A DNA stretch of 64,000 nucleotides. Origin: Saprospira grandis str. Lewin (lineage in GTDB: Bacteria; Bacteroidota; Bacteroidia; Chitinophagales; Saprospiraceae). The notes under the pieces are model-generated. The model worked only from the letters and a program-made list of their open reading frames with translations. It was not told the DNA's origin and did no database searches. Of this stretch, positions 1-64,000 are shown piece by piece. Numbering within the stretch: the first letter of the stretch is position 1; each line of letters opens with the position of its first letter. The DNA is taken from positions 1,288,995 through 1,352,994 of the forward strand of contig NC_016940.1 of assembly GCF_000250635.1 (NCBI RefSeq). The letters are read 5' to 3'. A program made the position numbers and the translations under genes.

Positions 1-437
1 TCCAAGGTTTTTAGAAAAGCATTAAAGGCCGCCTGAGAAAGCATATGCACCTCATCAATAATATAGATTTTGTAGCGGCCCTTTTGAGGAGCAAAACGCA
101 CTTGTTCAATCAAAGAGCGAATATGCTCTACCGAGTTATTGGAGGCGGCATCTAGCTCATGAATATTGAGCGAAGCATTTTCTCTAAAGGCCGTGCAAGA
201 AGGGCATTTATCGCAGGGCTCGGTATCTGAGGTGGGGTTTTCACAATTGAGTAATTTGGCCAAGATACGGGCGCAGGTCGTTTTACCCACCCCTCTAGGG
301 CCACAAAACAAAAAAGCTTGGGCCAAATGCTCTGAGCGGATGGCATTTTTGAGGGTATTAGAAACATGTTGTTGGCCCACCACCGAATCAAAGCGGATGG
401 GACGATATTTGCGGGCGGAAACGACGAAATTACTCAT
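1..437 (-). CDS. dnaX: DNA polymerase III subunit gamma/tau, N-terminal part (gene continues beyond window start)
   Basis: Reverse translation from the ATG at 435-437 gives MSNFVVSARKYRPIRFDSVVGQQHV...FLFCGPRGVGKTTCARILAKLLNC...CDKCPSC. This is the clamp-loader Walker A motif plus the Zn-binding Cys cluster. It is absent from the ORF track because there is no in-window stop. Confidence 0.8.
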   Translation of the reverse strand, partial: MSNFVVSARKYRPIRFDSVVGQQHVSNTLKNAIRSEHLAQAFLFCGPRGVGKTTCARILAKLLNCENPTSDTEPCDKCPSCTAFRENASLNIHELDAASNNSVEHIRSLIEQVRFAPQKGRYKIYIIDEVHMLSQAAFNAFLKTL

Positions 438-528
438 AATAATTTAACTTGTAGGGCAAAGATAGGCTTTCTAAAGGAACTTAGCGGCCCTTCTGAATAA
501 GAAGAGGGCAAAAACTTCTGCGGTCCCT

Positions 529-666
529 TGGCCTAGCGCTGTGCAGGGGTGGCCCGCAGGGCCAGACCAAGCAAAATGAGCGCAGCGAAATTTTGTGAAG
601 GGCCGAGCAGACTTGCGAGCCCCGAAACATAGCGCCCGCAGCCTGCTGCGGGAGGCCCCAAAAAAT
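529..666 (-). repeat. GC-rich interspersed repeat, copy 1 (reverse orientation, ends GGAGGCCCCAAAAAA)
   Basis: The sequence ttggcctagcgctgtgcaggggtggcc...gggccgagcagacttgcgagcccc...gaggccccaaaaaa matches the other copies, for example 47084..47199 and 39513..39634. Confidence 0.85.
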
Positions 667-685
667 AAAACAAATCCCCTTAAAT

Positions 686-1204
686 ATGCGTATATTTAAA
701 GTTATTATTTCATTCTTTTTTTTGCTGAGTTGTTCTCCTCCCCCAGAAGTTGTGGCTGATCAGCCTGCGCCAGAGCCTGTAGAAAAAGAGGAGGTTGCTG
801 CTCCGCCTGTAGCCGAGCCCAAGCCAGTAGTGGCCATAGACAGCAGTGGGCCCAAGCGGGCCAAAAAGCCCAGTTTGCGGCCAGCTTTTCCTCAATTTGA
901 TAGTTTGGCCCATGATTTTGGGGAGGTTATTCAAGATTCAGTGCTTCGGCATCGCTTTCATTTTGAGAATACTGGAGAGCGGCCTTTAGAGATAGAATCG
1001 GTGCAGGGAAGTTGTGGTTGTATACAGGGCAGCCAGCCATTTTTGCCCATTGGGCCGGGAGAAAAAAGTTATATTGATGTCCGTTTTGATAGTCGGGGAC
1101 GGCAGGGGGCTGAATACAAATACCTTTTGGTGAATTGGAAGGGCAATGAGGAGCCATTGAAGCTGGAAGTCCGGGCAAAAGTCTTGTTAAAAGAGAAAAA
1201 ATAG
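686..1204 (+). CDS. DUF1573-domain lipoprotein
   Basis: Signal peptide with LLSC lipobox. The DUF1573 signature is HDFGEV...FENTGERPLEIESVQGSCGC...GEKSYIDVRFDS. Confidence 0.8.
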   Translation: MRIFKVIISFFFLLSCSPPPEVVADQPAPEPVEKEEVAAPPVAEPKPVVAIDSSGPKRAKKPSLRPAFPQFDSLAHDFGEVIQDSVLRHRFHFENTGERPLEIESVQGSCGCIQGSQPFLPIGPGEKSYIDVRFDSRGRQGAEYKYLLVNWKGNEEPLKLEVRAKVLLKEKK

Positions 1205-1241
1205 TGGTATATTCGAGAAGATAACCAAAAAACTATTTTCG

Positions 1242-1955
1242 ATGAAAAACTTTATCTTTTTGGCCTTTTTAGGGGCCTTACTTTTGGGGCAAACAGCCTG
1301 TAAACGCAGTGTAGAAGGCGAGACACAGAGCTGGGAGGCCAACAAGGGAAATGTACAGAAGCTATCGGCCAAGTACAGTAACTTTAAGCCTGCTTTTGAG
1401 GAAATCTTGAAAAAAGCGGAGGCTAAAATGACCGAAGCGCAGGCGATGACTGATGAGAAGGCCAAGATTTCGGCCATGGCGGAGGCCAACTCGATTATTC
1501 GGCCCAAATTTGTGCGGGGCTTAGAGGGCATGGACCGCAAGATTTCTACTTTGGAAGACCTGATGGCCAAGGCTAGTCAGCAATCTAAGGACCATAGCGA
1601 CCGAGATGCTGCTTGGGCGGCTAAAAGCAGTGGCGAGCGGGCTATTCGGGAGGCTCGCGAGCTTATTCGCAGCGCCAAAGTGAGCTCGGCAGCAGTAGCC
1701 GATGGCATTGTTAATGATGCCGAGCGGCAGTTGAGTTCGGCCCAAAAGCGCTTACAAGAAGTGGTCAAAACGGCCCAGAAAAAAGCCGATGAAAAAGAAA
1801 AAGCAAAGGCCGATCAGAAAGCAGAAGAAACGGCTAAGCAAGAAGTCGAAGAGAAAAAAGCTTCGCCCATCAAATGTGGGTACTGCGGTACAATGAACAA
1901 GCCTGGCAGCTTAAAATGTAGCTCTTGTGCTGCTCCCTTAGAGGCCAATAAATAG
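1242..1955 (+). CDS. hypothetical coiled-coil lipoprotein with C-terminal zinc-ribbon (CGYCG...CSSC)
   Basis: Signal peptide with lipobox (LGQTAC). The middle is long, charged and helical. The C-terminus carries a CxxC...CxxC motif. Confidence 0.6.
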   Translation: MKNFIFLAFLGALLLGQTACKRSVEGETQSWEANKGNVQKLSAKYSNFKPAFEEILKKAEAKMTEAQAMTDEKAKISAMAEANSIIRPKFVRGLEGMDRKISTLEDLMAKASQQSKDHSDRDAAWAAKSSGERAIREARELIRSAKVSSAAVADGIVNDAERQLSSAQKRLQEVVKTAQKKADEKEKAKADQKAEETAKQEVEEKKASPIKCGYCGTMNKPGSLKCSSCAAPLEANK

Positions 1956-1971
1956 GTGGAACGAAGGGCAT

Positions 1972-2010
1972 AAAAAAGCCGCAAAGGAGAAATTCCTTTG
2001 CGGCTTTGCT
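1972..2010. terminator. bidirectional rho-independent terminator
   Basis: Hairpin agccgcaaagg-agaaatt-cctttgcggct flanked by A and T runs. It lies between convergent genes 1242..1955 (+) and 2013..2543 (-). Confidence 0.6.
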
Positions 2011-2012
2011 GT

Positions 2013-2543
2013 TTATTGGCCAAAAATCTGCGCCCAATAATAGCCCCATTCGCTATCTTCATCGGCAACAAAACCTGCGCCCATAAAGCGGGCATCGGGG
2101 TCCAGCATATTTTTAAGATGGCCAGGACTGTTATACCAGAGCTCAAAAACGGCGGCGGCGGTGGCGGTGCCCACCGCAATATTTTCAGACATAGGAAAGA
2201 GCTCCCTTTGGCAAAAGGGCTTAATTTTTTCAAAGGTATCGGCCACTTTTTTTAGTTTTCGGCCTTTGCGGTCATAGAGCCCATGTTCAAAATATCCGTC
2301 TATTATCATATCTTTGGCATGATATCTTGCTGCCCAACTGAGTTCCTTAGACCAGCTGAGGGCTGCCAGCCCCCTAGTTTGTCGAAGTTCATTAACGAGT
2401 TCTAGCAACTTTTGCTCCTCACTCTTATTAGAAGATGCGATGCGCTCATTGCCCTGCGGCAAGCCCTTAAAACTCTGCGCCTCTAGGCGAAGGGCCGCCA
2501 TAGAGAGCAAAGTCAATAGGATAAAGAAGATTTGAAATTGCAT
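2013..2543 (-). CDS. CAP/SCP/PR1-like domain secreted protein
   Basis: Signal peptide. CAP-domain motifs are LVNELRQTRGL..L.W...L..AARYHAKDM, GHLKNML and GYYWAQIFG. Confidence 0.75.
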   Translation of the reverse strand: MQFQIFFILLTLLSMAALRLEAQSFKGLPQGNERIASSNKSEEQKLLELVNELRQTRGLAALSWSKELSWAARYHAKDMIIDGYFEHGLYDRKGRKLKKVADTFEKIKPFCQRELFPMSENIAVGTATAAAVFELWYNSPGHLKNMLDPDARFMGAGFVADEDSEWGYYWAQIFGQ

Positions 2544-2568
2544 TGCGCTAAAAGTTAAAATTGAAATA

Positions 2569-4038
2569 ATGAAACAGCTATTTTGTCTGCTCGTTTTTTT
2601 GGGAGCCAGTCTTTTTGCTGAAAGTTGGGCCCAGACAAACTCTTGTCAAACGGTAGAACTCTATCTTTATGCCAAAGATAACAGCGGCTTGATTGCAGAT
2701 GCAAATATTCGCTTTTGGCGGCCTGCCGATAGCCTGAGCTACCGCCTAAAAACCGATTCTCTGGGCCGTTGTCGGGCTTGTTTGCCCTTGGCCCAAAAGG
2801 AGTATCAGGTCCAAATTCAACACAAAATTTTTTCTAGCCAAACTTTTTCGCTCCAACTCGATGGTAGCGATAGTACGATCTATAAAAAAGTAGGCCTAGA
2901 CCGTCTGCCTGGCTATTTGCTCGAGCTTAGTATTACCGAGTTTTTGCAAGGCCAAGGCGATAGCCTAGCCGCTGGCGAATATAGCCTAGAGGGCGTTACG
3001 ATCGAAATCTATAATAAAACGCAGTATAAGCAGGAGCTTCGCCTAGTGGAACATCCCCATCATGAAATTTCTTTTTTGATGGAGCAGGGCAATGAGTACA
3101 TTTTTATGCTCCGCAAACAGGGCTATTATAGCAAGCGAATGCGGGCCAATGTGAATGTTAATGATTGCATTTTGTGCATGGAGGGCTTTGGAGAGCTTAC
3201 GCCTGGGGTGGCCGAATCGCTCACGCAGGACAACAGCATGGGCACTTTGGTCAGCAATGTGAATTTGAGGCCCTTGGCTGTGGGCGAAAAAATGAAGTTG
3301 GACAATATTTACTATGATTATGGGAGCTCGCAAATTCGGCCCGAAAGCTATGCCACCCTCGACCAATTGGCCGAGATGATGCGCGACAACCCCAATGTCT
3401 ATATGGAACTTTCGGCCCATACCGATTGCCGAGGGAGCAAGGCCTTCAATTTGGAGCTTTCGCAGAATCGGGCCAATAATGTGGTCCAATATATTCAAGA
3501 ACGCCTCCCCAATGGGGCCGATCGGGTTAAGGCGCAGGGCTATGGCGAGTCTAAACCCCTCAACTCTTGTGTCGATGGCATTAGCTGTAGCGAGGAGTTG
3601 CACCAACAAAATAGACGAACCGAGCTGTTGGTCCTCGATGTGGTCGATGATGAGGATTATATCAACCGCCCGCTGGCCTCGATCATGCAAGAAGAGCTAG
3701 AGTCCGAGATTTTGGCCGCCAATAATAGCTCCTACTTTAAAGAAAAGGACCCCAGCCAGCAAAAAGCGCAACAAAAGCCCACGATTCCCGGCCCAATTCC
3801 CCCCAATTATAGCGGCTACAAAATTGAGCTGAGTCGCAGCCAAGAGAGTCCGGCCCTAGACCACCCTATTTTTATGGCCTTTTCAACTGTTTTTCTCGAC
3901 ATTGACGAGCAGGGATTTATCAGTTTTATGGTGGGCGACTACTCTTCTGAGGAGGAGGTCAATAAGGCCCTAGATAAGTTTCGTTCACGTTTTTCTAAGG
4001 CCAAGGCAGTTTATTATAAACTGGGAATTCGACAATAA
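2569..4038 (+). CDS. OmpA family protein with C-terminal SPOR-like domain
   Basis: Signal peptide. The OmpA_C motif is NIYYDYGSSQIRPESYATLDQLAEMMRDNP...LSAHTDCRGSKAFNLELSQNRANNVVQYI...NRRTELLV. The C-terminus (YKIELSRSQE...FMVGDYSSEEEVNKAL) is SPOR-like. Confidence 0.85.
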   Translation: MKQLFCLLVFLGASLFAESWAQTNSCQTVELYLYAKDNSGLIADANIRFWRPADSLSYRLKTDSLGRCRACLPLAQKEYQVQIQHKIFSSQTFSLQLDGSDSTIYKKVGLDRLPGYLLELSITEFLQGQGDSLAAGEYSLEGVTIEIYNKTQYKQELRLVEHPHHEISFLMEQGNEYIFMLRKQGYYSKRMRANVNVNDCILCMEGFGELTPGVAESLTQDNSMGTLVSNVNLRPLAVGEKMKLDNIYYDYGSSQIRPESYATLDQLAEMMRDNPNVYMELSAHTDCRGSKAFNLELSQNRANNVVQYIQERLPNGADRVKAQGYGESKPLNSCVDGISCSEELHQQNRRTELLVLDVVDDEDYINRPLASIMQEELESEILAANNSSYFKEKDPSQQKAQQKPTIPGPIPPNYSGYKIELSRSQESPALDHPIFMAFSTVFLDIDEQGFISFMVGDYSSEEEVNKALDKFRSRFSKAKAVYYKLGIRQ

Positions 4039-4179
4039 TTTTTGGGGGCTGCCCCTGCGGCCTTCGGCCTTGGGTCGGGCCATTGCGCAGCTCGCAGGTC
4101 TGCTCGGCCCTGCGCAAAATTTCGCTGCGCTCATTTTGCTGGGTCTGCGGCTTCGCCGCCCTGCTACAGCCCCTCAGCC
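4038..4179 (+). repeat. GC-rich interspersed repeat, copy 2 (forward: TTTTGGGGGCTGCCCC...CCCCTCAGCC)
   Basis: Starts right after the ompA-like stop codon. Contains gggtcgggccattgcgcagctcgcaggtctgctcggccctgcg. Confidence 0.9.
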
Positions 4180-4346
4180 AGATTTAATTGCGCTGCTTTG
4201 GCTATAGTTTGCTATGAATTTTTGGCTAGACCAGCTATTTTTTAAGGGCATAGCCTTCGCTATGGCCGAGAAAAATAGGGCCGACTAGCGGAAAATTGCT
4301 GCAAACTATAAAAGTGAGTGCATTTAAATTTGGCTATAGCCTGCGG
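4180..4346 (+). repeat. AT-rich 167-bp 'B' element, copy 1 (second repeat family, abuts GC-rich repeat)
   Basis: About 99% identical to 7797..7964. Contains the hairpin gcatagcc-ttcg-ctatggc. Confidence 0.85.
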
Positions 4347-4482
4347 CGGCTCCGCCGCCTGTCCACCGCCATTGGACCAAAAAAGCCGAGCCTGCACTAG
4401 GCAGACTCGACTTCACTTAATAACCCTAAAACCTTAACCTTTGGCTTAAATTGAATTAAGCCTCTGGAAAACCAAAAAACTC

Positions 4483-4929
4483 TTACTGAACCTGAATACT
4501 GATTTTCTCTTTTTTAGGCTCCTGCTTTTTGGGAACCTCTAGTTGGAGAATGCCATTTTCATAGCTAGCAGTAATACTTTCTAAGTCGTATTTATTAGAT
4601 AAACGGAGCTTGCGCTCAAAGGTTGTAAAGGCAAACTCTCTTCGTCTAACTTTAACATTTTCAGTCAGTTCCTTAACATTTCTCTTAGCTGAGATATGCA
4701 GAAGGTCCTTCTCTAGCTCCAATTTAAAATCTTCTTTTTGGAAGCCCGGAGCCGCTAGTTCTAGCAAAAGGCCAGCTTCTGTCTCAAAGACATTGAGCAT
4801 AGGTTGCTGATGGGCTTGGTCTTGACCAAAAAACTGTTGTAGGGGTTCTTGCTTGAGCAGTTGCTCTAGCTCTTTACCAAATTCATTGAAAGGGAAACCA
4901 AAGAAGTGATTTGCTTTTGCGTTTTTCAT
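4483..4929 (-). CDS. Hsp20/alpha-crystallin family small heat-shock protein
   Basis: The alpha-crystallin domain shows as NVFETEAGLLLELAAPGFQKEDFKLELEKDLLHISAKR...FERKLRL...ENGILQLEVPK. Confidence 0.85.
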   Translation of the reverse strand: MKNAKANHFFGFPFNEFGKELEQLLKQEPLQQFFGQDQAHQQPMLNVFETEAGLLLELAAPGFQKEDFKLELEKDLLHISAKRNVKELTENVKVRRREFAFTTFERKLRLSNKYDLESITASYENGILQLEVPKKQEPKKEKISIQVQ

Positions 4930-5138
4930 AACTCTATTATTTTTCTTACTCTTTTACTATTTAAGCTGGCCTTGGGCCAGTATGTCTATCGAAGCTTCAT
5001 CCTCCATTAGACAAGTTTGGGACCAAGGGCCAAAAGAAGAAAAACAACTGCCAAAATGGCAAAAACACAAGAAAAAGGCTGCCAAAATGGCAAAAAAGAT
5101 AGTTTTGAGCTGTCATTTTGGTCCAATTGCGGTTTTGC

Positions 5139-5280
5139 AGGGCGCGCAGCGCCCGCAGGCCTAGCGATGCGGAGGGGGGCGGCGAAGCCGCAGACCGAGC
5201 CAGCTTGCTGGCGAAGGGCCGAGCAGACCTGCGAGCCCCAAAGCGTAGCGCCTGCCGTAGGCAGGAGGCCCCAAAAAAAA
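5139..5280 (-). repeat. GC-rich interspersed repeat, copy 3
   Basis: The sequence ggcctagcgatgcggagggg...ggcgaagccgcagacc...gggccgagcagacctgcgagcccc...ggaggccccaaaaaaaa lies just 3' of the minus-strand protease gene. Confidence 0.85.
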
Positions 5281-5310
5281 TCCCCTCTCTAAACGAAAGG
5301 GGATCTAGTT

Positions 5311-7443
5311 TTACTTTTTCAGTTTCATATAATCTTTAAGGATAAAGGCGACCTCTTCGAGGTAAGCGTCTTTTTCTAAGCCAGCATGCCATTTCTCAAA
5401 GCTTTTGGCCTTCACGCTATCGAGAGCGATTTGCTCCTTATCGGCCTTGAGGTTATAGATAGAAAAGTCCTCAATTTTGGGCATCATATCCTTATACTGC
5501 TCGGCCTCCTTATCGGTTTTGGCCTGATGGGCCTCATAATCTTCTAGCTGAAGCGGATAAACGGTTTCGCCCTGTTGTTTTTCCAGCCATTTTCCGTGCT
5601 CTTCTAGCAACTGAAAAGTTTTGCTTTTTGCTTGGCGTTTTGCGCTTTTGCTTTGCAATTTGGGCAAGGCCTTCATTTTCTTTTTATGATAATTGGCCGG
5701 ATCAATTTCGGACCAAGCCATGGGATAATCCTCATCTTTTTCGCCTACTTTGAGGTAGCTATAGCTACCGGGCAGCACGATATCGGGTTCTACCCCTTTG
5801 AGTTGGGTAGAGCCGCCATTGATGCGATAGAACTTTTGGATTGTAATTTTGAGGCTACCGAGTGCGCCCAAATCTTTGTAGCGAGGCGGCACCACCGCAT
5901 CTAGATCCATAAAGCGCTGCACAGTTCCCTTACCAAAAGTAGAGGGGCTCGTGCCGACAATAATGGCGCGGCCATAGTCCTGCAAAGCGGCCGCCATAAT
6001 CTCAGAAGCCGAGGCAGAATAGGCATTTACGAGAATAATGAGGGGGCCATTATAGAGGGCGCCGGCCTCTTTATCTTCTAGCACATAGGGGCGATTATCG
6101 CGGCTTTTGACCTGTACCACGGGGCCGCGGTCAATAAATAGGCCGGTCATTTTGACCACATCAGAGAGCGAGCCACCGCCATTAAAGCGGAGGTCGATCA
6201 CGATACCATCAATATTTTCTTGGAGTAATTTGCGGACCTCCGCTTCCACATCAGTAGCACAGCGGCGGCCGTTGGGGTCTTGAAAATCGGCATAAAAGCT
6301 ACGCAGATCAATAAGGCCCATTTTCACGCCGGCCTTTTTGTGTTCTACGATAGCCGATTTGGCGTAACTTTCTTCTAGGACCACCACATCGCGGATGATT
6401 GGAATCACCTTAGTTTCGCCACTTGTTTTCTTGACTGTTAGGCGCACCTCGGTGCCTTTTTTGCCGCGGATCATGGGCAAAACGTCATCAATGCGCATAT
6501 CGACTACATTGACGGCCTCTTCATTGCCTTGGGCCACCTTAATAATTTTGTCATTCACCTCTAGCTCGCCTTGTTTCCAAGAGGCTGAGCCGGGCACAAT
6601 ATTCACCACCTTAATGTAGCCATCTTCTTGGCGAAGCTGGGCACCGATTCCCTCTAATTTGCCCGACATACGGATATTAAAGTTCTCTTTTTCGAGTGGG
6701 GGAAAATAGCCAGAGTGTGGTTCGTGGGCATTGGCAAAGGCATTGACATAATTGGCAATACGGTCGTCACGGCTATCTTTCTTGATATTTTCTGACCATT
6801 CTCGGTAGCTTTTGAGCAGCTTTTCGCGCTCCTCTTTTTCTATTTCCTCAAAGGTTTTGATGCTATCGACTTCCTCGCCTTTTTCTTGGGCTTTTTCTTG
6901 TCGCTCGAGGCGGTCATGCACACGGCCAAGAACCTGTAATTTGAGGTAATCGTACCAGCGGGCTTTTAGTTCTTCGGGATCCTTGAGGAACTCTAATTTT
7001 TCGCCATCCATTTGAAACTCGCCTTTTTGGGCAAAGCGAAAGGGTTTGGCCAAAATGTCTTCATAATAGCCTTCTACCTGCTTAATTCTTTCGTCAAAGG
7101 TATTATTGACCAGATTAAAAAAGCTAAAATCGCCAGCTTGGGCGGCATCATCGAGTTTAAATTTAAAGTCTTCAAACTTTTTGACATCATCGGCCAAGAA
7201 AAAGCGCTTATTGAGGTCCATCCGCTTGAGGTAAAGGGTATAGACCTTTTCAGAAAACTCATCATTGATGGCTTCTGGTGCATAATGGTTGTAGCGCATA
7301 CTTTGGAGCACCACTTCGAGCAGCAATTCTTCTCGGTTAGAGAGGTCGCCACTAATTTGGGGTTGATTATCTTGCCCTTGCTGCCAGCGGAAGGCAATAA
7401 GTAGGCTACAAGCGGCAGTAATTAAGAGGAGTTTACGGATCAT
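5311..7443 (-). CDS. S41 family carboxy-terminal processing (tail-specific) protease
   Basis: Signal peptide and PDZ-like region. The S41 catalytic region is IDLRFNGGGSLSDVV...LIILVNAYSASASEIMAAALQDYGRAIIVGTSPSTFGKGTVQ. Confidence 0.85.
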   Translation of the reverse strand: MIRKLLLITAACSLLIAFRWQQGQDNQPQISGDLSNREELLLEVVLQSMRYNHYAPEAINDEFSEKVYTLYLKRMDLNKRFFLADDVKKFEDFKFKLDDAAQAGDFSFFNLVNNTFDERIKQVEGYYEDILAKPFRFAQKGEFQMDGEKLEFLKDPEELKARWYDYLKLQVLGRVHDRLERQEKAQEKGEEVDSIKTFEEIEKEEREKLLKSYREWSENIKKDSRDDRIANYVNAFANAHEPHSGYFPPLEKENFNIRMSGKLEGIGAQLRQEDGYIKVVNIVPGSASWKQGELEVNDKIIKVAQGNEEAVNVVDMRIDDVLPMIRGKKGTEVRLTVKKTSGETKVIPIIRDVVVLEESYAKSAIVEHKKAGVKMGLIDLRSFYADFQDPNGRRCATDVEAEVRKLLQENIDGIVIDLRFNGGGSLSDVVKMTGLFIDRGPVVQVKSRDNRPYVLEDKEAGALYNGPLIILVNAYSASASEIMAAALQDYGRAIIVGTSPSTFGKGTVQRFMDLDAVVPPRYKDLGALGSLKITIQKFYRINGGSTQLKGVEPDIVLPGSYSYLKVGEKDEDYPMAWSEIDPANYHKKKMKALPKLQSKSAKRQAKSKTFQLLEEHGKWLEKQQGETVYPLQLEDYEAHQAKTDKEAEQYKDMMPKIEDFSIYNLKADKEQIALDSVKAKSFEKWHAGLEKDAYLEEVAFILKDYMKLKK

Positions 7444-7662
7444 AACTATAGTTCTGTTGATTAAGCGGAGGGCAAAAAAGAAGATAGCGTATTTTTGTTA
7501 AAATTTGCAGTTTCTAGATTTGATTGGGCCGTAAAATAGGGCCATTCATTTTGCTTTAACAAATTTTAATACGCTAGAACGATATTTTTAGTTGATTTCT
7601 TAGAAAAATTTGGGCCAAATCATTTTTGCCTTAGGCAAAAGCATGTTTATTTCTTTAGGAGT

Positions 7663-7796
7663 TTTTTTGGGGCTGCCCCGCCCTGCGGGCGGGTCGGGCT
7701 ATGTCGCAGCTCGCAGGTCTGCTCGGCCCTGCGCTTTTTTCGCTTCGCTCAAAAAGCTGGGTCTGGCCTTCGGCCACTGCTATCTATCCCTCAGCC
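7663..7796 (+). repeat. GC-rich interspersed repeat, copy 4 (forward)
   Basis: The sequence ttttttggggctgccccgccctgcgggcgggtcgggctatgtcgcagctcgcaggtctgctcggccctgcgc...ccctcagcc matches the family. Confidence 0.9.
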
Positions 7797-7964
7797 AGAT
7801 TTAATTGCGCTGCTTTGGCTATAGTTTGCTATGAATTTTTGGCTAGACCAGCTATTTTTTAAGGGCATAGCCTTCGCTATGGCCGAGAAAAATAGGGCCG
7901 ACTAGTGGAAAATTGCTGCAAACTATAAAAGTGAGTGCATTTAAATTTGGCTATGGCCTGCGGC
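7797..7964 (+). repeat. AT-rich 'B' element, copy 2
   Basis: Near-identical to 4180..4346 and again directly follows a forward GC-rich unit. Together they form a ~320-bp composite direct repeat. Confidence 0.85.
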
Positions 7965-8037
7965 CCTTTGGGCCTGCCAAACGCAAAAGCCCCAATTTGC
8001 TAAAGCAAATTGGGGCTTGGGCCAGGGGGGCTCGGTC

Positions 8038-8655
8038 TTACTGTACGGCTTCATTAAGGACTTGAAGGCGTTGAGACACTTCTTGTCCGGCTTCATTATA
8101 GAGGCGGAAAATATAGTAGCCATCTTCAAAAGTTTTGAGATTGATGGCCTTATAATTATTACCTGGCGTCAGTTGCATTTTATTTTGGGCCACTAATTCT
8201 AGGCTTTGGGCCTCATAAATTTCAAAGTCGAGCTCTTGAGCTTCTTGGGCTTTTACGCCAAAGAGGAAATAGCCTTCTTGCACGGGTTCTGGCGACATAC
8301 TAAGGGTCACGGGCAATTCCTTTTGTTTATTTTCGGCGCCCATCAGGCTAGCGAGCAGCCGTTGGCTAAAGGCGGCATCGCCTGCGCTTCGGTCGGCGGG
8401 AGCTAGGGCCTCGATAGGTTCTTTAAAGAGCTCGGCGGGAATTTGGTCCTCTACTTTGCTAATGGGCAGACTTTCAAATTTTTCTACGACCAATGTCTTT
8501 ACGTCGAGTTTACCTCTTTGGGCAGACTCGGTAATAATCGTTTCGGTTTGGATGGCAGTAGCAGCACTATCTTCTGCATTTTCGCAGTCACATTGGCAGC
8601 CATAGGCCAAAAAAGCCATAGTGGCAGAAAGGTAAATTGCTTTTTTAAACATCAT
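8038..8655 (-). CDS. small lipoprotein with T9SS-type C-terminal sorting domain (paralog family, member 1)
   Basis: Signal peptide (AYGCQCDC). The C-terminal ~75 aa (ELDFEIYEAQSLELVAQN...GNNYKAINLKTFEDGYYIFRLYNEAGQEVSQRLQV) resembles the Por/T9SS CTD. Paralogous to 8753..9295 and 10248..10790. Confidence 0.65.
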   Translation of the reverse strand: MMFKKAIYLSATMAFLAYGCQCDCENAEDSAATAIQTETIITESAQRGKLDVKTLVVEKFESLPISKVEDQIPAELFKEPIEALAPADRSAGDAAFSQRLLASLMGAENKQKELPVTLSMSPEPVQEGYFLFGVKAQEAQELDFEIYEAQSLELVAQNKMQLTPGNNYKAINLKTFEDGYYIFRLYNEAGQEVSQRLQVLNEAVQ

Positions 8656-8679
8656 TTTAATTTTAGGGCCAATAATCGG

Positions 8680-8717
8680 TTAAAAAAAAGAGCGTACTGT
8701 ATGTACAGCCGCTCTTT
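8680..8717 (-). terminator. rho-independent terminator
   Basis: On the minus strand: aagagcg-[15 nt loop]-cgctctt followed by a run of 8 T. It lies just 3' of gene 8753..9295. Confidence 0.55.
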
Positions 8718-8752
8718 TCAAATATTTTGTTTAGGCAAAAACGGCCTAAAAA

Positions 8753-9295
8753 TTAGTCACGTTTGATCACGACTGTATTAGTCATTTCTTTACCAGCCTC
8801 GTCTTTTAGCTTGAAGAAATACTTACCTTCTTCTAGGCTAGTTACATTGAGGGCTTTGTAATTGTGACCTTGGTTGAGGCTAAACTTGTTGTTGGCGGCT
8901 AGTTCGAAACCTTCTTCATCGTACATCTCGAACATAACATCTTTAGCTTCTTCTGCTTTGAGGCCAAAAACGAACATATCGTCTACGGCTTTATCTTCCA
9001 TAGTGAGTTCGATACCAGCAAGTTGGTCTTCTTTTTCGGCAGACATCAAAGAGCTGTGGATATCGTTTACTGCATCTTCGCTTTGCTTAGCGTTTGCTTT
9101 TTTGGCTTCTACAACGAAAACGTCTTCAGCAGTGATCGCTACATCTGCGCCTTGGAACTGAACAGTTTGTACACCACGAGTGCTATTTACGTTCTTGATA
9201 TTTACGGCAGTAGCAGCTTGTTGGCTATCAGAGCCACAAGAGCCCATAGTGAATAGTACGGCGGCAGCGAGGAGGAAGCTTGACAACTTTTTCAT
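8753..9295 (-). CDS. small lipoprotein with T9SS-type C-terminal sorting domain (member 2)
   Basis: Lipobox MGSCGSD. The C-terminus FEMYDEEGFELAANN...GHNYKALNVTSLEEGKYFFKLKDEAGKEMTNTVVIKRD is T9SS-CTD-like. Confidence 0.7.
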   Translation of the reverse strand: MKKLSSFLLAAAVLFTMGSCGSDSQQAATAVNIKNVNSTRGVQTVQFQGADVAITAEDVFVVEAKKANAKQSEDAVNDIHSSLMSAEKEDQLAGIELTMEDKAVDDMFVFGLKAEEAKDVMFEMYDEEGFELAANNKFSLNQGHNYKALNVTSLEEGKYFFKLKDEAGKEMTNTVVIKRD

Positions 9296-9461
9296 AAGAG
9301 GTGGTTTTAATGTGATAGTAAATAATAGGTTTTGGCTTTTAGGGCCAGTTGTTTTGGGGTGTATGGCGGTTAAAACAATGGGGTTTAATCCGCTCTATGT
9401 ATGTTTATGGCAAAAGTACTGACTTTGTTACCTTTAAATCGGTTTTTTTTTCATTTTTTTT

Positions 9462-10004
9462 TCAGACTTCCACTAAACCTAAATAGATTATTTCTAGAGA
9501 ATTGGCCACAAGTAAGATATAGGGGCCAGACTCTAGGCTAGCTGTAGGAATGAGCAGATTTGTTTTTCCTTTGGGCAGGGCGGTAGTTTCTTTAGCTAGG
9601 CGATTAAAGCCGTCTTGGTCAAAAAACTGAAACTCTAGGTCCATGTCTTCGGTGGTTGCTAGCTCTAGGTAGAGGTAATCATTACCTTCTTTTTTGTAGG
9701 CTAGTTGAATAGGACTTTCGTTGAGTTGGTCCACCTTAGCAAGCAGCTCTCTAAATTGTGCTTGGCTTTTGCTCGATAGGCTCCCCTTGCCTCTTAAAAA
9801 GAGTTTAATTTCTTTCAGTTCCCGATCGATGGTTGTTAGGCGTTGAAGTTGTGGAAAATCAGAAAAGTGGACCTGTTGTCCTCTGACACTACTATCTGCC
9901 TGCAAGCCTTCCATGTTGACTTCTGGCCTAGGGGCGGCCCCTGGTCCACAAGCGCTGACCAAAAGAAGCAGGACAAAATAAATAATGCGATGTTTTAGAC
10001 ACAT
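9462..10004 (-). CDS. small lipoprotein, distant member of the same family (CTD-like C-terminus)
   Basis: Lipobox LVSACGPG. The C-terminus LEFQFFDQDGF...SGPYILLVANSLEIIYLGLVEV resembles the others only weakly. Confidence 0.5.
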   Translation of the reverse strand: MCLKHRIIYFVLLLLVSACGPGAAPRPEVNMEGLQADSSVRGQQVHFSDFPQLQRLTTIDRELKEIKLFLRGKGSLSSKSQAQFRELLAKVDQLNESPIQLAYKKEGNDYLYLELATTEDMDLEFQFFDQDGFNRLAKETTALPKGKTNLLIPTASLESGPYILLVANSLEIIYLGLVEV

Positions 10005-10247
10005 TGGGAGTGATATTTATAGACAAATTGTCTGTCGGTGAGAAGTATAATTCAGTTGTTAAACAGTTGCTTAGCTTCTGTAGCTGATTTAGAGAGGGGA
10101 CATTCTTTTTCAGGTCACCAAATAACACTTCTTGGGGAGTTCAATATAAGCATATTTAACGAGCCTTTAAGGTATTTTATCACAAAAAAGGACAGCTTTT
10201 CAAGAGGCTGTCCTTTTAGCGGTTCATAGGCTTATATTGTAGCTAAA

Positions 10248-10790
10248 CTACTCTCTTTCAATAGAAAACATTTGGTTTAGCTCGGCGCCGGCTTGGTTTT
10301 TCAGTTTGAAGTAATAAGTTCCTTCTTTGAGGCTACTTACTTTGATGGCTTTATAGTTTTTGCCTTCAGTTACTTCAATGCTATTATTGGCGGCCAATTC
10401 AAATCCTTCCTCATCATACATTTCAAAGGTTAGATTTTCTTCGGTAGTTGATTCTAGGGAAAAAGCGAAGATGTCGTTGACTGGGCCTTCGGCCATCGTC
10501 ATTTTAACATCTAGTTTCTGCGCTTCATTTTCGGCTTTGGCCAAAGAGCGCATAATGCCCGTAACGGCTTCTTCATTTTGCTTATCCTTAGCTTTTAGGA
10601 TGATCATATCCTCGGCGGGGATGCTCACGGCATCGCCGGCGATGCTAAACTTTTGTGCGCCGCGGGTTTCTTCTAGATTGATGCTTGCTGTCATGCTACT
10701 GCCTGCCTTTTTGGCTAGGTCGTCGCCACAGCTACTGAGGCTAAAAAGAATCATGGCGCTAAAGAGGAAAAGTAAATTGAGTTTCTTCAT
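10248..10790 (-). CDS. small lipoprotein with T9SS-type C-terminal sorting domain (member 3)
   Basis: Lipobox LSSCGDD. The FEMYDEEGFELAANN block is shared with 8753..9295, followed by GKNYKAIKVSSLKEGTYYFKLKNQAGAELNQMFSIERE. Confidence 0.7.
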   Translation of the reverse strand: MKKLNLLFLFSAMILFSLSSCGDDLAKKAGSSMTASINLEETRGAQKFSIAGDAVSIPAEDMIILKAKDKQNEEAVTGIMRSLAKAENEAQKLDVKMTMAEGPVNDIFAFSLESTTEENLTFEMYDEEGFELAANNSIEVTEGKNYKAIKVSSLKEGTYYFKLKNQAGAELNQMFSIERE

Positions 10791-10913
10791 GATTGGTGCG
10801 ATTTAAAAGTTGCTTTTTATAAATTTTCTATTGATTTTGCTATCTTATTTGGGTTGGCCTTTGGGCACAACCGTTTAATATTTTACTATTTTCTGGTCCT
10901 AATATCAAAAATA

Positions 10914-11228
10914 ATGCAAAACCAAGATAAACAAGAACTTAATATTCAGATTTCTGAAGAAGTAGCCGATGGCATTTATTCTAACTTGGCCATCATCAGT
11001 CATTCTCCGGATGAGGTGGTTTTAGATTTTGTTCGTTTGGTCCCTAACATTGATCATGCTCGGGTAAAGTCTAGAGTATTAATGAGTCCACATCATGCCA
11101 AGCGTTTATTGGCGGCTTTATCGGATAATTTGCAGCGTTATGAGCAGGAGTTTGGTCCAATTAAGGACCCTAGAAATAGCAGCCGCAATAGCAGTTTGTC
11201 TTATTCTGGACCTAAGGGGCAAGCTTAA
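10914..11228 (+). CDS. DUF3467 domain protein
   Basis: EEVADGIYSNLAIISHSPDEVVLDFVRLVPN matches the DUF3467 core. I chose the internal ATG at 10914; the track ORF starts at 10854. Confidence 0.7.
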   Translation: MQNQDKQELNIQISEEVADGIYSNLAIISHSPDEVVLDFVRLVPNIDHARVKSRVLMSPHHAKRLLAALSDNLQRYEQEFGPIKDPRNSSRNSSLSYSGPKGQA

Positions 11229-11253
11229 ATTAATGCCGCCCAAAATCAAGCCA

Positions 11254-11279
11254 AAAGCCCTTTTAAGGGCTTTTTTTTA
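11254..11279 (+). terminator. rho-independent terminator
   Basis: Hairpin aaagccc-ttttaa-gggcttt followed by a T7 run, 26 nt after the stop of 10914..11228. Confidence 0.6.
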
Positions 11280-11304
11280 TGGCCCTAGGGATATTTTTTA
11301 GATA

Positions 11305-11470
11305 AGGCGGCCAAGCCGCCGCAGAGGAGCGCAGCGACTTGGCTGAGGGGCTGTAGCAGGGCCGCCGAAGGCGGCAGACCAAAGCGGCGCAGCCGCTGCA
11401 GGGCCGAGCAGACCTGCGAGCTGCGCAATGGCCCGACCCGCAGCGAAGCGAAGGGGCAGCCCCAAAAAAA
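11305..11470 (-). repeat. GC-rich interspersed repeat, copy 5
   Basis: The sequence ggctgaggggctgtagcagggccgccgaaggcggcagacc...gggccgagcagacctgcgagctgcgcaatggcccgaccc...ggggcagccccaaaaaaa ends 5 nt from the stop codon of 11476..13311. Confidence 0.9.
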
Positions 11471-11475
11471 GGACA

Positions 11476-13311
11476 TTAATCAAATAATCTCCAAAGAACT
11501 GAGAGTCGGAGCCAGTTATTGGCCTCGGCATATTGGTAGCTACTAAAGTAGTTTTGGTTTTCCCAGAAGTAGCTAATATTTTGATAATTGAGGCCAATTC
11601 GGAAGCGGTAGACCTTGAGGACGGCAAAGGCATCTAGTTGGGGATAAAACTGTAAAAGTTGTTCGTCTTGCAGATAAAATTGGTTCCAAGTTGGGGCATA
11701 GGCTTGGGCGTAGAAGGCCGTTTGGTAGCGCAGGCGGAAGCCAAATTGCCAGCTTGCGTTTCGGAAATATTTGCCTTTAAAGTAGAGCTTTTGTTGGAGT
11801 TGGCCTTGGGGCAGGGGCCAGTATTTTTCTTCTCCGACTTGTAGCTGCCCAACTAGGCGAGTGTCGGAGTAAAAGCCTTTGTAGTGGAAGCTTTGTTGGA
11901 GTTCGGCTTGCAGCAAGCTCAGGCTGCTATTGAGTTGTTCGCTTTGGCCGTTTAGGTTGTAGATAATAGGATTTTGGCGGAGGAAATATTGGGCTTTGAG
12001 GCTTCCCTCCTGCCCTTTCCAGCTCAGGCCGAGGCCGAGATTGGCTTCTTGGCTTTGGCCAAAGTCATTGTTCCAGATTTCTTGGCCAGAGAGATAGGCT
12101 TTTTGTTCTAAGAAGCTGGGGCGAAACTGCTGCATTTGTCCCCAAACCGCAGCTGCTAGCCCTTTAGACAAAGGACGTTCATAGCGCAGTTTAAGCTGAT
12201 AATCTAGGGTTTGCTCTCCAAATAAAACTTGGCCTGAGGCGCTTAGGTTTTGGCCTTGATAATTGGCGCCTGCAAAAAGGCTATTGAGCTGTTCTAGGGG
12301 CAGGGGTTCTTGTGTAACCGCTTGAAATCTGTGGCCCAAAAAGAGCTTAATATCAGCGAGTTGATAGCTCAATTGATTTTGAAGCAGCTGTTGTTGCATG
12401 GCCATTCTCAGGCCTCGGTTATTGACCTGAAGTGGGCCGTAGAAGCTACTATCTGCGGCTAGATTATTATCAAAAAACTTAAATCGTTCTTGTTGGTAAT
12501 GCAGTTGGTGCTCCCAGTTTTTCCAGTTTTGGCGATAAAGCAGTTCCAAAAAGCGATTTTCCTGTCGGGGCGAGTCATTATCGCCTTCATTGAGGCTAGT
12601 TTCGGCAGTTTCTAAAAAATCATTGCTCAGGCCTTGCAAAACACTATCTTGCAGGCCTCCATTTTCGCTTTGATTTTGGCTAGAAGAGACTACAAACAGG
12701 CTGCCCTTATAGTTGGCTTTTTGGTAGTGAAGCTGCAGGCCGAGGTCTCGATGTTGGCTAGCGAGGCTATTAAAATAGCCTCTTTGGCTCAGCACGCTAT
12801 ACTGGATGCCGTAATAGAGTTGTTTATTGTATTGCTGGGCCAATTCGGCTTTGAGGGCCAGATTTTTCAGGTTAATTTGGCTGTAGTAAAGGTTGGTTAG
12901 GGCCTTCCCTCCTTCTACCTCATAGATGCGGAGTTGGTTGGGCCGCAGGCGGTAGCGGTCCAGATGTTCTCCAGCGCCTAGGCGGGGGCCTAATTCTTTT
13001 TCTTCATACTGCCAAGTTTTGGCAAAAACGGGCGTTCCCCAATGGCCCAGATTCCCGTAGTTTTGGGTCCAACTTTCTTGCGCCCAGCCCCAGGCAAAAT
13101 CATGCATATAATGGAGGCTAGTATCCAGTTTGGCCCATTTGTTTTCGCTTAGGGCATAGCGCCATTTTATTTTCAGGCTATCGCCTAATTTCTGAAAGCG
13201 TTCGGCTTCTGTGGCGGCGGGCAGGCTATCTCGTTGTAGGCTATCTACTGGCGTTTGGGCCCAGCTACTGTTTGCCCAAAGGAGCAAAACAGCCAAAAGA
13301 ACAATTCGCAT
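11476..13311 (-). CDS. hypothetical secreted/outer-membrane protein (Gln/Tyr/Leu-rich, beta-rich)
   Basis: Signal peptide (ANSSWAQ). The ORF is 611 aa with no recognisable motif, so only the ORF itself is confident. Confidence 0.6.
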   Translation of the reverse strand: MRIVLLAVLLLWANSSWAQTPVDSLQRDSLPAATEAERFQKLGDSLKIKWRYALSENKWAKLDTSLHYMHDFAWGWAQESWTQNYGNLGHWGTPVFAKTWQYEEKELGPRLGAGEHLDRYRLRPNQLRIYEVEGGKALTNLYYSQINLKNLALKAELAQQYNKQLYYGIQYSVLSQRGYFNSLASQHRDLGLQLHYQKANYKGSLFVVSSSQNQSENGGLQDSVLQGLSNDFLETAETSLNEGDNDSPRQENRFLELLYRQNWKNWEHQLHYQQERFKFFDNNLAADSSFYGPLQVNNRGLRMAMQQQLLQNQLSYQLADIKLFLGHRFQAVTQEPLPLEQLNSLFAGANYQGQNLSASGQVLFGEQTLDYQLKLRYERPLSKGLAAAVWGQMQQFRPSFLEQKAYLSGQEIWNNDFGQSQEANLGLGLSWKGQEGSLKAQYFLRQNPIIYNLNGQSEQLNSSLSLLQAELQQSFHYKGFYSDTRLVGQLQVGEEKYWPLPQGQLQQKLYFKGKYFRNASWQFGFRLRYQTAFYAQAYAPTWNQFYLQDEQLLQFYPQLDAFAVLKVYRFRIGLNYQNISYFWENQNYFSSYQYAEANNWLRLSVLWRLFD

Positions 13312-13330
13312 AGAGCTTTAATTTTTGCGC

Positions 13331-13364
13331 AAAAAAAAGCCATGGACCCAAAGAGTCGATGGCT
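13331..13364 (-). terminator. rho-independent terminator (downstream of hup)
   Basis: On the minus strand: hairpin agccat...atggct followed by T8. Confidence 0.5.
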
Positions 13365-13394
13365 TTTTATCAGAACTTAGAAAGAAAAAGCAAC

Positions 13395-13721
13395 TTACTT
13401 CTTCTTTTTCTTGTCAGCAGCAGCTTTAAGGCTAGTGCGTAGATCTTTGTTATCTACAGTACCAGCAAGCTCTTTACCTGCTTTAAACTTTACAGTTACC
13501 TTGTCGCTGATTTGGATTTCCTTCTGCGTAGAGGGGTTGATTCCTTTACGGGCAGCACGGTAATTCACATCAAAAGTACCAAAACCAACCAAAGTGATTT
13601 TTTGGCCTGCTTTCAAAGTGTCAGCAATAGTTTCTAGGGTAGCGTTCAAGGCTGCAGCAGCATCAGCTTTTTTCAAACCAGCAGCTTCTGCAATTTTGTC
13701 GATCAAATCTCCTTTGTTCAT
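13395..13721 (-). CDS. hup: HU family DNA-binding protein with Lys-rich C-terminal tail
   Basis: MNKGDLIDKIAE...GFGTF...RAARKGINPSTQKEIQI matches the HU fold. The tail AADKKKKK is typical of Bacteroidota HU. Confidence 0.9.
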   Translation of the reverse strand: MNKGDLIDKIAEAAGLKKADAAAALNATLETIADTLKAGQKITLVGFGTFDVNYRAARKGINPSTQKEIQISDKVTVKFKAGKELAGTVDNKDLRTSLKAAADKKKKK

Positions 13722-13954
13722 AGTTAAATTCTAGATTATCCAAATGATACAGTAATTCTTGCGCCCTAAAAAGCTAGCTTGGGGTAGTTTGAATAGGCAG
13801 GGGGGCTCTGTATCTAGGGCTTCTTACTGTTCTTCAAACCAATGGTCGAAGGTCTAGCTTTCGGCGCTTACAAATTTATATCCTTTTGCAGCATTTCCAA
13901 ACATTTACCCAAAAAAAGCAAATAAAGGCCCTAAAAAAGGCCATTTTAGTACTG

Positions 13955-14175
13955 TTTTGGGGCCTCCGCAGCCAAGCTGCGGCAGTTACTCCCTTTGGTC
14001 GTCGAACGGCGAACTAAAGTTCTTGTTGTCGCTTCGGGGCTCGCAGCTTTGCTCGGCCGCTCGTTTTTTCGCTGCGCTCAAAAACTCGGTCTGGCCCTCT
14101 GGGCCAGCCCTCCGCATCGCTAGGCCAACAAAGGCCTTCGGCCCAGAGCGGCTTCGCCGCCAAAAGAGTCCGCCT
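13955..14175 (+). repeat. GC-rich interspersed repeat, copy 6 (long variant, GGGGCCTCCGC head)
   Basis: The sequence ttttggggcctccgcagccaagctgcggc...ggggctcgcagctttgctcggcc...ggtctggccc...ggcttcgccgcc matches the family. Confidence 0.8.
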
Positions 14176-14185
14176 AAAATAGCAA

Positions 14186-14212
14186 CAGCCAGTCAGAAAT
14201 CTGACTGGCTGT
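14186..14212 (-). terminator. hairpin terminator downstream of tRNA-Gln
   Basis: Hairpin agccagtcag-aaat-ctgactggct lies immediately 3' of the tRNA on the minus strand, followed by a T-rich tract. Confidence 0.45.
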
Positions 14213-14214
14213 TG

Positions 14215-14286
14215 TTGGCCTACTAGGACTCGAACCTAGAATGACAGAACCAAAATCTGCTGTGTTACCAATTACACCATAGGCCA
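14215..14286 (-). tRNA. tRNA-Gln: tRNA-Gln (anticodon UUG)
   Basis: The reverse complement folds as a cloverleaf. U1-A72 acceptor pairing is typical of bacterial tRNA-Gln. D-arm is GTGTAATTGGTAACAC, anticodon loop TTTTGGT, T-arm CTAGGTTCGAGTCCTAG. No encoded CCA. Confidence 0.85.
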
Positions 14287-14334
14287 ATAAAATCTTTGCT
14301 ACTTATAGGAGCCAAACTCTCCTCTGAGAAGTTG

Positions 14335-14406
14335 TTGGCCCACTAGGACTCGAACCTAGAATGACAGAACCAAAATCTGCTGTGTTACCAATTACACCAT
14401 GGGCCA
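14335..14406 (-). tRNA. tRNA-Gln: tRNA-Gln (anticodon UUG), tandem duplicate
   Basis: Identical body 120 bp downstream. The acceptor stem differs (TGGCCCA/TGGGCCA versus TGGCCTA/TAGGCCA) in a compensatory way. Confidence 0.85.
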
Positions 14407-14456
14407 ATTCCGTAGCGGCACAAATATAAGAAGGAAAATTAAACCGCCAAAACTTT

Positions 14457-14889
14457 TTACATTTTTTCTAAAAAAATTTGTCGTGTTCCTTCTTCTTGGA
14501 CCAAGATCCGCAAATGCAATGCATTTTCGGCTAGCAAAGGTAGCAAAATTTCTGGCCATTCTACAAAAAAGTAGTGTTCATCTTCCAAGTAGTCCTCTAT
14601 ACCAATTTCTAGGGCTTCTTCTAGGCTATCTAGGCGGTAGAGATCGGCATGGCGGACGAGCAAAGGGCTGTTTTGCAGGCCATATTCGTTAATGAGGCTA
14701 TAGCTAGGGCTGCTCCCCTCTTCTTGGCCCCCTAAGGCTTGCAGTAAATAATGGACCAGAGTGGTTTTTCCGGCTCCCATAGGCGCATCTAAAAAAACTT
14801 TGCGGTAAGTTTGCAGCGGTCCAGCTACTAATTCTTGGGCCACAGCTGCCAATTCGGCCAAATTGTTTACCGTATAATCTGCTTGCATA
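14457..14889 (-). CDS. tsaE: tRNA threonylcarbamoyladenosine biosynthesis protein TsaE (YjeE P-loop)
   Basis: FLDAPMGAGKTTLVHYLLQALG...SPSYSLINEY...ADLYRL matches TsaE. I chose the internal ATG (MQADYTV...); the track ORF runs upstream to 14987. Confidence 0.8.
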
Positions 14890-14940
14890 ATGAATTTAAT
14901 TTCTGCAAAATTAGTCCAGTTTTTTGGGCTTCCCAAAAAA

Positions 14941-15729
14941 ATGGGCGCTGCCCTGCTTCTTTTTGGCCTTTTTTTTACGGCCTGCAAAAGCAGCAGTCCC
15001 CTAGCCTACCTACAAGCCCCGCCCCAAGCAAAAATGCAAATTGATGGACAAAGCGAGGATTGGCCCGAAGGCCTACAGCGGCTAAGAGAAAAAATCAATA
15101 TTCAGTATGCGGCCAAAGAAGACGAAGAGTTTCTCTACCTATATATACGTATAGATGAGCCTAGCTACCAAAACTATGTTTTGGCCAATGGGGCTCAAAT
15201 CTGGATAGACAGCCTAGGCAAAGACAAAAAAAGCTTGGGCCTCAATTACCCCCTGCCCTTGGCCACTAGCCGCCTAGAAGAATTGGCCCAAAAAGCTGGT
15301 GTAGATGAGGCCAAATTTCTGGCCCTCTACGCCCAAGAATTACAAGAGTTTGAACTCCTCAATTTTGTCTCTGAAGATATTCGCGTAAGCAATTTGGCCT
15401 CTAAGGACTTTAAAACTGCCGCCCATTTTGATGCCGGCAAACGCCTTTGCCTAGAGTTTCAACTGCCCAAAAATCGCCTAGGTCTAGCCCCTAAACAAAA
15501 AACGCCTTTTTCCCTAGGCTTTTTTGTCCGAGCTGCCAAAGCCTCTCCCTTTGAGCAGGCAGAACAGGCCGGCAGCCTCTTCGATGAACAAGACCCTCAG
15601 AATGGAGTGACCAGCAGCAACCCCATGCTAGGAGGTAGAAGTCAACAAACGAATAGAAATAATAGCTTGTCTATTTCGCCTAAAAGCAACTTACCAAAAA
15701 TTTGGACTAGACTTAGTCCCAAAGAATAA
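14941..15729 (+). CDS. hypothetical lipoprotein
   Basis: Signal peptide MGAALLLFGLFFTACKSS. The track ORF starts at 14890. No recognisable domain. Confidence 0.55.
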   Translation: MGAALLLFGLFFTACKSSSPLAYLQAPPQAKMQIDGQSEDWPEGLQRLREKINIQYAAKEDEEFLYLYIRIDEPSYQNYVLANGAQIWIDSLGKDKKSLGLNYPLPLATSRLEELAQKAGVDEAKFLALYAQELQEFELLNFVSEDIRVSNLASKDFKTAAHFDAGKRLCLEFQLPKNRLGLAPKQKTPFSLGFFVRAAKASPFEQAEQAGSLFDEQDPQNGVTSSNPMLGGRSQQTNRNNSLSISPKSNLPKIWTRLSPKE

Positions 15730-16081
15730 GATGTTGTGATAATTAAATAGTTATTCAACTTTTGTGACAGAAAATTTATTCAGCGTATTTTAACAGTACC
15801 TTGCCTTAAATTGGCCTTTTTGTCTACTTTTTTTCTTTTTTTGCGCTATTGCTTTTTAAGAAGCCAAGGAGCAAAAATTACTCTAATAAACTAATAACCA
15901 AATAGTTGGATTTGAATTTAATTAAAAACCGGGCAAGTAGGTAAAATACCTAAAAAAGAGCAGTAGGCCTTTTCCTGAGCTGCAAACAAGTGAAAAATTT
16001 CATATTTATAACACAACAAACAGCGACTAGCTTAGCTTGCTAACTAGGAAACTGTTTGGGGTAAATAATGGGGATTTTTAT

Positions 16082-16118
16082 AAGCATCAAACTTGGGGGA
16101 GTTTGATGCTTTTTTTTG
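16082..16118 (+). terminator. orphan rho-independent terminator
   Basis: Hairpin aagcatcaaact-tggggg-agtttgatgctt followed by T8. It lies about 350 bp from the nearest plus-strand CDS. Confidence 0.6.
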
Positions 16119-16127
16119 GTCCATTTT

Positions 16128-16298
16128 GCGGTGGACAGGCGGCGAAGCCGCCGCAAGCGAGCGAAGCGAAGCGGCTGAGGGGCTGTAGCAGGGCGGCGAA
16201 GCCGCAGACCAAAGCCCGCAGGGCTGCAGGGCCGAGCAAGCCTGCGAGCTGCGCAATGGCCCGACCCAAGGCCGAAGGCCGCAGGGGCAGCCCCAAAA
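16128..16298 (-). repeat. GC-rich interspersed repeat, copy 7
   Basis: The sequence ggcggcgaagccgccgc...ggctgaggggctgtagcagggcggcgaagccgcagacc...gggccgagcaagcctgcgagctgcgcaatggcccgaccc...ggggcagccccaaaa ends 4 nt from the stop of the TetR gene. Confidence 0.9.
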
Positions 16299-16302
16299 CC
16301 TC

Positions 16303-16989
16303 CTATTCTGGAATAGGATGGTCTAGCATTTTGAAGGTAAAAAAGGCAAGCATATTGACCACGGCATCTAGGCGGCCCTCCTCTACAGAAACATCGGTAA
16401 TAGAGGGGAAATGCTCGGCAAAATAGATGTGGTCGCTGGCCATTTCGATCAGGCTAGAGGCTAGGGTATTGGGGTAGGGAAAATCTGGCTTAACTGCCTG
16501 AATGGCGTCTGCAATCACCTTAGACAGGGTTTTATAATTGAGGAAAAGGCCTTCTTTATTTTCATCATCGACCTCCTTGGTATGATAAGCCTTAATGCCC
16601 TCGGCCACCACAATGCGGTGCAGGCGGTTTTCGTCTACATATTCTACCGCTGGATTGGTTTGGGAAGAAGTGACCAGGGTAGACAAAATAATTTTGAGTC
16701 GCTTGGCGGGGCAATCGATATTCATGCTATTATAATCAATCTGGAACATGGTCCATTCCCAGTACCAGCAGACCAAATAGAGCAGCAATTTGTGCTTATT
16801 TTCAAAGTAGCGATAGACCGAAGCCTCCGTTGACTGTATTTTGCAAGCCAGCTTTTTAAAGGTAAACTTCTCGAAACCCAATTCCTCGATCAGGATAATG
16901 GCATACTCGATAATTTTTCGGCCCAGTTTAGTTTGCTGCGGGTCGCGCAGATAGAGGTTTTCGTTGAGTTGGATATGAATAGCAATCAT
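16303..16989 (-). CDS. TetR/AcrR family transcriptional regulator
   Basis: The N-terminal HTH is FEKFTFKKLACKIQSTEASVYRYFENKHKLL. The C-terminal helical domain serves as ligand-binding region. Confidence 0.75.
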   Translation of the reverse strand: MIAIHIQLNENLYLRDPQQTKLGRKIIEYAIILIEELGFEKFTFKKLACKIQSTEASVYRYFENKHKLLLYLVCWYWEWTMFQIDYNSMNIDCPAKRLKIILSTLVTSSQTNPAVEYVDENRLHRIVVAEGIKAYHTKEVDDENKEGLFLNYKTLSKVIADAIQAVKPDFPYPNTLASSLIEMASDHIYFAEHFPSITDVSVEEGRLDAVVNMLAFFTFKMLDHPIPE

Positions 16990-17040
16990 ATGTGATTGTT
17001 GAGCAGTGGTTCTAGAGCAGTATAAGGGGCAAAGATAGGC

Positions 17041-17080
17041 TTAAAAAAAGAAAAAACCCTTTTGCAGCTACGCAAAAGGG
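17041..17080 (-). terminator. rho-independent terminator downstream of SulP gene
   Basis: On the minus strand: cccttttgc-agcta-gcaaaaggg followed by a T-rich run. Confidence 0.55.
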
Positions 17081-17105
17081 CATTATCCAAATAGCTAAGG
17101 GAAAA

Positions 17106-18725
17106 TTAGCTGGCCGTTTCCTGCGGTTGTATCCGCTTGAGTTCGGCCAAGGTTTCCCCTTCCCTATCCAGCCCCAGCCATTTCCATTTGATTTCTTTGA
17201 ATTTGGCATAATCCTTAAAACTTTCAAAGATATCTAGGATGTCGGGGTCAATATATTCGGTTCGGCTAGCATCAATAATCAATTGACTTTTAGCGGGAAG
17301 ATTAGATAAATATTCTTTTAGCGCACTTTTATTGAGGAAAGAGAGATCTTCTGAGAGCGTCAGCTGAATCCTATTTCCCTCCTTAGTTTCGACAAAAGGC
17401 AGGCGATAGTTATTGCGTAAGATATAGAAAATGGCCACCGCCATCCCAATCATAATTCCAATGAGCAAATCGCTGAGCAAGATGGCAATAATAGTAACTA
17501 AAAAGGGAACAAACTGTTTGTAGCCTTGCTGCCAGATCTGCTTAAAGACCGTTGGGTTGGCCAATTTATAGCCCACCATCACCAAAATAGCGGCTAAGCT
17601 AGCCAGCGGGATCAGGTTGAGCAGAAAGGGAATCGTCAAAACGGCCAAAAGCAGAAAAACCCCATGTAAAAATGCCGCCGTTTTTGAGCGTCCGCCCGAC
17701 TGAATATTGGCCGAAGAGCGCACAATAACCTGCGTGACGGGCAATCCGCCTAGCAAACCGGCAGCAATATTCCCCATGCCCTGCGCCTTGAGCTCCTGAT
17801 TGAGGTTGGTGGTCCGTTTATGTGGATCCAACTTATCGGTTGCTTCGGCACAAAGCAAAGACTCCATACTGCCCACAATGGCCAAGGTGATGGCCGTAGT
17901 ATAAACGGCTGGATTAAAGAGCTCGGCAAAATTGGGAAACTTCATTTCAGCAGAAAAGGCCGCCCAAGAATCAAAAATGGGCAGACTGACCAGATGCTCT
18001 GAGGCAATTTCTAATTGAGGAATCCCTTTAAAGCTCAAGTTCAGTACGATGCCCGAAAAAACGGCCACCAAAGGTCCTTGAATCCACAAGGCCCAAGGCT
18101 GCTTTTTAATGAACTCTTGTTGCCAAATAATGAGAATGATAAAGGCGACCAAAGCCGCTACGGCAGGTCCCCAGTTTACATTCAGCCCCTCAAAAACATC
18201 GGTAAATGCCTTAAAAATCTCGCTAAAAGTGGTCTCTCCATCGGGCTGCAGATAAGCCATCTCGCCCTCGGGGTCCTTATCGTCGCCTAAGGCATGTGGA
18301 ATTTGCTTGAGGATAATGATGAGCCCAATGCCCGACAACATCCCTTTTATGACCGAAGAAGGAAAAAAGTAACCGATACTTCCCGCCTTCAAAAAGCCCA
18401 AAAGAAGCTGCAAAAGGCCAGAAATAACCACCGCCAGCAAAAAGGTCTCAAAACTTCCCAACTGCTCAATTGCGCTGATGACAATAGCCACCAATCCCGC
18501 AGCCGGACCGCTAACGCCTAGAGATGAATTGGAAAAAAGCGTGACCACAATACCGCCCACAATGCCAGCAATAACGCCAGACAAAAGAGAGGTACCAGAG
18601 GCCAAGGCAATACCTAGGCATAGAGGAACGGCTACCAAAAAAACGACAATGGCCGCAGGTAAATCGTTCTTCAAGTGCTTGAAAGTAAGAGGGGCTTTCA
18701 TAGACTCAAATAGAATGTAGAACAC
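17106..18725 (-). CDS. SulP family inorganic anion transporter with C-terminal STAS domain
   Basis: MKAPLTFKHLKNDLPAAIVVFLVAVPLCLGIALASG is the conserved SulP N-terminus. There are multiple TM segments. The C-terminus IIDASRTEYIDPDILDIFESF is STAS-like. The true start may be the ATG at 18701. Confidence 0.85.
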   Translation of the reverse strand: MFYILFESMKAPLTFKHLKNDLPAAIVVFLVAVPLCLGIALASGTSLLSGVIAGIVGGIVVTLFSNSSLGVSGPAAGLVAIVISAIEQLGSFETFLLAVVISGLLQLLLGFLKAGSIGYFFPSSVIKGMLSGIGLIIILKQIPHALGDDKDPEGEMAYLQPDGETTFSEIFKAFTDVFEGLNVNWGPAVAALVAFIILIIWQQEFIKKQPWALWIQGPLVAVFSGIVLNLSFKGIPQLEIASEHLVSLPIFDSWAAFSAEMKFPNFAELFNPAVYTTAITLAIVGSMESLLCAEATDKLDPHKRTTNLNQELKAQGMGNIAAGLLGGLPVTQVIVRSSANIQSGGRSKTAAFLHGVFLLLAVLTIPFLLNLIPLASLAAILVMVGYKLANPTVFKQIWQQGYKQFVPFLVTIIAILLSDLLIGIMIGMAVAIFYILRNNYRLPFVETKEGNRIQLTLSEDLSFLNKSALKEYLSNLPAKSQLIIDASRTEYIDPDILDIFESFKDYAKFKEIKWKWLGLDREGETLAELKRIQPQETAS

Positions 18726-18850
18726 ATTTAGGGGCTAAGCTAACTGCATCCAAGGGTAAATAAGTTGGTTTAATGATAGCAATACTATCAAGCACAAAGG
18801 TAATCAACTTAAATTAGTTAGTTTTCCTTTTTTTTTATTTTTTTAATGAT

Positions 18851-18985
18851 TTTTTGGGGCTGCCCCTCCCTGCGGTCGGGTCGGGCTGTGTCAGGGCTCG
18901 CAGGTCTGCTCGGCCCTGCGCAAAAATGCTTCGCATTTTGCTGGGTCTGCGGCTTCGCCGCCCCCTTTTCCATCCCTCAGCCGGC
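18851..18985 (+). repeat. GC-rich interspersed repeat, copy 8 (forward)
   Basis: The sequence ttttttggggctgcccctccctgcggtcgggtcgggctgtgtcagggctcgcaggtctgctcggccctgcgc...ccatccctcagcc matches the family. Confidence 0.9.
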
Positions 18986-19062
18986 GGCCCTTTGGGCCTA
19001 CTAGACCTAAAAAGGCCCAAAACCTTAGGGTTTTGGGCCTTTGGGGCCAGAAAGCATTCTCT

Positions 19063-19541
19063 TTATTCTTCTTTGAGGCTAAAGCTCCCCATGAAGGCCT
19101 CTATTTCTTTTGGGCCAACTTCTTGGGGTTGTTTGTTCACAATCAGCAATTGATAGACCTTATCCTCTTTACGGTAGAGCTCATAAACAGCGGCAGCATC
19201 AAAGCCGAGCAGGGTATATCGTTTAGACTTTTGGGGCCAGGGCCCTTCTTCTCTTTGGATGCTTAGGGGTTTTAGGCGGAGAGCGGCGCCTAGGAGCAGG
19301 GCTTCAAAAAGGCTATCGCTGCTTAGGGCTTGTTGTTCTTTGCTTAATTGCATACAAGCCGCCTGATACTCCCAGATAGAGTCGGGACTTTTATAGAAAT
19401 AGGCTTCTACATCCTTTTGCAGGATACTATCGGCGGGAGCGGGAAACTGCAGGCTATATTGGCCCCATTTGGAGTGGACCGTTTGGCCCTTTTGGCAGGC
19501 AAAGAGGCTAAGCAACAGGACCAAAAAGATAAAAATTCTCA
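19063..19541 (-). CDS. hypothetical lipoprotein
   Basis: Start chosen at MRIFIFLVLLLSLFACQ (lipobox). The track ORF extends upstream into the GC repeat and is not credible there. Confidence 0.55.
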
Positions 19542-19572
19542 TGATTGATTTTGGACCAAAAGTAAGCTTTTT

Positions 19573-19746
19573 TTTGGAGATTGGAGGCGGCGAAGCCGCC
19601 CCGGCCGCAGGCCGAATGGCCCAGCGCTGCGGAGGGGTGGCCGAAGGCCAGACCAAAGGCAGGCTTTGCCTGCCTGCAGGGCCGAACAGGCCTGTGAGCC
19701 CCGCAGCATAGCGGCGGCCGCCCCAAAATAAAGGGCGGCCGCGGGC
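19573..19746 (-). repeat. GC-rich interspersed repeat, copy 9
   Basis: The sequence ggaggcggcgaagccgcc...ggtggccgaaggccagacc...gggccgaacaggcctgtgagcccc...ccccaaaa abuts the stop of 19749..20621. Confidence 0.8.
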
Positions 19747-19748
19747 CC

Positions 19749-20621
19749 CTAAAAAATACTTTGATTCGTGAGTCGAAGGGCAGCACGGAGGGCATTCAGC
19801 ATATTTCCATGCGTTTGAATTTCTTGAATATCTAGGCCAATATCGACAATCGTTTGGGCCACATTGCCAGAAATGCCAGAGAGCATCGCTTGGCAGCCCA
19901 TCAGTTTGGCCGCCTTGCTCATCTTAATCAGGGCGTTGGCCACCTCGCTATCCATAACGGCGATACCGCGGATATCGAGAATAAACACCTTGGCGCTTTT
20001 TTCCGCAATTTCCTCGAGCATAGCGTGCATAACCTGTTGGGCGCGTTCGCTATCTAGAAAGCCCACCAAAGGCAGCAGCAGAATGCCCTCCCAAAGCGGG
20101 GTAATGGGCGTAGACATAGAAGAAAGCGTTTCCTCCTTTTCTCGGAGCAACTCATCTTTGGCCGAGCTATAGCCATCGGTGAGCGTAGAGATGGCGATGC
20201 CCGTAAACTTTCGGTAAGTTTTGAGCAGGCTCAGACTGAGCAGGCCATGTTCTTCGAGTAAATCCTGGACCTCTTGATGATAATAATTGAGGAAAGCCAG
20301 ATAGGCATCGAAGGGGATGCCCACGCTGGCGAAGACCTGTCCAAAAAAGCGTTGGCGTTCGATATACTCATCATCGGCTTGGCCAGAGAGCAAATCATCC
20401 CAAAAAATGTCCTCACTATCTCGGATTGCCTGCAAGACATCCTCGGTATAATAAGTTAGAAAGAAAGGGTGATTTTGCAGCCAATCGTAGAAGCGTTGAT
20501 AGAGTGCATCTTTTTGATCATAAATTTTTTGGCCTGCTTGGGCAAGTTCCTCTAGCTCTTCATCTTGGAGGAAAAAGAGTGCTTGATAGTAGGGCCAATT
20601 TTTTTCGTTAGGATCAATCAT
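19749..20621 (-). CDS. RsbR-like protein: N-terminal sensor (globin-like) domain + C-terminal STAS domain
   Basis: The C-terminus TPITPLWEGILLLPLVGFLDSERAQQVMHAMLEEI...VFILDIRGIAVMDSEVANALIKMSKAAKLMGCQAMLSGISGNVAQTIVDIG is a classic RsbR/RsbS-type STAS. About 170 aa of N-terminal helical domain precede it. Confidence 0.7.
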   Translation of the reverse strand: MIDPNEKNWPYYQALFFLQDEELEELAQAGQKIYDQKDALYQRFYDWLQNHPFFLTYYTEDVLQAIRDSEDIFWDDLLSGQADDEYIERQRFFGQVFASVGIPFDAYLAFLNYYHQEVQDLLEEHGLLSLSLLKTYRKFTGIAISTLTDGYSSAKDELLREKEETLSSMSTPITPLWEGILLLPLVGFLDSERAQQVMHAMLEEIAEKSAKVFILDIRGIAVMDSEVANALIKMSKAAKLMGCQAMLSGISGNVAQTIVDIGLDIQEIQTHGNMLNALRAALRLTNQSIF

Positions 20622-20627
20622 CTGTAC

Positions 20628-21611
20628 TTAATAGTTTTGGATATGCAAGAGGACCAGCGTTTGGTTGAGCAGCATATAGCCGACCTCTCCAAAGGTAAAG
20701 GGTCCTTCATAATTGCCTAGCTGTTCGCCATCTAATTTAAAGTTCAGATAATTCACGATACAGTTGCAGGCTGTAATTGCGGGGGAGTTAGGCATTTCTT
20801 TGCGGAAAGCCTGGGGGCTATAATCTACTGCTTGGGCCAAATGATAGACCTGGTCTACAGAAACGGGGGCATAAAAATAGACTGTATCTTCCTCTACTCG
20901 TTGGATAGTGGTGTTAATCAGGGCCCCAGAATAGTCTGAAATCAGGGGAAGGCTTCCGTCTATGCCCTTTGCCTTACAATAGTGCGCAAAATTTTGTTTT
21001 TCGCCATTGATCAGGGCTTCGGTAGCTTGAAAATCGGTAGATAAGAACTGAATATCGTCGCCTTTGCCTTCTTCGTAGGGGTTATAAATTTCGATTTCGG
21101 CATATTGGCTTTCGGGCAATTCGACATGCATGAGGACCGCCCGATTCTTCATTTTTTCTGCTTTTGGGCCATAATAGGCGGCGGGCAGATGGCTGGGGTC
21201 GGCCTCTAATTCTCGGCCAGTGATCCAGCCTAGAATAGGTTGGTCGTAGAGCGTATCATATTGGCCAATTTCTAGGGCATAAGCCTTATGCACCTCTGAA
21301 AAAGCGGGCAGTGCGATATAGCTAAAGCCATTTTCGGGCCGATCGGCCAGTAGTTGTTCCAGCTCTTGGGCCGAATAGCTTTTAATTTCGGCGTTTAGGG
21401 CCAGATCGCTCAGATTAGAGACAAAAAGGCGGTTAAGATCTTTTTGCGCCCCTTCTTTGCTCATGAAGTAGGGCGTAGTTCCGCCCAGCCATTGGCCAGC
21501 GGGCAGTTGGTCCAGCAAGCCTTGGCTGCCTGCAATCAGCAGCAATTGGCCGGATTCAATAAGTGCTTGAGTTTCTTTTAGGGAGAGCAATTGGTTTTGA
21601 AGCTTAGCCAT
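20628..21611 (-). CDS. FIST-like sensory domain protein (tandem paralog 1)
   Basis: A 327-aa soluble protein. The C-terminus FTFGEVGYMLLNQTLVLLHIQ resembles the FIST_C ending (xGEI...hNQT). The N-terminus LLLIAGSQ...WLGGTTPYFM resembles FIST_N. It is 6 bp upstream of the STAS gene. Confidence 0.5.
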   Translation of the reverse strand: MAKLQNQLLSLKETQALIESGQLLLIAGSQGLLDQLPAGQWLGGTTPYFMSKEGAQKDLNRLFVSNLSDLALNAEIKSYSAQELEQLLADRPENGFSYIALPAFSEVHKAYALEIGQYDTLYDQPILGWITGRELEADPSHLPAAYYGPKAEKMKNRAVLMHVELPESQYAEIEIYNPYEEGKGDDIQFLSTDFQATEALINGEKQNFAHYCKAKGIDGSLPLISDYSGALINTTIQRVEEDTVYFYAPVSVDQVYHLAQAVDYSPQAFRKEMPNSPAITACNCIVNYLNFKLDGEQLGNYEGPFTFGEVGYMLLNQTLVLLHIQNY

Positions 21612-21714
21612 ATCGTTCTGTTATTAAGTTAGGAAATGGCCCATTGTGTTTATTGTTTGGGATAAAGGTAAGAGCTAAGTTCATCAAAAAAATAGTGGGT
21701 TAGTGTAATCTTCT

Positions 21715-22692
21715 TTACTTATCCTGAATATAGAGGAGGACCAGCGTTTGGTTGAGTAAGAGGTAAGCAATTTCGCCAAAGGTAAATAGCCCGCCATAGT
21801 TAGCCAGACGCACTCCATTCAATTGGAAATTGAAATAGATAGAAATGCAATTAAAGGCTGTTTGGGCCTTTTCTTTAGGCATTTTATCTAAGAACGCATT
21901 AGGGCTATAAGTAATTTCCTTGGCCCAATAATAAACTTGGTCGGTAGATACTGGGCCATAAAAATAGACTCGATCCTCTTCAATTCGTTCAATATCAACA
22001 TTGACCAAGGCGCCAGAGTAATTAGCGAGCAGGGGGAGTTGGCCTTTAATCTCATTGGCTCGGCAATAGTGGGCAAAATTTTGTTTTTCGCCATTGATCA
22101 GGACCTCTGCGGCGGAGAAGTCATTTTCTAAGAACTGAATGCGGTCGCCTTGGCCTTGTTCGTAAGGGTTATAAATTTCGATTTCGGCATATTGGCTTTC
22201 GGGCAATTCAATATGCATCATGACGGCCTTATTGCTTAGGCAGCTAGCTGTTGGGCCATGATAAACGGCTGGAAACTGTTCATCCTCGGCCTCTAGGTCT
22301 TTTCCGGTGATCCAGCCTAAAATTGGAGAATCGTAGAGGCTTTCATATTGTCCAATTTCTACGGCATAGGCTTTATGCACCTCAGAAAAAACGGGCATAG
22401 CGATATAGCTAAAGCCATTTTTGGGCCGATCGGCCAGCATTTGCTCCAACTCTTGGGCCGAATAGCTTTTAATTTCGGCAGATTGGGCCAAATTGCTCAA
22501 TCGGCTGACAAAAAGATGCTGCAGATTTTTTTCTGCACCAGCTTCACTCATAAAGTACGGAATCGTTCCCCCTAGCCATTGACCAGCAGGCAACTGATCG
22601 AGTAATTCTTGGCTAGCGGCAATCAGCAAGAGTTCTCCTGCTTCAATGAGGCGGCGGGTTTCTTCTAAAGTTAATATTTGGTTGTTCGGCAT
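21715..22692 (-). CDS. FIST-like sensory domain protein (tandem paralog 2)
   Basis: About 60% identical to paralog 1 (LLLIAASQELLDQLPAGQWLGGTIPYFM...FTFGEIAYLLLNQTLVLLYIQ). Confidence 0.5.
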   Translation of the reverse strand: MPNNQILTLEETRRLIEAGELLLIAASQELLDQLPAGQWLGGTIPYFMSEAGAEKNLQHLFVSRLSNLAQSAEIKSYSAQELEQMLADRPKNGFSYIAMPVFSEVHKAYAVEIGQYESLYDSPILGWITGKDLEAEDEQFPAVYHGPTASCLSNKAVMMHIELPESQYAEIEIYNPYEQGQGDRIQFLENDFSAAEVLINGEKQNFAHYCRANEIKGQLPLLANYSGALVNVDIERIEEDRVYFYGPVSTDQVYYWAKEITYSPNAFLDKMPKEKAQTAFNCISIYFNFQLNGVRLANYGGLFTFGEIAYLLLNQTLVLLYIQDK

Positions 22693-22732
22693 GAGCCATT
22701 TTGTTAGCGGTTAAGATATGTATGGCCAACTA

Positions 22733-23713
22733 CTATTTTTTGATATCTAGAATGACCATCGTTTGGTTCAGGACCAGATAGGCGATTTCGCCAAAAGTGA
22801 AGGGGTAATGGTAGCCTTGAGTATAGTTTTCTTCTCCGCCCAATTGCATAAAGTTAGCTACACAATTGTAGGCGACTAAGGTCGTTTCGGTTTTTGGGGG
22901 CAGTTTAGCCTTAAAAGCCGCTTGTCGGTTTTCTATAGTTTTGGCAAAGCGGTAAATTTGGCTTTGAAAAACTGGAGAAGCAAAACTGACCGCCGTGGCG
23001 GCTTCTTCTGCCTGATAGATAGAGGTATTGAGTTGGGCGCCGCCAAAATCTCCGACCAAGGGGTATTCCATATCAATTTGATGTTCTTGGAGATAGCTCA
23101 AAAAGTTTTGTTTTTCGCCATCAATTAAACAATCCTCTACCTGATAGCCATCTTCTAGGAATTGGATTTTTGGCCCATCGTTTTGTTCATAGATATTCAC
23201 AATAGAGAGCTCCGCATATTGCTCTGCAGCAAGTTGGGCGTGTAGGGCCAAAAGTTGGTCCGTATAGACCGCTCCATCTTGGCCATTCACCACTAGTGGT
23301 TGAGCGACCTCGCCCCAAACAACACCTGTTACCCAACCTAGGGTAGGCACATCAAATAGCTTTGGGTTTTGGCTAATTTGCAAGGCATAATTGGTCTGTA
23401 CTTCCTGAAAAGCGGGCATCAGCAAATAGCTAAAGCCATTTTCTGGACGATCATCCAGCATTTGCTTCAATTCTTGAGCGCCATAGGCCTTAATGCTGAA
23501 ATCTTGAATTTCAGTAGTCAGATCTGTCACAAAAACCTGCTCTCGGTTCAAGGCACCGCCCTCTTCGGTCATAAAGTAGGGAATGCTGCCACCGACCCAG
23601 TTACCTTTGGGTAGGGTTTTCAAAATTGGTCCATCTGCGGCAACAATTAAGGTTCGGCCTTCTGTAATCCATTGGGCACAAATTTCGGGGGAAATCAGTT
23701 GGTTATTTTTCAT
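22733..23713 (-). CDS. FIST-like sensory domain protein (tandem paralog 3, most divergent)
   Basis: Same architecture (LIVAADGPILKTLPKGNWVGGSIPYFM...FTFGEIAYLVLNQTMVILDIKK). Confidence 0.5.
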   Translation of the reverse strand: MKNNQLISPEICAQWITEGRTLIVAADGPILKTLPKGNWVGGSIPYFMTEEGGALNREQVFVTDLTTEIQDFSIKAYGAQELKQMLDDRPENGFSYLLMPAFQEVQTNYALQISQNPKLFDVPTLGWVTGVVWGEVAQPLVVNGQDGAVYTDQLLALHAQLAAEQYAELSIVNIYEQNDGPKIQFLEDGYQVEDCLIDGEKQNFLSYLQEHQIDMEYPLVGDFGGAQLNTSIYQAEEAATAVSFASPVFQSQIYRFAKTIENRQAAFKAKLPPKTETTLVAYNCVANFMQLGGEENYTQGYHYPFTFGEIAYLVLNQTMVILDIKK

Positions 23714-23726
23714 GGGGAGGGGGGGC

Positions 23727-23948
23727 TTAATGTCTAAAAATAGCTTTTAGGTCGGCGGCATACATTTTTTCATTTTTGGCACAATAGGCCCAAAGCTGCT
23801 GTCTCGCTTCATTTAAGCTTAATTTTCCTTTGCGGAGCTGCACCTTAAGGCTATTCAGTTTTAGCTGTAGCGACAGGCTTTTTAACTTGGGCTTAATCCG
23901 CTCTTCTAAAAGGGCTGCCCATTCTTCTTCTTGAGGGTCTGCTAGCAT
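23727..23948 (-). CDS. hypothetical small protein (73 aa)
   Basis: The ORF is clean and 13 bp upstream of the FIST operon. No motif. Confidence 0.4.
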   Translation of the reverse strand: MLADPQEEEWAALLEERIKPKLKSLSLQLKLNSLKVQLRKGKLSLNEARQQLWAYCAKNEKMYAADLKAIFRH

Positions 23949-23983
23949 AAAATTTCTGATTTAGTGGTTTCTCTCTCAATTTA

Positions 23984-24018
23984 ATAAAAAAAGGCTTCTC
24001 AAGGAAGCCTTTTTTTAT
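23984..24018. terminator. bidirectional rho-independent terminator
   Basis: A7-aaggcttc-tcaag-gaagcctt-T7, located 3' of the minus-strand gene 24021..24737. Confidence 0.55.
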
Positions 24019-24020
24019 TC

Positions 24021-24737
24021 TTATTCTAGGGGCTCGCACTGCGGCCGCATTTTGTCAATTGTACTTTTTGCCAAATCATTGACGCCTTCTAGCTGGCCTT
24101 CTTCGGCTTTCCAAAAGGTGGCACAGGTCTTTAATGGACTGTCACAAAGCATTTTAGACTGTAGTTTTCCTGTACTATCTTGGGCATATAACCAGAGCTC
24201 ACAATGCTCATAATTTCCCAGATAAGTCCCTTTGGCTTTGGGCTGTCCATTCTGATAAAATTCTGCAAAGGGCCCATTTGCCTCATTATTGCGCATAATC
24301 ACCCATTCTTTGAGCTGCCCATTGGGGTAGTAGGTTTTCAGGCTATCATCCAAAACGCCCTCCTTATAATAGCCCGCCTGTTTCAATTGGCCATTGGGGT
24401 AATAATAGCTTAGAGGCCCATCTTCCTGCCCTTTTTCATTATACTGAAAACGGGCGGCCAGTTTCCCATTCGGATGATATTGTTTTTCTTCGCCAACACT
24501 TAGACCCGCCTTCATTTTGCGCTCCAAAAGCAAGATTTTTTTGCCCTCTTGTAGGCTATATTCTTTATAAACCCCTTCTTTTTGCTGCTTGATGGTATCA
24601 AATTGGTATTCCATCAATAAATCGGCCTGCTGTTCTGTTTTCCAGACTTTTGGCCCTTCATTTTTTTGAGTCTGCTCCTCGCCTTGGCAAGCCATAAAAA
24701 GCAGGATACTAGCTGCGGCTACAATTTTCTTCATCAT
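24021..24737 (-). CDS. MORN-repeat (YwqK-like) lipoprotein
   Basis: Signal peptide with lipobox (FMACQ). Repeated YYPNGQLK / YKEGVLDDSLKTYYPNGQLKEW / FYQNGQPKAKGTY units are MORN variant repeats. Confidence 0.7.
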   Translation of the reverse strand: MMKKIVAAASILLFMACQGEEQTQKNEGPKVWKTEQQADLLMEYQFDTIKQQKEGVYKEYSLQEGKKILLLERKMKAGLSVGEEKQYHPNGKLAARFQYNEKGQEDGPLSYYYPNGQLKQAGYYKEGVLDDSLKTYYPNGQLKEWVIMRNNEANGPFAEFYQNGQPKAKGTYLGNYEHCELWLYAQDSTGKLQSKMLCDSPLKTCATFWKAEEGQLEGVNDLAKSTIDKMRPQCEPLE

Positions 24738-24754
24738 ATGCTTTAAGATTTTTA

Positions 24755-24873
24755 TTTTTTGGGGCCTGCCGCCTTCGGCGGCCGGGCTGTGTCGTGGCTC
24801 GCAGGTCTGCTCGGCCCTGCGGCGCTAAAGCGCCTGGGTCTGGCCTTCGGCCACCACTATCCATCCCTAGGCC
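24755..24873 (+). repeat. GC-rich interspersed repeat, copy 10 (forward)
   Basis: The sequence ttttttggggcctgccgccttcggcggccgggctgtgtcgtggctcgcaggtctgctcggccctgcg...ccatccctaggcc matches the family. Confidence 0.85.
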
Positions 24874-25055
24874 AATTGACGCTTAGTTTATTGGGCTAAA
24901 ATAAGCAAGCTGCTTTTTCTAGAAAAGGACATTTCTGCAAAAAGTTACGTTCTTTAAAAATCGGGTGCTTGACAAAATAGTTGTATCTTTATACTCCCCC
25001 TCATTTTAGTACTCATTCAATTCACAAATTAGCTATTCCCCAACCCTTTTGTCCT

Positions 25056-25562
25056 ATGAAAATTTACAGTTTTTTTTGGGGCCTTTTGGCCCTTAGTCTT
25101 GTTTCTTGCCAGTCTACCCCAAAATCATCTACAAATGATGAGCTGGCCAGTTTTCCTGAAAAAGAATTTGTCAAAGTAGTAGCCTATGATTATGAAAGCA
25201 TGCAAGGCGACTATATTTTGAATGAAAACGGGGTGCGACACCCTTCTGTTAAGGCTGAAAAAGAACTCACGGAGGAGCAGCAAAAGCTTTTGCTCAGCAC
25301 TTTAAATAGTAAAAACAGTTATGGGGGTTCGGTCACTCGTTGTTTTTATCCTCGTTTGGGCTTTGTTTTCTACAATGCAGCCGATGAGCCTGTGGGCCAA
25401 GTGAGTATTTGTTTTCAGTGTAATCAGCAGGTGGCTGGGCCGCAGATTCCAGCACAGGAGGCCTTATTGGCCGAGGGCCAACCGATTGGTTATAGTCCAT
25501 TGGGCCGAGAGAAGTTGTTGGAGCTTTGCCAAAGTTTAGGCTTTAGCAACTGTAATGAATAA
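25056..25562 (+). CDS. hypothetical lipoprotein
   Basis: Start chosen at MKIYSFFWGLLALSLVSCQ. The track ORF starts at 24981. A terminator hairpin (ggccgttttcc...ggaaaacggcc plus T7) follows at 25581..25617. Confidence 0.55.
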   Translation: MKIYSFFWGLLALSLVSCQSTPKSSTNDELASFPEKEFVKVVAYDYESMQGDYILNENGVRHPSVKAEKELTEEQQKLLLSTLNSKNSYGGSVTRCFYPRLGFVFYNAADEPVGQVSICFQCNQQVAGPQIPAQEALLAEGQPIGYSPLGREKLLELCQSLGFSNCNE

Positions 25563-25638
25563 CGGAATTAAGAAAATAGAAAGGCCGTTTTCCTGAGTGG
25601 AAAACGGCCTTTTTTTGGTCCAATTTTCTGCGTTTTAC

Positions 25639-25795
25639 AGGCGGCAAAGCCGCCGCAAAGGAGCGCAGCGACGCGGCTGAGGGGCTGTAGCAGGGCCGCC
25701 GCAGGCGGCAGACCAAAGCGCTGAAAGCGCTGCAGGGCCGAGCAGACTTGCGAGCTGCGCAATGGCCCGACCCGTAGCGAAGGGGCAGCCCCAAA
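25639..25795 (-). repeat. GC-rich interspersed repeat, copy 11
   Basis: The sequence ggcggcaaagccgccgc...ggctgaggggctgtagcagggccgccgcaggcggcagacc...gggccgagcagacttgcgagctgcgcaatggcccgaccc...ggggcagccccaaaa ends 5 nt from the stop of 25801..27252. Confidence 0.9.
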
Positions 25796-25800
25796 ATAGC

Positions 25801-27252
25801 CTAATCTACTGGCGTAAGCAGTCCTTCATTATTGGTTTTGATGAGGCAAACCATGGCGTTGGTGGCCACATTCATGGTACCCGTCATGAGATAGCCCTTG
25901 AGTTCTCTGCGGGTGGTACCAGGCACCAACTCGCGGATAGGCATGACCGTTCCGGCTTGGTTACCGGCTAGGGCCTGGCTACCATTATTGACAGAAGCGC
26001 GGCCAAATTGGCGAATTTCGCCATCCCATTCTGGGGTAAGATTGGAGCCCACCTTAGCCATAACGAGTTCATCGCCAAAGTTGGCATCATCGTATTGGTA
26101 GACAGCACTGATGACAAAGCTCGGTTCACTTCCAGAGACATCGGAGGGAACCAAAGCGATACTTCCGGCTAGGAGATCCTCGCTAGTATTGCTAAAGCCG
26201 CCATTTGTTTTACCTAGATATCGGCGTTGAATTTCTCCTACGCCCTCATCGACTTGGAGGAGGAGAAGATCACCTTCATTCACTTCATTTCTAGTGGGGT
26301 CTCTATTTTCGACATGGCTGAGAATTGTAATTCTGGCATTTAGCGAATCGTAGCAAGAGCCGCCGGCCACCAAAAACATATCTTGGCCACCAAAACTTTG
26401 TTGAGAGACCTCGCTACCCGAAGAGGCGCGGAATCGGATCACGAGAATATCGGTAGTAAAATTGGGGTTAGTGGGTGTCCCGTTTTCCTCATCTCGTTTT
26501 TCGGCGGTAGCGGTGACTACATAAGCGCCATTGAGGACCTCCACAGAGGCGGCGCGGTCTTCACCGACAAATCCACGGACAGAGCGCCAGATGATATTGC
26601 CATCTAGGTCTAGGCGCATAAGGAGCACATCTGTTTTATCTAGGGCCTGATAATCTTGGTATTCGGGTTTACCGATATAGACATCGGTTGTTTCTCCGGC
26701 CAAGACAAAACCCCCATCGGGAAGTTCCTTAATATCATAGACAAAGTCCTTATAAATTTCTGAAGAGCCTAGGGTAGATCCATTGAGCAAGACTTTTTCC
26801 CAGACCACATTTCCTTCTAGGTCTAATTTATAGAGCACGATATAAGTGGCATCTAGGGTAGATTGGCCGCCTACCGTCACCACGGTAGTTCGGTTACCGG
26901 CTACGAGGTAGCCAGACTCATCGGAGAGGACCAGCACGCGGTGGCCGGTTTCTTCATAGCCGTTCCCTCCGTCGCCAAAGGTCTTGCTCCATTCCTCATT
27001 ACCCAGAGAATCTGTTTTAACGAGATAGAAGTCATTGTAGCTAGCAGAATTGACAAAAGCGTTAGAAGAGCCAAGGATAATAAAGCCCTTATCGGCTGTT
27101 TCCTTAACATCTTTTCCGATTTGGCTATTTACATGTCCGTAATACTTAACGAAAGCATCTTCTTGATTGGCGGGAGAGATATTCTCTTTTTTGCAAGCGC
27201 TAAGGCCCAGTAGCAGGAGCATACAGCTAGCGAAGAAATACTTATTGATCAT
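25801..27252 (-). CDS. beta-propeller-like lipoprotein (hypothetical)
   Basis: Lipobox LLGLSACKKE. Recurring ~45-aa units (G..LVKTDSLGNEEWSKTFG, LDLEGNVVWEKVL, LDLDGNIIWRSV) suggest a beta-propeller. Confidence 0.6.
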   Translation of the reverse strand: MINKYFFASCMLLLLGLSACKKENISPANQEDAFVKYYGHVNSQIGKDVKETADKGFIILGSSNAFVNSASYNDFYLVKTDSLGNEEWSKTFGDGGNGYEETGHRVLVLSDESGYLVAGNRTTVVTVGGQSTLDATYIVLYKLDLEGNVVWEKVLLNGSTLGSSEIYKDFVYDIKELPDGGFVLAGETTDVYIGKPEYQDYQALDKTDVLLMRLDLDGNIIWRSVRGFVGEDRAASVEVLNGAYVVTATAEKRDEENGTPTNPNFTTDILVIRFRASSGSEVSQQSFGGQDMFLVAGGSCYDSLNARITILSHVENRDPTRNEVNEGDLLLLQVDEGVGEIQRRYLGKTNGGFSNTSEDLLAGSIALVPSDVSGSEPSFVISAVYQYDDANFGDELVMAKVGSNLTPEWDGEIRQFGRASVNNGSQALAGNQAGTVMPIRELVPGTTRRELKGYLMTGTMNVATNAMVCLIKTNNEGLLTPVD

Positions 27253-27275
27253 AGTTTTCTAATTTAGGTGAAAAA

Positions 27276-28670
27276 TTAATTCCCTTTAATATCTGAGGCT
27301 TTATCTTTGATTTCGTCAATTACCTTAGAGCTAGCGCGACCACGGCGAACATCTTCAATGATACCGGGTTGATCTCTTTCGAGTTCGCGAACGAAGCTAT
27401 TGAGTTCTCGTTTTAGTTCGGAGTCTGTAGTTCGTTTAGCGTTTCGTTTTTCCTTCTTGATAATTTTATTGAGTCGGCGATTGATATAAACTTCGTTGTA
27501 CTGTCGTTTTTTTCTGGGTTTGTAGAAAGACTTTTCGAAGCCGATAGTTAGTGAATAATTATCCATACGAAAGTCATTATCTACATGTCCGTATTCGTAG
27601 AGCAATTCGGGATTGCTATAGCGATTTTCTCTATTGACGGAATTCATCAAAAAGCGGTTGTATCGGGCTTCGATAATAACGAAATCGTGTCCTAGGCGAA
27701 TTTTTGCGCCAGCGCCAGCGAGTAGAGAGACATTAAAGCCTTCTCTTAGGGAGAGGCGGTCGGCTTCTCCGGCTTGAGTTTCGGCAGAGAGGCCAGATCC
27801 GGCAATAACGAAGCTACGTTCGCCACCGACTACGGCTCCACCGCCATCAGATTCGCGGGTTGTATTTCTTTGGATATTAACCACACTAGCAGAGAGCAAG
27901 AAATTGGGTGCTCCACCGATATAAGCGTAAGGGATTACCTTTTTGTAGCGTTTGAAATAGTGTTCATAGCGTAGCATCAGGGGGATATCGATCCAGTACT
28001 GTCGTTCATCAAACTGCAGGCTAGAGTATTGCAGTGTATTTTGGGCGGGGTTTTGCAAGCCTGCCGAGAGGAACATAGTATCGATAGCGCGATAACTTCT
28101 GAGGGCAAAATTACCTTCTAGAGCGAGCGTAAAGTCTCTCCAGATAGGCATTTCTACACCGATAGCGCCAGAAAAGCCCAGTACAAATTGGTTATAATTT
28201 TCTGCTCGATAATTGTTGTTATCTACATTATAGGTTTCTAGCGTTTGCAGGCGAGTATTATTGGCGCCAATATTTCCATAAATAGAGATCAGAGGTTTAT
28301 GTCTATACGTTCTAGAGAGATAAATCAGGTCATAAGAATTATTGGGATTTAAAGAATCTGCCTCATAGAGGGGGTTAATTTTGAGGAGTTCTTCAAAGGA
28401 GCGGGTAGCATCATCTAGGTCATTACGGAAGAGGTAGCTTTCGGTCAGTAATTTATAGCCTTCTTCTCTTTTTGCTTTAACGGGAAAAGCTTTCTTATTC
28501 GCTAGGCAATCTCGGATCAGGTCGCCCACCTCTTCTAGCTGCCCTTCTTCATAGGCTCTTTTAGCCTCATCTAAATGGTCATTACAGAGGTCCTCGTCTA
28601 GTGATTGTGCAGATAAGACTTGAGGGCTGAGGGCTAGGGCGACAGCGGCCCAAAGCAATTTTAGTTTCAT
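27276..28670 (-). CDS. outer-membrane beta-barrel protein with N-terminal TPR-like segment (hypothetical)
   Basis: Start chosen at MKLKLLWAAVALALSPQVLSAQ; the track ORF runs to 28709. The middle has alternating amphipathic beta pattern rich in Y/G/N. The C-terminus is charged and coiled-coil. Confidence 0.55.
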   Translation of the reverse strand: MKLKLLWAAVALALSPQVLSAQSLDEDLCNDHLDEAKRAYEEGQLEEVGDLIRDCLANKKAFPVKAKREEGYKLLTESYLFRNDLDDATRSFEELLKINPLYEADSLNPNNSYDLIYLSRTYRHKPLISIYGNIGANNTRLQTLETYNVDNNNYRAENYNQFVLGFSGAIGVEMPIWRDFTLALEGNFALRSYRAIDTMFLSAGLQNPAQNTLQYSSLQFDERQYWIDIPLMLRYEHYFKRYKKVIPYAYIGGAPNFLLSASVVNIQRNTTRESDGGGAVVGGERSFVIAGSGLSAETQAGEADRLSLREGFNVSLLAGAGAKIRLGHDFVIIEARYNRFLMNSVNRENRYSNPELLYEYGHVDNDFRMDNYSLTIGFEKSFYKPRKKRQYNEVYINRRLNKIIKKEKRNAKRTTDSELKRELNSFVRELERDQPGIIEDVRRGRASSKVIDEIKDKASDIKGN

Positions 28671-28822
28671 AATAAAAAGCGAATTAGTAATTATTAAACT
28701 CGAACTCATTTTGGAGACGGCAAGCCTCTGGCTTGGCTAAGGAGAAGATAAAGCCTAAAAAAAGGGGAAAGCTAGCCCGGCTAGCCCTCCCCTGGCTCTA
28801 TCTTTAGAGGTATATTATTGTA

Positions 28823-31800
28823 TTAGTCGCCTTGTGGGTATTCATTACCACAGGTAGAAAGGGGAAGGCGTTCGCCTTCTGCAGTAATAATATACAGGCG
28901 TTGGTTGCGTGGATCTCTTTCGGGGTCATCGGTACCAATATATTTCTTCCATTCTTTATTAGAAAGGTTGCGGCGCACCATAGCGCAGAGTTGGCTAGCG
29001 TAGCGGAACATATCCACCTCGTAGATTTTCACTTCTCCATTAGCGCAGCCGGTAAGGACTTTTTGTCCATCATGGGTAAAGGCCACAGAAAGGACCCAAT
29101 CTTCATGATCTTCTAGGCGAATGGGCTGGAACTTAGGATCTTTGAAGGGGAACTCCTCTTCATTATCATAGTTCTCATAAGCTTGATTCCAGATTTGCCA
29201 AAGTGTAGCTCTTTTATCGAGGCTACCCACCACGAGCATAGTTCCATCATCAGAGAAGCTGAGGTCACTAATTTTGGCGCTATGATAAACGAGGCGTTCG
29301 GGAATATAGCGGTTGCCGTCTTGGTCTAGACCATTTTTGTAGTGATAGATATCAAAGATAAGCAAAGAGCCATCTTGGTAACCTACAGCAACAAATCGGC
29401 CAGTGGGGCTAATAGCTACAGCAGTAGCATTGCGTTTGTTGTAGGGATTTTCTAGTTTAAAATCCTCTTGGCCCGACTTAATATTCCAGATAGAAACATC
29501 AGGAGATCCTCCGGCGCCAGCCACATGTTGTCCATCGGCAGAAACGGCAATAGAAGTCACTCGGTAAGGCGTACGTTCTACAATAGGAGTTACTTCTCCT
29601 TTCATATTGGTATACTTGATACTGCGGTCATCTCCGGCAGAGATTACGGCATTACCCGTAGGCAAGAAAGCGAGGTCCCAAACGCGGCGGCCACGGTGAA
29701 CGTCTACTTTAAGCATGCGTTCTTCTTTGGCCACATCCCAAATTTCCATATAATCTTCATCGCCAGCACGGACCAAGAACTTTCCTTCGGCATTCATATC
29801 CATACAACGATAAACTCGGTTGTTGCGGTTGCGGGTAAGCACCTGTGGAGCGCCTGCTGTTTTTTGTTCCTCTTTGCTATCAAAAACCTGTAGAGGCCAT
29901 TTAAACAGCCAGCCATCAGAACCTGTAGTATAGACTTTTTGGTCAAATTCTCCTTCTGCGGTAGAGACCACAATAGAGCGCATGGCACCAAGGTGAGAGA
30001 GGCCATCAGGAGCTACATTCAAACTATTAAAGTCTGGGTTATCTCCTACCCCTTGCATTTTATCTATAGCCTTATAAAGGGCTTCATAGATATAGGCATC
30101 ATGTTCTTTTCCACCATTTACCCGATTCAGCTCAAAGGCTTCTTTAGCCAAAAGTGCTTCTAGGTCGGGTTCTTCTACTTTCCAAGACTTTACGGCTACA
30201 GACTGGGCCAAAGAAAGGCCTTTTGTCATAATCGCCTTAAGGCGTTCTTCTTGCGCTCTGCGTTCTGACTTCATGGCATCGCGGCGAGCTTGTTCGGCCT
30301 TAAGCTTAGCAATTTCTGCTCTTTGGCGTTCCAATTCTGCCGTATCCAGAGCGATTAGGGCCTTTGAGCGAGCTTGGTTGGCGGCTCTAGACTTCAACTC
30401 AGCAATATCTGAAGAGCGAATCGCCTTTTCGGTAGCCTGACGGGCCAAGAAACTTTCTCTTTGGGCACGATTGGCATTTACCTTGGCCATATAGCGGCTC
30501 TCATTGGCTCTTTGCTTGGCTATTTCTGCCTGATAAGCAGCTAGGCGAGCCTCTTTTTCTTTGCGGCCAGCCACCTGAGCCGATCGGCGGGCACTATCTA
30601 GGGCCACACCGGCCAAGAGCAAAAGAATAAGACAGATGGCGCCAAAGCCCAAAGAAAGATAAGTGATCAGCATACGGGTTTTCCGTTTGCGGTCATCATC
30701 TTCCTTCTTATCTCTAAGTTTTTTATCTGAAGCTTCATGACTTTTCAGTAAAAAGTCAATTGTTTCATCATAAGTAGTATTATATCGAGAAGCCCAAGCC
30801 TTGGTAGGCGCTAGGCGGTCGGGATGCTCCTCATCATAGGTATGGGGTTCATACCATTTGAGGCCCAAACTCAATTCGGGTTCTACCCAAAGGGCGCCTT
30901 TTCCTTCAAAGTAAAGGGCGGCGGCAGTAGATAGGCGAGTATAGGTTTCGGCTGCCTCATGCTCTTCTTCTGCCCAATGCGCCAAACGGTCCCAATAAGA
31001 AATTAAGCTTTCATGCGTAATACTAATTACGGTGTCTAGCTCCAAATCATCCCGATTTGGGGGCGCCTGCAAAAAGCGGCGGTCCGAACGAGAGAAAGCC
31101 ACAATAACCGGAGCCAAACTCTCTATACTTTGATCGGTCAACTTGCAAAGTTCGCCTACAGTAGCCACCCTACGGCTAGCCGAACCATCGGCATTGCGCT
31201 CAGAAAGCGCCCGAAACATTCGTTGACAAGTAACTTTTTGCTCTTCTGTTTTGAGCTTATTATAGGCCTCCTCGGCATGCACAGAAAGCGCCTCCTTGAT
31301 GGTCCCTACATTCTCATAATGCTTAATCCCCAAAGGAAGGCCAGGATCAGAATCTACCTCCACCCAATTGTCCCAAACGCGCATCATCAAATGCTGCAAA
31401 CGAGGCAAATCGTCAAAGTCTTCTCCAATATCAGCAATCATCCTGCTCACTAGGTCTGGAGCAATGCTTGCCCCCACCGCCTTAACCGGCATAATCATCA
31501 CCTTCTTGAGCTCTTCTACCTTCATTTTCGGAATCAGAAACTGCCCATCGTTAATCGCCTCGGGCAAGCCTCTAAAATCCGTACAACGCCCAATATAATC
31601 CGAGCGCATAGTCAATACAATATAAATAGGCGCTTCGCGCTGCCTAGATGCATTGAGCAGTAAATTGACAAAGGTAGCCGCATCTTCCTGAGCGGCTGAA
31701 GAAGTTTTAGCAAAGGCAAAAATCTCTTCAAATTGGTCAATGACCACCATCAAATTGGCTCGCTCTACATCCGCATCTTTATAAGCATCGACTAAACCCA

Positions 31801-32182
31801 AACTTCCTCGGCGCAGACTTTTCTCTACAATAGCCGGATAGTTAGGGTCCATTTTACTGTCAGGGTGCAAGACCCCTCTAGAGGCCAACTGACGACTCAA
31901 GTTTCCAATCGGATTGTTGCCAGGCTGACAAACCGCAATTCGCCAGTTTTGCCCCGCCTGCCCCGCAAAACCATCTTTTAGTTTTGGGACCAAGGCCGCA
32001 CGAACTAGCGAGGACTTACCTCCGCCTGCTCCTCCTACCAATGCCAAAAAACGATTGCCACGAATCTTACGTAACAACTCATCGAGCTGCTTATTCCTTC
32101 CGAAAAAAAGCTCTCTCTCTTTGGCCTCATAAGGGCGCAGTCCAGGATAAGGTTCCTTAGTTAAAATTTCAAAGGATGCCAT
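28823..32182 (-). CDS. STAND-class P-loop NTPase fused via a transmembrane helix to coiled-coil and 7-bladed WD40 beta-propeller
   Basis: The N-terminus PYPGLRPYEAKERELFFGRNKQLDELLRKIRGNRFLALVGGAGGGKSSLVRAAL holds the Walker A, with Walker B at LMVVIDQFEE. One TM helix is present (MLITYLSLGFGAICLILLLLAGVAL). About 150 aa of charged coiled-coil follow. WD40 repeats include SIWNIKSGQ, LLIFDIYH and ATLWQIWN. Confidence 0.75.
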   Translation of the reverse strand: MASFEILTKEPYPGLRPYEAKERELFFGRNKQLDELLRKIRGNRFLALVGGAGGGKSSLVRAALVPKLKDGFAGQAGQNWRIAVCQPGNNPIGNLSRQLASRGVLHPDSKMDPNYPAIVEKSLRRGSLGLVDAYKDADVERANLMVVIDQFEEIFAFAKTSSAAQEDAATFVNLLLNASRQREAPIYIVLTMRSDYIGRCTDFRGLPEAINDGQFLIPKMKVEELKKVMIMPVKAVGASIAPDLVSRMIADIGEDFDDLPRLQHLMMRVWDNWVEVDSDPGLPLGIKHYENVGTIKEALSVHAEEAYNKLKTEEQKVTCQRMFRALSERNADGSASRRVATVGELCKLTDQSIESLAPVIVAFSRSDRRFLQAPPNRDDLELDTVISITHESLISYWDRLAHWAEEEHEAAETYTRLSTAAALYFEGKGALWVEPELSLGLKWYEPHTYDEEHPDRLAPTKAWASRYNTTYDETIDFLLKSHEASDKKLRDKKEDDDRKRKTRMLITYLSLGFGAICLILLLLAGVALDSARRSAQVAGRKEKEARLAAYQAEIAKQRANESRYMAKVNANRAQRESFLARQATEKAIRSSDIAELKSRAANQARSKALIALDTAELERQRAEIAKLKAEQARRDAMKSERRAQEERLKAIMTKGLSLAQSVAVKSWKVEEPDLEALLAKEAFELNRVNGGKEHDAYIYEALYKAIDKMQGVGDNPDFNSLNVAPDGLSHLGAMRSIVVSTAEGEFDQKVYTTGSDGWLFKWPLQVFDSKEEQKTAGAPQVLTRNRNNRVYRCMDMNAEGKFLVRAGDEDYMEIWDVAKEERMLKVDVHRGRRVWDLAFLPTGNAVISAGDDRSIKYTNMKGEVTPIVERTPYRVTSIAVSADGQHVAGAGGSPDVSIWNIKSGQEDFKLENPYNKRNATAVAISPTGRFVAVGYQDGSLLIFDIYHYKNGLDQDGNRYIPERLVYHSAKISDLSFSDDGTMLVVGSLDKRATLWQIWNQAYENYDNEEEFPFKDPKFQPIRLEDHEDWVLSVAFTHDGQKVLTGCANGEVKIYEVDMFRYASQLCAMVRRNLSNKEWKKYIGTDDPERDPRNQRLYIITAEGERLPLSTCGNEYPQGD

Positions 32183-32718
32183 ACTTTATATATAGTGTTA
32201 GTCTTGGGGAAGTTTTGGCAAAATAATGTTGCCTAGATGATTCTTCTCAGTGTAGTATGTTATTCAGCTTTAAGATAAGCGAATTATCCAGAATAATAAA
32301 ACCCCTCCTTAATTATTCCTTAAAAGCCAAAGGGCCTTTTTTCTTTCTAACTTTACTTTTGTCGCCTCTCCTCCTCCCCTTTTTTAAGGCCTAAACCTAG
32401 CTTTTTGCCGCCCAAGCCTAGGCTAAAAATAAGTCGCTTGGCCCTTTAGAGCTCCCCAACTAAAAACGATAGCCCCCAACTTATCCCTCCACCAAAAATC
32501 AAGCACCCAAGCAACAACAATAAATAAACGGTACCAAAAGTCTACCCTAGGCAACTAAACACTAAACTATTCCCCCAAAAAAAATCTACCCTTTTGCGCA
32601 AAATTTAATTTTGCCCTCCTACTTTAATTAGTATCTTAGCCCTGGAAAGCAGCATTTTCAGCCTCTCAACCGCTCAAAATACTGCAAACCAATTCTTTAA
32701 GATAAAAACTTCAGGAAT

Positions 32719-33726
32719 ATGGCTAAGCGCAAAAAAAAGCCTGCATTTTCAAAAGAACAGTACCTCTCTTGGTACGAATTGATGTATCTCACACGCAAAT
32801 TTGAAGAGCAGTGTAATATTGTATACTATCAGAAAAAAATCCGTGGATTCCTCCACCTCTGTATTGGCCAAGAAGCCATCTACGCCGCTATGCAGTCTGC
32901 CTGCCGCAAAGAAGACTCTTGGATTACCGCCTACCGCGTACACGGTATGGCCCTAGCCGCTGGCATCTCCGCCAACGAAACTATGGCCGAACTCTACGGT
33001 AAAGCTACCGGCAACGTCAAAGGTAAAGGAGGCTCTATGCACTTCTTTAATGCCGAACGCAATTTTTATGGCGGCCACGGTATCGTCGGCGGCCAAATTG
33101 GCCTAGGTGCCGGACTCGCCTTTGCCGATAAGTATAAAGGCAACGATAATGTAACCCTCGCCCTCTTCGGCGATGGCGCCTCTCGCCAAGGTATCCTGCA
33201 CGAGAGCTTTAATATGGCCATGACCTGGAAACTTCCCGTGCTCTTTATTTGCGAAAATAATAAGTACGCTATGGGTACCTCTGTAGAACGTACCTCTAAT
33301 GTGACCAATCTTCACCTCTTGGGCGAAAGCTACAAGATGCCCAATAAAGCCATTAACGGCATGGATGTGGAAGTGCTCCACAACGAATTGAGCGAGGCCA
33401 TCGACTATATCCGCCAAGGTAATGGCCCTATGCTTATCGAAATCGAAACTTACCGCTATAAGGGCCACTCTATGTCGGACCCCGCTAAGTACCGAACCAA
33501 AGAGGAAGAAAAGGAGTATAAGGAGAAGGACCCCATCGGCCGCGTAGAACACACACTCCTAGAAAATAAAATGATTACAGAGGAAGAATTGAAGGAAATT
33601 CAAAATCGCCTCAAGGAGGAAGTGAAGGCCGCTGTAGAGTTTGCAGAAAATTCACCTCTCCCCCAGCCCGAACAGTTGTACGAGGATATGTACATCCAAG
33701 AAGATTACCCTTTTATTAAGGACTAA
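32719..33726 (+). CDS. pdhA: pyruvate dehydrogenase E1 component subunit alpha (TPP-dependent)
   Basis: Motifs FLHLCIGQEA, GKGGSMH and LALFGDGASRQG (TPP-binding GDG), plus YRYKGHSMSDP (phosphorylation loop), identify E1 alpha. Confidence 0.9.
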   Translation: MAKRKKKPAFSKEQYLSWYELMYLTRKFEEQCNIVYYQKKIRGFLHLCIGQEAIYAAMQSACRKEDSWITAYRVHGMALAAGISANETMAELYGKATGNVKGKGGSMHFFNAERNFYGGHGIVGGQIGLGAGLAFADKYKGNDNVTLALFGDGASRQGILHESFNMAMTWKLPVLFICENNKYAMGTSVERTSNVTNLHLLGESYKMPNKAINGMDVEVLHNELSEAIDYIRQGNGPMLIEIETYRYKGHSMSDPAKYRTKEEEKEYKEKDPIGRVEHTLLENKMITEEELKEIQNRLKEEVKAAVEFAENSPLPQPEQLYEDMYIQEDYPFIKD

Positions 33727-33745
33727 ATTTACCCCTCGGGACCCA

Positions 33746-33782
33746 AAGAGCAATGGAAAATTATTTCTGTTGCTCTTTTTTT
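33746..33782 (+). terminator. rho-independent terminator after pdhA
   Basis: Hairpin agagcaa-[loop]-ttgctct followed by T7. Confidence 0.5.
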
Positions 33783-33784
33783 AT

Positions 33785-33922
33785 TTTTGGGGCCTCCGCC
33801 TCGCTTCGCTCGTCGGCGCTACGCTTTGGGGCTCGCTATTCGCTCGGCCCTGCGCAGGCTAAGCCTGCTTGGTCTGGCCTGCGGCCACCCCGCCGCATCG
33901 CTAGGCCTGCGGCCCTTCGGGC
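33785..33922 (+). repeat. GC-rich interspersed repeat, copy 12 (forward, GGGGCCTCCGC head)
   Basis: The sequence ttttggggcctccgcctcgcttcgc...ggggctcgctattcgctcggccctgcgc...ggtctggcctgcggccacc matches the family. Confidence 0.8.
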
Positions 33923-33949
33923 CTCTAGAAGCCAGCGCCCAAGCTAGGG

Positions 33950-33990
33950 CAAAAAAAGAGCCACTGAACATATATTCAGTGGCTCTTTTC
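33950..33990 (-). terminator. rho-independent terminator downstream of fibre-like gene
   Basis: Hairpin agagccactgaa-catatat-tcagtggctct with a T-run on the minus strand. Confidence 0.55.
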
Positions 33991-34007
33991 TATAGGACAA
34001 CAAAGCC

Positions 34008-34799
34008 TTATTCATCGGCATCATCGTCTAAATTCATGGCTGTAGATTGGCCCTTAGGCATCATGCTCGTATCATCCCAGAGCTTAGATACCCAAAAGCG
34101 AAGTACCGCCTGTTTCTTTTCTTCTTTATCCAGATAACCATAATTTCCAGCCGTTTTTGCTTCTAGTCGGAAATTAGTCTCTGAGCCCGTCCAACGGAAG
34201 CTGATTTTCCGCCAAAGCAAACCATAACTCGCCTTTACATGCTTGACCACCCCTTGGCCATAAGTAGCCGTGGCAATTGCATAAGTAAGGGCATATTTAG
34301 CTCTTTTCTTCCGGCCAGCAGCATGGGCAATAATTTCAAAAGCCTGAACGCCCTCCAAATCTGAAACGATAGGGTGCCAGCGGCCATCGGCGGGGATTTC
34401 TCCTTGAATAAAAGTGCCGACTCGACCATTTGCTCCAAGCATGCCATTCACCTCTAGCTTAAAGTTGGGCAAGCTGGTCCCAATACCTACATTACCTCCC
34501 TTCCGCAAGAAAAGAAGGGTTTCATTTTCGCCATCATTAAAGCTGAGCCCTTCACTATGTGGAGTGGGATTCATCGAGATGCTAAAAGAGGCCTGAGGGT
34601 CTCGGATGCTTTCATAGAAGCTCATCAAGCGCTTATTTGGGCCTTGAGTGGCCAACATAAGGCCCTCAGTCGAACTTTGAGAGAAACCGTCATCTACCTT
34701 ATTGACGGTAGAGTCGATAAGGTCAGCAAAGTTCACTTCTGTGGGGACCATGCCCCTTTTGAACAGATTTTTGAGTGTGCTACGCGTGAGTAAAGCCAT
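34008..34799 (-). CDS. tail-fibre-like protein (putative CIS fibre)
   Basis: The motif GGNVGIGTSLPNFKLEVNGMLGANG resembles the xVGIGTxxPxxKLxV fibre/collar repeat of phage tail fibres. It is co-oriented with and directly downstream of the CIS baseplate gene. The C-terminus is acidic. Confidence 0.4.
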   Translation of the reverse strand: MALLTRSTLKNLFKRGMVPTEVNFADLIDSTVNKVDDGFSQSSTEGLMLATQGPNKRLMSFYESIRDPQASFSISMNPTPHSEGLSFNDGENETLLFLRKGGNVGIGTSLPNFKLEVNGMLGANGRVGTFIQGEIPADGRWHPIVSDLEGVQAFEIIAHAAGRKKRAKYALTYAIATATYGQGVVKHVKASYGLLWRKISFRWTGSETNFRLEAKTAGNYGYLDKEEKKQAVLRFWVSKLWDDTSMMPKGQSTAMNLDDDADE

Positions 34800-34939
34800 T
34801 GAGTTGGATACTTTAACTTAAATGGAAAGGCGGGTGAATGCCATCAAATTTAAAAAATTGTTTGGAAAAGGCGCAGTCAAAACGATTTTATAATTTAGAT
34901 TTTCTTAATAACGCCTTTATTTATTGTTTTTTAGGGCTT

Positions 34940-35111
34940 GGCGAGGCGGCGCAGCCGCCTGCGAGCGCAGCGAGCCATGGCCCAGCGCTGCGGAGTGGGT
35001 GGCCGAAGGCCAGACCGAAGCGCTGCAAGCGCTGAAGGGCCGAGCGAATAGCGAGCCCCGCAGCATAGCGGCGGCCGCCCCGCTATAAAGGGCGGCCGCG
35101 GGCCCCAAAAA
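34940..35111 (-). repeat. GC-rich interspersed repeat, copy 13
   Basis: The sequence ggcgaggcggcgcagccgcc...gggtggccgaaggccagacc...gggccgagcgaatagcgagcccc...ggccccaaaaaa lies between the baseplate gene and the fibre-like gene. Confidence 0.8.
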
Positions 35112-35188
35112 ATGGACCTTGTAGCACTAAAAAAGGCCCAAAAGTGCGTGGACTTCTGGGCCTAATCGGTTATGTTTTATGCGATTGT

Positions 35189-38100
35189 TTAATCGTCTAG
35201 TTCACGCTCTTCGGTCATTACAAAGTCGCCATCGAGCATCATATTGTCTAGGCCAGCTTTGGCAGGAGACTGGAAAGCCACCTCGTCGAGGAGATAAAGT
35301 GGGTTTTTCTCGAAAGGAATGAGGACCGACCAAGGCGTGGTGGCCTTGAGTAAGGGCGAAGAAGAGGTATCGATAGCGGTATCGCCTACATCGAAACCTT
35401 CGCCACTGGGGAAAACCTGAACGGCAGAAAACTTAGTGACAAAATCGACATACTCTCTTTTTTCGATAAAGCTAAGGAGAACATCCTTGGCGATAGTACC
35501 GCCTAATTCAAGTTCTCTTTGGCCGCCATACATCCAGGGGCAGACAAAGTCCATAATATCCTTATTCAACTTTTTGAGGAAGGTACCGTTGTTCATGCCT
35601 TTTTGGAAGCGCAGACCGCCGGCTACTTTCACTCTTTCGTAGATAGGGTTACGGAGTTTGATCTCGACAAAGGGCGAAGCTAGTGGGATGAGGTAATCGC
35701 GGATAGCTTCTAGGGTAGCGTTATTCACCATGGGGAGGCGACCTTGGTGAGAAGCTTTAATTCTGGGTACGACCACGAGGACCACCTGTCCTTTTTCTAC
35801 AAAGGCTTCATTGCCGATATGCGTTACGCATTTCACTTGGAAAATATCGGGAAACTGGTCGAGGACCAGGCGTTCATAATCCCAGGCAGAGACGGCTCTA
35901 CCTTTATGGCGGAGGCGTTCGCTACTGCGGGTATAGAACTCTTTTTTATTTTCGCCGGGTCGGCCTTCAAAAGAGCCAAAAGGTTGTTGGACCGATCGGA
36001 TTTGGACCAATGGGCTGGCCAAATTTTTAATTTTATTGGCGGCCAATTTTTCTTCCAAGTGTTTCACCTCCTCTTCGGGGTTTCCGGCCCAGGTAGCCGA
36101 AATGGCTTGGGTAGAGAGGTGTAAAACGGTAGGCATACGGCTAGCGTCGCCACGGAGAGAGGCGCGCAGCCAGAACTTTCCTTTATCGAAGATGGTATTA
36201 TTATCTGAAATATCTCTGGGGATATCGAAAGTGATAATTCCGGAGTTATTAAAGAAATTGGTGGTATCGTTTAGGATTTGGGTTTGCGAAAACTCCTTCC
36301 ATTCGTCATTAACGAGGAAGCTCCAAACGATTTCGGCCTGTTTGGCTTCGCTACTACGGCCCTTCATCATAGAGAAATAGTCTTGATTCTCTTTGAGTTC
36401 GAAGTAGATAGAGAGTGTAGCGGGTGGGTTAAAATCTTTGATCCCAAGGAAGAGGTAAGCATCTTCATCGTAGGCGGGCAGCAAAGTGGGTTTAATTGGG
36501 CGGCCTTGAGAGAAGTTGCGCATCACACCGAAGGGGTGGATATGGAACAGCTCTTCGACCACACCGCCAGAGCTATTTACGGTACCGATAGACATGATAT
36601 TGACTTGAGCTGTAGCGGTATAGTCAATGCTCATATTTCGGATAACGGGAGTAAAAGGTTGGTTGGGGAGTTTCTTTTTCTCCTTAGTTTTGGGGTCTGC
36701 ATTATGGGCAGCCACATCGGCGTAGAGATTGGGAAACTCATCGTGGGCGAAAGCAGAGGGCGGGTTAGTTAATTCCATGCGGAAATAGCCGGTTTGCGTT
36801 TCGCTGGTATAGGTATCAATCTGTTTGAGATTGGCCTGTGGTTCTAGGCCAAAAAGTTTGAGATCGATATTATCTAGGCAAGTAGCATTACTAATGCCAT
36901 GCACATTATCCTCATCTTGTTCGAAGAGGAAATACTCCTTGACATTATTTTTATTTTCTGGGAAGAACTCCCCTTCTCGGAGGGCCGACAATTTGATTCG
37001 GTAATCTTCATTTCGGATACCGAGGCCATACTCTCGATAATAGCCACGGAGGCCTTTTGTATTATCGGGTAGATTATGCCAATTGATATTGATTTTGAGG
37101 TTAGTCAGCTCCTTTTTGAAGAGCTCAGTTTTTCCGATAAGGAGATAAGAGCCTAGCTTAGGCGTGGGGCCAAAAGCTTGGAAAGGGATACTGCCTTCTA
37201 GTTGGCCGTATTCATTACTTAGGTTTAGGCGTTTGATTCCTTTGACCTCAACATCAATGTTAATGCGTTCTAGGCTTAGCTCTTTAAGGAAAGAGTAAGA
37301 GTAGGTTACATTTTCATTTTGGTGAAGGACCTTCATCACGGGAAGGCTAGTATCGAAATCGGGGCCTAGGACATCGGCATTATAGCCCACGATAGCGGGG
37401 GCATTAGCAGATACGGTAGCGAGCAGGCTAAACTCGGGGATATTCCAGTTTTCTGGGGGAAGGAGTTCGCAGCTTTTGGCTTCGATCCAGCCTTCTTCTC
37501 CAGAGAGGACTAATTTCAGGCTATTTTTAAAGACCTTAGAGAAGGCATCTTCTTTAGATAGGCCTTGATTTCGGCTAATATCCTTAATCAAAAGATTTAG
37601 GGTATACATAGAAGACTTATCGAATCGCATGCGCAACTTGATACTACGGTGGCCTTCTTCCATTTCGAGAATAGGCGCAGCCATAGCCCAGCCTACTTCG
37701 GCATAGACCATTTGGCGTTCATCGGAAGCTTTTTCGAGTAATTCTTCTCCGAAGGCGGGCCATTCCTCTTCATTATTGATAAAGCGTTTGCCTAGGCCAT
37801 CTCTAGAGTTGGCGACAGGGGCGGCATACATATTTGTGATAAGGCGATAAGAGCTCCCGATACCGATTTTTGGGTTTTTGCTCACAAAAAGCGTCTTAAC
37901 TGCATCCACTTTAGCTTGGTTCAGTTCGATACCATAATCGGTTTTATAGCGGATGGGTTTACCATCTTCATCGACGCCAGCGTCTAGGAGAGTGCCAGCG
38001 GGGAGGAAAAAGCTATCAATATGTTTGGCCAGGTTAAAATAGACATTTACCTGATCGGGTTGCAAGCCTCTTTCCTGCATTTTAAGCACATCGTAATAAT

Positions 38101-38959
38101 AGAAATCGAGATGCTTTTCGGTGAGGGTATTCAGGTGGTCCTGATTATGTTTAAAGAGTTTCACAAAAGCGATAAAGAGCGCCAAATCGGGGCGGTGATC
38201 ATCTTTTTCTTTGAGTGATTTCTCTAGATATTTTGGTGCTTCTTGTACGATATAAGAGAGCACGCTATAGAAGGTCCGGAACTGTAGTCGGATCTTCTTG
38301 GTATAATCTTGAATTTTGAAGTTAGCTCTAGGGTCTTCTACTTCGATAGCGCGAGCAGAGAGCAACTTTTTAGAGGGGAACCAGATGCTATGAAAATGCT
38401 CTTCGATTTCGTTGGGGCTATAGGGGCCTGTTTGGTGAAACTCGAGGAAGCGATCTTGTTCTAGGAGTTCGAGTAAATTAGAAGAGAGCTGTTGTTTGAT
38501 AGCGTTCTCTAATTCGTTCTCTAGTTCATCGGTATCGCCGGGTTGCAGGGTATTCATTTTGAGGGCATGCACATACCAGTCGTTAAACTGTTTGGCCATG
38601 TCGAACACCTGCGTATAGAGGGCCTTAAGCGCTTCTAGGCGGCCTGCGGTACGGGCGGCATTTTCTAGCTCGGTAATATATTTGGCGTGTTCCTGCTCAA
38701 TTTTTTTAAGATCGGTAGCGATAATAGAGGCCAAGAAAACTGAGAGGTCATTGCGCAAAAAGCGCGACCAATCTCCTGCGGGGGAATTAGTTTGGTCATA
38801 AAACTGGACCATTTCGGCATATTTGGCAGAAAAGGCGAGGAGGTCACTAGTAGAGCGTTCATCTACCTTAATATATTCTGGGATGAGAGCTTTGAGCAAT
38901 CGTTGGCTCTGCGTTACGCCATTCCAGGACAGGCTAGATTTATTCTTTTTGGTACTCAT
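35189..38959 (-). CDS. large baseplate protein (gp6/Baseplate_J-like, possibly fused with gp7-like region) of contractile injection system
   Basis: A 1256-aa ORF immediately downstream of the gp25-like gene in the CIS operon. The call rests on position and size, with no diagnostic motif. Confidence 0.5.
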   Translation of the reverse strand: MSTKKNKSSLSWNGVTQSQRLLKALIPEYIKVDERSTSDLLAFSAKYAEMVQFYDQTNSPAGDWSRFLRNDLSVFLASIIATDLKKIEQEHAKYITELENAARTAGRLEALKALYTQVFDMAKQFNDWYVHALKMNTLQPGDTDELENELENAIKQQLSSNLLELLEQDRFLEFHQTGPYSPNEIEEHFHSIWFPSKKLLSARAIEVEDPRANFKIQDYTKKIRLQFRTFYSVLSYIVQEAPKYLEKSLKEKDDHRPDLALFIAFVKLFKHNQDHLNTLTEKHLDFYYYDVLKMQERGLQPDQVNVYFNLAKHIDSFFLPAGTLLDAGVDEDGKPIRYKTDYGIELNQAKVDAVKTLFVSKNPKIGIGSSYRLITNMYAAPVANSRDGLGKRFINNEEEWPAFGEELLEKASDERQMVYAEVGWAMAAPILEMEEGHRSIKLRMRFDKSSMYTLNLLIKDISRNQGLSKEDAFSKVFKNSLKLVLSGEEGWIEAKSCELLPPENWNIPEFSLLATVSANAPAIVGYNADVLGPDFDTSLPVMKVLHQNENVTYSYSFLKELSLERINIDVEVKGIKRLNLSNEYGQLEGSIPFQAFGPTPKLGSYLLIGKTELFKKELTNLKININWHNLPDNTKGLRGYYREYGLGIRNEDYRIKLSALREGEFFPENKNNVKEYFLFEQDEDNVHGISNATCLDNIDLKLFGLEPQANLKQIDTYTSETQTGYFRMELTNPPSAFAHDEFPNLYADVAAHNADPKTKEKKKLPNQPFTPVIRNMSIDYTATAQVNIMSIGTVNSSGGVVEELFHIHPFGVMRNFSQGRPIKPTLLPAYDEDAYLFLGIKDFNPPATLSIYFELKENQDYFSMMKGRSSEAKQAEIVWSFLVNDEWKEFSQTQILNDTTNFFNNSGIITFDIPRDISDNNTIFDKGKFWLRASLRGDASRMPTVLHLSTQAISATWAGNPEEEVKHLEEKLAANKIKNLASPLVQIRSVQQPFGSFEGRPGENKKEFYTRSSERLRHKGRAVSAWDYERLVLDQFPDIFQVKCVTHIGNEAFVEKGQVVLVVVPRIKASHQGRLPMVNNATLEAIRDYLIPLASPFVEIKLRNPIYERVKVAGGLRFQKGMNNGTFLKKLNKDIMDFVCPWMYGGQRELELGGTIAKDVLLSFIEKREYVDFVTKFSAVQVFPSGEGFDVGDTAIDTSSSPLLKATTPWSVLIPFEKNPLYLLDEVAFQSPAKAGLDNMMLDGDFVMTEERELDD

Positions 38960-39025
38960 GCTAAGGTGCGCTTAAGAGATGGTTATTGTTGTTCTGATAG
39001 TGATAGTAGTGGGGGTCTAAAGGAA

Positions 39026-39442
39026 CTAGAGTTCGGTACCTTCTGCGAGATAGAAGGGATAGACCATATTGTTACGAGCATTTACGCCCTTAATTTCATA
39101 GACCACATTGACATTCACTCGGCCACGGAGCTGCTCGCTTTCGTCTACATCTACAGAGATGAGGCGGATACGGGGTTCGTGATAAAGGATAGCCGTAGTA
39201 ATGAGATCTTGAATTCGGATTCGGGTAGCGTTATTGATACTTTGAAAAGCTTGGCTATGGATATCGCAACCATAGCTAGGGTTCATGATTCGTTCGCCGG
39301 GGAGAGTAGAGAGGAGAATATTAAGGGATTCCTTAATATCTTCTTCATCTTGAGACATAACAATTCCGCGGGTAGAGTCGCTAAAGCGGGGCGGGAAGCT
39401 CCAGCCTGAGCCTAAAAATGATTTTTGGATATCGTCTGACAT
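39026..39442 (-). CDS. GPW/gp25-family baseplate wedge protein
   Basis: FLGSGWSFPPRF...ESLNILLSTLPGERIMNPSYGCDIH...IRLISVDV matches the gp25/TssE lysozyme-like fold signature. Confidence 0.85.
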   Translation of the reverse strand: MSDDIQKSFLGSGWSFPPRFSDSTRGIVMSQDEEDIKESLNILLSTLPGERIMNPSYGCDIHSQAFQSINNATRIRIQDLITTAILYHEPRIRLISVDVDESEQLRGRVNVNVVYEIKGVNARNNMVYPFYLAEGTEL

Positions 39443-39512
39443 GCTTAAAAATTTCTTATCGTCTAAAAATTGGGATCAACTATTTGTCTTAAGTGCGGAC
39501 TTGGGTGGTCAT

Positions 39513-39634
39513 TGGCCTAGCGCTGCGGAAGGGTGGCCCGAAGGGCCAGACCGAAGCCCGCAGGGCTGAAGGGCCGAGCAGGCTTGCGAGCCCTGCAGCA
39601 TAGCGCCGCAGCTTTGCTGCGGAGGCCCCAAAAA
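39513..39634 (-). repeat. GC-rich interspersed repeat, copy 14 (inside CIS operon)
   Basis: The sequence ttggcctagcgctgcggaagggtggcccgaagggccagacc...gggccgagcaggcttgcgagccc...ggaggccccaaaaa ends at the base before the PAAR stop codon. Confidence 0.85.
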
Positions 39635-39925
39635 CTACCCAATCAATACAGTAGGAGCACCAGCAACTACAGCACCGCCATGGCCACAAGAGTCGCCAAT
39701 ACGGGCAGCGGGTTTCCCCTCAATCATGACCGTTCCAGAGCCAGAGGCAATCGAATCGCCTGCGCAGGCACAGACGGCAGAATCGCCGAGTCGGGCGGCT
39801 GGAATTCCGGTAACCATGACGGTACCGGCACCGCTAACAATGGGTCCACCTACATGAGGTGAAGGACCGGGGCAAACGGCGGGGCAAACGTGCATATCGC
39901 CAATTCGAGCAGAGGGCATTCCCAT
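39635..39925 (-). CDS. PAAR-repeat spike-tip protein
   Basis: Three PAAR motifs are present: SARIGD, AARLGD and AARIGD. The protein is Gly-rich and 96 aa long. Confidence 0.85.
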   Translation of the reverse strand: MGMPSARIGDMHVCPAVCPGPSPHVGGPIVSGAGTVMVTGIPAARLGDSAVCACAGDSIASGSGTVMIEGKPAARIGDSCGHGGAVVAGAPTVLIG

Positions 39926-39946
39926 AACCTATTGATTTTAATACTT

Positions 39947-41791
39947 TTAATTAATCTTCACTATAGCACCTTTCACTTCGCAGAGTCCGCCCCCTTCCAA
40001 TTTGGCCGAGGCAGAACCCTTGAGTTCCATAGTGGTAGAGCCTTCTCCTTTAACGGCTAGGGCCTTAATAGAGAAGTTGGCGACCGCCTCCATTTTGGTA
40101 TCGGACTTTGATTTAGTCTCGATGTTAATGTCGGCCTCCATTTTAATATTTTTCTTGGCTTTAACGACAAAGTCGCCATCGGTCTCGAAGAGAATCCCGT
40201 TCTTATCCATCAACATTTTGTTGACGTTTACGGGGTCTTCAATCAGGATCGTATCTTCATCATCATTGAGCTCGATAATCATCTTATCTTCTGTAATGAT
40301 CTTGACAATATTTTTGCCTGGATCATCCTGAAGTTCAATCCGGGTTTTCCCCTTATTGATAGAAATCGCCTTAAAGATGTTGGGATCTGCGGGAATATGC
40401 GTTTCCTCGGTCGTAATTCCTCTGCCGCTACTATACATAGAGCCCAGAATGACCGGATAAGTGGGGTCCGAGTTGAAAAAGCCAACCACCACCTCATCCC
40501 CTACTTCGGGATAGAAAACAAAACCGCAATCTTCGGTAGCATAATAATGCGCCATACGGGCCCAAACGCCCTCTCCAGCTTGGTCATCAATAATAGGGAT
40601 ATTGATGAGCACGCGAAATTCGCCATCGGGATCCGAGTCAATTTGCTTGACCACCCCATGCTGAAGCCCATGAATAGCGGGCAACATTCCGCCTGCGGGC
40701 CGAGAGCTAGCCGTAATATTGGCCTCCATATAAGGTTGGGGATCCATGCCCAAGCCTACCTCGGTCAACCATTGGCCTTTCATGACCGTATGGCGAATTC
40801 GGCTAACATAAGCATCGCCGACAAAGCGAGTTCCAAAGCCAAATAGCTCAATCGTTTTACCCAATTCCGCCTTAGCAGAACCATAAAATTTGAGGCTCCC
40901 TCGGATGCGAGAAAGATGTCCTCTTTGGTAAACCGAATCGGCCCAAGACTGAATCACATCCTTAGTCACTGGCGGAGTTGTTTTGACCGTATTTTTGGGT
41001 TCAATCACTGCGCCCAGCTTTCCGGGGTCCAAATCGCCCTGAGCATTTACTGTAGGTTTGGCCCCATCGGCCGTAACAATAGCCAAATCGGTATGGCTCC
41101 AACAAGTAGCGCCCACCTCTGTATATTGGTAAGTCGAATCGATATTCATATCCATCTCCACCAAATCATTTCCATAAGAAATGACCAGTTCAGACTTTTC
41201 GCTCACCGTAGGTTTCTTAATCGTAATTTCGCCATCATTGATAATGGTCACCAAGCTATTCACATCGGCCCGAGACTGAATAAAATCCCAGTCCGTACTC
41301 CAATACTGAATCAGTTTTTTGTGTGTGCCCGAAGTCCCTTCCACATCTGCAGAAAGTCCAGCTTCACTCACCACAGCCGAAATAATATCCGAGTCAGCCT
41401 GATCATAAAACACCTTGTTTTTACGGCCAACCGTTAGCTTGAGCGCCTCATCCTTACACTTGAGCACCAAAGAGGCACCACTATAATTAGACTGCTTAAT
41501 ACCGTGCTCCACCAAGATCCCCTTATAAAGAGTTTCCTCCTTACCTGGGCCATATCCCGCTTTCACCTCTACCTCCTTGCCCGGCTCAAACATGGCATCT
41601 TCAGAGGTAGGAAACTTTTGCTCCCGAGTATCTCCGTCCTTGAGTGTAATACGAGCATAAGGAATTTTATTCAGCTCCTTAACAATATCTACACTCTCCA
41701 CGACCATTGTTTTAGGCACCTCAGTTCCATCAATCAGTACAAGTACCGACAAATAGCCTTCGCCCATGCCTTTTACTGGAGAATCTGCCAT
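39947..41791 (-). CDS. VgrG-like spike protein (Phage_GPD/gp27-like + gp5 OB-fold + beta-helix)
   Basis: The N-terminal gpD-like region (YARITLKDGD...YKGILVEHGIKQ) is followed by the gp5-like segment RMAHYYATEDCGFVFYPEVGDEVVVGFFNSDPTYPVILGSMYS. The C-terminus has a repetitive beta-helix (VKAKKNIKMEADINIETKS...). Confidence 0.85.
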   Translation of the reverse strand: MADSPVKGMGEGYLSVLVLIDGTEVPKTMVVESVDIVKELNKIPYARITLKDGDTREQKFPTSEDAMFEPGKEVEVKAGYGPGKEETLYKGILVEHGIKQSNYSGASLVLKCKDEALKLTVGRKNKVFYDQADSDIISAVVSEAGLSADVEGTSGTHKKLIQYWSTDWDFIQSRADVNSLVTIINDGEITIKKPTVSEKSELVISYGNDLVEMDMNIDSTYQYTEVGATCWSHTDLAIVTADGAKPTVNAQGDLDPGKLGAVIEPKNTVKTTPPVTKDVIQSWADSVYQRGHLSRIRGSLKFYGSAKAELGKTIELFGFGTRFVGDAYVSRIRHTVMKGQWLTEVGLGMDPQPYMEANITASSRPAGGMLPAIHGLQHGVVKQIDSDPDGEFRVLINIPIIDDQAGEGVWARMAHYYATEDCGFVFYPEVGDEVVVGFFNSDPTYPVILGSMYSSGRGITTEETHIPADPNIFKAISINKGKTRIELQDDPGKNIVKIITEDKMIIELNDDEDTILIEDPVNVNKMLMDKNGILFETDGDFVVKAKKNIKMEADINIETKSKSDTKMEAVANFSIKALAVKGEGSTTMELKGSASAKLEGGGLCEVKGAIVKIN

Positions 41792-41827
41792 TTTTCTTTA
41801 TTTATCTTCTAGTTAATTGAGTCAATT

Positions 41828-42016
41828 CTATCGATTCATTTTGTACTCCCAAGCTTCCATTGCTCGGCGCACCGCTTCCTGAATCAAGATTTCTTTATCT
41901 TTTTCGGTCATGCCTTTCCCCTGTTCCTTTCCACTTCCTTTTCCCTGACCTTTGCCCCCACCATTTTCTGCATTCACATTGGTGTTGACATTCATTTCTT
42001 TTACTGTTACTGCCAT
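41828..42016 (-). CDS. hypothetical small Gly/Lys-rich protein (62 aa) inside CIS operon
   Basis: The ORF sits between the tube-like and spike genes. It carries a GGGKGQGKGSGKEQGKG low-complexity stretch and a helical C-terminus. Confidence 0.4.
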   Translation of the reverse strand: MAVTVKEMNVNTNVNAENGGGKGQGKGSGKEQGKGMTEKDKEILIQEAVRRAMEAWEYKMNR

Positions 42017-42052
42017 AAGCTCTATATTTTTTTGCTGTTTTTAAGCAGGTTT

Positions 42053-42180
42053 TTTTGGGGCCTGCGGGCTTCGCCCGCCGCTATGTTGCAGGGCTCGCAA
42101 GCCTGCTCGGCCCTTCGCAAAAGCTTCGCTTTTGCTCGGTCTGGCCCTGCGGGCCACCCTTCCACAGCGCTAGGCCAAAA
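42053..42180 (+). repeat. GC-rich interspersed repeat, copy 15 (inside CIS operon)
   Basis: The sequence tttttttggggcctgcgggcttcgcccgccgc...gggctcgcaagcctgctcggccc...ggtctggccctgcgggccacc matches the family. Confidence 0.8.
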
Positions 42181-42190
42181 ACGGCTTCGC

Positions 42191-42880
42191 TTAATGGGCC
42201 ACCACCTTAGAGAAAGCGTAAGAAAGTTCAATTTCTTGGACCAGCAAATCCTCTGAAGTAGAATTGAGCGAGCTCAAGCTCATTTTAGAGGGATAGGCAA
42301 AATTAAACTCCATAGAAATCAAAATTTGCGGCTTTCCAGATTGCGTCAAGTTCGGGTGCATTACATTTACCTGTACCCCCTTGAGCTTAATCTGCTCATT
42401 CCAAGAAGCCATGGCCTCAAAACTTTCTTCACACCATTTGGTCCAAGGATCCGAGCTTTTAATGACATCTGGGCGCACCAAGCGCTTTAGCGTAATGGCC
42501 GAGTTTTTCATTTTATCGGGTAAGTCAATTGGATAATTATATCCCCCCTCATTATACGTCTTCTTTCCCTCCAAACCAATCTCCAAACCACTCACCTCAA
42601 TAAAGGAGTTATGAATATTGGTATCGCCAGGAGTAGGCAAGCCATTGGCTCCGCCACCGTCTATCTTATTGATTGCCTTTTTCATCATTCCTCCAATCAT
42701 TCCTCCTACAAAGGTATCTACAGCCCCTTTAGCAACTCCCGCCAAAAAGCTATTCCCTTCATGCTTCTGATCATACATCTGCACATCAAAATAAAAGGCC
42801 GGAATGGGCGAGGTCGTTTTTTCGTCCTCTTTCATGACTTCATCTAAGAAGCGCTCAAATGGGCTAATGGTATTATTCAT
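42191..42880 (-). CDS. tube-family protein with insertion (Afp5/tube-initiator-like)
   Basis: PAFYFDVQM...SFIEVSGLEIGLEGKKTYNEGGY...NSAITLKRLV matches the gp19/Hcp-like tube motifs FxVxIDG / EVSGLE / NITLKRG. A ~45-aa Gly-rich insert is present. Confidence 0.7.
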   Translation of the reverse strand: MNNTISPFERFLDEVMKEDEKTTSPIPAFYFDVQMYDQKHEGNSFLAGVAKGAVDTFVGGMIGGMMKKAINKIDGGGANGLPTPGDTNIHNSFIEVSGLEIGLEGKKTYNEGGYNYPIDLPDKMKNSAITLKRLVRPDVIKSSDPWTKWCEESFEAMASWNEQIKLKGVQVNVMHPNLTQSGKPQILISMEFNFAYPSKMSLSSLNSTSEDLLVQEIELSYAFSKVVAH

Positions 42881-42941
42881 ATCTTATTGGGATTATCTAC
42901 AGCGATTGGTCTAAAAGTTAATGTGCTAAGCGGTCTTTATC

Positions 42942-43400
42942 CTAACCGCCCACCTCCGTTTCAAAATGACGGAAGGCAAACTCCATTTCTTCTACTGCCA
43001 CCTCATTTTCAGATTCGGCATCAAAGTTAGAGGGAATATATTTTGTGATAAAGGCCTTTTCGAGTCGCCAGATAAACTGCGTCTCCATATTGTGGTCCAA
43101 AAGGTGGATTTCAATAGTTCGGCGAGAGGTATACTCTCGACTCACTGCCACCTGGTCAAACAAACGGCTCATTTGATCATCTTGAGAAAACGATCCTTTT
43201 TTAAGGGTAATGCGGCTATACTGCAACATACCAGGCATACGCTCCTTTCCAAAAAAGGGAGAATTACCATCTCGGTACTCAATCACCCCAATTTCTGCCT
43301 CCAAACCATCTACAGTTTGAAAAGACATTTCAATTGGACCAATAAACACCCGAAAGCTAAAGCGCGTTAGGGGCCAAGTCATTGTGGAATCTGAACTCAT
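42942..43400 (-). CDS. contractile tail tube protein (T4 gp19-like)
   Basis: WPLTRFSFRVFIGPIEMSFQTVDGLEAEIGVIEYRDGNSPFFGKERMPGMLQYSRITLKKG carries the tube signature. Confidence 0.85.
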   Translation of the reverse strand: MSSDSTMTWPLTRFSFRVFIGPIEMSFQTVDGLEAEIGVIEYRDGNSPFFGKERMPGMLQYSRITLKKGSFSQDDQMSRLFDQVAVSREYTSRRTIEIHLLDHNMETQFIWRLEKAFITKYIPSNFDAESENEVAVEEMEFAFRHFETEVGG

Positions 43401-43648
43401 AACATCTATTTTTAAGAAAGCGGCTGCCCAAGTTAACTAGCTAAATACTAGGGCCAAGGCAAAGTTTTTTTGGGCCTATGCCCTGAAAATAGCGCTTAGC
43501 GATACTGCCTTTCATTATCAAGCAGTTAAGACCTGCTATAAGTTAAGCGCTTTAGGCTACTAAATTAAAGAAAAAATCTTAATAGCACAAAAAAAACCTA
43601 GCAGGTTTTTACCTGCCAGGTTTATTTTATTGCTAAGCTAAATTAAGC

Positions 43649-44104
43649 TTATGCAGTTTCCATAGTCCACTCTTCGCAGCAGAACTCAAGTTCTTCGATA
43701 GCGACTTCAGAGTCAGCTTCTGCGTCAAAAGGAGTAGGAGTAAACTTAGTAACGAAAGCGTTGAGTAGCGTCCAAGTGAAAACGATCTCATCAGCTTCAT
43801 TCATCAAGTGAATGATTACAGTGCGGCGCTCAGTGTGCTGGTGGTCAACTGAAAGCTCTTTGTACCACTGATAGAGGTAGTCATCGCTCTGGAAAGTACC
43901 CTTCTTCAAGGTGATGTTGCTATAAGACATCAAACCGGGACGCTTAGTCTTGTAGAAGTTGGTAGAGTTACCTGCGCGGTACTCCATTACAGAAATCTCA
44001 GTCTCAAGACCTTCGATTGTCTGGAAGCCCAAAGTGTTGGGGATATTGTCAATCTCGATAGAGAAATAAAACTTAGGCAGTGGCCATTCTGTTGTTGCAG
44101 ACAT
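43649..44104 (-). CDS. contractile tail tube protein (T4 gp19-like), paralog
   Basis: WPLPKFYFSIEIDNIPNTLGFQTIEGLETEISVMEYRAGNSTNFYKTKRPGLMSYSNITLKKG. It is highly expressed-looking: biased codon usage and short. Confidence 0.9.
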   Translation of the reverse strand: MSATTEWPLPKFYFSIEIDNIPNTLGFQTIEGLETEISVMEYRAGNSTNFYKTKRPGLMSYSNITLKKGTFQSDDYLYQWYKELSVDHQHTERRTVIIHLMNEADEIVFTWTLLNAFVTKFTPTPFDAEADSEVAIEELEFCCEEWTMETA

Positions 44105-44216
44105 GATATATGGCGTTTAAAAGTATGATCTAAATTTAAAATGTTGATGCTCTCTCGTTTGAGCCCAAGAGAAAGGCTAAATGCTTTAGATGTCATCTCT
44201 AAGTTAAGCGCAAAGC

Positions 44217-45710
44217 TTACTCAGCAGCACCGGGCATTTTTTGCTGGAAGGTGATAACGATGAATTCAGCAGGACGAGAGATAGCTACTTTCACAGAAAC
44301 TTTCATGTAACCATCTAGGATATCCTGAGGAGTCATAGTTGTACCCAAACCAACCTCAACTTGGAAAGCCTGATCTTCAGTAGCACCTACCAAAGCACCT
44401 GCTTGCCACTGGCTACGCAAGAAAGAACCAATCATTGATTTAACTGCGATCCAAGTGTTAGCGTCATTGGGACGGAATACGAAGGGCTCACAAGCGAACT
44501 TCACAGACTGCTCCAACATGATCATAGTACGACGTACGTTAATGTAGCGCCAGTCTTGGCTGTTACCGTCTAGCGTACGAGCACCCCATACCAAAGTACC
44601 TTTTCCAACGAAAGGACGGATAGCGTTGATTGCTTTACCGCTCAAAGGCAAGTTCAAGTCTTCTTGCTCAGTAGCAGAAATGTTCACAGTAGGTCCAGTT
44701 ACAGAAGAAACTGATACGTTAGCAGGAGCTTTGAATACACCTACAGTACTATCTACCAAAGAGTATAGACCAGCTACAGCGCCAGAAGGAGGCAATACGT
44801 TCAACATGTCACGCATTTGACCCAATACATCATTGTATACAGGGCTTACAGCCTTCATGATGTTGTGTACAGCAGTTACGTTAGCATCAGCGTCAGCCAT
44901 CTTAGCGATTTCAGCTTTGATCAACTCACCTTTTTCAGCTTTAACGAAACCAGCAGCTACGTTGTCATCTACTTCTTTGTTAAGCAATTCAACGAAACCT
45001 TCTAGGTTAGCAACGTTAGTGTAGTCAAACTCATCAGCTTGAACAACAGTAGCTTTCAACCAAGGGTAGTAAGCTGCACCGAAGTCTAGGAAGTTGTTGC
45101 CATAAGCCTCACGAGCGCGAGTTACAACATCATCATCTAGCATGCTGCGAGATTCGTTACCGTTCCATACGTCAAGGATAGCGAAGCGGCTGCGAGTGTC
45201 AGCACCACAATGCTTCAACATTGCTTGTTGTACTGTAGCACAGTCACCTTCTTCCAAAGAGATAGCATCGGGAACTACAACCAAAGTAGGCTCTTGCTCC
45301 TTCAACAAAGCAGTGATACCACCACCGTTCTCAGCACCCACTAGGGTCTTGGGAGAAACGTCGTCGTTGTATCCACCAACAGAAACGATGTAGCAAGTTC
45401 CACCGCCGTTAGCGTAGAACATTTGAAGGCTACGGAACAACATGTAGTTACCGCCATCAACAGAAACGGTGTAGTTGTCGCCTTCAGCATCAACGTTGAA
45501 AGTAGTTTTGGGAGCACCACCGAAGTAAGATAGGTACTCAACCAAAGAAGTAATGCGCATTGGCGTGTTGGTCAAGTCGCGCTTACCAGCAGCGGCTTTC
45601 TCAGTGTGGCCAATGAAAGCAGGGATAGCAGTTCCTACTGCTACAACAGAATTCGAAAAGGCGCTTTTTTCTTCGATATAAACGCCTGGTGTTGCATACT
45701 GTTTTGCCAT
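44217..45710 (-). CDS. contractile tail sheath protein
   Basis: Sheath motifs are PGVYIEE at the N-terminus, FKAPANVSV, INAIRPFVGKGTLVWGARTL and WRYINVRR. Confidence 0.92.
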   Translation of the reverse strand: MAKQYATPGVYIEEKSAFSNSVVAVGTAIPAFIGHTEKAAAGKRDLTNTPMRITSLVEYLSYFGGAPKTTFNVDAEGDNYTVSVDGGNYMLFRSLQMFYANGGGTCYIVSVGGYNDDVSPKTLVGAENGGGITALLKEQEPTLVVVPDAISLEEGDCATVQQAMLKHCGADTRSRFAILDVWNGNESRSMLDDDVVTRAREAYGNNFLDFGAAYYPWLKATVVQADEFDYTNVANLEGFVELLNKEVDDNVAAGFVKAEKGELIKAEIAKMADADANVTAVHNIMKAVSPVYNDVLGQMRDMLNVLPPSGAVAGLYSLVDSTVGVFKAPANVSVSSVTGPTVNISATEQEDLNLPLSGKAINAIRPFVGKGTLVWGARTLDGNSQDWRYINVRRTMIMLEQSVKFACEPFVFRPNDANTWIAVKSMIGSFLRSQWQAGALVGATEDQAFQVEVGLGTTMTPQDILDGYMKVSVKVAISRPAEFIVITFQQKMPGAAE

Positions 45711-45767
45711 GATTTAATTTATTTTGAAAAGTTTAATTGATTTACAAATTTATTTTTTGTCATCTGA

Positions 45768-46895
45768 TTACAAATATACAATTATTTCGGAAAATACACC
45801 ATCCTCAACGTTAAAATCTGTTTTTAATATTGATTTTGCTGAATGATTAGGTAAATCTGTAATCCATTCGATTCCATTTTTGCCTCTTTTGGTCCGTAAC
45901 TTAAAGCGACTCAGCTGTTTTTCCTTAAAAGGAACAGGCTCTGAAGTTTTGACCAAAACGGCCAATTCGCCAGAAGGCATAAGTACCTCCTCGGCCTCTT
46001 CAAAGTCTACTGTCTCGCCAGCTCGACCATTATCGTAGGCCTCATGTCCTTTGTGCTGCTTATCCTCAGTCATTTCTACTATATAGTAATGCCAAGGTAA
46101 AGCCCTAGCTGGAAAATGGATATTATACTCTCTTTTGGTCAACAACTTTCCCTGCTCATCAAAAAAGCGGTAAGGGCTGTCATCCTCCTTATCTATATAA
46201 ATATCCACCACTCCCCAAATTCCGGCAGTTCCCTCAGGAGCCAAATAAAAAGTATATTCTTCCAAACCATCTAGCTGCAAAATATACTTACCGGCAGGGG
46301 CATCAGGGATCACTACATCCACATGAGCATTTTCGCCCTCCTGTTCCAAAAAGAAATAAGACTGGCCCAACTCATCTACCACCTCGATTTCCGCATCCTC
46401 CTCTTCATCATCAAATTCGTAGCGGAAAACAGGGCCTTCAAGCGGTAAGCGATCCATTTCAGAAACCAACTCATCATTAGACAAATTGCCCTCCTCATCT
46501 TCAATCTTATCTTCGGCCCGATTTGTAAAGTGATAAATATAGTCACCAAACTCATAAGGGAGGCCCGTATAGTTAAGGAAGAAAGCATCTTCTACCTTCA
46601 TCCAAAAACTCAACTTCAAAGGTTTTTCCAAACTTTCTAAAGCGGGCCCTCCAGAAACTGTCTCGCCATAACCAATCAGCAAATTATTGCCCTCAAAGGC
46701 CGTTTTAAGCTGTGTTTGCTTTAGGCGAAAAACCGTATCGGAAGTAGGACTAAGAACTACATCTTTACAGATCTGCTCATCAAAGTAATCGTGCAGTATC
46801 GCTATGTTTAATAGCTGATTGTAGCGAGTTTGAATGTTCAGCAGCATATGATGCTCCATCGGATTCCGTCGCCTGCTAAATTTACGTCTCTTCAT
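45768..46895 (-). CDS. hypothetical acidic protein between terminator and sheath genes (uncharacterised CIS component or cargo)
   Basis: A 375-aa ORF with an acidic stretch (EFDDEEEDAEIEVVDE) and no recognisable motif. The start may be the internal MLLNIQ. Confidence 0.5.
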   Translation of the reverse strand: MKRRKFSRRRNPMEHHMLLNIQTRYNQLLNIAILHDYFDEQICKDVVLSPTSDTVFRLKQTQLKTAFEGNNLLIGYGETVSGGPALESLEKPLKLSFWMKVEDAFFLNYTGLPYEFGDYIYHFTNRAEDKIEDEEGNLSNDELVSEMDRLPLEGPVFRYEFDDEEEDAEIEVVDELGQSYFFLEQEGENAHVDVVIPDAPAGKYILQLDGLEEYTFYLAPEGTAGIWGVVDIYIDKEDDSPYRFFDEQGKLLTKREYNIHFPARALPWHYYIVEMTEDKQHKGHEAYDNGRAGETVDFEEAEEVLMPSGELAVLVKTSEPVPFKEKQLSRFKLRTKRGKNGIEWITDLPNHSAKSILKTDFNVEDGVFSEIIVYL

Positions 46896-47083
46896 TAAGC
46901 TCTTCTGCTTTAAGTCCCTTAAAATTAGAGAATTTAATTTTGGTCTGCAAAGTTTATTCGCAGTTTTTTTTCATTTTTTTTAATAAAAGCTAAAATTTAC
47001 GTTGACTTAACATTTTTCGTAGATTTAGCTAATATTACTTTGCCATTAGTTAAGCGACAAAGCCCAACTACAGCCGCCCTCAT

Positions 47084-47199
47084 TTGGCCTAGCGATGTGC
47101 AGGGGTGGCCAAAGGCCAGACCGAAGCGCGCAGCGCTGAAGGGCCGAGCGAACAGCGAGCCCCGAAACGTAGCGCCTGCCGAAGGCAGGAGGCCCCAAA
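47084..47199 (-). repeat. GC-rich interspersed repeat, copy 16 (inside CIS operon)
   Basis: The sequence ttggcctagcgatgtgcaggggtggccaaaggccagacc...gggccgagcgaacagcgagcccc...ggaggccccaaacc ends 5 nt from the stop of the terminator-protein gene. Confidence 0.85.
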
Positions 47200-47204
47200 C
47201 CTTC

Positions 47205-47765
47205 CTAAATCTTGCGAATAGAAGGAATTTCTGGCTCGGGCTTTTTATGCTCAATCGGAATTGTTTTGAAGCGGTAGAGCACCGAAGGCAAATACTTGGC
47301 CCCTACCCCATTCCAAACATTAGAAATATCACGAAAATCTGGCGATACCATTTCGGCAACCAAACGCGTGAGAGTGCCCGAAAGTGCCGGCGTATTTTGC
47401 TCATTAAAAACGCCTTGGCGGCTTTGGAAAAAAGCAATGACTGAGCTGACAAACTTAAGGCCCTCCAGATAATTTTCATTGGTAAAATAGGCCGAAAACA
47501 ACATATATATATTGACTTCAACCGGGGGCGTCACCTTGGTAAAATTCCCTCGCTTATTCGGTTGATAAGTCGCCGTGCTGCTCTTATTGCGCTCGGCCTC
47601 AATGTTAATGATCGTCATCACGATCTTATCGGCCTCTTGCACCGCCATCGAGCCATCGGCATTAACCAAATGCGAAATGATGACCTTATCCTCTAATATA
47701 TTGTGTTTAGACTGCAAAAAGCGGTTGAGCTCGCCCACCACCGCCGTGACAACTTTATCAATCAT
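47205..47765 (-). CDS. Pvc16_N/DUF4255 tail terminator protein (Afp16-like)
   Basis: The N-terminus MIDKVVTAVVGELNRFLQSK...DKIVMTIINIEAERN has the pattern typical of DUF4255 proteins of extracellular contractile injection systems. Confidence 0.75.
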   Translation of the reverse strand: MIDKVVTAVVGELNRFLQSKHNILEDKVIISHLVNADGSMAVQEADKIVMTIINIEAERNKSSTATYQPNKRGNFTKVTPPVEVNIYMLFSAYFTNENYLEGLKFVSSVIAFFQSRQGVFNEQNTPALSGTLTRLVAEMVSPDFRDISNVWNGVGAKYLPSVLYRFKTIPIEHKKPEPEIPSIRKI

Positions 47766-47770
47766 AATCC

Positions 47771-48028
47771 TTATTCTTCTTCCTCCTCAGCTTCTGGCTG
47801 AGTCAGTGTTTTGATAGAAAGCGCAATAAAACGCATAATATAGATGCCCAAAAAGGAGGTAAAATAACCAATCAAGTACATCCAGAACACCCAGTTGCGC
47901 TCAATTTCACTCATATTCACCACCTCTCTGGTATAACCAAAGAACCAAAGGAACACCACCGCCATGGGCAGCGAGACGATCAGGGCCACAATTAGCCAAA
48001 TGAACTCTCTTGCGATTATTTTAAACAT
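47771..48028 (-). CDS. small membrane protein (2 TM) at head of CIS operon
   Basis: Two hydrophobic helices (FIWLIVALIVSLPMAVVFLWFF and WVFWMYLIGYFTSFLGIYIM) and a poly-Glu tail. Confidence 0.5.
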   Translation of the reverse strand: MFKIIAREFIWLIVALIVSLPMAVVFLWFFGYTREVVNMSEIERNWVFWMYLIGYFTSFLGIYIMRFIALSIKTLTQPEAEEEEE

Positions 48029-48078
48029 GCTCTATTTTTGTTAGCCTCGATATCGTACAAGGTTGTTTTTGATTTTGA

Positions 48079-48244
48079 TTTTTTGGGGCTGCCCCTCCTT
48101 TCAGTCGGGTCGGGCTGTGCCGCAGCTCGCAGTTCTGCTCGGCCCTGCGCTTTTTTCGCTTCGCTCAAAAAGCTGGGTCTGGCCTTCGGCCACTGCTATC
48201 CATCCCTCAGCCTGCGGCGGCTTTGCCGCCTACTCGCCGCAAAA
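48079..48244 (+). repeat. GC-rich interspersed repeat, copy 17 (forward)
   Basis: The sequence ttttttggggctgcccctcctttcagtcgggtcgggctgtgccgcagctcgcagttctgctcggccctgcgc...ccatccctcagcc matches the family. Confidence 0.9.
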
Positions 48245-48248
48245 GGAC

Positions 48249-48550
48249 CTAAGGTAATCGTTTTTGTTGGCGCTTGAGCAGCATGCTCGCCACCCAAGTT
48301 AAGAGACCGCCCAAAATGGTTCCGACCAAGAAGGTGGCCACCCAATTATTGAACAAGCCCAAATTATTGCCGATAAACAAAACAATTGTGGCAAAAAGGA
48401 CCAAATAGAAAATCCGGAATGCGCCACTGTAAAACATTACATCTCGCACCTTCCAATCTAGTAAAGAGAAGGCAAAACCCACAGCCATAAAAAACAGCAT
48501 GGCCAAAAGGGTCGAGAAGACTACGCCATTGGCTTTTTTAATTTGGTAGG
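48249..48550 (-). pseudogene. orphaned C-terminal membrane-anchor fragment of the IS-disrupted GH18-like gene
   Basis: The open frame ...YQIKKANGVVFSTLLAMLFFMAVGFAFSLL...FLVGTILGGLLTWVASMLLKRQQKRLP aligns with the C-terminus of the intact paralog (ATLLAVLLFWAIFASAGF...LLGLVIGGFFTYGVIYLVDKQQAKAP). It has no ATG; the track ORF uses TTG. It abuts the IS left end. Confidence 0.7.
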
Positions 48551-48592
48551 TGTCTTGTCCTGATATACTGATACAACAAAAACAGAAGATAG

Positions 48593-49015
48593 ATGGAAAA
48601 TAAAGAAGGTCAGTATGTTAAGCGGACGCAAAAAGATTATACCTTAGCTTTTAAGCTCCAAGTTGTGTCGGAAGTAGAAAATGGCGAGATTGGATTAAGG
48701 GCGGCTCAACGGAAGTATGGGATACAAGGAGACAGTACAATTCGGACATGGATCGAGAAACATGGCCAATACGATAAAAGCTATAAATTAAGAAGTATGA
48801 AGAAGAGTCCAGAACAAGAATTGATGGAGTTGCGTCAGCAATTGAAGCTTTTAGAGAAGAAAAATCGTCGCTTGGAAAAGGAGCTAAATCAGGCAGATAA
48901 GAAGGCCTTGTTTTTTGATATGATGATAGATATAGCGGAAGAAGAGTTTGAAATTCCAATCAGAAAAAAGTCTTTACCCGAACAGTTGATAAATTCCAAA
49001 AAGAAGAAAAAATAA
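48593..49015 (+). CDS. IS3-family transposase OrfA (HTH)
   Basis: The N-terminal HTH is followed by a leucine-zipper-like segment (LMELRQQLKLLEKKNRRLEKEL) and ends in a Lys-rich slippery region. Confidence 0.8.
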   Translation: MENKEGQYVKRTQKDYTLAFKLQVVSEVENGEIGLRAAQRKYGIQGDSTIRTWIEKHGQYDKSYKLRSMKKSPEQELMELRQQLKLLEKKNRRLEKELNQADKKALFFDMMIDIAEEEFEIPIRKKSLPEQLINSKKKKK

Positions 49016-49035
49016 GCTTAAGTGGCTTATGTCGA

Positions 49036-49899
49036 TTGGTCGGGATAAATCGTCAGCAGTACTATAGATCGAAGGCGAAACATAGATCTAATCAGGGTTT
49101 GGCAGAAAAAGTAGTTGCCTTAGTTCAAGAAGTACGGAACAAAATGCCTCGCTTAGGAGGCCGCAAATTGTACCATTTACTTCAATCTGAGTTGAAGGCT
49201 CTGCGAGTAGGCCGAGATAAGTTTTTTACTATTTTGCGGGCCAACAATCTGCTAGTTCGACCTCGAAAGAACTATCATACAACGACAAATTCCTTCCACC
49301 ACTACAGAAAGCATAAGAACAAGATAGCTGATTTGAAAATTTATCGGCCAGAGCAAGTCTGGGTTTCAGATATTACTTACATTGGAACGAGAGAAAATCC
49401 AATGTATTTAGCCTTGGTCACAGACGCTTATTCTAAGCAAATAATGGGATATGATGTCTCTGACAGCTTGAGCAGTATTGGCTCTATTCGAGCCTTAAAA
49501 CAGGCTGCAAAGCGTCGTCTATATCCTAACGAAGAGCTGATTCATCATTCTGATCGGGGCATTCAGTACTGCTCAAATGATTATCAGCAAGTACTCAAAG
49601 AGCTAGGCATAAGTTGCTCTATGACTGAGTCTTATGACCCTTATGCAAATGCCGTAGCAGAGCGAATAAATGGAATATTAAAGCAAGAGTTTATTGCAGA
49701 TTTTTTCCATTTAGGGCTAGATGCGATGAAGAAAATAGTGGCTCAAAGTATTGATATTTACAACCAAGCGCGGCCACATTGGTCTTGTCAATTTATGCCG
49801 CCTGCTGAAATGCACCAACAACAAGAGCTCGAATATAAGAGCTATAAAAAGAAAACAACTCTAGCCCAAGATCATCTTAAGCCAGAGTTGTTAAATTGA
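49036..49899 (+). CDS. IS3-family transposase OrfB (rve DDE integrase core)
   Basis: WVSDITYIGT...HSDRGIQYCSNDYQQVL...ESYDPYANAVAERINGILKQE shows the DDE motif and K/R-containing rve core. It is probably expressed as an OrfAB frameshift product. Confidence 0.85.
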   Translation: MVGINRQQYYRSKAKHRSNQGLAEKVVALVQEVRNKMPRLGGRKLYHLLQSELKALRVGRDKFFTILRANNLLVRPRKNYHTTTNSFHHYRKHKNKIADLKIYRPEQVWVSDITYIGTRENPMYLALVTDAYSKQIMGYDVSDSLSSIGSIRALKQAAKRRLYPNEELIHHSDRGIQYCSNDYQQVLKELGISCSMTESYDPYANAVAERINGILKQEFIADFFHLGLDAMKKIVAQSIDIYNQARPHWSCQFMPPAEMHQQQELEYKSYKKKTTLAQDHLKPELLN

Positions 49900-49988
49900 C
49901 AACAAGTTATTTCCGTAAGATTTTTTGACCTTTTTGAAGGAGGTCAAAATCTTCCAGAATAACTTTTCACCCGTATTTAATCAGAATT

Positions 49989-51908
49989 TTATTGCTTTAA
50001 ATTCTGTATCAGTTTTTCAGGACGGGACAAGGCAATCGTATAATGGATTTTATTGCTCTTGGCCACCTTATAGCGTTCAATTCGCTCCAATTTAGTATTC
50101 CAGATCTCTCTAGCGGCAAATTTTTCTTCTAAAGTTCGCCAAAGCTCGGTATAACCATGATCATAGCTGAGGGCCCAAACGGCCACCCCGCCCATTTTCT
50201 TTTCTAGCGCAAGGTCCATTTTCAGGCCCAAACTCGTAGAATTATCAAAGTAAATTTCTTTCAAGGGGTTGCCTAGGGTATCTACCAAAACGCCAATCAT
50301 ACTATTGTGCATTTTATCGTAACGCACCTTAAGGCGGTTGGCCCGGGCCAAATTCCGAATTTCAGAATAGGCCATATAGCCTTCAAAGCTCACGCCCTTA
50401 TCGCCTTCTAGTGCCCAAACCGCACCATGATAAGGCAAGCCCAAGACCAAGCTAGTGCTGTGCTTGGCTCCAATTTCCTGAACATATCGATCAATGGTTT
50501 CCTCCAGACTCTCTTCCAGGCTATCCGATTCGGAGATAATGCCCTCTAGGCCAGAAAAAAGGTCAAATTCATGAATTTGAATGGTATCCTGCTCCGGCTC
50601 AAACAAAAACATATTGATCGGATTGCGGGCCGCATAATATTTGGCTAGCTCTGCCCGGCAGGCGGTTGCTTTTAGGGCGCGGCGCAAATAAGGATTATCT
50701 CTTAAATCTTGAGTTGCTCGGATAATGCCCAAAACGGTCCCCAAATCATAGGTATTATACTCCAGATTGGTAATTCCAGCTCTGAGGATATACATATTTA
50801 AGGTATCGAGCAGCTGCTTCTTATAGCTATCGGTATGTAGTAGGTCAAGGCTTTTAATTGCAGAAGAAGTGCGGAGCACCGAATCGAGGCTAATATTTTC
50901 TGAGTAGCTCATATAGCTACGCTTCCATTTGGCCTCTGGCTTGAGCAAGGGCGTTAGGGGCACCTTACTTACCCCAGTGGGGCGCAGATGAAAATTGTAG
51001 GCGGAGACGATAAAAACGTCTACCCAATTTTGCAAAAAGCCTAGGTCATAGACCTTTTCGGGATCGCGTAGCGGCAAGCTCATCGCGATAGTAAAATTGG
51101 GATTTTCTTCTCTGAGGGCAAAAGAAAGCTCTCGGACAAAATCCTGAAAATCGTTTTTATACTCAATCGGGAGTTCTTCAAAGTTAATTTCTACCCCATC
51201 GCCACCGGCATAATTGAGCACAGAAATAAGGCTATCAATTAGGTTGCGTTGGACCACCTTGGCCGAGGTAAAAAAGATTTCGCTACGTTCTCCTCTATGG
51301 CAAGAAAGCGTCAGCATAGCTTTACAGCTATCTTTATGAGCTGTTTTTACAAAGTCGCCATTTTTAAACTGATCAATCGCTTCAAAATCTTCATAACCGC
51401 CGGTAAAGGGGTTGAGCTTATAGGCATAAAAAGCGGCATGAGTAAGCAGGCCAAAATTATAGTTATGAAACTTATCGCCTGCCCAGGCGGGGTGCCAACC
51501 CCAAACCACTAAATTTTGTTTACTGTTAATCTGAGTAGACTGCACATAGACGGCAGGTTCTTGCTCATACATTTCGTCAGCGCCCAAAGGTTTTTCGTAT
51601 CGAGAGTAGCGGCCCTTAGCCATTACCTTTCGATCGGTTTCCGTAGGCATGCCCCACCAATGGCGGGCTAGCGTTCTGAAACGGGTTTGGCTCAGCTCCA
51701 AGACCACCTTATTTTCAATAATGGTATCTTTCTCGCGCAGCTTTTCGAGTCGTTGCAAGCGCAACTCCGAAGAGTCTTCAGCTGTAGGTCTTAGGATTTG
51801 GGTGCCATTTAGCTCACTACCATCTAGCTGTGCCAAGAGCGCAGTAGTTGCCCAGGCAGAACAGAAAAGGAGGAGAAAAACGGTCCGTGTATGAGTCCAG
51901 ATCAACAT
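49989..51908 (-). CDS. GH18 (chitinase-like) domain protein, C-terminally truncated by the IS insertion
   Basis: Signal peptide and GH18 fold landmarks are present: KAMLTLSCHRG, GGDGVEINFEELP with a degenerate DxxDxDxE motif (DGVEINFE), DVFIVSAYNFH and LVLGLPYHGAVW. The last 12 codons (SRPEKLIQNLKQ*) are encoded by the IS right inverted repeat. Confidence 0.6.
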   Translation of the reverse strand: MLIWTHTRTVFLLLFCSAWATTALLAQLDGSELNGTQILRPTAEDSSELRLQRLEKLREKDTIIENKVVLELSQTRFRTLARHWWGMPTETDRKVMAKGRYSRYEKPLGADEMYEQEPAVYVQSTQINSKQNLVVWGWHPAWAGDKFHNYNFGLLTHAAFYAYKLNPFTGGYEDFEAIDQFKNGDFVKTAHKDSCKAMLTLSCHRGERSEIFFTSAKVVQRNLIDSLISVLNYAGGDGVEINFEELPIEYKNDFQDFVRELSFALREENPNFTIAMSLPLRDPEKVYDLGFLQNWVDVFIVSAYNFHLRPTGVSKVPLTPLLKPEAKWKRSYMSYSENISLDSVLRTSSAIKSLDLLHTDSYKKQLLDTLNMYILRAGITNLEYNTYDLGTVLGIIRATQDLRDNPYLRRALKATACRAELAKYYAARNPINMFLFEPEQDTIQIHEFDLFSGLEGIISESDSLEESLEETIDRYVQEIGAKHSTSLVLGLPYHGAVWALEGDKGVSFEGYMAYSEIRNLARANRLKVRYDKMHNSMIGVLVDTLGNPLKEIYFDNSTSLGLKMDLALEKKMGGVAVWALSYDHGYTELWRTLEEKFAAREIWNTKLERIERYKVAKSNKIHYTIALSRPEKLIQNLKQ

Positions 51909-51953
51909 AAGTCTTAGGAATAAAATCGTCTGAATAAGAAATTGGGGTCTACA

Positions 51954-53840
51954 TTAAGGGGCTTTAGCTTGCTGCTTATCCACCAGATAGATGACGCCAT
52001 AAGTAAAGAAGCCACCAATCACAAGGCCGAGCAGCAAAATAGAAGCGCCACCACGGAATAGGCCATAATAAGAGCCGACCATGAGCAGTAGTGCCGAGAA
52101 CCAGCCCAAGTAGATCATTCTAAAACGACCATTGGCAAATAGGGCTCTACGCACCTGCTTATTAAAGAGTGCCATGCAAAAGCCTGCAGAGGCAAAAATG
52201 GCCCAAAAGAGCAAGACCGCTAAAAGGGTGGCCCCCCAGCTTCTGGCTGCTTTACTGGCTGCGCCTAGCTTTTCATAAGATTCTAGCTTGGGCATTTCTA
52301 TGGTCGTAAACTCTGAAGAGAGGGTATTCCATACATTATAATAGCCCAAATCGTAGCCCAATGGCCAAACCCCTACTCCAGCCAAGCCCATATCATTGAT
52401 AAATTGATATTTGAGGCGAAGCGTACGCACATCATCATAGTAGAGTTCGGTACGTTCTATATCATCAATTTGTAGGGCGCCCCCTACTTTCTTAAAGATC
52501 GTATCTTCTTTGGCCCAAACATAAGAGTAGTAGTTAGAGTCAATGCCCACGGCCGTACTATCTCGCATCACAAAATCATTTTGGATTTTGCTATAGGGCA
52601 CATAGCCTTCTAGATCAAAGCCACGGTTACTACTTTTCCAGAGTGTTCCATAGTTAGGGAGGGCCAAAATGAGTCGGTTGGCCGCATCTCGACCAATAGA
52701 GGCAATATAATGCTCTACCGACGAGCGAATATCTTCTTCGCCAGAGGCGGCGGTAAAGTTCAGCGGGGCCCCGGGTTTCTTAATAATTTCGCCCGTTTTG
52801 GGGTCATTGTGGTAATCTACGGCCTTAATGATAAAGAAATCGACATGTTCCTTCATTTTGCCCAGATTAAACACTCCTTCAATATCTACAGCCGGAACGC
52901 TCATACAAACTGCTAGATCTGGCGAAACTGCTCTTAGGGTAAAGGAGAGTTGGCGAACAAACTTCATGAACTCTATCTGGGCTAAGGTGGGCACATTCTC
53001 AAAGTTAATCTCTACCCCATCGGCCTTAGAGGTATCCATCAGGTAGACAATATTATCAATGAGATTTTGCCTTTGCTTGGCATTTTCGGGAGCTAAAAAG
53101 AAGGCATTGTTATCATAGCTATGGCTCGTAATACTAAGCAGCACCTTACAGTCTTTGGCATGAGCGGTGGGCACAATGCCATTATCGGGATCATCGCCCC
53201 CCAAAAAGTCATGAATAACGGTAGAGTCTAGCGCTTCTCCAGTATAGGGGTCAATATCGTAGCCATAATAGGCAATGGCCGAAAGCAGGCCATAGTCATA
53301 AGTTTTATAGGCGTTACCATTAAAGTGTGCATGCCAGCCAAAAACAGTGACAAACTGGCTAGCTGTTCCTTTAACCAATTTGGGCACTCGAAACTCAGAG
53401 CTATCAATAGCACTAATAGAATCTCTTTGGCGCTCAAACTTAAGTTTAGCGGCTAGGTCGGCATCGCTAGGGGTCATCCACCATTGAGTCAAAAGGTCGA
53501 TAAAACGCTCTTTGTTGTTGGGGTTTTCAATCTCCCGCTTTGCGTTTTCGTCCTCAATCAGTTCTTCTAAGGTAGGGTCATATTCCCGCTCAAAGTCTTC
53601 TTTTTTGAAAGAGGGCAACTTTTTATACTCATCTGATTTGGTCCGATAAGCATTTTTGACCGTTGTTTTTCGGCTTTCAAACTCATCGCGCAGGGCCCGA
53701 GTGGCTTTTTTCTCTAGGGCGTTGCCTCCGCCTTTTTTGGCGGTTTGGATGGCAATACGGCTTTGGCCCCAGCTATTACTTGCCAAAAACAAGCAACTAA
53801 TCAGGAGCAATTTAGCCGTTATATGAATGAAAATTCGCAT
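51954..53840 (-). CDS. GH18 (chitinase-like) domain membrane protein, intact paralog
   Basis: Signal peptide. The degenerate catalytic motif is the same (ADGVEINFENVP). Other landmarks are CKVLLSITSH, DFFIIKAVDYH and LILALPNYGTLW. The C-terminus has 2-3 TM helices. Confidence 0.6.
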   Translation of the reverse strand: MRIFIHITAKLLLISCLFLASNSWGQSRIAIQTAKKGGGNALEKKATRALRDEFESRKTTVKNAYRTKSDEYKKLPSFKKEDFEREYDPTLEELIEDENAKREIENPNNKERFIDLLTQWWMTPSDADLAAKLKFERQRDSISAIDSSEFRVPKLVKGTASQFVTVFGWHAHFNGNAYKTYDYGLLSAIAYYGYDIDPYTGEALDSTVIHDFLGGDDPDNGIVPTAHAKDCKVLLSITSHSYDNNAFFLAPENAKQRQNLIDNIVYLMDTSKADGVEINFENVPTLAQIEFMKFVRQLSFTLRAVSPDLAVCMSVPAVDIEGVFNLGKMKEHVDFFIIKAVDYHNDPKTGEIIKKPGAPLNFTAASGEEDIRSSVEHYIASIGRDAANRLILALPNYGTLWKSSNRGFDLEGYVPYSKIQNDFVMRDSTAVGIDSNYYSYVWAKEDTIFKKVGGALQIDDIERTELYYDDVRTLRLKYQFINDMGLAGVGVWPLGYDLGYYNVWNTLSSEFTTIEMPKLESYEKLGAASKAARSWGATLLAVLLFWAIFASAGFCMALFNKQVRRALFANGRFRMIYLGWFSALLLMVGSYYGLFRGGASILLLGLVIGGFFTYGVIYLVDKQQAKAP

Positions 53841-53876
53841 TTCGTTCTGCTTTTCAAATTCTCAATGGGCTATAAA

Positions 53877-54917
53877 TTAGCCTTCTTCGGTCTTAAATAC
53901 GGGAATCTTTTTCTGCAAAAAGATTTCTTGGACGCGTTCCCGCTTAATAATCTCCAAGATTTCGGCTCGTTTGAGTTGAAACTTGGCCACCTTGATATAG
54001 ACCCGGACTCCGGTGACCGTATTGAGGTTTCTGAAGCACATTTTGAGCTGCTTATAGGTACCCGCTTTATAGGCGGGAATCACGCCAAAAGGAGGCGGAT
54101 TGAGGCCCTGTGTTCCTACATAATTATCGTTAGCTCGAGGGTCTTTAAAGTCGTATCGGAGGTTTCGGGCCAAAGAGTTGTTGGCCATAGGGAGGGTTTC
54201 GGTCAGGCCCAGGCCGTAGGCCATTAGGGGTTCAGACACCTCGGCGGTAATCCAGCTAAGCTTAGGGTTGGCCTTTAGGTTTTGGTAATCTTGATGGGCC
54301 TTCTCGCCAATGCCGATCCAGTAGACGGCATATTGATAATCGCCATCGAGTAAGGCTTCTGTGATACAGCTATCGGCTAGCGATTGATAATCTAGGGCGG
54401 GCTGTAGGTCCAGCTGAATTTCAGTAATATCTGGATAGGGAATAGTATCGGGATAGGCGGTGCGCATGGTATCAATAGAGGTCGTGACCATGACATCATC
54501 TAGGACCAGGGAGTCTTGAAAAGACATGGCTGGAAATTTATAGATTTGCATCCGAAAGGTCCGGCCCAATAGTCCTCTATTTTTCATCACGAAGTTGTGC
54601 GTTCCGTCTTTAGAGGCCATAAAAGACTCTCGTTCTAGGCTGCGCACTTTTTTCATACGCATTTTAAATTGAGTGCCAGGCAGTTCTACGATGAGGCGCC
54701 CCAATTTGCGGGCCCCAATAGTCTGCATATCGATAACTATTTGCTCGCCTTGTTTGAGGTCGTAAGAGAGCACCTTTTTTTTCCAGGCGCCCAATTCTAC
54801 GAGTTCATCAAAAAGGACAATTCGTTCGTCGTAGGAGTTTTGGGCCTGTAGGGGGCTATATAGCAGGCATAATAATAGGGCAAACCACTGCCAATGCAGC
54901 TTTTTGGGTATTCTCAT
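53877..54917 (-). CDS. hypothetical secreted protein
   Basis: Start chosen at MRIPKKLHWQWFALLLCLLYSPLQAQ (signal peptide); the track ORF runs to 54956. No recognisable domain. Confidence 0.5.
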   Translation of the reverse strand: MRIPKKLHWQWFALLLCLLYSPLQAQNSYDERIVLFDELVELGAWKKKVLSYDLKQGEQIVIDMQTIGARKLGRLIVELPGTQFKMRMKKVRSLERESFMASKDGTHNFVMKNRGLLGRTFRMQIYKFPAMSFQDSLVLDDVMVTTSIDTMRTAYPDTIPYPDITEIQLDLQPALDYQSLADSCITEALLDGDYQYAVYWIGIGEKAHQDYQNLKANPKLSWITAEVSEPLMAYGLGLTETLPMANNSLARNLRYDFKDPRANDNYVGTQGLNPPPFGVIPAYKAGTYKQLKMCFRNLNTVTGVRVYIKVAKFQLKRAEILEIIKRERVQEIFLQKKIPVFKTEEG

Positions 54918-55118
54918 ATATCCGTAGCATCTAAGGTTCTGAAGCAAATTTGGCAATTAAAAGTATAGTGTGTGGGCCAAAATCTGCTAGTACAAGCCCA
55001 AATTAAAGCTTTTTTCAAAATTAACCTTAAAATTCTAGGGCCTTTTCTAAACAAAACCTTAAAGGTCCATCAATCGTCTACCCTTCAAAGTTTTAGGGCC
55101 AAATATTTTCTGGATTTT

Positions 55119-55655
55119 CTTTTGGGGCTGCCCCAGCCTTTGGCTGGGTCGGGCTGTGTCGCAGCTCGCTGTTCGCTCGGCCCTGCGGCGGCTTTGCCGC
55201 CTGGGTCTGGCCTAAGGGCCACTGCTTTCCATCCCTCAGCCGAGGCGCTGCGCGCCTTGGCAGGCGGCTTTGCCGCCTGCTATATGAATGAGCTGAGGCC
55301 CGGAGGGCCGAAGGCTATGCAGCTAGTGTTGGCCCCCAAGGCCAACGCTAGCTGCCCCCAGGCGGAGGCGGCTTTGGAGGGTCTTTGGCCTGAAATGGAA
55401 TATACTGAGGGCCAAATTTAAATTCAAGCAGAGAAGAAAGTGGCCAGCCGCCTACCGCCGGCCGGGTCAAATCAGCCCGCAGGGCTGTCTGAACAAAATG
55501 CCATTTTGCAGCGGCGAAGCCGCTGCAAGGGCCTAGCGCTGTGCAGGGGTGGCCGCAGGCCAGACCAAGGAGCGAAGCGACGCAGGGCCGAGCAGACCTG
55601 CGAGCCCCGCAACATAGCGCCGCAGCAAAGCTGCGGAGGCCCCAAAAGAAAAAAG
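55119..55655 (+). repeat. left arm of ~540-bp inverted repeat pair (two fused GC-rich repeat units, copies 18 and 19, plus linker)
   Basis: It is at least 95% identical to the reverse complement of 60543..61157. For example ggcggctggccactttcttctctgcttgaatttaaatttggccctcag here versus its reverse complement there. It includes the internal palindrome gctatgcagctagtgttggcccccaaggccaacgctagctgc. Confidence 0.9.
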
Positions 55656-55715
55656 TCTAGCCCTTAAAAGAGCTAGACCATTTTCAGCGCATCAAACGCA
55701 ATGGGGATAATAAAA

Positions 55716-58403
55716 TTAGTGCTGGATGACCAGTTTTTGGCTCTTAATGAGCTCTCCAGCCTTATTGCGGAGCAAAACCACATAATGGCCATTGGTCCAA
55801 GACTGAATATTAAGCTCTAGGCTTCCTTCTGTAGGCAATCCTTGACGCTGGAACAAAGGCTTACCTTCCAAATTGAGCACCTCCACTTGTAGGTCGCTCT
55901 CTGAGGCCGCAGCAAAACGCATTTGAAGCATGGTCGCCGCAGGGTTGGGGTTCACCAAAAGGTAATTGCCCGTAGTAAAGGTAAATCCACCACGGTCGGG
56001 CAAGGGAGTAGAACCGCCAGCATCACAATCCTGAATCAATTGGAAATTGCCCAAGCACTCCTGCTGACAGCCATTGGCATCAATTAGTTGGTAGGTGTAC
56101 TGACCAGCCGCCAAGCCCGTAAACTGGCCACTATTGTTATTCACTACAGTTTGCGTAGTCAAATTGGCCAAGCTAATTTGGAAAGGAGCCGTTCCGCCAC
56201 TGAGGCCCAACTGCAAGCTTCCGTCATTATTATCGCAGCCAGGCTCTTGGCTACTTACAATAGACAAGCTGATAGGGTCGGGCTCTACTACGGTTACTTG
56301 TGTTTGTTCGGTACAACCATTTTGGTCCACCACCTCTACGGTATAAGTACCTGCACAAAGCTGATCAATTTGATCTGTTGTGGCGCCATTGCTCCAGCTA
56401 TAGCTATAGCCAGCACTACCCGTAGCCACTACAGTAGCAGTTCCATCGCAATCGCCAGCACAGCTTACCGTTGTTGCGGTAGAAGTAAGGCTAAAGCCAG
56501 GCGTGCCCATCAAGACAAAAGTGGTGTCATAAGAGCAACCATTGGCATCTGTAAGAGAAAGCTGGTACGTTCCTGCGGCCAATCCAGTAAGTGGGGCATT
56601 AACGGCAACCATTTGTCCGTTTGCCATTAGGGTATAAGGGGCCGTTCCACCATCTACATTTAGACTGATGCTTCCGTTATTTTGGCCACAGCTAGGCGCT
56701 CTAAGCCCTGTAAAGTAAAGGTCTAGAGGTTCTGGGCTCATAATTTCTACGGGCTCCACATAAGAACAGCCGTTGGCATCTAGCACCACCACTTGGTAAT
56801 TGCCAGCTGCCAATTGGTCAAACTGTGGACTTGTAGAGAAATTGCCTCCAACAGAATAGATATAAGGAGCGGTTCCACCGCTAGCCATGATATGGATACT
56901 TCCGCCATTTCCGGCAGTCGCACAAAGTTGATTTTCTACATCAACTTGAGCATTTAGGGGTTGAACTTGGCCATCAATTTCAAAAGAGAGGCTAGAGCAA
57001 TTGGGTTCACAACCATTTACATCCTCTACCCAAATGCCATATTGGCCAGCAGTAAGATTGACAAAAACGCCAGAATTATTTTGGAAAAGCTCTCCAGTGG
57101 TCCAGTTAATCACAGAATACTGATAAGGAGCGCTACCGCCTGTTGCGTTAATAATCGCTTGGCCGTCGTTGGTTGTACAGGCCAAATCTTGAGTAGCGTC
57201 TAGGCTCACATTTAGGCCAGCGCAGTTGCCACCACCGCCAGTAGTTCCGCCTACTACATTAATAGAATAGGTATAGGTATTTTGGCCCACCAAAGGACAG
57301 GCATCATCATGAACATTGAGGGTAAAGCTATGAAAACCTACATCAGCTGCTGTAGGCGTCCAGCAAAACAAGCCATTTTGGAAAGGAAAGCCAGAAGTGG
57401 TAAAGACCGCTGCGGGAATTGCTCCATTATAGCTGATAAAGGTATGTTGTCCAGAATCGGGATCATTAGAAAAGACCTCAAAGCAAAGTTGCTGACCAAC
57501 GACAATTGTCGTATCAAAAACTTGGCTACCGTTCATTCCGGTCAATGTGGGGGCCTGATTTTGGCATTGCACTACGGTAAACTGAATATCACGGACAATC
57601 TCTCCGATTTTTTGGCCATTTCTAAACTCTTCTACCAAAACACAGAGTACGCCCACCTGCACCGTAGAAGGCACAAAACTAATCGCTCCAGTCGCAGGGT
57701 CAATGTTTACTCCATTTTGGGTAAGCAAAGGAGAGCTTGCTGAAATACCCTGAGCTGCATCATAAGTTACTGGTACATTAGCGGCATCATAGCAATTGGT
57801 TAGTGAATAGCGCAAAGAATCGCCATCCATATCCACTGCTCCATGATTATAAAAAACCGACTGTCCTACACAAGCAAAAGGCGTAGGATTATTCAAAAAG
57901 GTAGGCGAGTTATTACAATTGCTCAAGGCAGTATTCAACTCTGTTTCAATATACATCATATTGGAGCCAGGCATAGTGAGCGTTGTAATTGCATTATTGC
58001 GGCAACAAAGGCTCCAGCTAGCGGTCCAGTCGGTACAAGTTGTGGGTAGCGTAACTACTGTTTCATAAGTATATTTTTCAATTCCATAAATACCGCCGCC
58101 GCCATTACAGGCCGTGCCCACAATACCTGGACAAGAGGGCGTAATTTCTACTACTCCTGCCTGCATCAAGGTACTACTGATCGTTCCGCAATTGGGCGAG
58201 CTCAGTTCTAAGGTGTAGCTATTGGCGGCATTGATTCCATTACAATCTCTATAAAATTGTAGGCTAAACTTATATTGTCCATTACCTAAACAGACATAAG
58301 TCAAATCTGCCCCCATAGCATGCGTGGCCTTAGCTTCTTGGGAGGAAAAACCCAACAACAGAAGCAGAAAGAACAGGCCCGTTCTTAGCATAGATGTTTG
58401 CAT
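55716..58403 (-). CDS. T9SS-secreted cell-surface adhesin with SprB repeats and C-terminal sorting domain
   Basis: Signal peptide. Multiple GGTAPY / GGSAPYQYS SprB-type repeats are present. The C-terminal ~80 aa (NPNPAATMLQMRF...GHYVVLLRNKAGELIKSQKLVIQH) is a type-A T9SS CTD. Confidence 0.8.
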   Translation of the reverse strand: MQTSMLRTGLFFLLLLLGFSSQEAKATHAMGADLTYVCLGNGQYKFSLQFYRDCNGINAANSYTLELSSPNCGTISSTLMQAGVVEITPSCPGIVGTACNGGGGIYGIEKYTYETVVTLPTTCTDWTASWSLCCRNNAITTLTMPGSNMMYIETELNTALSNCNNSPTFLNNPTPFACVGQSVFYNHGAVDMDGDSLRYSLTNCYDAANVPVTYDAAQGISASSPLLTQNGVNIDPATGAISFVPSTVQVGVLCVLVEEFRNGQKIGEIVRDIQFTVVQCQNQAPTLTGMNGSQVFDTTIVVGQQLCFEVFSNDPDSGQHTFISYNGAIPAAVFTTSGFPFQNGLFCWTPTAADVGFHSFTLNVHDDACPLVGQNTYTYSINVVGGTTGGGGNCAGLNVSLDATQDLACTTNDGQAIINATGGSAPYQYSVINWTTGELFQNNSGVFVNLTAGQYGIWVEDVNGCEPNCSSLSFEIDGQVQPLNAQVDVENQLCATAGNGGSIHIMASGGTAPYIYSVGGNFSTSPQFDQLAAGNYQVVVLDANGCSYVEPVEIMSPEPLDLYFTGLRAPSCGQNNGSISLNVDGGTAPYTLMANGQMVAVNAPLTGLAAGTYQLSLTDANGCSYDTTFVLMGTPGFSLTSTATTVSCAGDCDGTATVVATGSAGYSYSWSNGATTDQIDQLCAGTYTVEVVDQNGCTEQTQVTVVEPDPISLSIVSSQEPGCDNNDGSLQLGLSGGTAPFQISLANLTTQTVVNNNSGQFTGLAAGQYTYQLIDANGCQQECLGNFQLIQDCDAGGSTPLPDRGGFTFTTGNYLLVNPNPAATMLQMRFAAASESDLQVEVLNLEGKPLFQRQGLPTEGSLELNIQSWTNGHYVVLLRNKAGELIKSQKLVIQH

Positions 58404-58601
58404 AATAATTTGGTTTTAATGCGTTTGATGATCTGTTAAGATAACGGTTTGTTAAGATATTTGGCTGCTTTAGTGAAATATAATTCCTTATTTAAGACAG
58501 TAGTTATTCAATAAATTAACATTCGTTAAAGTCAGTGATTTCCTAGGAGATATTTTTAGAAGCCTCTACATTGTGTTGCTGATCACAGTACCCCTCCACT
58601 G

Positions 58602-59042
58602 ATGAAAAACGTAAATAACATACAGCCCAAAAAGTCTGCATTCTCCTGCCTAGGACGAATGCTTTTGCTGTTGTTATTTCTCTTTAATGCTGGACTAGGA
58701 TTTGCTGCCCAGCCTATTCAACAAGAAGACCATCAGTTGAGCTTTCATAAGAAGCCTAGCAGTGACTGGCAGCAACATTTATATGATTTCGATGGCGAGG
58801 AAAAAGACGCCAATGAAGAAGAAGTAAACAGCCAAGAAGCTGAAGAATTAAAACAGCTCCTGCTTTGGTCTAAAGACTTTCTTCCCTCCTTTTCTAGATG
58901 GTCTCCTCCCCTCCCATCTTTCCACTGTTTTTTCATTTCCAAGCCGCATCCTTCTGCTTGCCGCTTTCGGCCCAATACCGAGGCCCAAAAGCAGCAGAAG
59001 CTCTATTTGCGCTTGCACTCCCTTAAATTAGATTTGGCTTAA
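58602..59042 (+). CDS. hypothetical secreted acidic protein
   Basis: Signal-peptide-like MLLLLLFLFNAGLGFAAQP, then Glu/Asp-rich. It is divergent from the adhesin gene. Confidence 0.45.
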   Translation: MKNVNNIQPKKSAFSCLGRMLLLLLFLFNAGLGFAAQPIQQEDHQLSFHKKPSSDWQQHLYDFDGEEKDANEEEVNSQEAEELKQLLLWSKDFLPSFSRWSPPLPSFHCFFISKPHPSACRFRPNTEAQKQQKLYLRLHSLKLDLA

Positions 59043-59182
59043 GTCCATCTGCGCTATTGCACAGATGAGCAATTCTATTGATGTACAGTAAGCTGTACAT
59101 CCAATAACCTATTTCCTTTCTTTATTACTAAAGATTGGGCAGCCCCCTCCTTGTCCAATACTTAGACTTAAGCCTCCTAGTC

Positions 59183-60166
59183 ATGAATTTTCTTTTCGAT
59201 ATGTCTATGGTGACAGGTAATATCCTCTCGCCTCCCGTTCTTTTCTTCTTTTTGGGCCTTATTGCTGTAGCCCTCAAATCTGATCTTGAAATTCCTCAAC
59301 CACTGCCCAAGCTCTTTTCGCTCTATCTTTTGATGGATATTGGTCTACATGGTGGACATGAGCTTTATCATAGTGGTTTTTCTTGGGAGTTGGTCACGGT
59401 CCTTGGCGCCTGCTTTCTGATGGCCTCTATTGTCCCTATTTATAGCTTTTTTATTCTTAGAGCTCGCTTTGGAGCCGCCGATGCAGCCGCTATTGCGGCC
59501 ACCTTTGGTTCTATTAGTGCCGTGACTTTTATTACTGGAATATCCTTCCTTGAAAGCCAGCAAGTAGCCTATAAAGGATATATGGTTGCGGGCATGGCGC
59601 TTATGGAGTCTCCTGCGATTATTATTGGAGTACTTCTCTATAATATCTATGGCCAAAAGGAACAAAACAGTAAAAAGAAAACTAATTGGGGGCATATTCT
59701 CCGAGATGCCTTTTTTAATGGCTCTATTATGCTCTTGGTTGGCGCCCTACTCATCGGTATCCTTTCTGGAGATAAGGGCTGGCACGACTTCCAACCCTTT
59801 GATAGCATCTTTAAAGGGATGCTTTGTTTCTACTTGCTCGACAATGGTATTGTGGCGGCTCGTCGCCTAAAAGCTTTGCGCGGAAACCTAGGTTTTTTGC
59901 TTTCTTTCAGTATCCTGATGCCTTTGTTTAATGCCGCTTTGGGGATTGGTATCGCCTACCTCATTGGCCTAAGCAAAGGAAATGCACTACTTTTCTGTCT
60001 CCTCACCGCTAGTGCTTCTTATATCGCCGTTCCTGCGGCTATGCGCTTGGCGATCCCCAAATCTAATCCTGCCTTTACGGTTCCTGTGGCCTTAGGTATT
60101 GTTTTCCCTTTCAACGTAATTATAGGCATTCCGCTCTACTATTATATCATCCAACAAATTCTCTAA
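59183..60166 (+). CDS. sbtA: SbtA-family (DUF897) sodium-dependent bicarbonate transporter-like permease
   Basis: MNFLFD...PPVLFFFLGLIAVALKSDLEIP...LLMDIGLHGGHEL has about 10 TM segments and a two-repeat architecture. It is immediately followed by a PII-like gene, as in sbtAB operons. Start chosen at the internal ATG. Confidence 0.7.
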   Translation: MNFLFDMSMVTGNILSPPVLFFFLGLIAVALKSDLEIPQPLPKLFSLYLLMDIGLHGGHELYHSGFSWELVTVLGACFLMASIVPIYSFFILRARFGAADAAAIAATFGSISAVTFITGISFLESQQVAYKGYMVAGMALMESPAIIIGVLLYNIYGQKEQNSKKKTNWGHILRDAFFNGSIMLLVGALLIGILSGDKGWHDFQPFDSIFKGMLCFYLLDNGIVAARRLKALRGNLGFLLSFSILMPLFNAALGIGIAYLIGLSKGNALLFCLLTASASYIAVPAAMRLAIPKSNPAFTVPVALGIVFPFNVIIGIPLYYYIIQQIL

Positions 60167-60168
60167 TT

Positions 60169-60468
60169 ATGAATATCGTCAAATCTGTCAAAATAGAGGT
60201 CATTCTCGAAAGTATCCAGCTGGAGCGCTTTATCGAAATGCTAGAAGAGGCCGGTGCCCATGGCTATACCGTCTTCGGAAATATTTCGGGAAAGGGCCAA
60301 AATGGCATGCTCGACCATAATTGCCGAGCCAAAATTTTCTCTAATAGCTACCTTTTTACGGTCTGTTCTGAAGAAGTGGCCCAAAATATTTTGCCCCAAA
60401 TTGCCCTCTTTTTAGAGGATTGTTCTGGGACCTGTTTAACCTCTGAGGTGAATCACCTGAAGGTGTAA
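60169..60468 (+). CDS. sbtB: PII-like signalling protein SbtB
   Basis: A ~100-aa protein (KIEVILESIQLERFIEMLEEAGAHGYTVFGNISGKGQNG...) with the PII/DUF190 ferredoxin-like pattern and a T-loop-like GKGQNG. The C-terminal CSGTC is a redox-lid-like motif. It starts 2 bp after sbtA. Confidence 0.7.
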   Translation: MNIVKSVKIEVILESIQLERFIEMLEEAGAHGYTVFGNISGKGQNGMLDHNCRAKIFSNSYLFTVCSEEVAQNILPQIALFLEDCSGTCLTSEVNHLKV

Positions 60469-60502
60469 AAGGGCGTTTTTATCCCTTTTCTTTTTTGTAG
60501 CT

Positions 60503-60540
60503 TGGGAGCAGCAGTTTACTGTTGCTCCCTTTTTTTATTC
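60503..60540 (+). terminator. rho-independent terminator after sbtB
   Basis: Hairpin gggagcagcag-tttac-tgttgctccc followed by T7. Confidence 0.55.
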
Positions 60541-60542
60541 TC

Positions 60543-61157
60543 TTTTTTTTGGGGCCTCCGCAGCTTTGCTGCGGCGCTATGTTTCGGGGCTCGCAGGGCT
60601 GCTCGGCCCTGCAGCCGCCTTTGGCGGCTTGGGTCTGGCCTGCGGCCACCCCTGCACAGCGCTAGGCCCTTGCAGCGGCTTCGCCGCTGCAAAATGGCAT
60701 TTTGTTTAGACAGCCCTACGGGCTGATTTGACCCGGCCGGCGGTAGGCGGCTGGCCACTTTCTTCTCTGCTTAAATTTAAATTTGGCCCTCAGTATATTA
60801 CATTTCAGGCAAAAGGCCCTCCAAAGCCGCCTCCGCCTGGGGGCAGCTAGGGTTGGCCTTGGGGGCCAACCCTAGCTGCATGGCCTTCGGCCCTTCGGGC
60901 CTCAGCTTATACATCCTGCAGGCGGCAAAGCCGCCGCAAAGGCGCGCAGCGCCTCGGCTGAGGGGCTGTAGCAGGGCCGCCAAAGGCGGCAGACCAAAGC
61001 GGCGCAGCCGCTGCAGGGCCGAGCAGACCTGCGAGCTGCGCAATGGCCCGACCCGACCAATAATTCATGAGGGTTTTAACCCTCATTTTGTATAAGCTCG
61101 CAAAGCGATGCCGCTTTGCGCTGGGTTTCAACCCGGTGGAAGGGGCAGCCCCAAAAC
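60543..61157 (-). repeat. right arm of inverted repeat pair (copies 20 and 21; carries an extra ~85-bp palindromic insertion at 61055..61140)
   Basis: Reverse complement of 55119..55655; see the left-arm entry. The extra segment is gaccaataattcatgagggttttaaccctcat...gggtttcaacccggtgg. Confidence 0.9.
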
Positions 61158-61221
61158 AAAAAAAAACACCTGGCCCCTAAAAAGAGACCAGATGTTATAT
61201 ATCATCTGAAAAAGAGAAAAA

Positions 61222-63249
61222 CTACTCCTTTTCTTCTGCATCCTCCTCGCCCAATTCGGGCTTAGGATCTTGCAAAGTATCTACGCCATGGTTTTCGCTT
61301 ACCGCCTCGCCATCCTCGCCGGGCAGCTCATCAAAAGGGCGTTTACCAATCAATTGCTCTACAGCATCCTTATTGAGGACCTCCTTATTGAGCAGTTCAT
61401 TGGCCAACAACTCTAGCTCCTGGCGTTTTTCTCTCAACAAATTTTTGGCCCGTTCATATTGGGTGTCAATTAGCTTGCGAGTTTCTTGATCGATAAGATC
61501 TGCCGTAGCCTCAGAATAAGGCTTACTAAAGCCGCCGCCTTCATTCATCATGCCATAATAAGAGACATTACCCACACGCTCATTCATTCCATAAACCGTA
61601 ATCATAGAGTAAGCCATACGGGTCACATGATCGAGATCTGATTGAGCCCCAGTAGAAATTTTGCCAAAGACAATTTCCTCTGCTGCACGGCCCCCCATCG
61701 TCATACACATACGGTCCAGCAACTGCTCTACGGTAGTAATGTGTTGTTCTTTGGGCAAATATTGGGCATAACCAAGAGCCGCAATACCGCGGGGAACAAT
61801 AGTCACCTTGACCAAAGGCATGGCATTTTCTAAAAACCAGCCGCAAAGCGTATGTCCTGCTTCATGATAAGCAATCACTCGTTTTTCTTCTGGAGAAATC
61901 AGTTTGTTCTTTTTCTCCAAACCGCCAATCACTCGATCAATAGCGTCATTAAAATCATTCATTTCTACAAATTGCTTACCTCGGCGGGCCGCAATTAGGG
62001 CTGCTTCATTACAGACATTGGCAATTTCGGCACCAGCAAAACCAGGAGTTTGGGTGGCCAAATTCTTGGCATCCACATCTCCAGATATTTTGATATTTTT
62101 GAGGTGAACGGCAAAAATTTGCTCTCGTCCCACCAAATCAGGCTTATCGATAGAAATTTGGCGATCGAAACGGCCGGGGCGCAAAAGCGCTTGGTCCAAA
62201 ATATCAGGACGGTTAGTGGCCGCCATCATAATCACGCCTTTTTCGGTGCTAAAGCCATCCATTTCTACCAACAACTGGTTGAGCGTATTCTCTCTTTCGT
62301 CATTGCCGCCCTGCATAGCGCCACGTCCACGAGCGCGACCGATAGCATCAATCTCATCAATAAAGATAATACAGGGAGCTTTTTCACGAGCTTGGCGGAA
62401 GAGGTCACGGACCCTAGAGGCCCCTACTCCAACAAACATCTCGACAAAATCGGAGCCAGAGATACTAAAGAAAGGCACGCCAGCCTCGCCAGCAACGGCT
62501 TTGGCCAAAAGCGTCTTACCGGTACCCGGAGGGCCTACCAAAAGCACCCCTTTAGGAATTTTACCGCCCAAGGAAGTATACTTTTTAGGCTTTTTCAGGA
62601 AGTCTACCACCTCCATCACTTCTTCCTTGGCCTCATCTAGGCCAGCAACATCTTTAAAGCTAGCATTTACCTTACCGTCCTTATCGAACAAAGTGGCTTT
62701 AGAGCGGCCAATATTGAAAATTTGAGAGCCGGGGCCGCCGCCACCACCACCTACACGGCGCATAATAAAGATCCAGATAATAATCAGGATGGCAAAAGGC
62801 AAAATCCAGCTCAGCAAGCCGCCGATATAATCGTAGCGGGTTTCATTTTTCTGGTTGATGCTAAAATCGGGATCATCCTGAGCAATCTTCTGCTCTAGAT
62901 CATCTAATTTTTTGAGGAAATACTCCATATCGCCCACCGTATAGCTATAATTGGGGGCATCATTATTAAAAGAAGAGCGAGGCAACTTGCTATACTCCTC
63001 CTTTTTCAAGGCATCTTCCGTTAGATAAACCTCTGCTTGACTTTTATTGACGATGATAATTTTATCAACATCTTTTTGAGCGATAATCGTCTCTAACTCA
63101 TTCCAACTTAGGTCCTTGGTTTTGGGGCTCACCCAAATCAAGTTCACACTAATGAGCAAGAGAGCAAGAAGGCCATAAATCCAATAATAATTGAACTTGG
63201 GGCCGTTGTTCTTATCTCCCTTTGGTTGGTTATTGGGATTGTTTTGCAT
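61222..63249 (-). CDS. ftsH: ATP-dependent zinc metalloprotease FtsH
   Basis: Two N-terminal TM helices. AAA motifs are [23 protein letters not shown] and the Walker [12 protein letters not shown], plus the SRH. The zinc-binding HEAGH is present. Confidence 0.95.
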
Positions 63250-63369
63250 AATAAAATATCAGAAAATGTATAATAATGGACCAATTGAAAAGATAGGCCC
63301 AAACTATGAGAAAGACAAGATTGCCTTTGTGTTGGTTTTTACTAAAGCCTAATCTAGATTGAATCTAGA

Positions 63370-63762
63370 CTAAAGCGTTGGATACTCCTTACGGTCGGCA
63401 TCACTCCAGAGGCCTTCTAAGTTGTAGAATTTTCTTTTTTCCTCATTAAAAACGTGAATCACCAGCGTAAAATAATCGAGTAGGCGCCAGTGGCCACCTT
63501 GCTTGCCTTCTGTATGATTGGGGCGTTCGCCCAGTTGTTCCCAGAGGGCTTTCTCTATATTTTTGGCAATACCGTTGATATGGGTAGAGGAAGTACCATG
63601 ACAAATCAGGAAAATATTTGTGCTGGCCTCATCTACTCCAGAGAGATCTAAAGAGACAATATTTACCGCCTTGCGGTCTTGCATAGCTTCTACAGCGACG
63701 GCCAATAGGTCCTGCAATTGAGGCATTTTTTCTTCTTTTTGCGAAAGCTCTTGTTTATTCAA
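63370..63762 (-). CDS. rsfS: ribosome silencing factor RsfS (Iojap)
   Basis: LDLSGV...FLICHGTSSTHINGIAKNI...RLLDYFTLVIHVFNEE matches RsfS. Confidence 0.85.
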   Translation of the reverse strand: MNKQELSQKEEKMPQLQDLLAVAVEAMQDRKAVNIVSLDLSGVDEASTNIFLICHGTSSTHINGIAKNIEKALWEQLGERPNHTEGKQGGHWRLLDYFTLVIHVFNEEKRKFYNLEGLWSDADRKEYPTL

Positions 63763-63854
63763 ATCGACTTATATTAAATTGTGGCCCCATTAAAAGACCA
63801 AAGAGAATGAAAGGCCCTAAAGTTAGGGCTAAAAATCAAAAAAGCAGCTATGTT

Positions 63855-64000
63855 ATGCCCAAGCAATCAGATAACAGTCTTTTTGTCGGAAAGGTTGCCA
63901 TCCGTCATAAACGCCTAGATTCGACCAACCGCTATGCACTTGACTTCTTGTCAAAAAGTTTACCAACGGAAGGAACTGCCATTATTGCAGATGAACAATG
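63855..64000 (+). CDS. birA: biotin--[acetyl-CoA-carboxylase] ligase, N-terminal part (continues beyond window)
   Basis: MPKQSDNSLFVGKVAIRHKRLDSTNRYALDFLSKSLPTEGTAIIADEQ carries the BPL signature LDSTN...EGTxxxAxxQ. It is absent from the ORF track because there is no stop in the window. Confidence 0.7.
   Translation, partial: MPKQSDNSLFVGKVAIRHKRLDSTNRYALDFLSKSLPTEGTAIIADEQ

What the first reader, a model, noticed from the sequence alone, without database searches (positions are those of the whole stretch)
529..61157. Hyper-abundant GC-rich interspersed repeat family (21 copies in 64 kb) with TTTTGGGGCTGCCCC terminus
Nearly every intergenic region contains a 120-170 bp element of about 70% GC in a genome of about 45% GC. 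The element is modular. Its head is TTTTGGGG(C)CTGCCCC or the GGGGCCTCCGC variant. Its core is GGGTCGGGCCATTGCGCAGCTCGCAGGTCTGCTCGGCCCTGCG. Its tail is GGTCTGGCC...GCGGCTTCGCCGCC...CAGCC. Copies occur in both orientations with many compensatory-looking variants. In 13 of 21 copies the TTTTGGGG head lies immediately 3' of a stop codon on the coding strand, often within 1-6 nt. Examples are 4038, 16298, 19746, 25795, 39634 and 47199. Three copies sit in intergenic gaps inside the CIS operon. This density, about 1 per 3 kb, is REP/BIME/MITE-like. The ends are not obviously target-duplicated, and the element may be a transcribed structured 3'-UTR module such as a terminator, attenuator or RNA-stability determinant. 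It generates many spurious Ala/Gly/Arg-rich ORFs in the track.
Basis: seen in the sequence. Interest (0 to 1): 0.55.

Follow-up and report, generated by a model that had tools for sequence, protein, structure and literature searches.

The report
Fixed GC-rich multi-hairpin intergenic repeat family
The window, from a Saprospira grandis strain, is peppered with an undescribed REP/BIME-like family of about 130-nt GC-rich multi-hairpin DNA repeats that fill about a third of intergenic DNA; they stay at the same sites across species while their hairpin cassettes are swapped between copies, and they are not a strand-specific 3'-UTR RNA or a terminator.

Summary
The repeat is real: a covariance model finds exactly 21 copies in 64 kb (basic unit 120-140 nt, 59-71% GC in 45.9% GC DNA). 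They make up 5.6% of the window and 31% of its intergenic DNA. The host is Saprospira grandis. Related copies occur in other Saprospiraceae, with weaker matches in Lewinellaceae MAGs.

The unit has a conserved 30-bp multi-helix fold with strong covariation (96% of cells paired vs 74-79% in shuffles). Orientation is random relative to genes (64 tandem-sense vs 67 antisense) and to replication. Stems fold equally well on both strands, and no U-tract follows the structure. A strand-specific 3'-UTR, terminator or attenuator RNA is therefore not supported.

There are no TIRs, no TSDs, and no transposase in 1.74 Mb examined. About 60 of 60 testable sites are occupied at the orthologous position in a relative only 80-90% identical. 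Orthologous copies are either nearly unchanged or have whole hairpin cassettes replaced with pairing kept, which indicates gene conversion.

Hairpin loops are strand-asymmetric: 477 C-TNC-G vs 17 C-GNA-G. On the complementary strand these read as the hyperstable d(C-GNA-G) DNA mini-hairpin loop.

Best reading: an ancient, fixed REP/BIME-class structured DNA repeat family. It is a new variant of a known kind, and its mobilising or binding factor is unknown.

The parts
520..664 (-). Copy 1 (head type GGGGCCTCC); the head faces the start of the + gene at 686
   Evidence: nhmmer; CM 526-663, 117 bits
4040..4381 (+). Copy 2 (head type GGGGCTGCC). The head T-run starts 1-2 nt after the stop at 4038 (first G 5 nt after). 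The tail is interrupted by the nested 177-nt insert 4171-4347, and the 3' extension resumes at 4348-4381
   Evidence: 4041-4183, 80 bits; insert absent in strain WHT
5142..5277 (-). Copy 3. Its T-run is the T-tract of a 12-bp terminator hairpin (5306-5278) of gene 5311-7443
   Evidence: core cassettes replaced in WHT
7664..7990 (+). Copy 4, antisense to gene 8038-8655. The tail carries the nested insert 7788-7964
   Evidence: identical in WHT; the 150-nt part of the insert is absent in metagenome contig L123
11307..11468 (-). Copy 5, whose head T-run starts about 7 nt after the stop of the Porin_10 gene (first G 12 nt after). A bidirectional terminator lies beyond the tail at 11253-11274
13955..14160 (+). 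Copy 6, with the optional internal module of about 42 nt (starts 13985, GTTACTCCCTTTGGTCGTCGAAC...). The module is absent from the WHT ortholog
16139..16298 (-). Copy 7, whose head T-run starts 4 nt after the stop at 16303 (first G 8 nt after). The tail end GGACC-A8 abuts a terminator T-tract on the opposite strand (16082-16111)
18851..18986 (+). Copy 8
   Evidence: P2, spacer, P3 and P4 cassettes replaced in WHT
19587..19754 (-). Copy 9 (head type GGGGCCCGC). The TAG stop of gene 19749-20621 lies inside the head. It carries the compensated GCTCAC..GTTCGG variant
   Evidence: identical in WHT
24757..24884 (+). Copy 10, in a divergent intergenic region
25641..25796 (-). Copy 11, whose head T-run starts 4 nt after the stop at 25801 (first G 8 nt after)
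33784..33919 (+). Copy 12, 3' of the E1 dehydrogenase gene
34947..35110 (-). Copy 13, 3' of the 1256-aa gene
39510..39634 (-). Copy 14, sense, downstream of the VgrG-like spike gene of the CIS cluster
   Evidence: (119 bits)
42052..42194 (+). Copy 15, antisense, in the gap between the tube-like gene (42191-42880) and the spike gene (39947-41791)
47080..47200 (-). Copy 16, whose head T-run starts 5 nt after the stop at 47205 (first G 8 nt after)
48080..48229 (+). Copy 17, next to the IS3-family element
   Evidence: 98% identical to its ortholog in the 80-90% relative
55120..55276 (+). Copy 18, tail-to-tail with copy 19
55511..55647 (-). Copy 19. Its T-run follows the terminator hairpin of the SprB-repeat gene
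60546..60687 (+). Copy 20, tail-to-tail with copy 21
60922..61156 (-). Copy 21. The true head is at 61142-61156. A segment of about 78-88 nt (about 61055-61141) replaces the first hairpin and is absent in DSM 2844
55263..55566 (.). One arm of a 304-nt, 95% inverted repeat (the other arm is 60632-60935). It is formed by the tails and shared spacer of pairs 18/19 and 20/21, and brackets 5 kb
   Evidence: I1

Best explanation
This is a lineage-specific (Saprospiraceae) family of REP/BIME-class interspersed structured DNA repeats.

Anatomy (shown). On the strand I call 'top', each unit starts sharply with T3-4 + GGGGC. It contains invariant unpaired blocks: GCTCGC-N5-6-GCTCGGCCCT, GGTCTG and a tail C(G/C)CT(A/C)(A)G(G/C)CC. 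It folds into a closing helix P1, long-range helices P1b and P2, and three local hairpins P1a, P3 and P4. Optional modules are a 42-nt internal domain, a spacer insert and 3' extension hairpins.

Behaviour (shown). The copies are ancient and positionally fixed. They are not currently transposing. They evolve by all-or-none replacement of perfect-palindrome cassettes between the invariant anchors, which is ectopic gene conversion among about a thousand paralogs. Copies that have not been converted stay about as conserved as the neighbouring coding DNA.

Origin (inferred). The family originally spread as a non-autonomous element that folds as single-stranded DNA. The strand complementary to 'top' carries C-GNA-G mini-hairpin loops. 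There are no TIRs and no TSDs, and heads abut T-runs. All of this fits HUH (RAYT or IS200-like) handling, and Bacteroidetes RAYT subclass 2.6 is reported to be associated with atypical, non-GTAG structures.

Present role (inferred). If the element has one, it is orientation-independent structural punctuation at the ends of transcription units. That could be a very stable hairpin cluster in either transcript orientation acting as a decay or processing barrier, or a DNA or cruciform binding site, as for E. coli REP/BIME. It is not an intrinsic terminator.
For: Reality and abundance:
- 21 copies in 64 kb.
- 5.6% of the window and 31% of its intergenic DNA.
- More than 100 8-kb blocks of S. grandis DSM 2844 hold 1-4 copies each, spread over the whole 4.4-Mb scaffold and the 56-kb second replicon.
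- Also present in other Saprospiraceae and in further metagenomes, with a weak match in two Lewinellaceae MAGs that carry the same copy (39.8 bits).

Structure:
- 18 of 25 RNAalifold pairs are compensated.
- With P1 added, 96.2% of cells are paired vs 78.8% in shuffles (0/500) and 35-57% when partners are slid. There are 375 double-change cells vs 111 expected.
- On 150 CM-aligned copies: 95.9% vs 73.5%, 990 vs 337 double-change cells, covariation score 0.535 vs 0.148.

DNA-level rather than strand-specific RNA:
- Orientation vs genes is 64 sense, 67 antisense, 55 convergent, 45 divergent.
- Orientation vs chromosome position is about 50:50 in every 400-kb bin.
- MFE is equal on both strands; variable-pair G.T is 18 vs A.C 20; wobble intermediates are almost absent.

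Loop polarity: 477 C-TNC-G vs 17 C-GNA-G triloops on the top strand. d(GNA) loops closed by C-G are exceptionally stable in DNA (PMC3201870, PMC13037366).

No TSD. No consistent 3' terminus or TIR.

Fixation:
- All 13 comparable sites are occupied in strains WHT and DSM 2844.
- 56 of 61 sites are occupied in the relative 80-90% identical. The 5 exceptions resolve to 3 occupied, 1 internal-deletion remnant and 1 regex artefact.

Conversion:
- Between strains, elements show 11.4% mismatch vs 3.9% in genes and 4.5% in other intergenic DNA.
- The pattern is all-or-none cassette swaps that keep pairing.
- Across species, 9 of 28 orthologs are best matches (up to 99% identity), while about 8 of 28 are no closer than random paralogs.
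- Intact orthologs are 0.884 identical vs 0.878 for flanks; converted ones are 0.739 vs 0.879.

Terminators: 12% of heads share the T-tract of a terminator-like hairpin vs 3.4% of control T-runs.

Against: - No RAYT/Y1 transposase was found. Motif screens and phmmer with E. coli RayT found nothing in 1.74 Mb (best E 0.18). That is only about 35-40% of a genome equivalent.
- No GT[AG]G or CGTC foot tag.
- The unit is far larger and more elaborate than any described REP: a 126-position multi-helix junction with an invariant single-stranded core and optional peripheral domains. This looks more like a functional RNA or protein-recognition scaffold.
- Not one insertion polymorphism was seen, so past mobility is inferred, not shown.
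- Loop polarity implies that one strand matters, yet orientation is random with respect to both transcription and replication.
- Tandem arrays of 5'-partial units are unexplained.
Confidence: 0.55

Rival explanations
1. Host-functional DNA sites rather than selfish repeats. In this reading the element is a genome-wide cis-element recognised as DNA by a dedicated host protein, for example a nucleoid, gyrase or IHF-type protein, a topological insulator, or a priming or recombination factor. It would be bound as a duplex, cruciform or folded single strand, and kept at gene boundaries by selection.
For: - About 60 of 60 sites are conserved at 80-90% genome identity.
- Intact copies are as conserved as coding flanks.
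- The unpaired blocks are invariant even in other families, and they include a direct repeat GCTCG spaced about one helical turn apart.
- Orientation is independent of genes and of replication.
- Loop polarity fits stable ssDNA hairpins.
Against: No binding protein has been identified. Frequent wholesale overwriting of copies and an internal-deletion remnant show that individual sites tolerate drastic change. Copy density differs greatly between related lineages, which is more typical of selfish amplification.
Confidence: 0.2
2. Strand-specific cis-regulatory RNA in 3' UTRs (terminator, attenuator or stability determinant).
For: Strong covariation. Many heads lie within a few nt of stop codons: 47 of 140 same-strand cases have stop-to-first-G distance of 17 nt or less. 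Copies lie inside a co-oriented CIS gene cluster.
Against: - Sense and antisense are equally frequent in tandem gene pairs, 64 vs 67.
- There is no strand asymmetry in stems or folding energy.
- G.U intermediates are almost absent.
- The T-run precedes the structure, and A-rich sequence or further hairpins follow it.
- Real terminators sit beside the element.
- No Rfam family matches, even at E of 5 or less.
Confidence: 0.07
3. Functional RNA of a mobile or selfish element: a ribozyme-like or guide-like scaffold such as an omega RNA, bridge RNA or retrozyme-type RNA. This would explain the invariant single-stranded core at a multi-helix junction and the optional peripheral domains.
For: The architecture is typical of catalytic or scaffold RNAs. 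The core is conserved, the peripheral stems vary, and there are defined insertion points for extra domains (a 42-nt module in 49 copies, always in the same polarity). One end is sharp and the other is ragged. Tandem partial units occur.
Against: No Rfam hit. No associated ORF (TnpB, IscB, IS110 or RT) next to any copy examined. No mobility. Perfect-palindrome stems without wobble pairs, and DNA-type GNA loops, point to DNA.
Confidence: 0.07
4. A currently active MITE mobilised in trans by a DDE transposase.
For: High copy number, intergenic location, both orientations. An IS3-family element and other IS copies are present in the genome.
Against: No TIR. No TSD. No presence/absence polymorphism at about 73 compared sites. 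No similarity between the element ends and the IS ends seen.
Confidence: 0.03

Closest known systems
REP / BIME elements of Enterobacteria (bacterial interspersed mosaic elements)
   Same: Extragenic, GC-rich and palindromic, with hundreds to thousands of copies at gene ends and inside operons. Both are a mosaic of conserved and variable modules, lack target duplications, occur in both orientations and have species-specific sequence variants. From my own knowledge, REP/BIME roles (mRNA 3' protection, protein binding) do not depend on orientation.
   Different: A REP is a single 20-40-nt imperfect palindrome with a GT[AG]G foot. Here the unit is a 126-position, 30-bp multi-helix fold with long-range helices, an invariant unpaired core, no GTAG or CGTC tag, and mostly single rather than dimeric units. 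Density (about 1 per 3 kb, 31% of intergenic DNA) is at the extreme end.
REPIN-RAYT systems, especially TnpA_REP subclass 2.6 (Bertels group 5) of Bacteroidetes with 'atypical secondary structures' (PMC6006769)
   Same: The same phylum. Non-GTAG structured repeats dispersed in the genome. Long-term vertical persistence. No TSD. ssDNA-type hairpins.
   Different: No RAYT was detected in 1.74 Mb. The published structures are described as having weaker secondary structure, while these are very stable (about -60 kcal/mol). REPINs are symmetric inverted dimers, while this unit is polar.
BOX elements of Streptococcus pneumoniae, and Correia/NEMIS and ERIC elements
   Same: Modular composition (as in boxA-boxB-boxC). 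Size of 100-200 nt. Co-transcribed with flanking genes. Stable folds.
   Different: Correia and ERIC have TIRs, and Correia has a TA duplication. None of these is reported with a covarying multi-junction fold, GNA-loop polarity or this degree of positional conservation. This comparison rests on my own knowledge.
IS200/IS605-derived palindrome-associated elements (PATEs) and omega RNA scaffolds
   Same: No TIR and no TSD. Structured ends. One end abuts a short specific sequence (here a T-run).
   Different: No replication-strand orientation bias. No IS605 or omega RNA Rfam hit. No TnpA or TnpB gene seen. The 3' end is heterogeneous.

Membership tests
REP/BIME - REPIN-RAYT | Extragenic, high-copy, GC-rich palindromic repeats without target duplication | tested here: met
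   21 copies in 64 kb, all intergenic apart from one head overlapping a stop codon. No TSD.
REP/BIME - REPIN-RAYT | A short single hairpin (20-40 nt) with a conserved unpaired GT[AG]G (or CGTC) tetranucleotide at its foot | tested here: not met
   The unit is a 126-position multi-helix structure. The invariant unpaired motifs are GCTCGC..GCTCGGCCCT and GGTCTG, and there is no GTAG or CGTC foot in the consensus.
REP/BIME - REPIN-RAYT | A cognate single-copy RAYT (Y1/HUH) gene flanked by the repeats | tested here: inconclusive
   None was found by HUH/Tyr motif screens or by phmmer with E. coli RayT in 1.74 Mb. About 60% of the genome was not available.
REP/BIME - REPIN-RAYT | Predominant organisation as inverted dimers (REPINs) | tested here: not met
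   Only 2 tail-to-tail pairs among the 21 copies (18/19 and 20/21). Most copies are single and polar.
MITE (DDE-transposase dependent) | Terminal inverted repeats and flanking target-site duplication | tested here: not met
   The 3' end is heterogeneous. Flank k-mer repeats equal the permuted controls for k = 6-10.
MITE (DDE-transposase dependent) | Insertion-site polymorphism between related genomes | tested here: not met
   13 of 13 sites are shared between strains. About 60 of 60 are shared with a relative 80-90% identical.
IS200/IS605-type ssDNA elements / PATE | Orientation bias relative to the direction of replication (lagging-strand template insertion) | tested here: not met
   135 + and 115 - overall, about 50:50 in each 400-kb bin, and no association with GC-skew sign.
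IS200/IS605-type ssDNA elements / PATE | No TIR or TSD; the left end abuts a short conserved target; ssDNA hairpins | tested here: met
   The head always follows at least 3 T. No TSD. C-GNA-G DNA-type loops occur on one strand, 477 vs 17.
Intrinsic (Rho-independent) terminator | A GC-rich hairpin immediately followed by a U-tract on the transcribed strand | tested here: not met
   The T-run precedes the structure, and the 3' side is A-rich or continues as further hairpins. Canonical terminators lie adjacent to the elements.
Curated structured RNA family (Rfam) | A match to a covariance model | tested here: not met
   No hit at any copy at the gathering threshold or at E of 5 or less.
Cis-regulatory structured RNA (generic) | A covarying structure together with a fixed orientation relative to the regulated gene and wobble-tolerant stems | tested here: not met
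   Covariation is present, but orientation is random, wobble intermediates are nearly absent and both strands are equivalent.

The most novel reading that the evidence does not exclude
The element is not a decaying selfish repeat. It would be a selectively maintained, genome-wide structured nucleic-acid module: a roughly 126-nt multi-helix junction with an invariant single-stranded core, read as folded ssDNA or as RNA in either orientation by a dedicated, still unidentified protein. It is held at more than a thousand fixed gene-boundary sites and kept uniform by directed cassette exchange. That would make it a new class of chromosomal cis-element or domesticated replicator, distinct from REP-RAYT.
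Probability: 0.2. Interest if true: 0.75.

Novelty: new variant of a known kind. Interest (0 to 1): 0.55.

Why it matters
If the picture holds, Saprospira carries one of the densest and most elaborate REP-like families known: about 1 copy per 3 kb and about a third of intergenic DNA. The combination of properties is unusual. The multi-helix fold is conserved across families. Occupancy is essentially complete across species-level divergence. Turnover happens by structure-preserving cassette exchange rather than by transposition or decay. The hairpin-loop polarity points to folded single-stranded DNA.

That makes it a clean natural system for open questions about bacterial repeats. How do such populations persist for millions of years without a visible transposase? 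How much of RNA-style covariation can be produced by DNA-level processes such as gene conversion or palindrome-templated repair? Do such elements become host-useful punctuation of transcription units?

There are also practical consequences. The family generates spurious Ala/Gly/Arg-rich ORFs, breaks assemblies, and will confuse searches for structured RNAs in Bacteroidota.

Tried and rejected
1. Known RNA family. Rfam at the gathering threshold and at E of 5 or less found nothing at any copy. My passing ideas of HDV-like, hammerhead or twister motifs in the core or the 42-nt module found no support there.

2. Nested insertions as a way to define boundaries. Four apparent 'head inside core spacer' cases turned out to be tandem 5'-partial units followed by one full unit, with no interrupted 3' half downstream. 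They gave no TSD or boundary information.

3. TIR hypothesis (TTTTGGGGCC ... GGACCAAAA). Only 41 of 272 copies end that way, and the 3' ends are heterogeneous.

4. TSD or retroposon-like A-tail hypothesis. No flank repeats above control.

5. Stop-codon specificity, or the element supplying the stop. TAG:TAA is 24:23 for close copies vs 32:58 for distant ones, which is not convincing.

6. Replication-strand bias. None.

7. RAYT or IS200 search. Two regex screens and phmmer were all negative in the DNA available.

8. ORFs bracketed by element pairs as candidate transposases. They are ordinary genes: an SprB-repeat protein, an SbtA-like transporter and a small ORF.

9. Phage link. Only one weak, degenerate hit on one viral contig (30.8 bits).

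10. Literature. No paper describes this repeat in Saprospira or Saprospiraceae.

11. 'Unconverted copies are more conserved than flanks'. After measurement this was toned down to 'about as conserved' (0.884 vs 0.878).

Full report
**Observation.** The head motif TTTTGGGGCTGCCCC occurs 11 times at 2 mismatches or fewer, vs 0.37 expected. The 43-nt core occurs 6 times vs 0 expected. Iterated nhmmer finds 21 copies. A covariance model built later, run with filters off, finds exactly the same 21, each on one strand only, at 57-119 bits and 59-71% GC. The window as a whole is 45.9% GC. Ten copies are on the + strand and eleven on the - strand. They occupy 5.6% of the window and 31% of its intergenic DNA. 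They sit in 17 of 35 intergenic gaps of at least 60 nt, and in 17 of 21 gaps of at least 200 nt. 'Nearly every intergenic region' is therefore an overstatement, but not by much for the larger gaps.

**Host and distribution.** A gapped core pattern captures 19 of 21 window copies with zero chance expectation. Scanned against one genome per species, it hit more than 100 8-kb blocks of Saprospira grandis DSM 2844, with 1-4 copies per block, on both the 4.4-Mb scaffold and the 56-kb scaffold. It also hit several uncultured Saprospiraceae MAGs and two Lewinellaceae MAGs; the Lewinellaceae matches are weak (39.8 bits) and are the same copy in two bins from one sample. The window is about 93-96% identical to strains DSM 2844 and WHT. 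A metagenome scan added about 0.67 Mb, mostly from a Saprospira relative 80-90% identical to S. grandis, plus genuine copies from other samples. One viral contig holds only a weak, degenerate match. No paper in the library describes the element, and no Rfam family matches any copy even at E of 5 or less.

**Anatomy.** I call the strand that reads TTTTGGGGC... 5' to 3' the 'top' strand.
- The 5' boundary is sharp. T is 99-100% at positions -1 to -3 and 81% at -4, followed by GGGGC. There are four main head types.
- Invariant unpaired blocks are shared even with copies from other families: GCTCGC-N5-6-GCTCGGCCCT, GGTCTG, and the tail C(G/C)CT..G(G/C)CC.
- Between these anchors lie variable perfect hairpins (P1a, P3, P4) and two long-range helices (P1b, P2). 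A closing helix P1 pairs head with tail.
- Optional parts are a module of about 42 nt between P1a and P2, an insert in the core spacer, and 3' extension hairpins. The 42-nt module occurs 65 times in about 1 Mb; 49 of those are inside an element in the same polarity and none in the opposite polarity. In the window it is in copy 6, starting at 13985.
- The 3' boundary is heterogeneous. The median GC-rich block is 147 nt.

**Structure.** RNAalifold on 83 diverse copies predicts 25 pairs, 18 of them with compensatory double changes. With P1 added (30 pairs):
- 96.2% of cells are paired, vs 78.8% in column shuffles (0 of 500 reach the observed value) and 35-57% when partners are slid by 1-3 columns.
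- There are 375 double-change cells vs 111 expected.
- On 150 model-aligned copies the figures are 95.9% vs 73.5%, 990 vs 337 double-change cells, and covariation score 0.535 vs 0.148.

The fold is therefore strongly supported, with the caveat that subfamily linkage inflates such statistics.

**RNA or DNA?** Several results argue against a strand-specific RNA.
- Over about 270 S. grandis copies with my own ORF-based gene calls, tandem-sense is 64, tandem-antisense 67, convergent 55 and divergent 45.
- The window's 13:8 split is within noise.
- Orientation is also about 50:50 in every 400-kb bin of the chromosome and is unrelated to GC skew.
- Mean MFE is -60.8 kcal/mol for the top strand and -60.5 for the bottom strand.
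- Apart from one invariant G.T, the variable helices show G.T 18 vs A.C 20.
- One-sided (wobble) changes are almost absent while double changes are abundant. The stems behave as interchangeable perfect palindromes, not as stepwise-compensated RNA helices.
- The T-run lies 5' of the structure, not 3'. Canonical terminators lie next to the elements, for example at 5306-5278 with its T-tract running into the head of copy 3, and at 11253-11274 beyond the tail of copy 5.
- 12% of heads share a terminator-like hairpin's T-tract, vs 3.4% of control T-runs. This also explains the bimodal T-run length of 3-4 or 6-7 nt.

**The one polar feature** is the hairpin loops. On the top strand, 477 triloops read C-TNC-G (TTC 238, TGC 210, TAC 22) and only 17 read C-GNA-G, out of 1032. 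On the bottom strand these are therefore C-GAA-G, C-GCA-G and C-GTA-G. This is the d(GCGNAGC) mini-hairpin motif, which is exceptionally stable in DNA when closed by C-G (PMC13037366, PMC3201870). It suggests that a folded single DNA strand matters, or once mattered.

**Mobility.**
- There are no target-site duplications. Flank k-mer matches equal the permuted controls for k = 6-10.
- There are no consistent terminal inverted repeats.
- Copies 2-9 are at identical sites in strain WHT, and copies 18-21 in DSM 2844.
- Against the relative 80-90% identical, 56 of 61 sites are occupied at the orthologous position. Of the five exceptions, two carry the element with a spacer insert, one has a mutated core, one is an internal-deletion remnant between GGCGCT repeats, and one was a regex false positive.
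- No insertion polymorphism of the GC-rich element was seen anywhere.
- By contrast, an AT-rich insert of about 177 nt nested in the tails of copies 2 and 4 is polymorphic and has imperfect TIRs of about 25 nt.

**Mode of evolution.**
- Between strains, element DNA shows 11.4% mismatches plus many indels, vs 3.9% in genes and 4.5% in other intergenic DNA.
- The differences are all-or-none. Copies 4 and 9 are identical to their WHT orthologs. In copies 3, 5, 6, 7, 8, 18 and 21, whole cassettes between the invariant anchors are replaced with pairing preserved. Examples are CTGCC/GGCAG to CCGCC/GGCGG, GCGGC/GCCGC to CAGGC/GCCTG, and GGGG/CCCC to GCAG/CTGC.
- Across species, 9 of 28 orthologs are each other's best match (up to 99% identical) and 16 of 28 rank in the top five. 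About 8 of 28 are no closer than random paralogs.
- Orthologs that still match best (rank 2 or better) are 0.884 identical vs 0.878 for mostly coding flanks. Overwritten ones are 0.739 vs 0.879.

This is the signature of ectopic gene conversion on a background of constraint or slow decay.

**Search for a partner enzyme.** ORFs next to or bracketed by elements are ordinary: an SprB-repeat/T9SS protein, an SbtA-like transporter, HU, Hsp20 and the CIS genes. The only transposase in the window is an unrelated IS3-family copy. HUH/Tyr motif screens and phmmer with E. coli RayT (fetched) found nothing in 1.74 Mb; the best E-value was 0.18. The literature shows that Bacteroidetes have their own TnpA_REP subclass (2.6). 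Its genes are flanked by atypical, non-GTAG secondary structures that recur in the genome (PMC6006769). Saprospira is not mentioned there.

**Interpretation.**
- Shown: the element is a REP/BIME-class interspersed structured DNA repeat family that is ancient, positionally fixed and homogenised by cassette conversion.
- Inferred, origin: it spread in the past as a non-autonomous element that folds as ssDNA and was handled by an HUH-type enzyme.
- Inferred, role: any present role is orientation-independent. It could be a very stable hairpin cluster in either transcript orientation, or a DNA or cruciform site at gene boundaries. It is not an intrinsic terminator or a strand-specific 3'-UTR RNA.
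- Why it is not a member of the canonical REP family: it lacks the GTAG or CGTC tag, the size does not fit, it is not organised as dimers, and no RAYT has been demonstrated. I therefore file it as a new variant of a known kind.
- Unexplained: why the loops are polar when orientation is random; the tandem 5'-partial units; the role of the invariant unpaired core; and what keeps about 100% of sites occupied over species-level divergence.

Noticed in passing
window 4171-4347 and 7788-7964: A 177-nt AT-rich repeat (99% identical copies) is nested at the same point (after CTCAGCC) in the tails of GC-rich copies 2 and 4. It has imperfect terminal inverted repeats of about 25 nt (ATAGTTTGC..AATTTT..CTAG). 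It is polymorphic: the whole insert is absent at the copy-2 site in strain WHT, with a 4-nt AGCC duplication at the junction, and its 150-nt inner part, bounded by 9-nt TTTGGCTAT repeats, is absent at the copy-4 site in metagenome contig L123. It is a genuine MITE-like element that seems to target the GC-rich repeat.
   Followed up: partly
L056:3823-4200, L076:700-1080, L059 (- strand, around 3793) and L116:2307-2700: Tandem arrays of one or two near-identical 5'-partial units (head + P1a + 42-nt module + GCTCGCTG..) lie directly in front of one complete element. No matching 3' half is found downstream. About 16% of all heads are preceded by GCTG. The mechanism is unexplained; slippage, recombination or template switching are possibilities.
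   Followed up: partly
window 13985-14029 (copy 6); 65 occurrences in the S. grandis loci: An optional internal module of about 42 nt, GTTACTCCCTTYGGTCGTCGAAC-[short hairpin, loop TAAA/TATA]-CTTGTTGTCG, always has the same polarity as the host element. It is present in the window but absent from the orthologous copy in strain WHT. A related insert, TGTTACTTGCTTCGCTGCGTCGGCTCCCGTTGGTCGGGTC, occupies the core spacer in other copies.
   Followed up: partly
window 61055-61141 (inside copy 21); L108 around 4360-4480; L027 and L199: A second family of small hairpins built on ..GGTT(G/A)AAACC.. (for example CTGTAGGTTGAAACCTACAGCCATACAACAA) recurs 46 times in about 1 Mb. Half of them lie next to a GC-rich element, in fixed polarity (23:1). 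In copy 21, a segment of about 78-88 nt made of such hairpins replaces the first hairpin and is absent in DSM 2844.
   Followed up: partly
window 48534-50033: A 1.5-kb IS3-family insertion sequence (orfA-like 48593-49015; rve integrase-core ORF 49036-49899), with copies about 96% identical in DSM 2844 loci L011 and L054.
   Followed up: partly
L035:3362-4985: A different IS of about 1.55 kb, with terminal inverted repeats TGGGTTGACCCACTTTTTA, is inserted inside a GC-rich element. A similar IS end follows a truncated element in L060 around 4263.
   Followed up: no
window 14214-14406: Two tRNA-Gln(TTG) genes lie 120 nt apart as a 97% tandem duplication. Metagenome contig L122 from a close relative has a single copy.
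   Followed up: partly
window 55263-55566 and 60632-60935: A 304-nt, 95% inverted repeat is made of the tails and spacers of element pairs 18/19 and 20/21. It brackets a 5-kb segment with an SprB-repeat/T9SS gene, a small ORF and an SbtA-like transporter. Both arms are also present in DSM 2844. This is a potential substrate for inversion.
   Followed up: partly
window 20628-23713 and 8753-10790: Two sets of three tandem paralogous genes: DUF6976 proteins of about 326 aa (70-84% DNA identity at 1087-nt spacing), and three 180-aa proteins. In strain WHT one of the 180-aa genes appears split into 70-aa and 101-aa ORFs.
   Followed up: no
window 28823-32182: A 1119-aa nSTAND1 NTPase with C-terminal WD40 repeats lies a few kb from the contractile-injection-system cluster (spike 39947-41791, tubes 42191-44104, sheath 44217-45710).
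   Followed up: no
L067:6061-6196 vs L174:600-800: The only decayed site found. In DSM 2844 the element core has been deleted between short GGCGCT direct repeats, leaving the head plus first hairpin joined to the 3' extension hairpin. This shows how copies are lost.
   Followed up: yes

Follow-up and report, generated by a model that had tools for sequence, protein, structure and literature searches.

A membrane-anchored STAND NTPase-WD40 protein of Saprospira grandis and its outer-membrane partners: a candidate module for trans-envelope sensing

How could a STAND-type P-loop NTPase that carries a transmembrane (TM) helix ahead of its WD40 propeller act together with an outer-membrane (OM) barrel and a lipoprotein encoded beside it? 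Three minus-strand genes of Saprospira grandis, here called the STAND gene, P2 and P3, raise this question. We analysed them within a window of 64,000 nucleotides, the whole stretch of DNA considered here, to which all coordinates refer, and assigned the following features:

28823..32182, minus strand: STAND gene, a 1119-aa membrane-anchored nSTAND1 NTPase-TM-helical stalk-WD40 protein (ORF, translation, Pfam)
30911..32152, minus strand: nSTAND1 NTPase domain, residues 11-424, predicted cytoplasmic (PF20703)
32009..32035, minus strand: Walker A GGAGGGKSS, residues 50-58 (translation)
31724..31747, minus strand: Walker B VVIDQFEE, residues 146-153 (translation)
30599..30673, minus strand: single transmembrane helix, residues 504-528 (Kyte-Doolittle)
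30113..30592, minus strand: Ala/Glu/Lys/Arg/Gln-rich helical stalk, residues 531-690, predicted to span the periplasm (composition)
28973..29851, minus strand: WD40 beta-propeller, ~residues 778-1070, predicted periplasmic (Pfam and PDB sequence matches)
28763..28793, minus strand: terminator-like hairpin between the STAND gene and P2 (14-bp stem, 8 GC pairs, T7 tail)
27276..28709, minus strand: P2 gene, outer-membrane beta-barrel protein, 464 aa from its probable start, Met14 at 28670 (PF13568, AF2, NCBI homologue)
28335..28604, minus strand: P2 N-terminal helical (TPR-like) Cys-pair domain, ORF residues ~36-125 with C42 and C68, a predicted periplasmic docking head (AF2 helices, HMM)
27525..28289, minus strand: P2 beta-barrel, model residues 128-382 (AF2, Foldseek)
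27282..27494, minus strand: P2 C-terminal charged helical extension, model residues 393-463, in Saprospiraceae-clade proteins only (AF2)
25801..27252, minus strand: P3 gene, lipoprotein beta-propeller, 483 aa, lipobox L-S-A-C20 (translation, AF2)
25580..25612, minus strand: terminator-like hairpin downstream of P3

Domain content and topology of the three proteins

The STAND protein matches a Saprospira grandis 'WD40 repeat domain-containing protein' at 100% identity. A preliminary description had read it as a STAND P-loop NTPase with almost no N-terminal effector, followed by a TM helix, a coiled stalk and a WD40 propeller, and each of these elements was recovered in its place. The NTPase, whose clade had been left open, belongs by the curated Pfam threshold to nSTAND1 (PF20703, a 379-position model; E=9e-88, 295.9 bits vs a cut-off of 27.1). 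Because this match begins at residue 11, the protein lacks an N-terminal effector. Walker A and Walker B are both intact, and in an alignment of 17 diverse homologues (A1) G50, G53, G55, K56, S57 and S58 of the former and D149, Q150, F151 and E153 of the latter are invariant. We found no solved nSTAND1 relative in the PDB, where a sequence search with the NTPase profile gave generic P-loop matches only. At the other end of the protein, profile matches identify WD40 repeats: PF00400 covers four stretches (3.5e-27, 94 bits vs 27), alongside many propeller families, and the best PDB sequence matches of the region are the Nostoc WD40 protein 2ymu (1.3e-55) and the WD40 domain of PkwA.

On which side of the membrane do the two ends lie? 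The preliminary description had staked its reading on the TM helix, and such a helix is predicted, with a Kyte-Doolittle 19-aa mean of 2.55. It occupies the same position in 119 of 120 close homologues (38-100% identity to the S. grandis protein) and in 132 of 136 further representatives of 50%-identity clusters, with a hydrophobic length of 22 +/- 2 aa, and is a family trait of these STAND proteins. Its flanks hold 6.5 Lys and Arg residues on the N side vs 3.4 on the C side, the N side being higher in 173 of 197 cases, and it is because of this positive-inside bias that we assign the NTPase to the cytoplasmic side and the WD40 domain to the outside. One ~20-aa helix whose cytoplasmic flank is the more positive one is, as judged by hydrophobicity and charge, the pattern of a bitopic N-in/C-out protein. 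With genomic context added to these two lines of evidence, the NTPase very probably lies in the cytoplasm and the WD40 propeller in the periplasm. The domains that follow the helix in relatives are WD40, TPR and Ank+DUF1080. The stalk itself is 61% A/E/K/R/Q with 1 Pro and 3 Gly, and the corresponding segment has a median length of 145 aa (112-160) across all loci with a P2-type barrel and of 149 aa in loci with a TonB-dependent-receptor (TBDR)-type barrel. One apparent TIR-STAND fusion, P0299, turned out to be a tandem STAND-TM duplication.

The two downstream genes encode an OM beta-barrel and a lipoprotein propeller, as had been proposed. The signal peptide of P2 begins at Met14, where the 464-aa NCBI homologue also starts. 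P2 matches PF13568 (OMP_b-brl_2, PorT-like; 39 bits vs a cut-off of 27), its AF2 model (pLDDT 84) shows a beta-barrel between a helical head and helices at the C-terminus, and Foldseek matched it to the OmpA, NspA, Ail, OmpW and OmpT barrels (E 1e-5 to 4e-7). By profile, signal peptide and fold, P2 is an OM beta-barrel, and a small one without a plug. Proteins of the P2 type measure 433-497 aa in the Saprospiraceae clade vs 340-381 aa in Cytophagales, and the C-terminal extension contains conserved motifs in the P2 alignment (A2). A TssQ-like NCBIfam match on the head fell below threshold.

P3 opens with MINKYFFASCMLLLLGLSAC20, in which a lipobox ([LVI][ASTVI][GAS]C) closes the signal peptide of a lipoprotein; the Cys column is kept in the consensus of the P3 alignment (A3), and the UniRef name is 'Lipoprotein'. 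Its AF2 model (pLDDT 87, pTM 0.88) is an all-beta propeller, with the CylK propeller as best PDB match (E=1.6e-15). The profile of SBBP/LipL53-type propeller lipoproteins (NF047494) scored 32.6 bits vs a cut-off of 400, and over residues 57-154 only; what P3 has in common with that type is fold class alone, a CylK-like propeller.

Synteny and displacement of the barrel

Do the three genes form a module? The STAND gene and P2 are separated by 113 bp, P2 and P3 by 23 bp. A strong terminator-like hairpin divides the STAND gene from P2, so the triad may consist of two transcription units in S. grandis. The gap at this position is 113-152 bp vs 2-25 bp in Cytophagales. A sigma-70 promoter scan returned matches at the level of shuffled sequence; the sigma-70 consensus does not apply to Bacteroidota promoters.

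The same order of a STAND gene and a P2-like barrel gene was found in 26 distinct loci of Saprospiraceae and Cytophagales, and a P3-like lipoprotein gene follows the barrel in 22 of them. Such recurrence, at STAND identities of 36-66%, is far more than chance would produce. In five Saprospiraceae-clade loci (L001, L085, L087, L088, L089) the triad is kept amid unrelated flanks; two further clade members (L086, L090) have a STAND gene without a barrel. Thus the proposal that the three genes form a module holds across many genomes with different flanks.

Among 75 complete relatives, the gene after STAND encodes an OM barrel in 47, and 26 lack a recognised adjoining barrel. Three barrel families fill this position: OMP_b-brl_2 (26), TBDR-like (13) and MetA-like (8). 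An HMM of the P2 head domain matched every P2-like and every TonB-receptor-like barrel adjoining STAND homologues (E 1e-21 to 1e-49), so that the small and the TonB-like barrels have an N-terminal Cys-pair domain in common, and both Cys are kept in 35-36 of 42 sequences. In the TBDR-like partners the domain stands N-terminal to the plug. With the same HMM, no head domain was found in the MetA-like barrels, and we dropped the notion that all three barrel types carry it. Single-sequence phmmer typed the STAND C-terminus as WD40 in 26 of 26 P2-type loci and as non-WD40 in 8 of 8 MetA-type loci; this typing is too insensitive for the Chitinophagaceae type, which precomputed Pfam calls WD40.

Other features of the neighbourhoods are as follows: (i) a TIR_2+DUF4062 gene lies directly upstream of STAND in 63 of 79 relatives, is missing at the triad loci of the Saprospiraceae clade, and is absent from the S. 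grandis locus and the entire 64-kb window; (ii) operon type follows taxonomy (Cytophagales, Chitinophagaceae, Acidobacteriota), with flanks common only within groups of 5-6 related loci; and (iii) very large T9SS-sorted surface proteins are encoded after the triad in L085, L088 and L089, and secreted proteins of ~1200-1460 aa after Cytophagales triads. Neighbour lengths are approximate, neighbours being taken as the longest ORFs of >= 90 aa. The STAND family comprises 8,121 clusters at 50% identity (E<=1e-30), and at least 587 stretches of species-representative genomes, from Bacteroidota, Acidobacteriota, Cyanobacteria and Planctomycetota, contain relatives. The triad belongs to a large and apparently undescribed family of envelope-spanning STAND systems.

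A sensing model and its alternatives

What could such a module do? The triad is probably an outside-in module for trans-envelope sensing with a STAND (NLR-like) switch at its core, a function that we infer. The nSTAND1 NTPase would reside in the cytoplasm, anchored in the inner membrane by its one TM helix, and the ~160-residue helix (~21-24 nm if fully helical) would span the periplasm and hold the WD40 propeller beneath the outer membrane. There, the propeller may touch two partners, the periplasmic helical Cys-pair head of P2 and the propeller of the lipoprotein P3. A trigger at the outer membrane or cell surface, which may be a ligand, contact, damage or phage adsorption, would alter this contact, and a signal passing through the TM helix would flip the NTPase to an active, probably oligomeric, state. 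In most related systems the gene immediately before STAND encodes a TIR+DUF4062 protein, a TIR-like NADase, and this cytoplasmic protein would be the output partner. Domain content, TM conservation, charge bias, synteny, the shared head and stalk length are observed, whereas topology, contacts, direction of signalling and trigger are inferred. The trans-envelope reading, which TM conservation and synteny already favoured in the form given by the preliminary description, is stronger because three OM barrel families displace one another in the slot after STAND, two of them with a common N-terminal domain.

Could the trigger be a phage? As a special case of a trans-envelope sensor, the triad would be an antiphage or abortive-infection system: the OM barrel would act as a phage receptor that is guarded or serves as a decoy, adsorption or a breach of the envelope would be reported by the STAND protein, and cell death or arrest would follow through a TIR-like NADase. 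We regard this as possible but rather doubtful. TonB-dependent receptors, the kin of one partner type, are classic phage receptors. DUF4062 and TIR, the domains of the upstream gene of most relatives, are proven defence NADases, DUF4062 having been shown experimentally to be a TIR-like NADase (bioRxiv 10.64898/2026.05.01.722283), and the nSTAND1 clade is defined, in the passages concerned of Kaur, Iyer, Burroughs and Aravind 2021 (PMC8195603; PF20703), within predicted counter-invader systems. Against this, none of the three proteins matches any model of PADLOC-DB v2.0.0, and the relatives' partner proteins gave P-loop or cNMP-binding noise only. The flanks showed no defence genes, and an operon type that tracks taxonomy, with flanks kept within families, may be more vertical than a typical mobile defence island. 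The defence alternative in the preliminary description has only indirect support, from the TIR+DUF4062 partner of most relatives; at the S. grandis locus and in its clade the triad stands without this gene.

Signalling might also run the other way, with NTP binding or hydrolysis by the STAND protein acting through a TolA-like stalk to gate, tether or assemble the barrel/lipoprotein pair or a T9SS surface protein, a housekeeping role like that of Tol-Pal or TonB. TolA has an N-terminal membrane anchor, a long Ala/Lys/Glu-rich periplasmic helix and a C-terminal globular domain touching OM components, a layout similar to that of the STAND protein from the TM helix onward, with no sequence homology detected; it has no large cytoplasmic domain and draws its power from TolQR and the proton-motive force rather than from an NTPase. 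The conserved stalk length would fit a periplasmic ruler, TBDR-like partners usually require energy input, T9SS-sorted or other large secreted proteins are encoded after several triads, and the system persists without TIR in the Saprospiraceae clade. To our knowledge, however, all characterised STAND NTPases are switches and none are motors, the sensor end of known STANDs is the C-terminal repeat domain, and the upstream TIR-like effector of most relatives suits an output, not an input. We consider this inside-out machine unlikely.

The preliminary description had also pointed to a nearby CIS locus, and the triad might be an accessory or regulator of this T6SS-iv-like CIS, for instance part of a trans-envelope anchor. 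The proximity is real: the CIS cluster (Pvc16, sheath, three tube paralogues and a VgrG-like spike), on the same strand as the triad, reaches to 1.8-3 kb upstream, where its last minus-strand ORFs end, with the VgrG-like gene 7.8 kb away, and a trans-envelope complex of the Aureispira T6SS has been observed by tomography (bioRxiv 10.1101/2024.01.29.577165). But an opposite-strand pyruvate-dehydrogenase E1 gene intervenes, the 7-10 kb around the triad contain no CIS gene either in Aureispira anguillae or in the four other clade members with unrelated flanks listed above, and the system is widespread in sampled lineages without nearby CIS genes. Conserved linkage to sheath, tube or baseplate genes was therefore not found; the adjacency is not conserved and looks coincidental, and a role in the CIS is very improbable. 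It is equally improbable that the STAND-WD40 protein is of the ordinary cytoplasmic kind and merely neighbours two envelope genes unrelated to it, its hydrophobic stretch not being a membrane helix: WD40 STANDs are normally cytosolic and the hairpin before P2 would suit separate genes, but the position, length and charge asymmetry of the helix are kept over hundreds of diverged sequences, and synteny with OM barrels extends across phyla, with gene displacement.

Known systems and the meaning of the family

How does the sensing module that we favour compare with known systems? The nSTAND1 systems in the passages of PMC8195603 have the same NTPase family and the same order of NTPase and C-terminal repeat sensor (WD40 or TPR); unlike the S. 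grandis protein, their members have effector or adaptor domains at the N-terminus (bDLD3, EAD10, TIR and others), and those passages and related ones contain no TM helix, periplasm-length stalk or obligatory OM-barrel neighbour. Avs, bNACHT and the DUF4062/NIR- or TIR-bearing systems (Swarozyc, Vulcan, Vesta, PsAvs2) follow the same effector-NTPase-sensor logic, and the relatives' TIR+DUF4062 protein has the NADase fold with a demonstrated role in defence. These systems, however, are soluble proteins with the effector fused on, and it is in the cytoplasm that they detect phage proteins, whereas in the S. grandis family the sensor is predicted to lie beyond a TM helix, the effector is a separate gene that is absent in Saprospiraceae, and PADLOC finds no match.

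In architecture across the envelope there is a likeness to FecA-FecR-FecI-type signalling (PMC11637429, PMC12036975), where an OM barrel with an extra N-terminal periplasmic domain before its plug works with an inner-membrane protein that crosses the membrane once and has a periplasmic C-terminus and an N-terminus active in the cytoplasm. The partner barrel of the Chitinophagaceae-type relatives is likewise TonB-receptor-like. In contrast to FecA-type systems, that partner matches only Plug and the TonB-receptor barrel in Pfam, its N-terminal head, a Cys-pair helical module, matches none, a STAND NTPase takes the place of anti-sigma and ECF-sigma factors, and the S. grandis barrel is small and OmpA/OmpW-like. 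Neither P2 nor the TBDR-like partner of relatives shows the secretin/TonB N-terminal signalling domain with anti-sigma/ECF sigma of a TonB-dependent transducer, and the Pfam matches of the scanned neighbours include no sigma or anti-sigma family. Single-pass Ser/Thr kinases (Planctomycetota survey PMC11032199; PkwA, PDB 5yzv) also join a cytoplasmic nucleotide-using domain through one TM helix to the same extracytoplasmic repeats, in their case periplasmic WD40, TPR or DUF1080 domains; here, a STAND NTPase replaces the kinase and a dedicated OM partner is encoded next door. Finally, two adjacent genes of the relatives jointly carry the TIR-like DUF4062, STAND NTPase and WD40 domains of the eukaryotic DUF4062-NACHT-WD40 proteins TEP1 and NWD1/2, but the bacterial set is split over two genes, is nSTAND1 and not NACHT, and has a TM helix between NTPase and WD40.

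The characterised bacterial STAND/NLR-like immune receptors known to us all sense their triggers in the cytoplasm. In the S. grandis family, the sensor domain is predicted to be placed in the periplasm, on a periplasm-length stalk and paired with its own OM protein. If topology and contacts are as proposed, this would be a new route for information across both membranes of diderm bacteria, and the TIR/DUF4062-bearing majority would couple surface events to NAD+ chemistry. The small, previously unannotated Cys-pair helical domain marks the OM partners and is a concrete candidate interface. More speculatively, and with still less confidence than we give to phage defence, the family may consist of NLR-like receptors that watch the cell surface: the OM barrel, whether small, TonB-receptor-like or MetA-like, would be a guarded entry point or bait, read by the periplasm-spanning STAND protein and mostly wired to a TIR/DUF4062 NADase, with Saprospira a rewired variant in which the NADase output was lost. 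Were such surface monitoring confirmed, immunity or contact sensing would be fired ahead of any entry into the cell. In the gliding predator Saprospira, the triad is a candidate surface-sensing pathway.

Architecture and topology of the STAND protein

The STAND gene (28823–32182, minus strand) encodes a 1119-aa product with 100% identity to the S. grandis 'WD40 repeat domain-containing protein'. Its features are, by residue:

Residues 11–424: nSTAND1 domain (Pfam PF20703, E=9e-88)
Residues 50–58: Walker A motif, GGAGGGKSS, intact
Residues 146–153: Walker B motif, VVIDQFEE, intact
Residues 504–528: single strongly hydrophobic helix
Residues 531–690: stalk, 61% Ala/Glu/Lys/Arg/Gln, with one Pro and three Gly
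Residues ~778–1070: WD40 propeller families (Pfam)

The preliminary description, which had read this protein as a STAND NTPase with Walker A and B motifs, one transmembrane (TM) helix, a coiled coil and a WD40 propeller, was correct in every detail checked. An N-terminal effector domain is absent, and the key Walker A and B residues are invariant across 17 diverse homologues. The WD40 region matched a Nostoc WD40 protein (1e-55) and the WD40 domain of the PkwA kinase in the PDB, and a sequence search found no solved structure for the nSTAND1 domain. Published papers already name nSTAND1 as a clade (PMC8195603) and note in passing membrane-proximal STANDs and periplasmic sensor domains (PMC7159879; PMC10907252). 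The STAND-TM-stalk architecture, its outer-membrane partners and their shared head domain were not found in full-text searches and term look-ups of openly available papers.

How is the protein oriented? The TM helix occurs at the same position in 119 of the 120 best homologues (38–100% identity), the exception being a 500-aa fragment. A scan of 1.84 billion cluster representatives returned 8,121 proteins at E≤1e-30, and among the top 150 the helix was found in 132 of 136 new representatives, with three more just below threshold. The predicted helix is thus conserved in position. Across 197 sequences, the hydrophobic core measured 22 ± 2 residues and the 15 residues flanking it held on average 6.5 Lys+Arg before versus 3.4 after, the N side being more positive in 173 sequences and less positive in 7. 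Because of this bias (the positive-inside rule) and because the NTPase needs cytoplasmic nucleotide, there is good support for a topology in which the NTPase is cytoplasmic and the stalk and WD40 propeller lie outside, in keeping with the earlier proposal that one module is extracytoplasmic. Beyond the TM helix, relatives carry WD40, TPR, or ankyrin and DUF1080 domains. One protein from the scan, P0299, has two complete nSTAND1 + TM modules in tandem within 1138 aa.

Defining the stalk as the post-TM segment rich in Ala/Glu/Lys/Arg/Gln and poor in Pro, Gly and aromatics, we obtained median lengths of 145 residues (112–160) in loci with a small barrel partner and 149 residues (91–175) in loci with a TonB-like partner. 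If helical, the stalk would be roughly 17–24 nm long, and the Gram-negative periplasm is close to this in width. Its layout resembles that of TolA domain II.

Outer-membrane partners and synteny

The triad is completed by two genes downstream of the STAND gene:

27276–28709, minus strand: P2, outer-membrane beta-barrel protein
25801–27252, minus strand: P3, beta-propeller lipoprotein

Both assignments had been made beforehand and were borne out. P2 probably starts at Met14, in agreement with the 464-aa NCBI model; it carries a signal peptide and scored above the Pfam threshold for OMP_b-brl_2. Its AlphaFold2 model (41 homologues, pLDDT 84) consists of four to five helices, a beta-barrel with Foldseek matches to OmpA, NspA, Ail, OmpW and OmpT, and three charged C-terminal helices. 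P3 has the lipobox LSAC20 and is predicted to fold as an all-beta propeller (pLDDT 87, pTM 0.88), with the CylK propeller as its nearest solved match. Just after P3, an 83-aa ORF (25543–25794, minus strand) rich in Arg, Ala, Ser and Cys looks non-coding; a hairpin inside it (25580–25612) probably ends the P2–P3 transcript.

Do the three genes form a module? A search with an NTPase + TM profile, with at least 587 of 600 candidate stretches confirmed, gave us 80 loci in species-representative genomes; ten further loci were fetched for closer relatives. In Aureispira anguillae and four other Saprospiraceae-clade contigs, with flanks that all differ, the STAND gene is followed by homologues of P2 and P3. 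The same order is seen in some 20 Cytophagales genomes, among them Ekhidna, Fulvivirga, Marinoscillum, Cyclobacteriaceae, Flammeovirgaceae and Roseivirgaceae. The proposed three-gene synteny therefore recurs: a P2-like barrel is the next gene in 26 distinct loci and is followed by a P3-like lipoprotein in 22 of them. Here, the case for a module is weakened by a hairpin between the STAND gene and P2 (28763–28793; 14-bp stem, T7 tail), by an intergenic gap of 113–152 bp where the Cytophagales counterparts nearly abut, and by two clade members with a STAND gene without the barrel. The S. grandis triad is nevertheless evidently under constraint; the clade's proteins remain full-length at 45–66% identity with intact motifs.

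The genes after the triad tend to encode very large secreted proteins. In the Saprospiraceae clade (loci L085:16820–23360, L088:11414–15599 and L089:12958–17258), these are T9SS Por_Secre_tail proteins that bear PKD, SprB or LTD domains and reach 3458 aa; those of Cytophagales (e.g., L066:13353–17600) are signal-peptide proteins of ~1200–1460 aa, encoded downstream. These neighbours are not homologous across groups, and no large secreted-protein gene follows P3 in the window.

Other barrels also occupy the post-STAND slot. A TonB-dependent-receptor-like protein (850–920 aa, Plug + barrel) fills it in 13 loci, from Chitinophagaceae, Sphingobacteriales and some other lineages, and in Acidobacteriota, where the STAND protein has TPR instead of WD40, it holds a MetA-like barrel of 350–400 aa (8 loci). 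An outer-membrane barrel from one of these three families follows the STAND gene in 47 of 75 complete relatives, a pattern of gene displacement that implicates the outer membrane. The small and TonB-like barrels have one N-terminal domain in common, a head of ~100 residues that directly follows the signal peptide and matches no Pfam family. Its HMM matched all of these barrels (E 1e-21 to 1e-49) and, elsewhere in the fetched loci, only a 194-aa ORF of L067 (E=3e-14). A Cys pair in the head (C42 and C68 in P2), conserved in 35–36 of 42 sequences and in 12 of 13 TonB-like ones, is consistent with a periplasmic disulfide. In TonB-like proteins the head stands ahead of the plug, in the same place as the signalling extension of TonB-dependent transducers.

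Operon members in relatives

Directly upstream of the STAND gene, 63 of the 79 relatives with an upstream neighbour have a TIR_2 + DUF4062 gene, mostly at <70 nt or overlapping, whose ~500-aa product is predicted to be soluble. As seen in L042:6412–7926, L019:6474–7982 and L013:6481–7956, TIR_2 is N-terminal and DUF4062 central, with neither TM helix nor signal peptide; by eye, the C-terminus holds a third TIR-like segment (VYL..D...D). Recent work showed that DUF4062, which also occurs in human TEP1, is a TIR-like NADase used in phage defence (bioRxiv 10.64898/2026.05.01.722283). Cytophagales loci have an extra 12-TM protein, encoded upstream, that combines HEAT repeats with a C-terminal cNMP-binding domain resembling those of Pycsar effectors. 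Chitinophagaceae loci have an extra 2-TM protein with RyR and TrkA_N domains, the latter of the NAD-binding type, plus a 12-TM HEAT-like protein. Across both groups, these extra members are conserved (seen at L042:3086–6340, L019:13760–16276 and L019:4512–6467). A nucleotide signal may have the 12-TM HEAT and TrkA_N/RyR proteins as its downstream targets.

Within the 64-kb window there is no homologue of the TIR+DUF4062, 12-TM HEAT, secreted ~1200–1460-aa or TrkA_N/RyR proteins, and no sampled locus of the Saprospiraceae clade carries the TIR+DUF4062 gene, which three Roseivirgaceae/Fulvivirga loci also lack. Because of these absences from the window and the clade, the S. grandis triad is, by gene content, a reduced form of a wider system.

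Residues 14–29 of the STAND protein (window 32096–32143) lie between two invariant motifs, GLR and FFGR. In most relatives this segment is strongly acidic (net charge ~−2.7 on average, e.g., SFEEDEDVL), equally so with or without an upstream TIR gene; in the Saprospiraceae clade it is less acidic and contains Lys/Arg (mean −1.6; PYEAKEREL in S. grandis). It could be a partner-docking site, on what is a correlation only.

Is the triad family a conflict system? The TIR/DUF4062 partner of relatives speaks for it, but the three proteins and the relatives' partners gave no meaningful PADLOC matches, operon types track taxon and a TIR-less clade exists, all of which argue against a typical mobile defence island; we consider a conflict role possible but less likely than not.

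Genomic neighbourhood and proposed role

The triad had been placed about 3 kb from a contractile injection system (CIS) cluster, and the gap between cluster end and STAND gene is indeed 1.8–3 kb, with an opposite-strand pyruvate-dehydrogenase E1 gene between. The cluster comprises:

34008–47765, minus strand: CIS cluster as a whole
47205–47765, minus strand: Pvc16-like gene
44217–45710, minus strand: sheath
42191–44104, minus strand: three gp19-type tube paralogues
39947–41791, minus strand: VgrG-like spike
35189–38959, minus strand: 1256-aa protein, phrog_33902 match only

A 263-aa ORF in the cluster had no match. The cluster is probably the T6SS-iv-like system of S. grandis that has been discussed in connection with ixotrophy. 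Among the relatives' fetched loci, none keeps the CIS–STAND linkage, and the Aureispira ixotrophy study (bioRxiv 10.1101/2024.01.29.577165) makes no mention of WD40 or NTPase, the 'STAND' matches shown being to 'standard'. The window also contains three tandem DUF6976 paralogues (325–327 aa each, E ~1e-114 to 1e-120) followed by a protoglobin-STAS protein (19749–23713, minus strand); a tandem run of three ORFs, each exactly 180 aa long (8753–10790, minus strand: 8753–9295, 9462–10004 and 10248–10790); and, at 49989–58403, two adjacent GH18 (chitinase-like) proteins of 628–639 aa, together with a SprB-repeat protein of 895 aa that has a T9SS C-terminal sorting domain.

What might the triad do? 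An inside-out, Tol-like role fits STAND biology less well and seems improbable. On balance, we favour the triad as a trans-envelope sensor that works from the outside in. An event at the surface or in the envelope would be relayed by the outer-membrane barrel and lipoprotein to the WD40 propeller, and the STAND NTPase would then switch in the cytoplasm. Candidate purposes for such a sensor are immunity, contact or prey sensing, and envelope surveillance.

What the first reader, a model, noticed from the sequence alone, without database searches (positions are those of the whole stretch)
34008..48028. Compact phage-tail-like contractile injection system (eCIS/tailocin/rhapidosome-like) with atypical gene order and missing ATPase and tape-measure genes
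Twelve co-oriented minus-strand genes encode the parts of a contractile nanomachine. They are the Pvc16_N/DUF4255 terminator, sheath, two gp19-like tube proteins, a third tube-fold protein with a Gly-rich insert, a VgrG-like gpD+gp5 spike, a three-motif PAAR tip, gp25, a 1256-aa gp6-like baseplate protein and a fibre-like protein. Capsid, portal, terminase and integrase genes are absent, so this is not a prophage. TssK, ClpV and TssJLM are absent, so it is not a T6SS. A DUF4255 terminator together with a fibre points to an extracellular CIS. Three features are unusual. The terminator gene sits at the 5' end of the operon, whereas Afp and PVC loci carry it last. No AAA+ ATPase (Afp15-like) or tape-measure (Afp14-like) gene lies anywhere in the 64 kb. 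Neither VgrG nor PAAR carries an effector extension, so the cargo is unidentified. If the host is a Saprospira-like organism, this could be the long-sought genetic basis of rhapidosomes; that is speculation.
Basis: partly seen in the sequence, partly recalled or inferred. Interest (0 to 1): 0.8.

Follow-up and report, generated by a model that had tools for sequence, protein, structure and literature searches.

The report
Saprospira grandis contractile injection system cluster
This is the phage-tail-like contractile injection system of the predatory marine bacterium Saprospira grandis; it is real, but it is already in the literature as the likely basis of the "rhapidosomes", and it most likely fires from inside the cell to kill captured prey rather than being released.

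Summary
The gene calls are correct. Minus-strand genes at 34008-48028 encode cap, sheath, three tube-fold proteins, VgrG, PAAR, gp25, a 1256-aa Cis11 baseplate protein and a fibre-like Cis13 protein. The two unknowns are now assigned: the 375-aa protein is the cap adaptor and the 62-aa protein is DUF5908.

The window is Saprospira grandis str. Lewin. Its sheath is already annotated "cytoplasmic fibril protein". Lien et al. 2024 characterised the orthologous Aureispira machine as a membrane-anchored T6SS subtype iv that kills prey. They cite the S. grandis cluster and equate rhapidosomes with it.

The "atypical" gene order (cap first) recurs in every related locus I fetched that covers this region, and the solved thylakoid-anchored and Salmonella systems share the cap-adaptor and baseplate parts. 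No ATPase, tape-measure or Cis12 gene lies in the window or within 10 kb in eleven related loci. Split loci are common in this lineage.

The cluster extends upstream to 54917. Four conserved genes lie there: a secreted 346-aa protein, two signal-peptide/GH18/3-TM proteins built like SalCis20, and an 85-aa two-TM protein. In strain Lewin an IS3 element (48551-50029) cuts the membrane anchor off the second GH18 gene.

Verdict: already known. The eCIS label is probably wrong.

The parts
53877..54917 (-). 346-aa secreted protein of unknown fold; first gene of the conserved head module (Met start at 54915-54917; the mechanical ORF starts at a TTG at 54956)
   Evidence: The N-terminus MRIPKKLHWQWFALLLCLLYSPLQAQ looks like a signal peptide. 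It has no Pfam, NCBIfam or PHROG hit. Only 5 homologues were found, at 45-98% identity. A gene of this size sits in this position in L003, L004, L009, L010, L011, L012, L014, L015 and L016. The AF2 model is poor (pLDDT 61) and its Foldseek matches are meaningless.
51954..53840 (-). GH18a, 628 aa: signal peptide, GH18-like periplasmic domain, C-terminal membrane domain of three TM helices as in its orthologues. Same architecture as SalCis20.
   Evidence: Pfam Glyco_hydro_18 9e-27. PDB hits are chitinases and the sporulation glycosylase YdhD 3cz8. Hydrophobic stretches lie at residues 1-22, 534-560 and 593-621, and the motif is DGVEINFE. The SalCis20 architecture is described.
49989..51908 (-). 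GH18b, 5' part. Genuine coding sequence ends at the IS junction near 50030; the last 13 codons and the stop of the 639-aa ORF come from the IS.
   Evidence: Pfam GH18 1.5e-24. The intact orthologue in DSM 2844 is 725 aa with three C-terminal TM helices. The Lewin protein diverges after ...KIHYTIA. The 725-aa form is the commonest in the 90% cluster.
48551..50029 (+). IS3-family insertion sequence: orfA 48593-49015, orfB 49036-49899, imperfect terminal inverted repeats TGTCTTGTCCTGA / TCAGGACGGGACA, 3-bp target duplication AGG.
   Evidence: NCBIfam transpos_IS3 scores 231 bits against a cut-off of 160. Pfam finds rve. The element is absent from S. grandis DSM 2844, where the flanks join directly. 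There is one copy in the window.
48249..48548 (-). GH18b 3' remnant: 99 intact codons encoding the three-TM anchor, cut off by the IS.
   Evidence: The translation YQIKKANGVVFSTLLAML...KRQQKRLP* has no internal stop and matches the DSM 2844 C-terminus.
47771..48028 (-). 85-aa protein with two TM helices and an acidic tail (...PEAEEEEE).
   Evidence: Sequence; hydropathy. It is 67-76% identical in L003 and L004. A gene of 84-86 aa sits immediately upstream of cis16 in all related loci that cover the site.
47205..47765 (-). Cis16 / Afp16-type tube-sheath cap (DUF4255).
   Evidence: Pfam Pvc16_N 7e-32. It is 73% identical in L003 and L004.
45768..46895 (-). Cap adaptor (Cis16b / Algo2 / All3326 family), 375 aa.
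   Evidence: A profile of the family (A1) hits All3326 of the thylakoid-anchored CIS cap at 1.1e-15, the AlgoCIS 'cap adaptor protein (Algo2)' at 2.2e-15 and 'SalCis16b - cap' at 1.1e-9. The single sequence gave only E 0.003.
44217..45710 (-). Contractile sheath Cis2, the 'cytoplasmic fibril protein'.
   Evidence: Pfam hit. PDB: SalCIS sheath 4e-155, AlgoCIS 5e-107, tCIS 5e-95, PVC/Afp about 1e-48, pyocin 1.6e-4. It is an exact match to AFC24052.1 / UniProt H6L5D8.
43649..44104 (-). Main inner tube protein (Cis1-like).
   Evidence: Pfam gp19 3.5e-34. NCBIfam TIGR02241 scores 107 bits, above its cut-off.
43594..43623 (-). Terminator-like hairpin after tube1 (13-bp stem, T-run). It sits at the point where related clusters are split.
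   Evidence: Hairpin. L010, L015 and L016 end their cluster after tube1.
42942..43400 (-). Second tube-fold protein (Cis1b/Cis5-like), 152 aa. It lacks the repeat extension carried by its closest orthologues.
   Evidence: Pfam gp19 1.8e-27. Orthologues at 58-63% identity are 405-789 aa, with the tube domain at the C-terminus.
42191..42880 (-). Tube adaptor / initiator (Cis5/Cis7-like), 229 aa, with a Gly-rich N-terminal part.
   Evidence: Pfam gp19 5e-13. PDB 9rce_I 1e-11. NCBIfam CIS5_fam 2.6e-7, below its cut-off.
41828..42016 (-). DUF5908 small protein, 62 aa; putative spike plug (Cis6) by position.
   Evidence: Pfam DUF5908 scores 27.8 bits against a cut-off of 27.7. There is no PDB hit. 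A gene of 56-61 aa holds the same position in relatives.
39947..41791 (-). VgrG-like spike (Cis8), with no effector extension.
   Evidence: Identity is 77% in L003/L004 and 66% in the Aureispira MAG L006.
39635..39925 (-). PAAR tip (Cis10), domain only.
   Evidence: Pfam PAAR 7e-25.
39026..39442 (-). gp25-like baseplate wedge protein (Cis9).
   Evidence: Pfam GPW_gp25 8e-26.
35189..38959 (-). Cis11 (gp6 / baseplate-J-like), long form of the kind that builds the cage around the spike.
   Evidence: PDB hits. It is 60% identical over its full length to the Aureispira MAG protein.
35134..35163 (-). Terminator-like hairpin after cis11.
34008..34799 (-). Cis13-type short trimeric fibre / putative membrane anchor, 263 aa.
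   Evidence: In profile A2, the N-terminal 40 residues match All3316 (18 chains in the tCIS baseplate) at 1e-7, and the middle matches the Bd2133 fibre at 1e-10. The AF2 model has pLDDT 82. Foldseek top hits are fibres, tailspikes and T4 gp9.
33951..33988 (.). Hairpin just downstream of the last gene; probable end of the transcription unit.
   Evidence: One arm of inverted repeat I7; this arm is itself palindromic (AAAGAGCCACTGAA...TTCAGTGGCTCTTT).

Best explanation
This is the T6SS subtype iv type contractile injection system of Saprospira grandis str. Lewin. It is the structure seen historically as cytoplasmic fibrils or rhapidosomes.

**Shown by homology**
- A Cis16 cap and a cap adaptor close a Cis2 sheath around a Cis1 tube.
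- The tube is built on tube adaptors, a VgrG-PAAR spike (probably plugged by the 62-aa DUF5908 protein), gp25 and a cage-forming Cis11.

**Inferred from the imaged Aureispira system (of which I hold the orthologous baseplate half) and from SalCIS**
- The baseplate sits on the cytoplasmic face of the inner membrane.
- It is held there by six trimers of the short Cis13 protein and by integral membrane partners.
- I propose those partners are the two signal-peptide/GH18/3-TM proteins, which have SalCis20 architecture, together with the 85-aa two-TM protein and the secreted 346-aa protein.
- The GH18-like domains would bind or remodel peptidoglycan where the machine crosses the envelope.
- On contact with captured prey the sheath contracts and drives the tube and spike out of the filament into the prey. 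This is the killing step of ixotrophy.

**Genes not found here**
- Cis12, an ATPase, a length ruler and DUF4157-type effectors, if the organism has them, are encoded elsewhere in the genome.

**State in strain Lewin**
- An IS3 element separates GH18b from its membrane anchor.
- It may also block read-through into the 85-aa, cap and cap-adaptor genes.
- The system may therefore be weakened or switched off in this strain.
For: **Identity of the source.** The proteins are exact matches to S. grandis str. Lewin, and the sheath is named 'Cytoplasmic fibril protein'. DSM 2844 is 95% identical in DNA.

**Component assignments.**

**Lineage.** The sheath is closest to SalCIS, then AlgoCIS, then the thylakoid-anchored CIS, and far from Afp/PVC. 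That is the clade holding the Amoebophilus T6SS-iv.

**Orthology to Aureispira.** In MAG L006 the same gene order holds, with VgrG 66%, gp25 60%, Cis11 60% and Cis13 61% identical.

**Published work on Aureispira.**
- Its T6SS-iv is anchored to the inner membrane.
- It has a trans-envelope complex whose parts are not named in the text I read.
- It is required for prey killing.
- S. grandis Cis2 clusters with Aureispira Cis2.
- Rhapidosomes are 'likely T6SS-iv structures'.

**Published work on SalCIS.**
- Cis13 and an integral membrane protein define a membrane-associated CIS class.
- That membrane protein has a Sec signal, a SleL-like periplasmic domain and three C-terminal TM helices.
- GH18a and GH18b have this architecture.

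**Linkage of the head module.**
- The block 346aa, GH18, GH18, 85aa, cis16, cap adaptor, sheath, tube1 is kept in all eight metagenomic loci that cover it. Their cap adaptors are 39-51% identical to the one here.
- It stays together in L010, L015 and L016, where the baseplate genes are elsewhere and the flanks differ.
Against: - No imaging or genetics exists for S. grandis itself, so membrane anchoring is carried over from Aureispira and SalCIS.
- Homology of GH18a/b to SalCis20 was not shown by sequence. A phmmer search of the PDB at E<=0.01 returned other GH18 proteins but not SalCis20.
- Cis12, which forms the wedge with Cis11 in the solved relatives, is not in the window or in any related locus fetched.
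- No ATPase or ruler gene was found.
- The catalytic motif of the GH18 domains is non-canonical (DGxExNFE). One orthologue lacks the catalytic Glu, so enzymatic activity is uncertain.
- The 85-aa two-TM protein could equally be read as holin-like.
Confidence: 0.78

Rival explanations
1. It is an extracellular CIS. Particles assemble in the cytoplasm and are released by cell lysis. They bind targets through the 263-aa fibre and inject from outside. On this reading the upstream GH18 proteins and the 85-aa two-TM protein would be a lysis cassette (murein hydrolases plus a holin-like protein).
For: - A DUF4255 cap, Cis11 and a fibre-fold protein are all eCIS-type parts.
- AlgoCIS, a true eCIS, is in the same sheath clade.
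- The 85-aa protein has the size and two-TM layout of a class II holin.
- From my own recollection of the older literature, not checked here: rhapidosomes were historically seen in lysed preparations.
Against: - The imaged Aureispira machine, whose baseplate genes are orthologous, fires while anchored to the inner membrane.
- The GH18 proteins have cleavable-type signal peptides and a conserved C-terminal three-TM domain. That is the SalCis20 layout, not an endolysin layout.
- One GH18 orthologue lacks the catalytic Glu.
- The 263-aa protein is the short Cis13 type shared with membrane-associated systems.
- No Afp15-type ATPase is in the locus, although more than 85% of eCIS loci have one.
Confidence: 0.12
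2. In strain Lewin the cluster is an inactivated or decaying remnant. The IS3 insertion, and the absence of Cis12, ATPase and ruler genes, mean that no working machine is made.
For: - IS3 interrupts GH18b.
- Other Saprospira sources carry other lesions in the cluster:
  - an IS between cis11 and cis13 in DSM 2844;
  - a different insertion in GH18b on scaffold L012;
  - split cis13 and split GH18b in CP110854;
  - split cis11 in one assembly.
- In Aureispira, IS insertions switch the system off in rich medium.
Against: - All 13 genes from 34008 to 48028, plus GH18a and the 346-aa gene, are intact open reading frames, with close counterparts (95% DNA identity overall) in DSM 2844.
- The cut-off 3' part of GH18b has no stop codon, so the insertion is recent and potentially reversible.
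- Absence of Cis12, Cis14 and Cis15 from the locus is shared by all relatives, including Aureispira, which has a working system.
- The CP110854 cis13 frameshift lies in a run of G and may be a sequencing error.
Confidence: 0.08
3. It is a defective prophage tail or an R-type tailocin.
For: The sheath, tube, gp25, baseplate-J and spike genes are all of phage origin.
Against: - The window has no head, portal, terminase, tape-measure/chaperone pair or phage integrase.
- The sheath matches the pyocin sheath only at 1.6e-4, against 4e-155 for a CIS.
- PHROGs finds no tail-fibre or tail-assembly families for the unknowns.
- The cluster is conserved in place across several genomes with ordinary chromosomal neighbours.
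Confidence: 0.02

Closest known systems
Aureispira sp. CCB-QB1 T6SS subtype iv (Lien et al. 2024, bioRxiv 10.1101/2024.01.29.577165; Science 386:eadp0614)
   Same: - Same family (Saprospiraceae) and same lifestyle (ixotrophy).
- The baseplate half of an Aureispira MAG cluster has the same gene order and 56-66% protein identity.
- The paper places S. grandis Cis2 next to Aureispira Cis2 and equates rhapidosomes with this machine.
- Insertion sequences land in the cluster in both organisms.
   Different: - The Aureispira cluster is said to include a putative tape measure (cis14) that fits its uniform 420 nm length. No such gene is present here.
- S. grandis tube2 lacks the repeat extension found in its closest orthologues.
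- Here the IS hits a GH18/3-TM gene rather than cis14 or cis11.
- No imaging or killing data exist for S. grandis.
SalCIS of Salmonella enterica subsp. salamae (PMC13266070; PDB 9R9H, 9R9N, 9RCE, 9R9A)
   Same: - It is the closest solved sheath (4e-155).
- The cap is made of Cis16 plus a cap adaptor (SalCis16b).
- It has a long cage-forming Cis11 and a Cis13-type short trimer.
[quoted passage not shown]
   Different: - SalCIS encodes Cis12, the Cis15 ATPase and two HEXXH effectors in its operon. None of these is in the window.
- S. grandis has two paralogous GH18/3-TM genes plus a 346-aa secreted protein and an 85-aa TM protein.
- Sequence homology of GH18a/b to SalCis20 was not demonstrated here.
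Thylakoid-anchored CIS of Anabaena (PDB 7B5H/7B5I) and AlgoCIS of Algoriphagus (7ADZ/7AEB)
   Same: Homologous cap adaptor (All3326, Algo2), sheath, tube adaptor, Cis11, and the N-terminal baseplate-attachment motif of All3316.
   Different: - AlgoCIS is released. The cyanobacterial system is anchored to thylakoids.
- Both have Cis12.
- Neither is reported, in what I read, to have the GH18/3-TM pair.
Afp / PVC extracellular CIS (Serratia, Photorhabdus)
   Same: Same basic parts list: sheath, tube, VgrG, PAAR, gp25, gp6-like protein, DUF4255 cap.
   Different: - Much more distant in sequence (sheath about 1e-48, Afp11 2.6e-27).
- The cap gene comes last in those operons.
- They carry Afp14, Afp15, long adenovirus-like fibres and toxin genes.
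- They have no cap adaptor, no long Cis11 and no membrane proteins.

Membership tests
Contractile injection systems in general | Sheath, inner tube, spike (VgrG-like), gp25-like wedge and gp6/baseplate-J-like protein encoded together | tested here: met
   Pfam and PDB matches.
Extracellular CIS (Afp/PVC type) | DUF4255 (Afp16) cap and Afp11-like baseplate protein, which are absent from canonical T6SS | tested here: met
   Pvc16_N 7e-32. Afp11 and Pvc11 are among the PDB hits. These features are shared with T6SS-iv, so they do not separate the two.
Extracellular CIS (Afp/PVC type) | Afp15-like AAA+ ATPase in the locus (present in more than 85% of eCIS loci) | tested here: not met
   Every ORF of 480 aa or more in the window, and nearly all of 120 aa or more, was scanned. 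The only AAA+ protein is FtsH. None lies within 10 kb in eleven related loci. The rest of the genome was not searchable.
Extracellular CIS (Afp/PVC type) | Release of free particles that bind targets through tail fibres | not testable with these tools
   Needs microscopy of supernatants. The fibre-like protein here is the short Cis13 type.
T6SS subtype iv / clade Ib membrane-associated CIS | Sheath groups with clade Ib systems rather than with Afp/PVC or canonical TssBC | tested here: met
   SalCIS 4e-155, AlgoCIS 5e-107, tCIS 5e-95, PVC/Afp about 1e-48. This is a ranking of E-values, not a tree. The tree in Lien et al. places S. grandis with Aureispira.
T6SS subtype iv / clade Ib membrane-associated CIS | Orthology and synteny with an experimentally imaged member (Aureispira) | tested here: met
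   Aureispira MAG L006 has tube adaptor, small protein, VgrG, PAAR, gp25, Cis11, Cis13 in the same order, at 56-66% identity (35% for the partial tube adaptor). The upstream half of the Aureispira cluster was not available.
T6SS subtype iv / clade Ib membrane-associated CIS | Cis13-type short trimer with an N-terminal baseplate-attachment motif | tested here: met
   Profile A2 matches the All3316 N-terminus at 1e-7 and the Bd2133 fibre at 1e-10.
T6SS subtype iv / clade Ib membrane-associated CIS | Integral membrane protein with Sec signal, periplasmic hydrolase-like domain and three C-terminal TM helices (SalCis20 type) in the cluster | tested here: inconclusive
   The architecture is met twice, by GH18a and by intact GH18b, and the genes are tightly linked to the cluster. 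Direct homology to SalCis20 (9R9A) was not detected by phmmer at E<=0.01. Fold comparison was not possible.
T6SS subtype iv / clade Ib membrane-associated CIS | Long Cis11 with the cage-forming extension | tested here: inconclusive
   The length (1256 aa) and the strong multi-stretch matches to All3317, Alg11 and SalCis11 fit. I did not model the cage region.
T6SS subtype iv / clade Ib membrane-associated CIS | Baseplate anchored to the inner membrane in situ; contact-dependent firing | not testable with these tools
   Needs cryo-tomography and killing assays.
Canonical T6SS (subtypes i-iii) | TssJLM (or TssN-R) membrane complex, TssK, TssF/G, ClpV | tested here: not met
   No such Pfam or NCBIfam families in the window. 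There is only a sub-threshold TssE-like score for the gp25 protein and a chance-level TssQ score.
Prophage tail / R-type tailocin | Tape measure with chaperone pair, tail-fibre assembly genes, lysis cassette; for a prophage also head and packaging genes | tested here: not met
   The pyocin sheath matches only at 1.6e-4.
IS3 family insertion sequence (element at 48551-50029) | Two consecutive ORFs with an rve (DDE) domain in the second, TG...CA ends with terminal inverted repeats, 3-bp target duplication | tested here: met
   transpos_IS3 scores 231 bits, above its cut-off. The empty site in DSM 2844 is shown.

The most novel reading that the evidence does not exclude
The conserved four-gene head module may build the trans-envelope complex that cryo-tomography showed in Aureispira, whose proteins are not named in the text I read. 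The module is the 346-aa secreted protein, two paralogous GH18/3-TM proteins and the 85-aa two-TM protein. Its repeated disruption in Saprospira would then be the same reversible IS on/off switch described for Aureispira, acting on a new target. The disruptions seen are IS3 in strain Lewin, a different insertion 22 bp away on an independent scaffold, and further truncations in other assemblies. A linked possibility is that S. grandis makes machines without a ruler, because its tube2 has lost the repeat extension present in all its closest orthologues.
Probability: 0.3. Interest if true: 0.55.

Novelty: already known. Interest (0 to 1): 0.3.

Why it matters
- This system is the killing device of a group of filamentous marine predators. 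It is also the explanation of a sixty-year-old microscopy puzzle, the rhapidosomes. Both points are already published, so the finding adds little as stated.
- Three details are useful:
  - a revised map of the S. grandis cluster, now 17 genes from 34008 to 54917;
  - named candidates for the unassigned envelope-spanning parts;
  - the fact that the reference strain Lewin carries an IS in one of those candidates.
- The last point matters for anyone who uses that strain or its genome as the wild type.

Tried and rejected
1. **375-aa protein as tape measure.** Rejected. Its family profile matches cap adaptors at 1e-15.
2. **Upstream operon genes lost through the IS.** Rejected. DSM 2844 has no IS there and the GH18 genes abut the cluster directly.
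3. **Extra genes in L007 as Cis12.**
   - L007 has genes of 303, 568 and 360 aa between cis11 and cis13.
   - They have no CIS match in Pfam, the 568-aa one has no CIS match in the PDB, and they have no homologue in the window.
4. **Fold of the 346-aa protein.**
   - Only 5 homologues were found.
   - The AF2 model has pLDDT 61.
   - Foldseek gave low-TM beta-sandwich noise.
5. **GH18 proteins as secreted cargo.** Rejected as the main reading, because they have Sec signals and conserved C-terminal TM domains.
6. **Tube2 repeat extension of relatives as the Aureispira 'cis14' ruler.**
   - This could not be tested.
   - The longest versions in the 50%-representative library are 742-789 aa. That is too short for 420 nm as a helix.
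7. **Bacteroidetes-type -7 boxes (TAnnTTTG).**
   - They lie upstream of the 346-aa gene, the sheath and cis13.
   - I found 4 against about 1.5 expected, which is not convincing.
8. **Locating Cis12, Cis14 and Cis15 elsewhere in the genome.** Not possible.
9. **The published Science version of Lien et al.** It is not held, so its figure 3a gene map could not be read.

Full report
**1. Observation**

The minus strand between 34008 and 48028 carries 13 closely spaced ORFs.

- the DUF4255 cap;
- the sheath, through its C-terminal domain model (the PF04984 model scores below its cut-off);
- two gp19-type tube proteins;
- a third tube-fold domain in the 229-aa protein;
- the OB-fold spike domain of VgrG;
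- PAAR and gp25.

The 62-aa ORF is DUF5908. The three proteins without a Pfam hit were resolved against solved structures:
- **1256-aa protein.** It is Cis11, the long baseplate-J/gp6-like protein. It matches All3317 of the Anabaena system at 7e-122, AlgoCIS at 3e-119 and SalCis11 at 2e-110, and also Pvc11 and Afp11.
- **375-aa protein.**
  - It belongs to a small family of 28 members.
  - The family profile matches All3326 of the thylakoid-anchored CIS cap at 1e-15.
  - It matches the AlgoCIS "cap adaptor" at 2e-15 and "SalCis16b - cap" at 1e-9.
  - It is therefore not a tape measure.
- **263-aa protein.**
  - Its N-terminal 40 residues match All3316, which is present in 18 copies in the cyanobacterial baseplate.
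  - Its middle part matches Bdellovibrio fibre proteins.
  - A confident model (pLDDT 82) resembles trimeric fibres, tailspikes and T4 gp9.

The negative statements hold for the window. No head, portal or terminase gene is present. No TssK, ClpV or TssJLM gene is present. No Afp15-like ATPase is present, and FtsH is the only AAA+ protein.

**2. Source and literature**

The VgrG gene is 99% identical at protein level to S. grandis DSM 2844. Six proteins of the window are exact matches to S. grandis str. Lewin. There the sheath (AFC24052.1, UniProt H6L5D8) is named "Cytoplasmic fibril protein".

Lien et al. 2024 studied the relative Aureispira. They report the following:
- Its CIS cluster (cis1-cis16) makes inner-membrane-anchored machines 420 nm long.
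- These machines have a trans-envelope complex and extracellular antennae, and they kill captured prey.
- The authors class the system as T6SS subtype iv.
- They note that the earlier "rhapidosomes" are likely these structures.
- They cite Furusawa 2005 for the sheath-like fibril protein of Saprospira.
- They state that S. grandis Cis2 clusters with Aureispira Cis2 and that S. grandis harbours a CIS cluster.

A 2022 review also links rhapidosomes with CIS.

**3. Are the three "unusual" features unusual?**

*Gene order.* Cap, cap adaptor, sheath, tube, tube, adaptor, small protein, VgrG, PAAR, gp25, Cis11 is the order in the relatives that hold the whole cluster. The others keep the same order up to the point where their cluster stops.
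- The relatives are L003, L004, L009, L010, L011, L015 and L016.
- It is also the order in a distant Bacteroidota MAG, L002, whose VgrG is only 33% identical.
- The solved Anabaena and Salmonella systems contain homologous cap-adaptor and baseplate parts.
- The order is therefore typical of this lineage and differs only from Afp/PVC.

*Tape measure.* Chen et al. 2019 report that Afp14 homologues are generally absent from lineage II loci, and that T6SS-iv is a split locus.

*ATPase.* None lies in the window or within 10 kb in eleven related loci. Several relatives are visibly split:
- L010, L015 and L016 stop after tube1.
- L009 stops after PAAR.
- L008 holds only a tube adaptor, gp25, Cis11 and Cis13.

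I could not search the rest of the S. grandis genome, so whether an ATPase, a ruler and Cis12 exist elsewhere stays open. Cis12 is also missing from the window.

**4. The cluster is larger than reported**

Upstream on the same strand lie four more genes:
- a 346-aa protein with a signal peptide (53877-54917);
- GH18a (51954-53840);
- GH18b (from 51908 downwards);
- the 85-aa two-TM protein (47771-48028).

Both GH18 proteins share one architecture. Each has a signal peptide, a GH18-like domain with the conserved non-canonical motif DG[IV]E[IL]NFE, and a conserved C-terminal domain of three TM helices.

This is the architecture of SalCis20. That protein is the integral membrane protein of the Salmonella CIS. 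Its periplasmic domain resembles the GH18 spore-cortex enzyme SleL, and it is proposed to anchor the baseplate through Cis13.

The block 346aa, GH18, GH18, 85aa, cis16, cap adaptor, sheath, tube1 is conserved in all eight metagenomic loci that cover it. Their cap adaptors are 39-51% identical to the one here.
- The block stays together where the baseplate half is elsewhere and the flanking genes differ.
- That linkage is stronger than the linkage between the sheath genes and the baseplate genes.

I therefore count these four genes as part of the system. I propose them as the inner-membrane and periplasmic part of the envelope complex. This step is inference:
- Sequence homology to SalCis20 was not detected.
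- One orthologue lacks the catalytic Glu, which points to a binding or structural role rather than catalysis.

**5. Mobile elements**

An IS3-family element occupies 48551-50029.
- It scores 231 bits against transpos_IS3.
- It has TG...CA ends and a 3-bp AGG duplication.
- It is absent from DSM 2844.

It sits inside GH18b, after codon 626.
- The Lewin ORF of 639 aa ends in IS sequence.
- The 99 codons for the membrane anchor survive intact at 48249-48548.

Other sources carry other lesions:
- DSM 2844 has a different transposase gene between cis11 and cis13.
- A metagenome scaffold has an unrelated insertion 22 bp further into GH18b.
- Another assembly diverges at codon 631.
- Genome CP110854 has GH18b split into 660 + 62 aa. 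It also has a cis13 frameshift in a run of G, which may be a sequencing error.
- One assembly has cis11 split into 1044 + 212 aa.

This echoes the IS-mediated switching of the Aureispira system in rich medium. It is weak genetic support that GH18b matters for the machine.

**6. Other anatomy**

- Terminator-like hairpins follow tube1 (43594-43623) and cis11 (35134-35163). A further hairpin follows the last gene.
- The long intergenic gaps of S. grandis are filled by a GC-rich repeat of about 100-135 bp that also occurs elsewhere in the window.
- The closest orthologues of tube2 carry N-terminal extensions of 250-640 aa.
  - These are built of about 40-aa repeats (L..L.GLAENPVLNS.THALHGKAG).
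  - The S. grandis protein is 152 aa, and only L009's 157-aa, more distantly related counterpart also lacks the extension.

**7. Verdict**

It is probably wrong on mode of action, which is T6SS-iv type rather than extracellular. It is also wrong on the claimed oddities and on novelty.

The system is already known. The modest new points are:
- the extended gene map;
- the SalCis20-like pair and its partners as envelope candidates;
- the IS in the reference strain;
- the absence of Cis12 and of the tube2 extension.

Noticed in passing
window 48551-50029: An IS3-family element is inserted in the GH18b gene of strain Lewin, with a 3-bp duplication. The cut-off 3' end of the gene is still intact. 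The element is absent from DSM 2844.
   Followed up: yes
L001 16994-17809 (corresponds to window about 34817): S. grandis DSM 2844 carries a different IS, with a 271-aa DDE transposase, between the cis11 and cis13 genes. Strain Lewin has none there.
   Followed up: partly
L012 5160-5390; proteins P0332, P0333, P0323; L014 4001-6178: GH18b is truncated at several different points in other Saprospira sources. An unrelated insert lies 22 bp beyond the Lewin site. Another source diverges at codon 631. Genome CP110854 has a 660 + 62 aa split. This is a possible insertion hot spot just before the TM domain.
   Followed up: partly
L013 6001-6793; proteins P0369, P0370: cis13 is frameshifted in a run of G in genome CP110854, which may be a sequencing error. 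cis11 is split into 1044 + 212 aa in one public assembly.
   Followed up: partly
L003 13382-14803, L004 13386-15059, L011 13440-15809 (counterparts of window 42942-43400): The closest orthologues of the second tube protein carry 250-640 aa N-terminal extensions. These are made of tandem repeats of about 40 aa with the motif GLAENPVLNS.THALHGKAG, and the repeat number varies. S. grandis lacks the extension. Its function is unknown; a lumen ruler or cargo is possible.
   Followed up: partly
window 33814-33907, 34978-35077, 39512-39608, 42076-42178, 47085-47181, 48081-48212, 55120-55213; also about 529-636, 4038-4179, 5213-5257, 7663-7796, 11398-11469, 16205-16237, 19633-19757, 55530-55621, 60573-60668: A GC-rich repeat of about 100-135 bp, REP- or MITE-like, fills the intergenic gaps of the cluster in both orientations. 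It also occurs elsewhere in the window. It explains why S. grandis has 190-390 bp gaps where relatives have 20-60 bp.
   Followed up: partly
window 35189-38959 and downstream; L006, L008, L002: No Cis12 (gp6/gp7-like wedge partner of Cis11) gene is in the cluster here or in any relative fetched. The solved relatives (SalCIS, AlgoCIS, thylakoid-anchored CIS) all have one.
   Followed up: partly
L009 1328-3190: In this relative the first GH18 paralogue has Asn in place of the catalytic Glu (DGIEINFN). At least some of these proteins therefore cannot be active glycosidases.
   Followed up: no
L007 5998-9822: One relative has three extra genes between cis11 and cis13. They encode a 303-aa helical protein, a 568-aa protein with a C-terminal TM segment, and a 360-aa multi-TM protein. 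They could be lineage-specific anchors or an effector/immunity set.
   Followed up: no
window 20628-23713 and 19749-20621: Three tandem paralogues of DUF6976 (about 326 aa each) lie next to a protoglobin-STAS protein.
   Followed up: no
window 8038-10790: Three tandem 180-aa paralogues and a 205-aa protein lie together. The two of them that were scanned carry a type IX secretion C-terminal sorting domain.
   Followed up: no
window 55716-58403: An 895-aa SprB-repeat protein with a T9SS sorting domain lies directly upstream of the extended cluster. It is also upstream in CP110854. In L015/L016 large SprB/T9SS proteins instead follow tube1. Whether T9SS cargo genes are linked to the CIS cluster was not examined.
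   Followed up: no
window 28823-32182: An 1119-aa nSTAND1 NTPase fused to WD40 repeats lies two genes downstream of the cluster. It is also present in CP110854.
   Followed up: no
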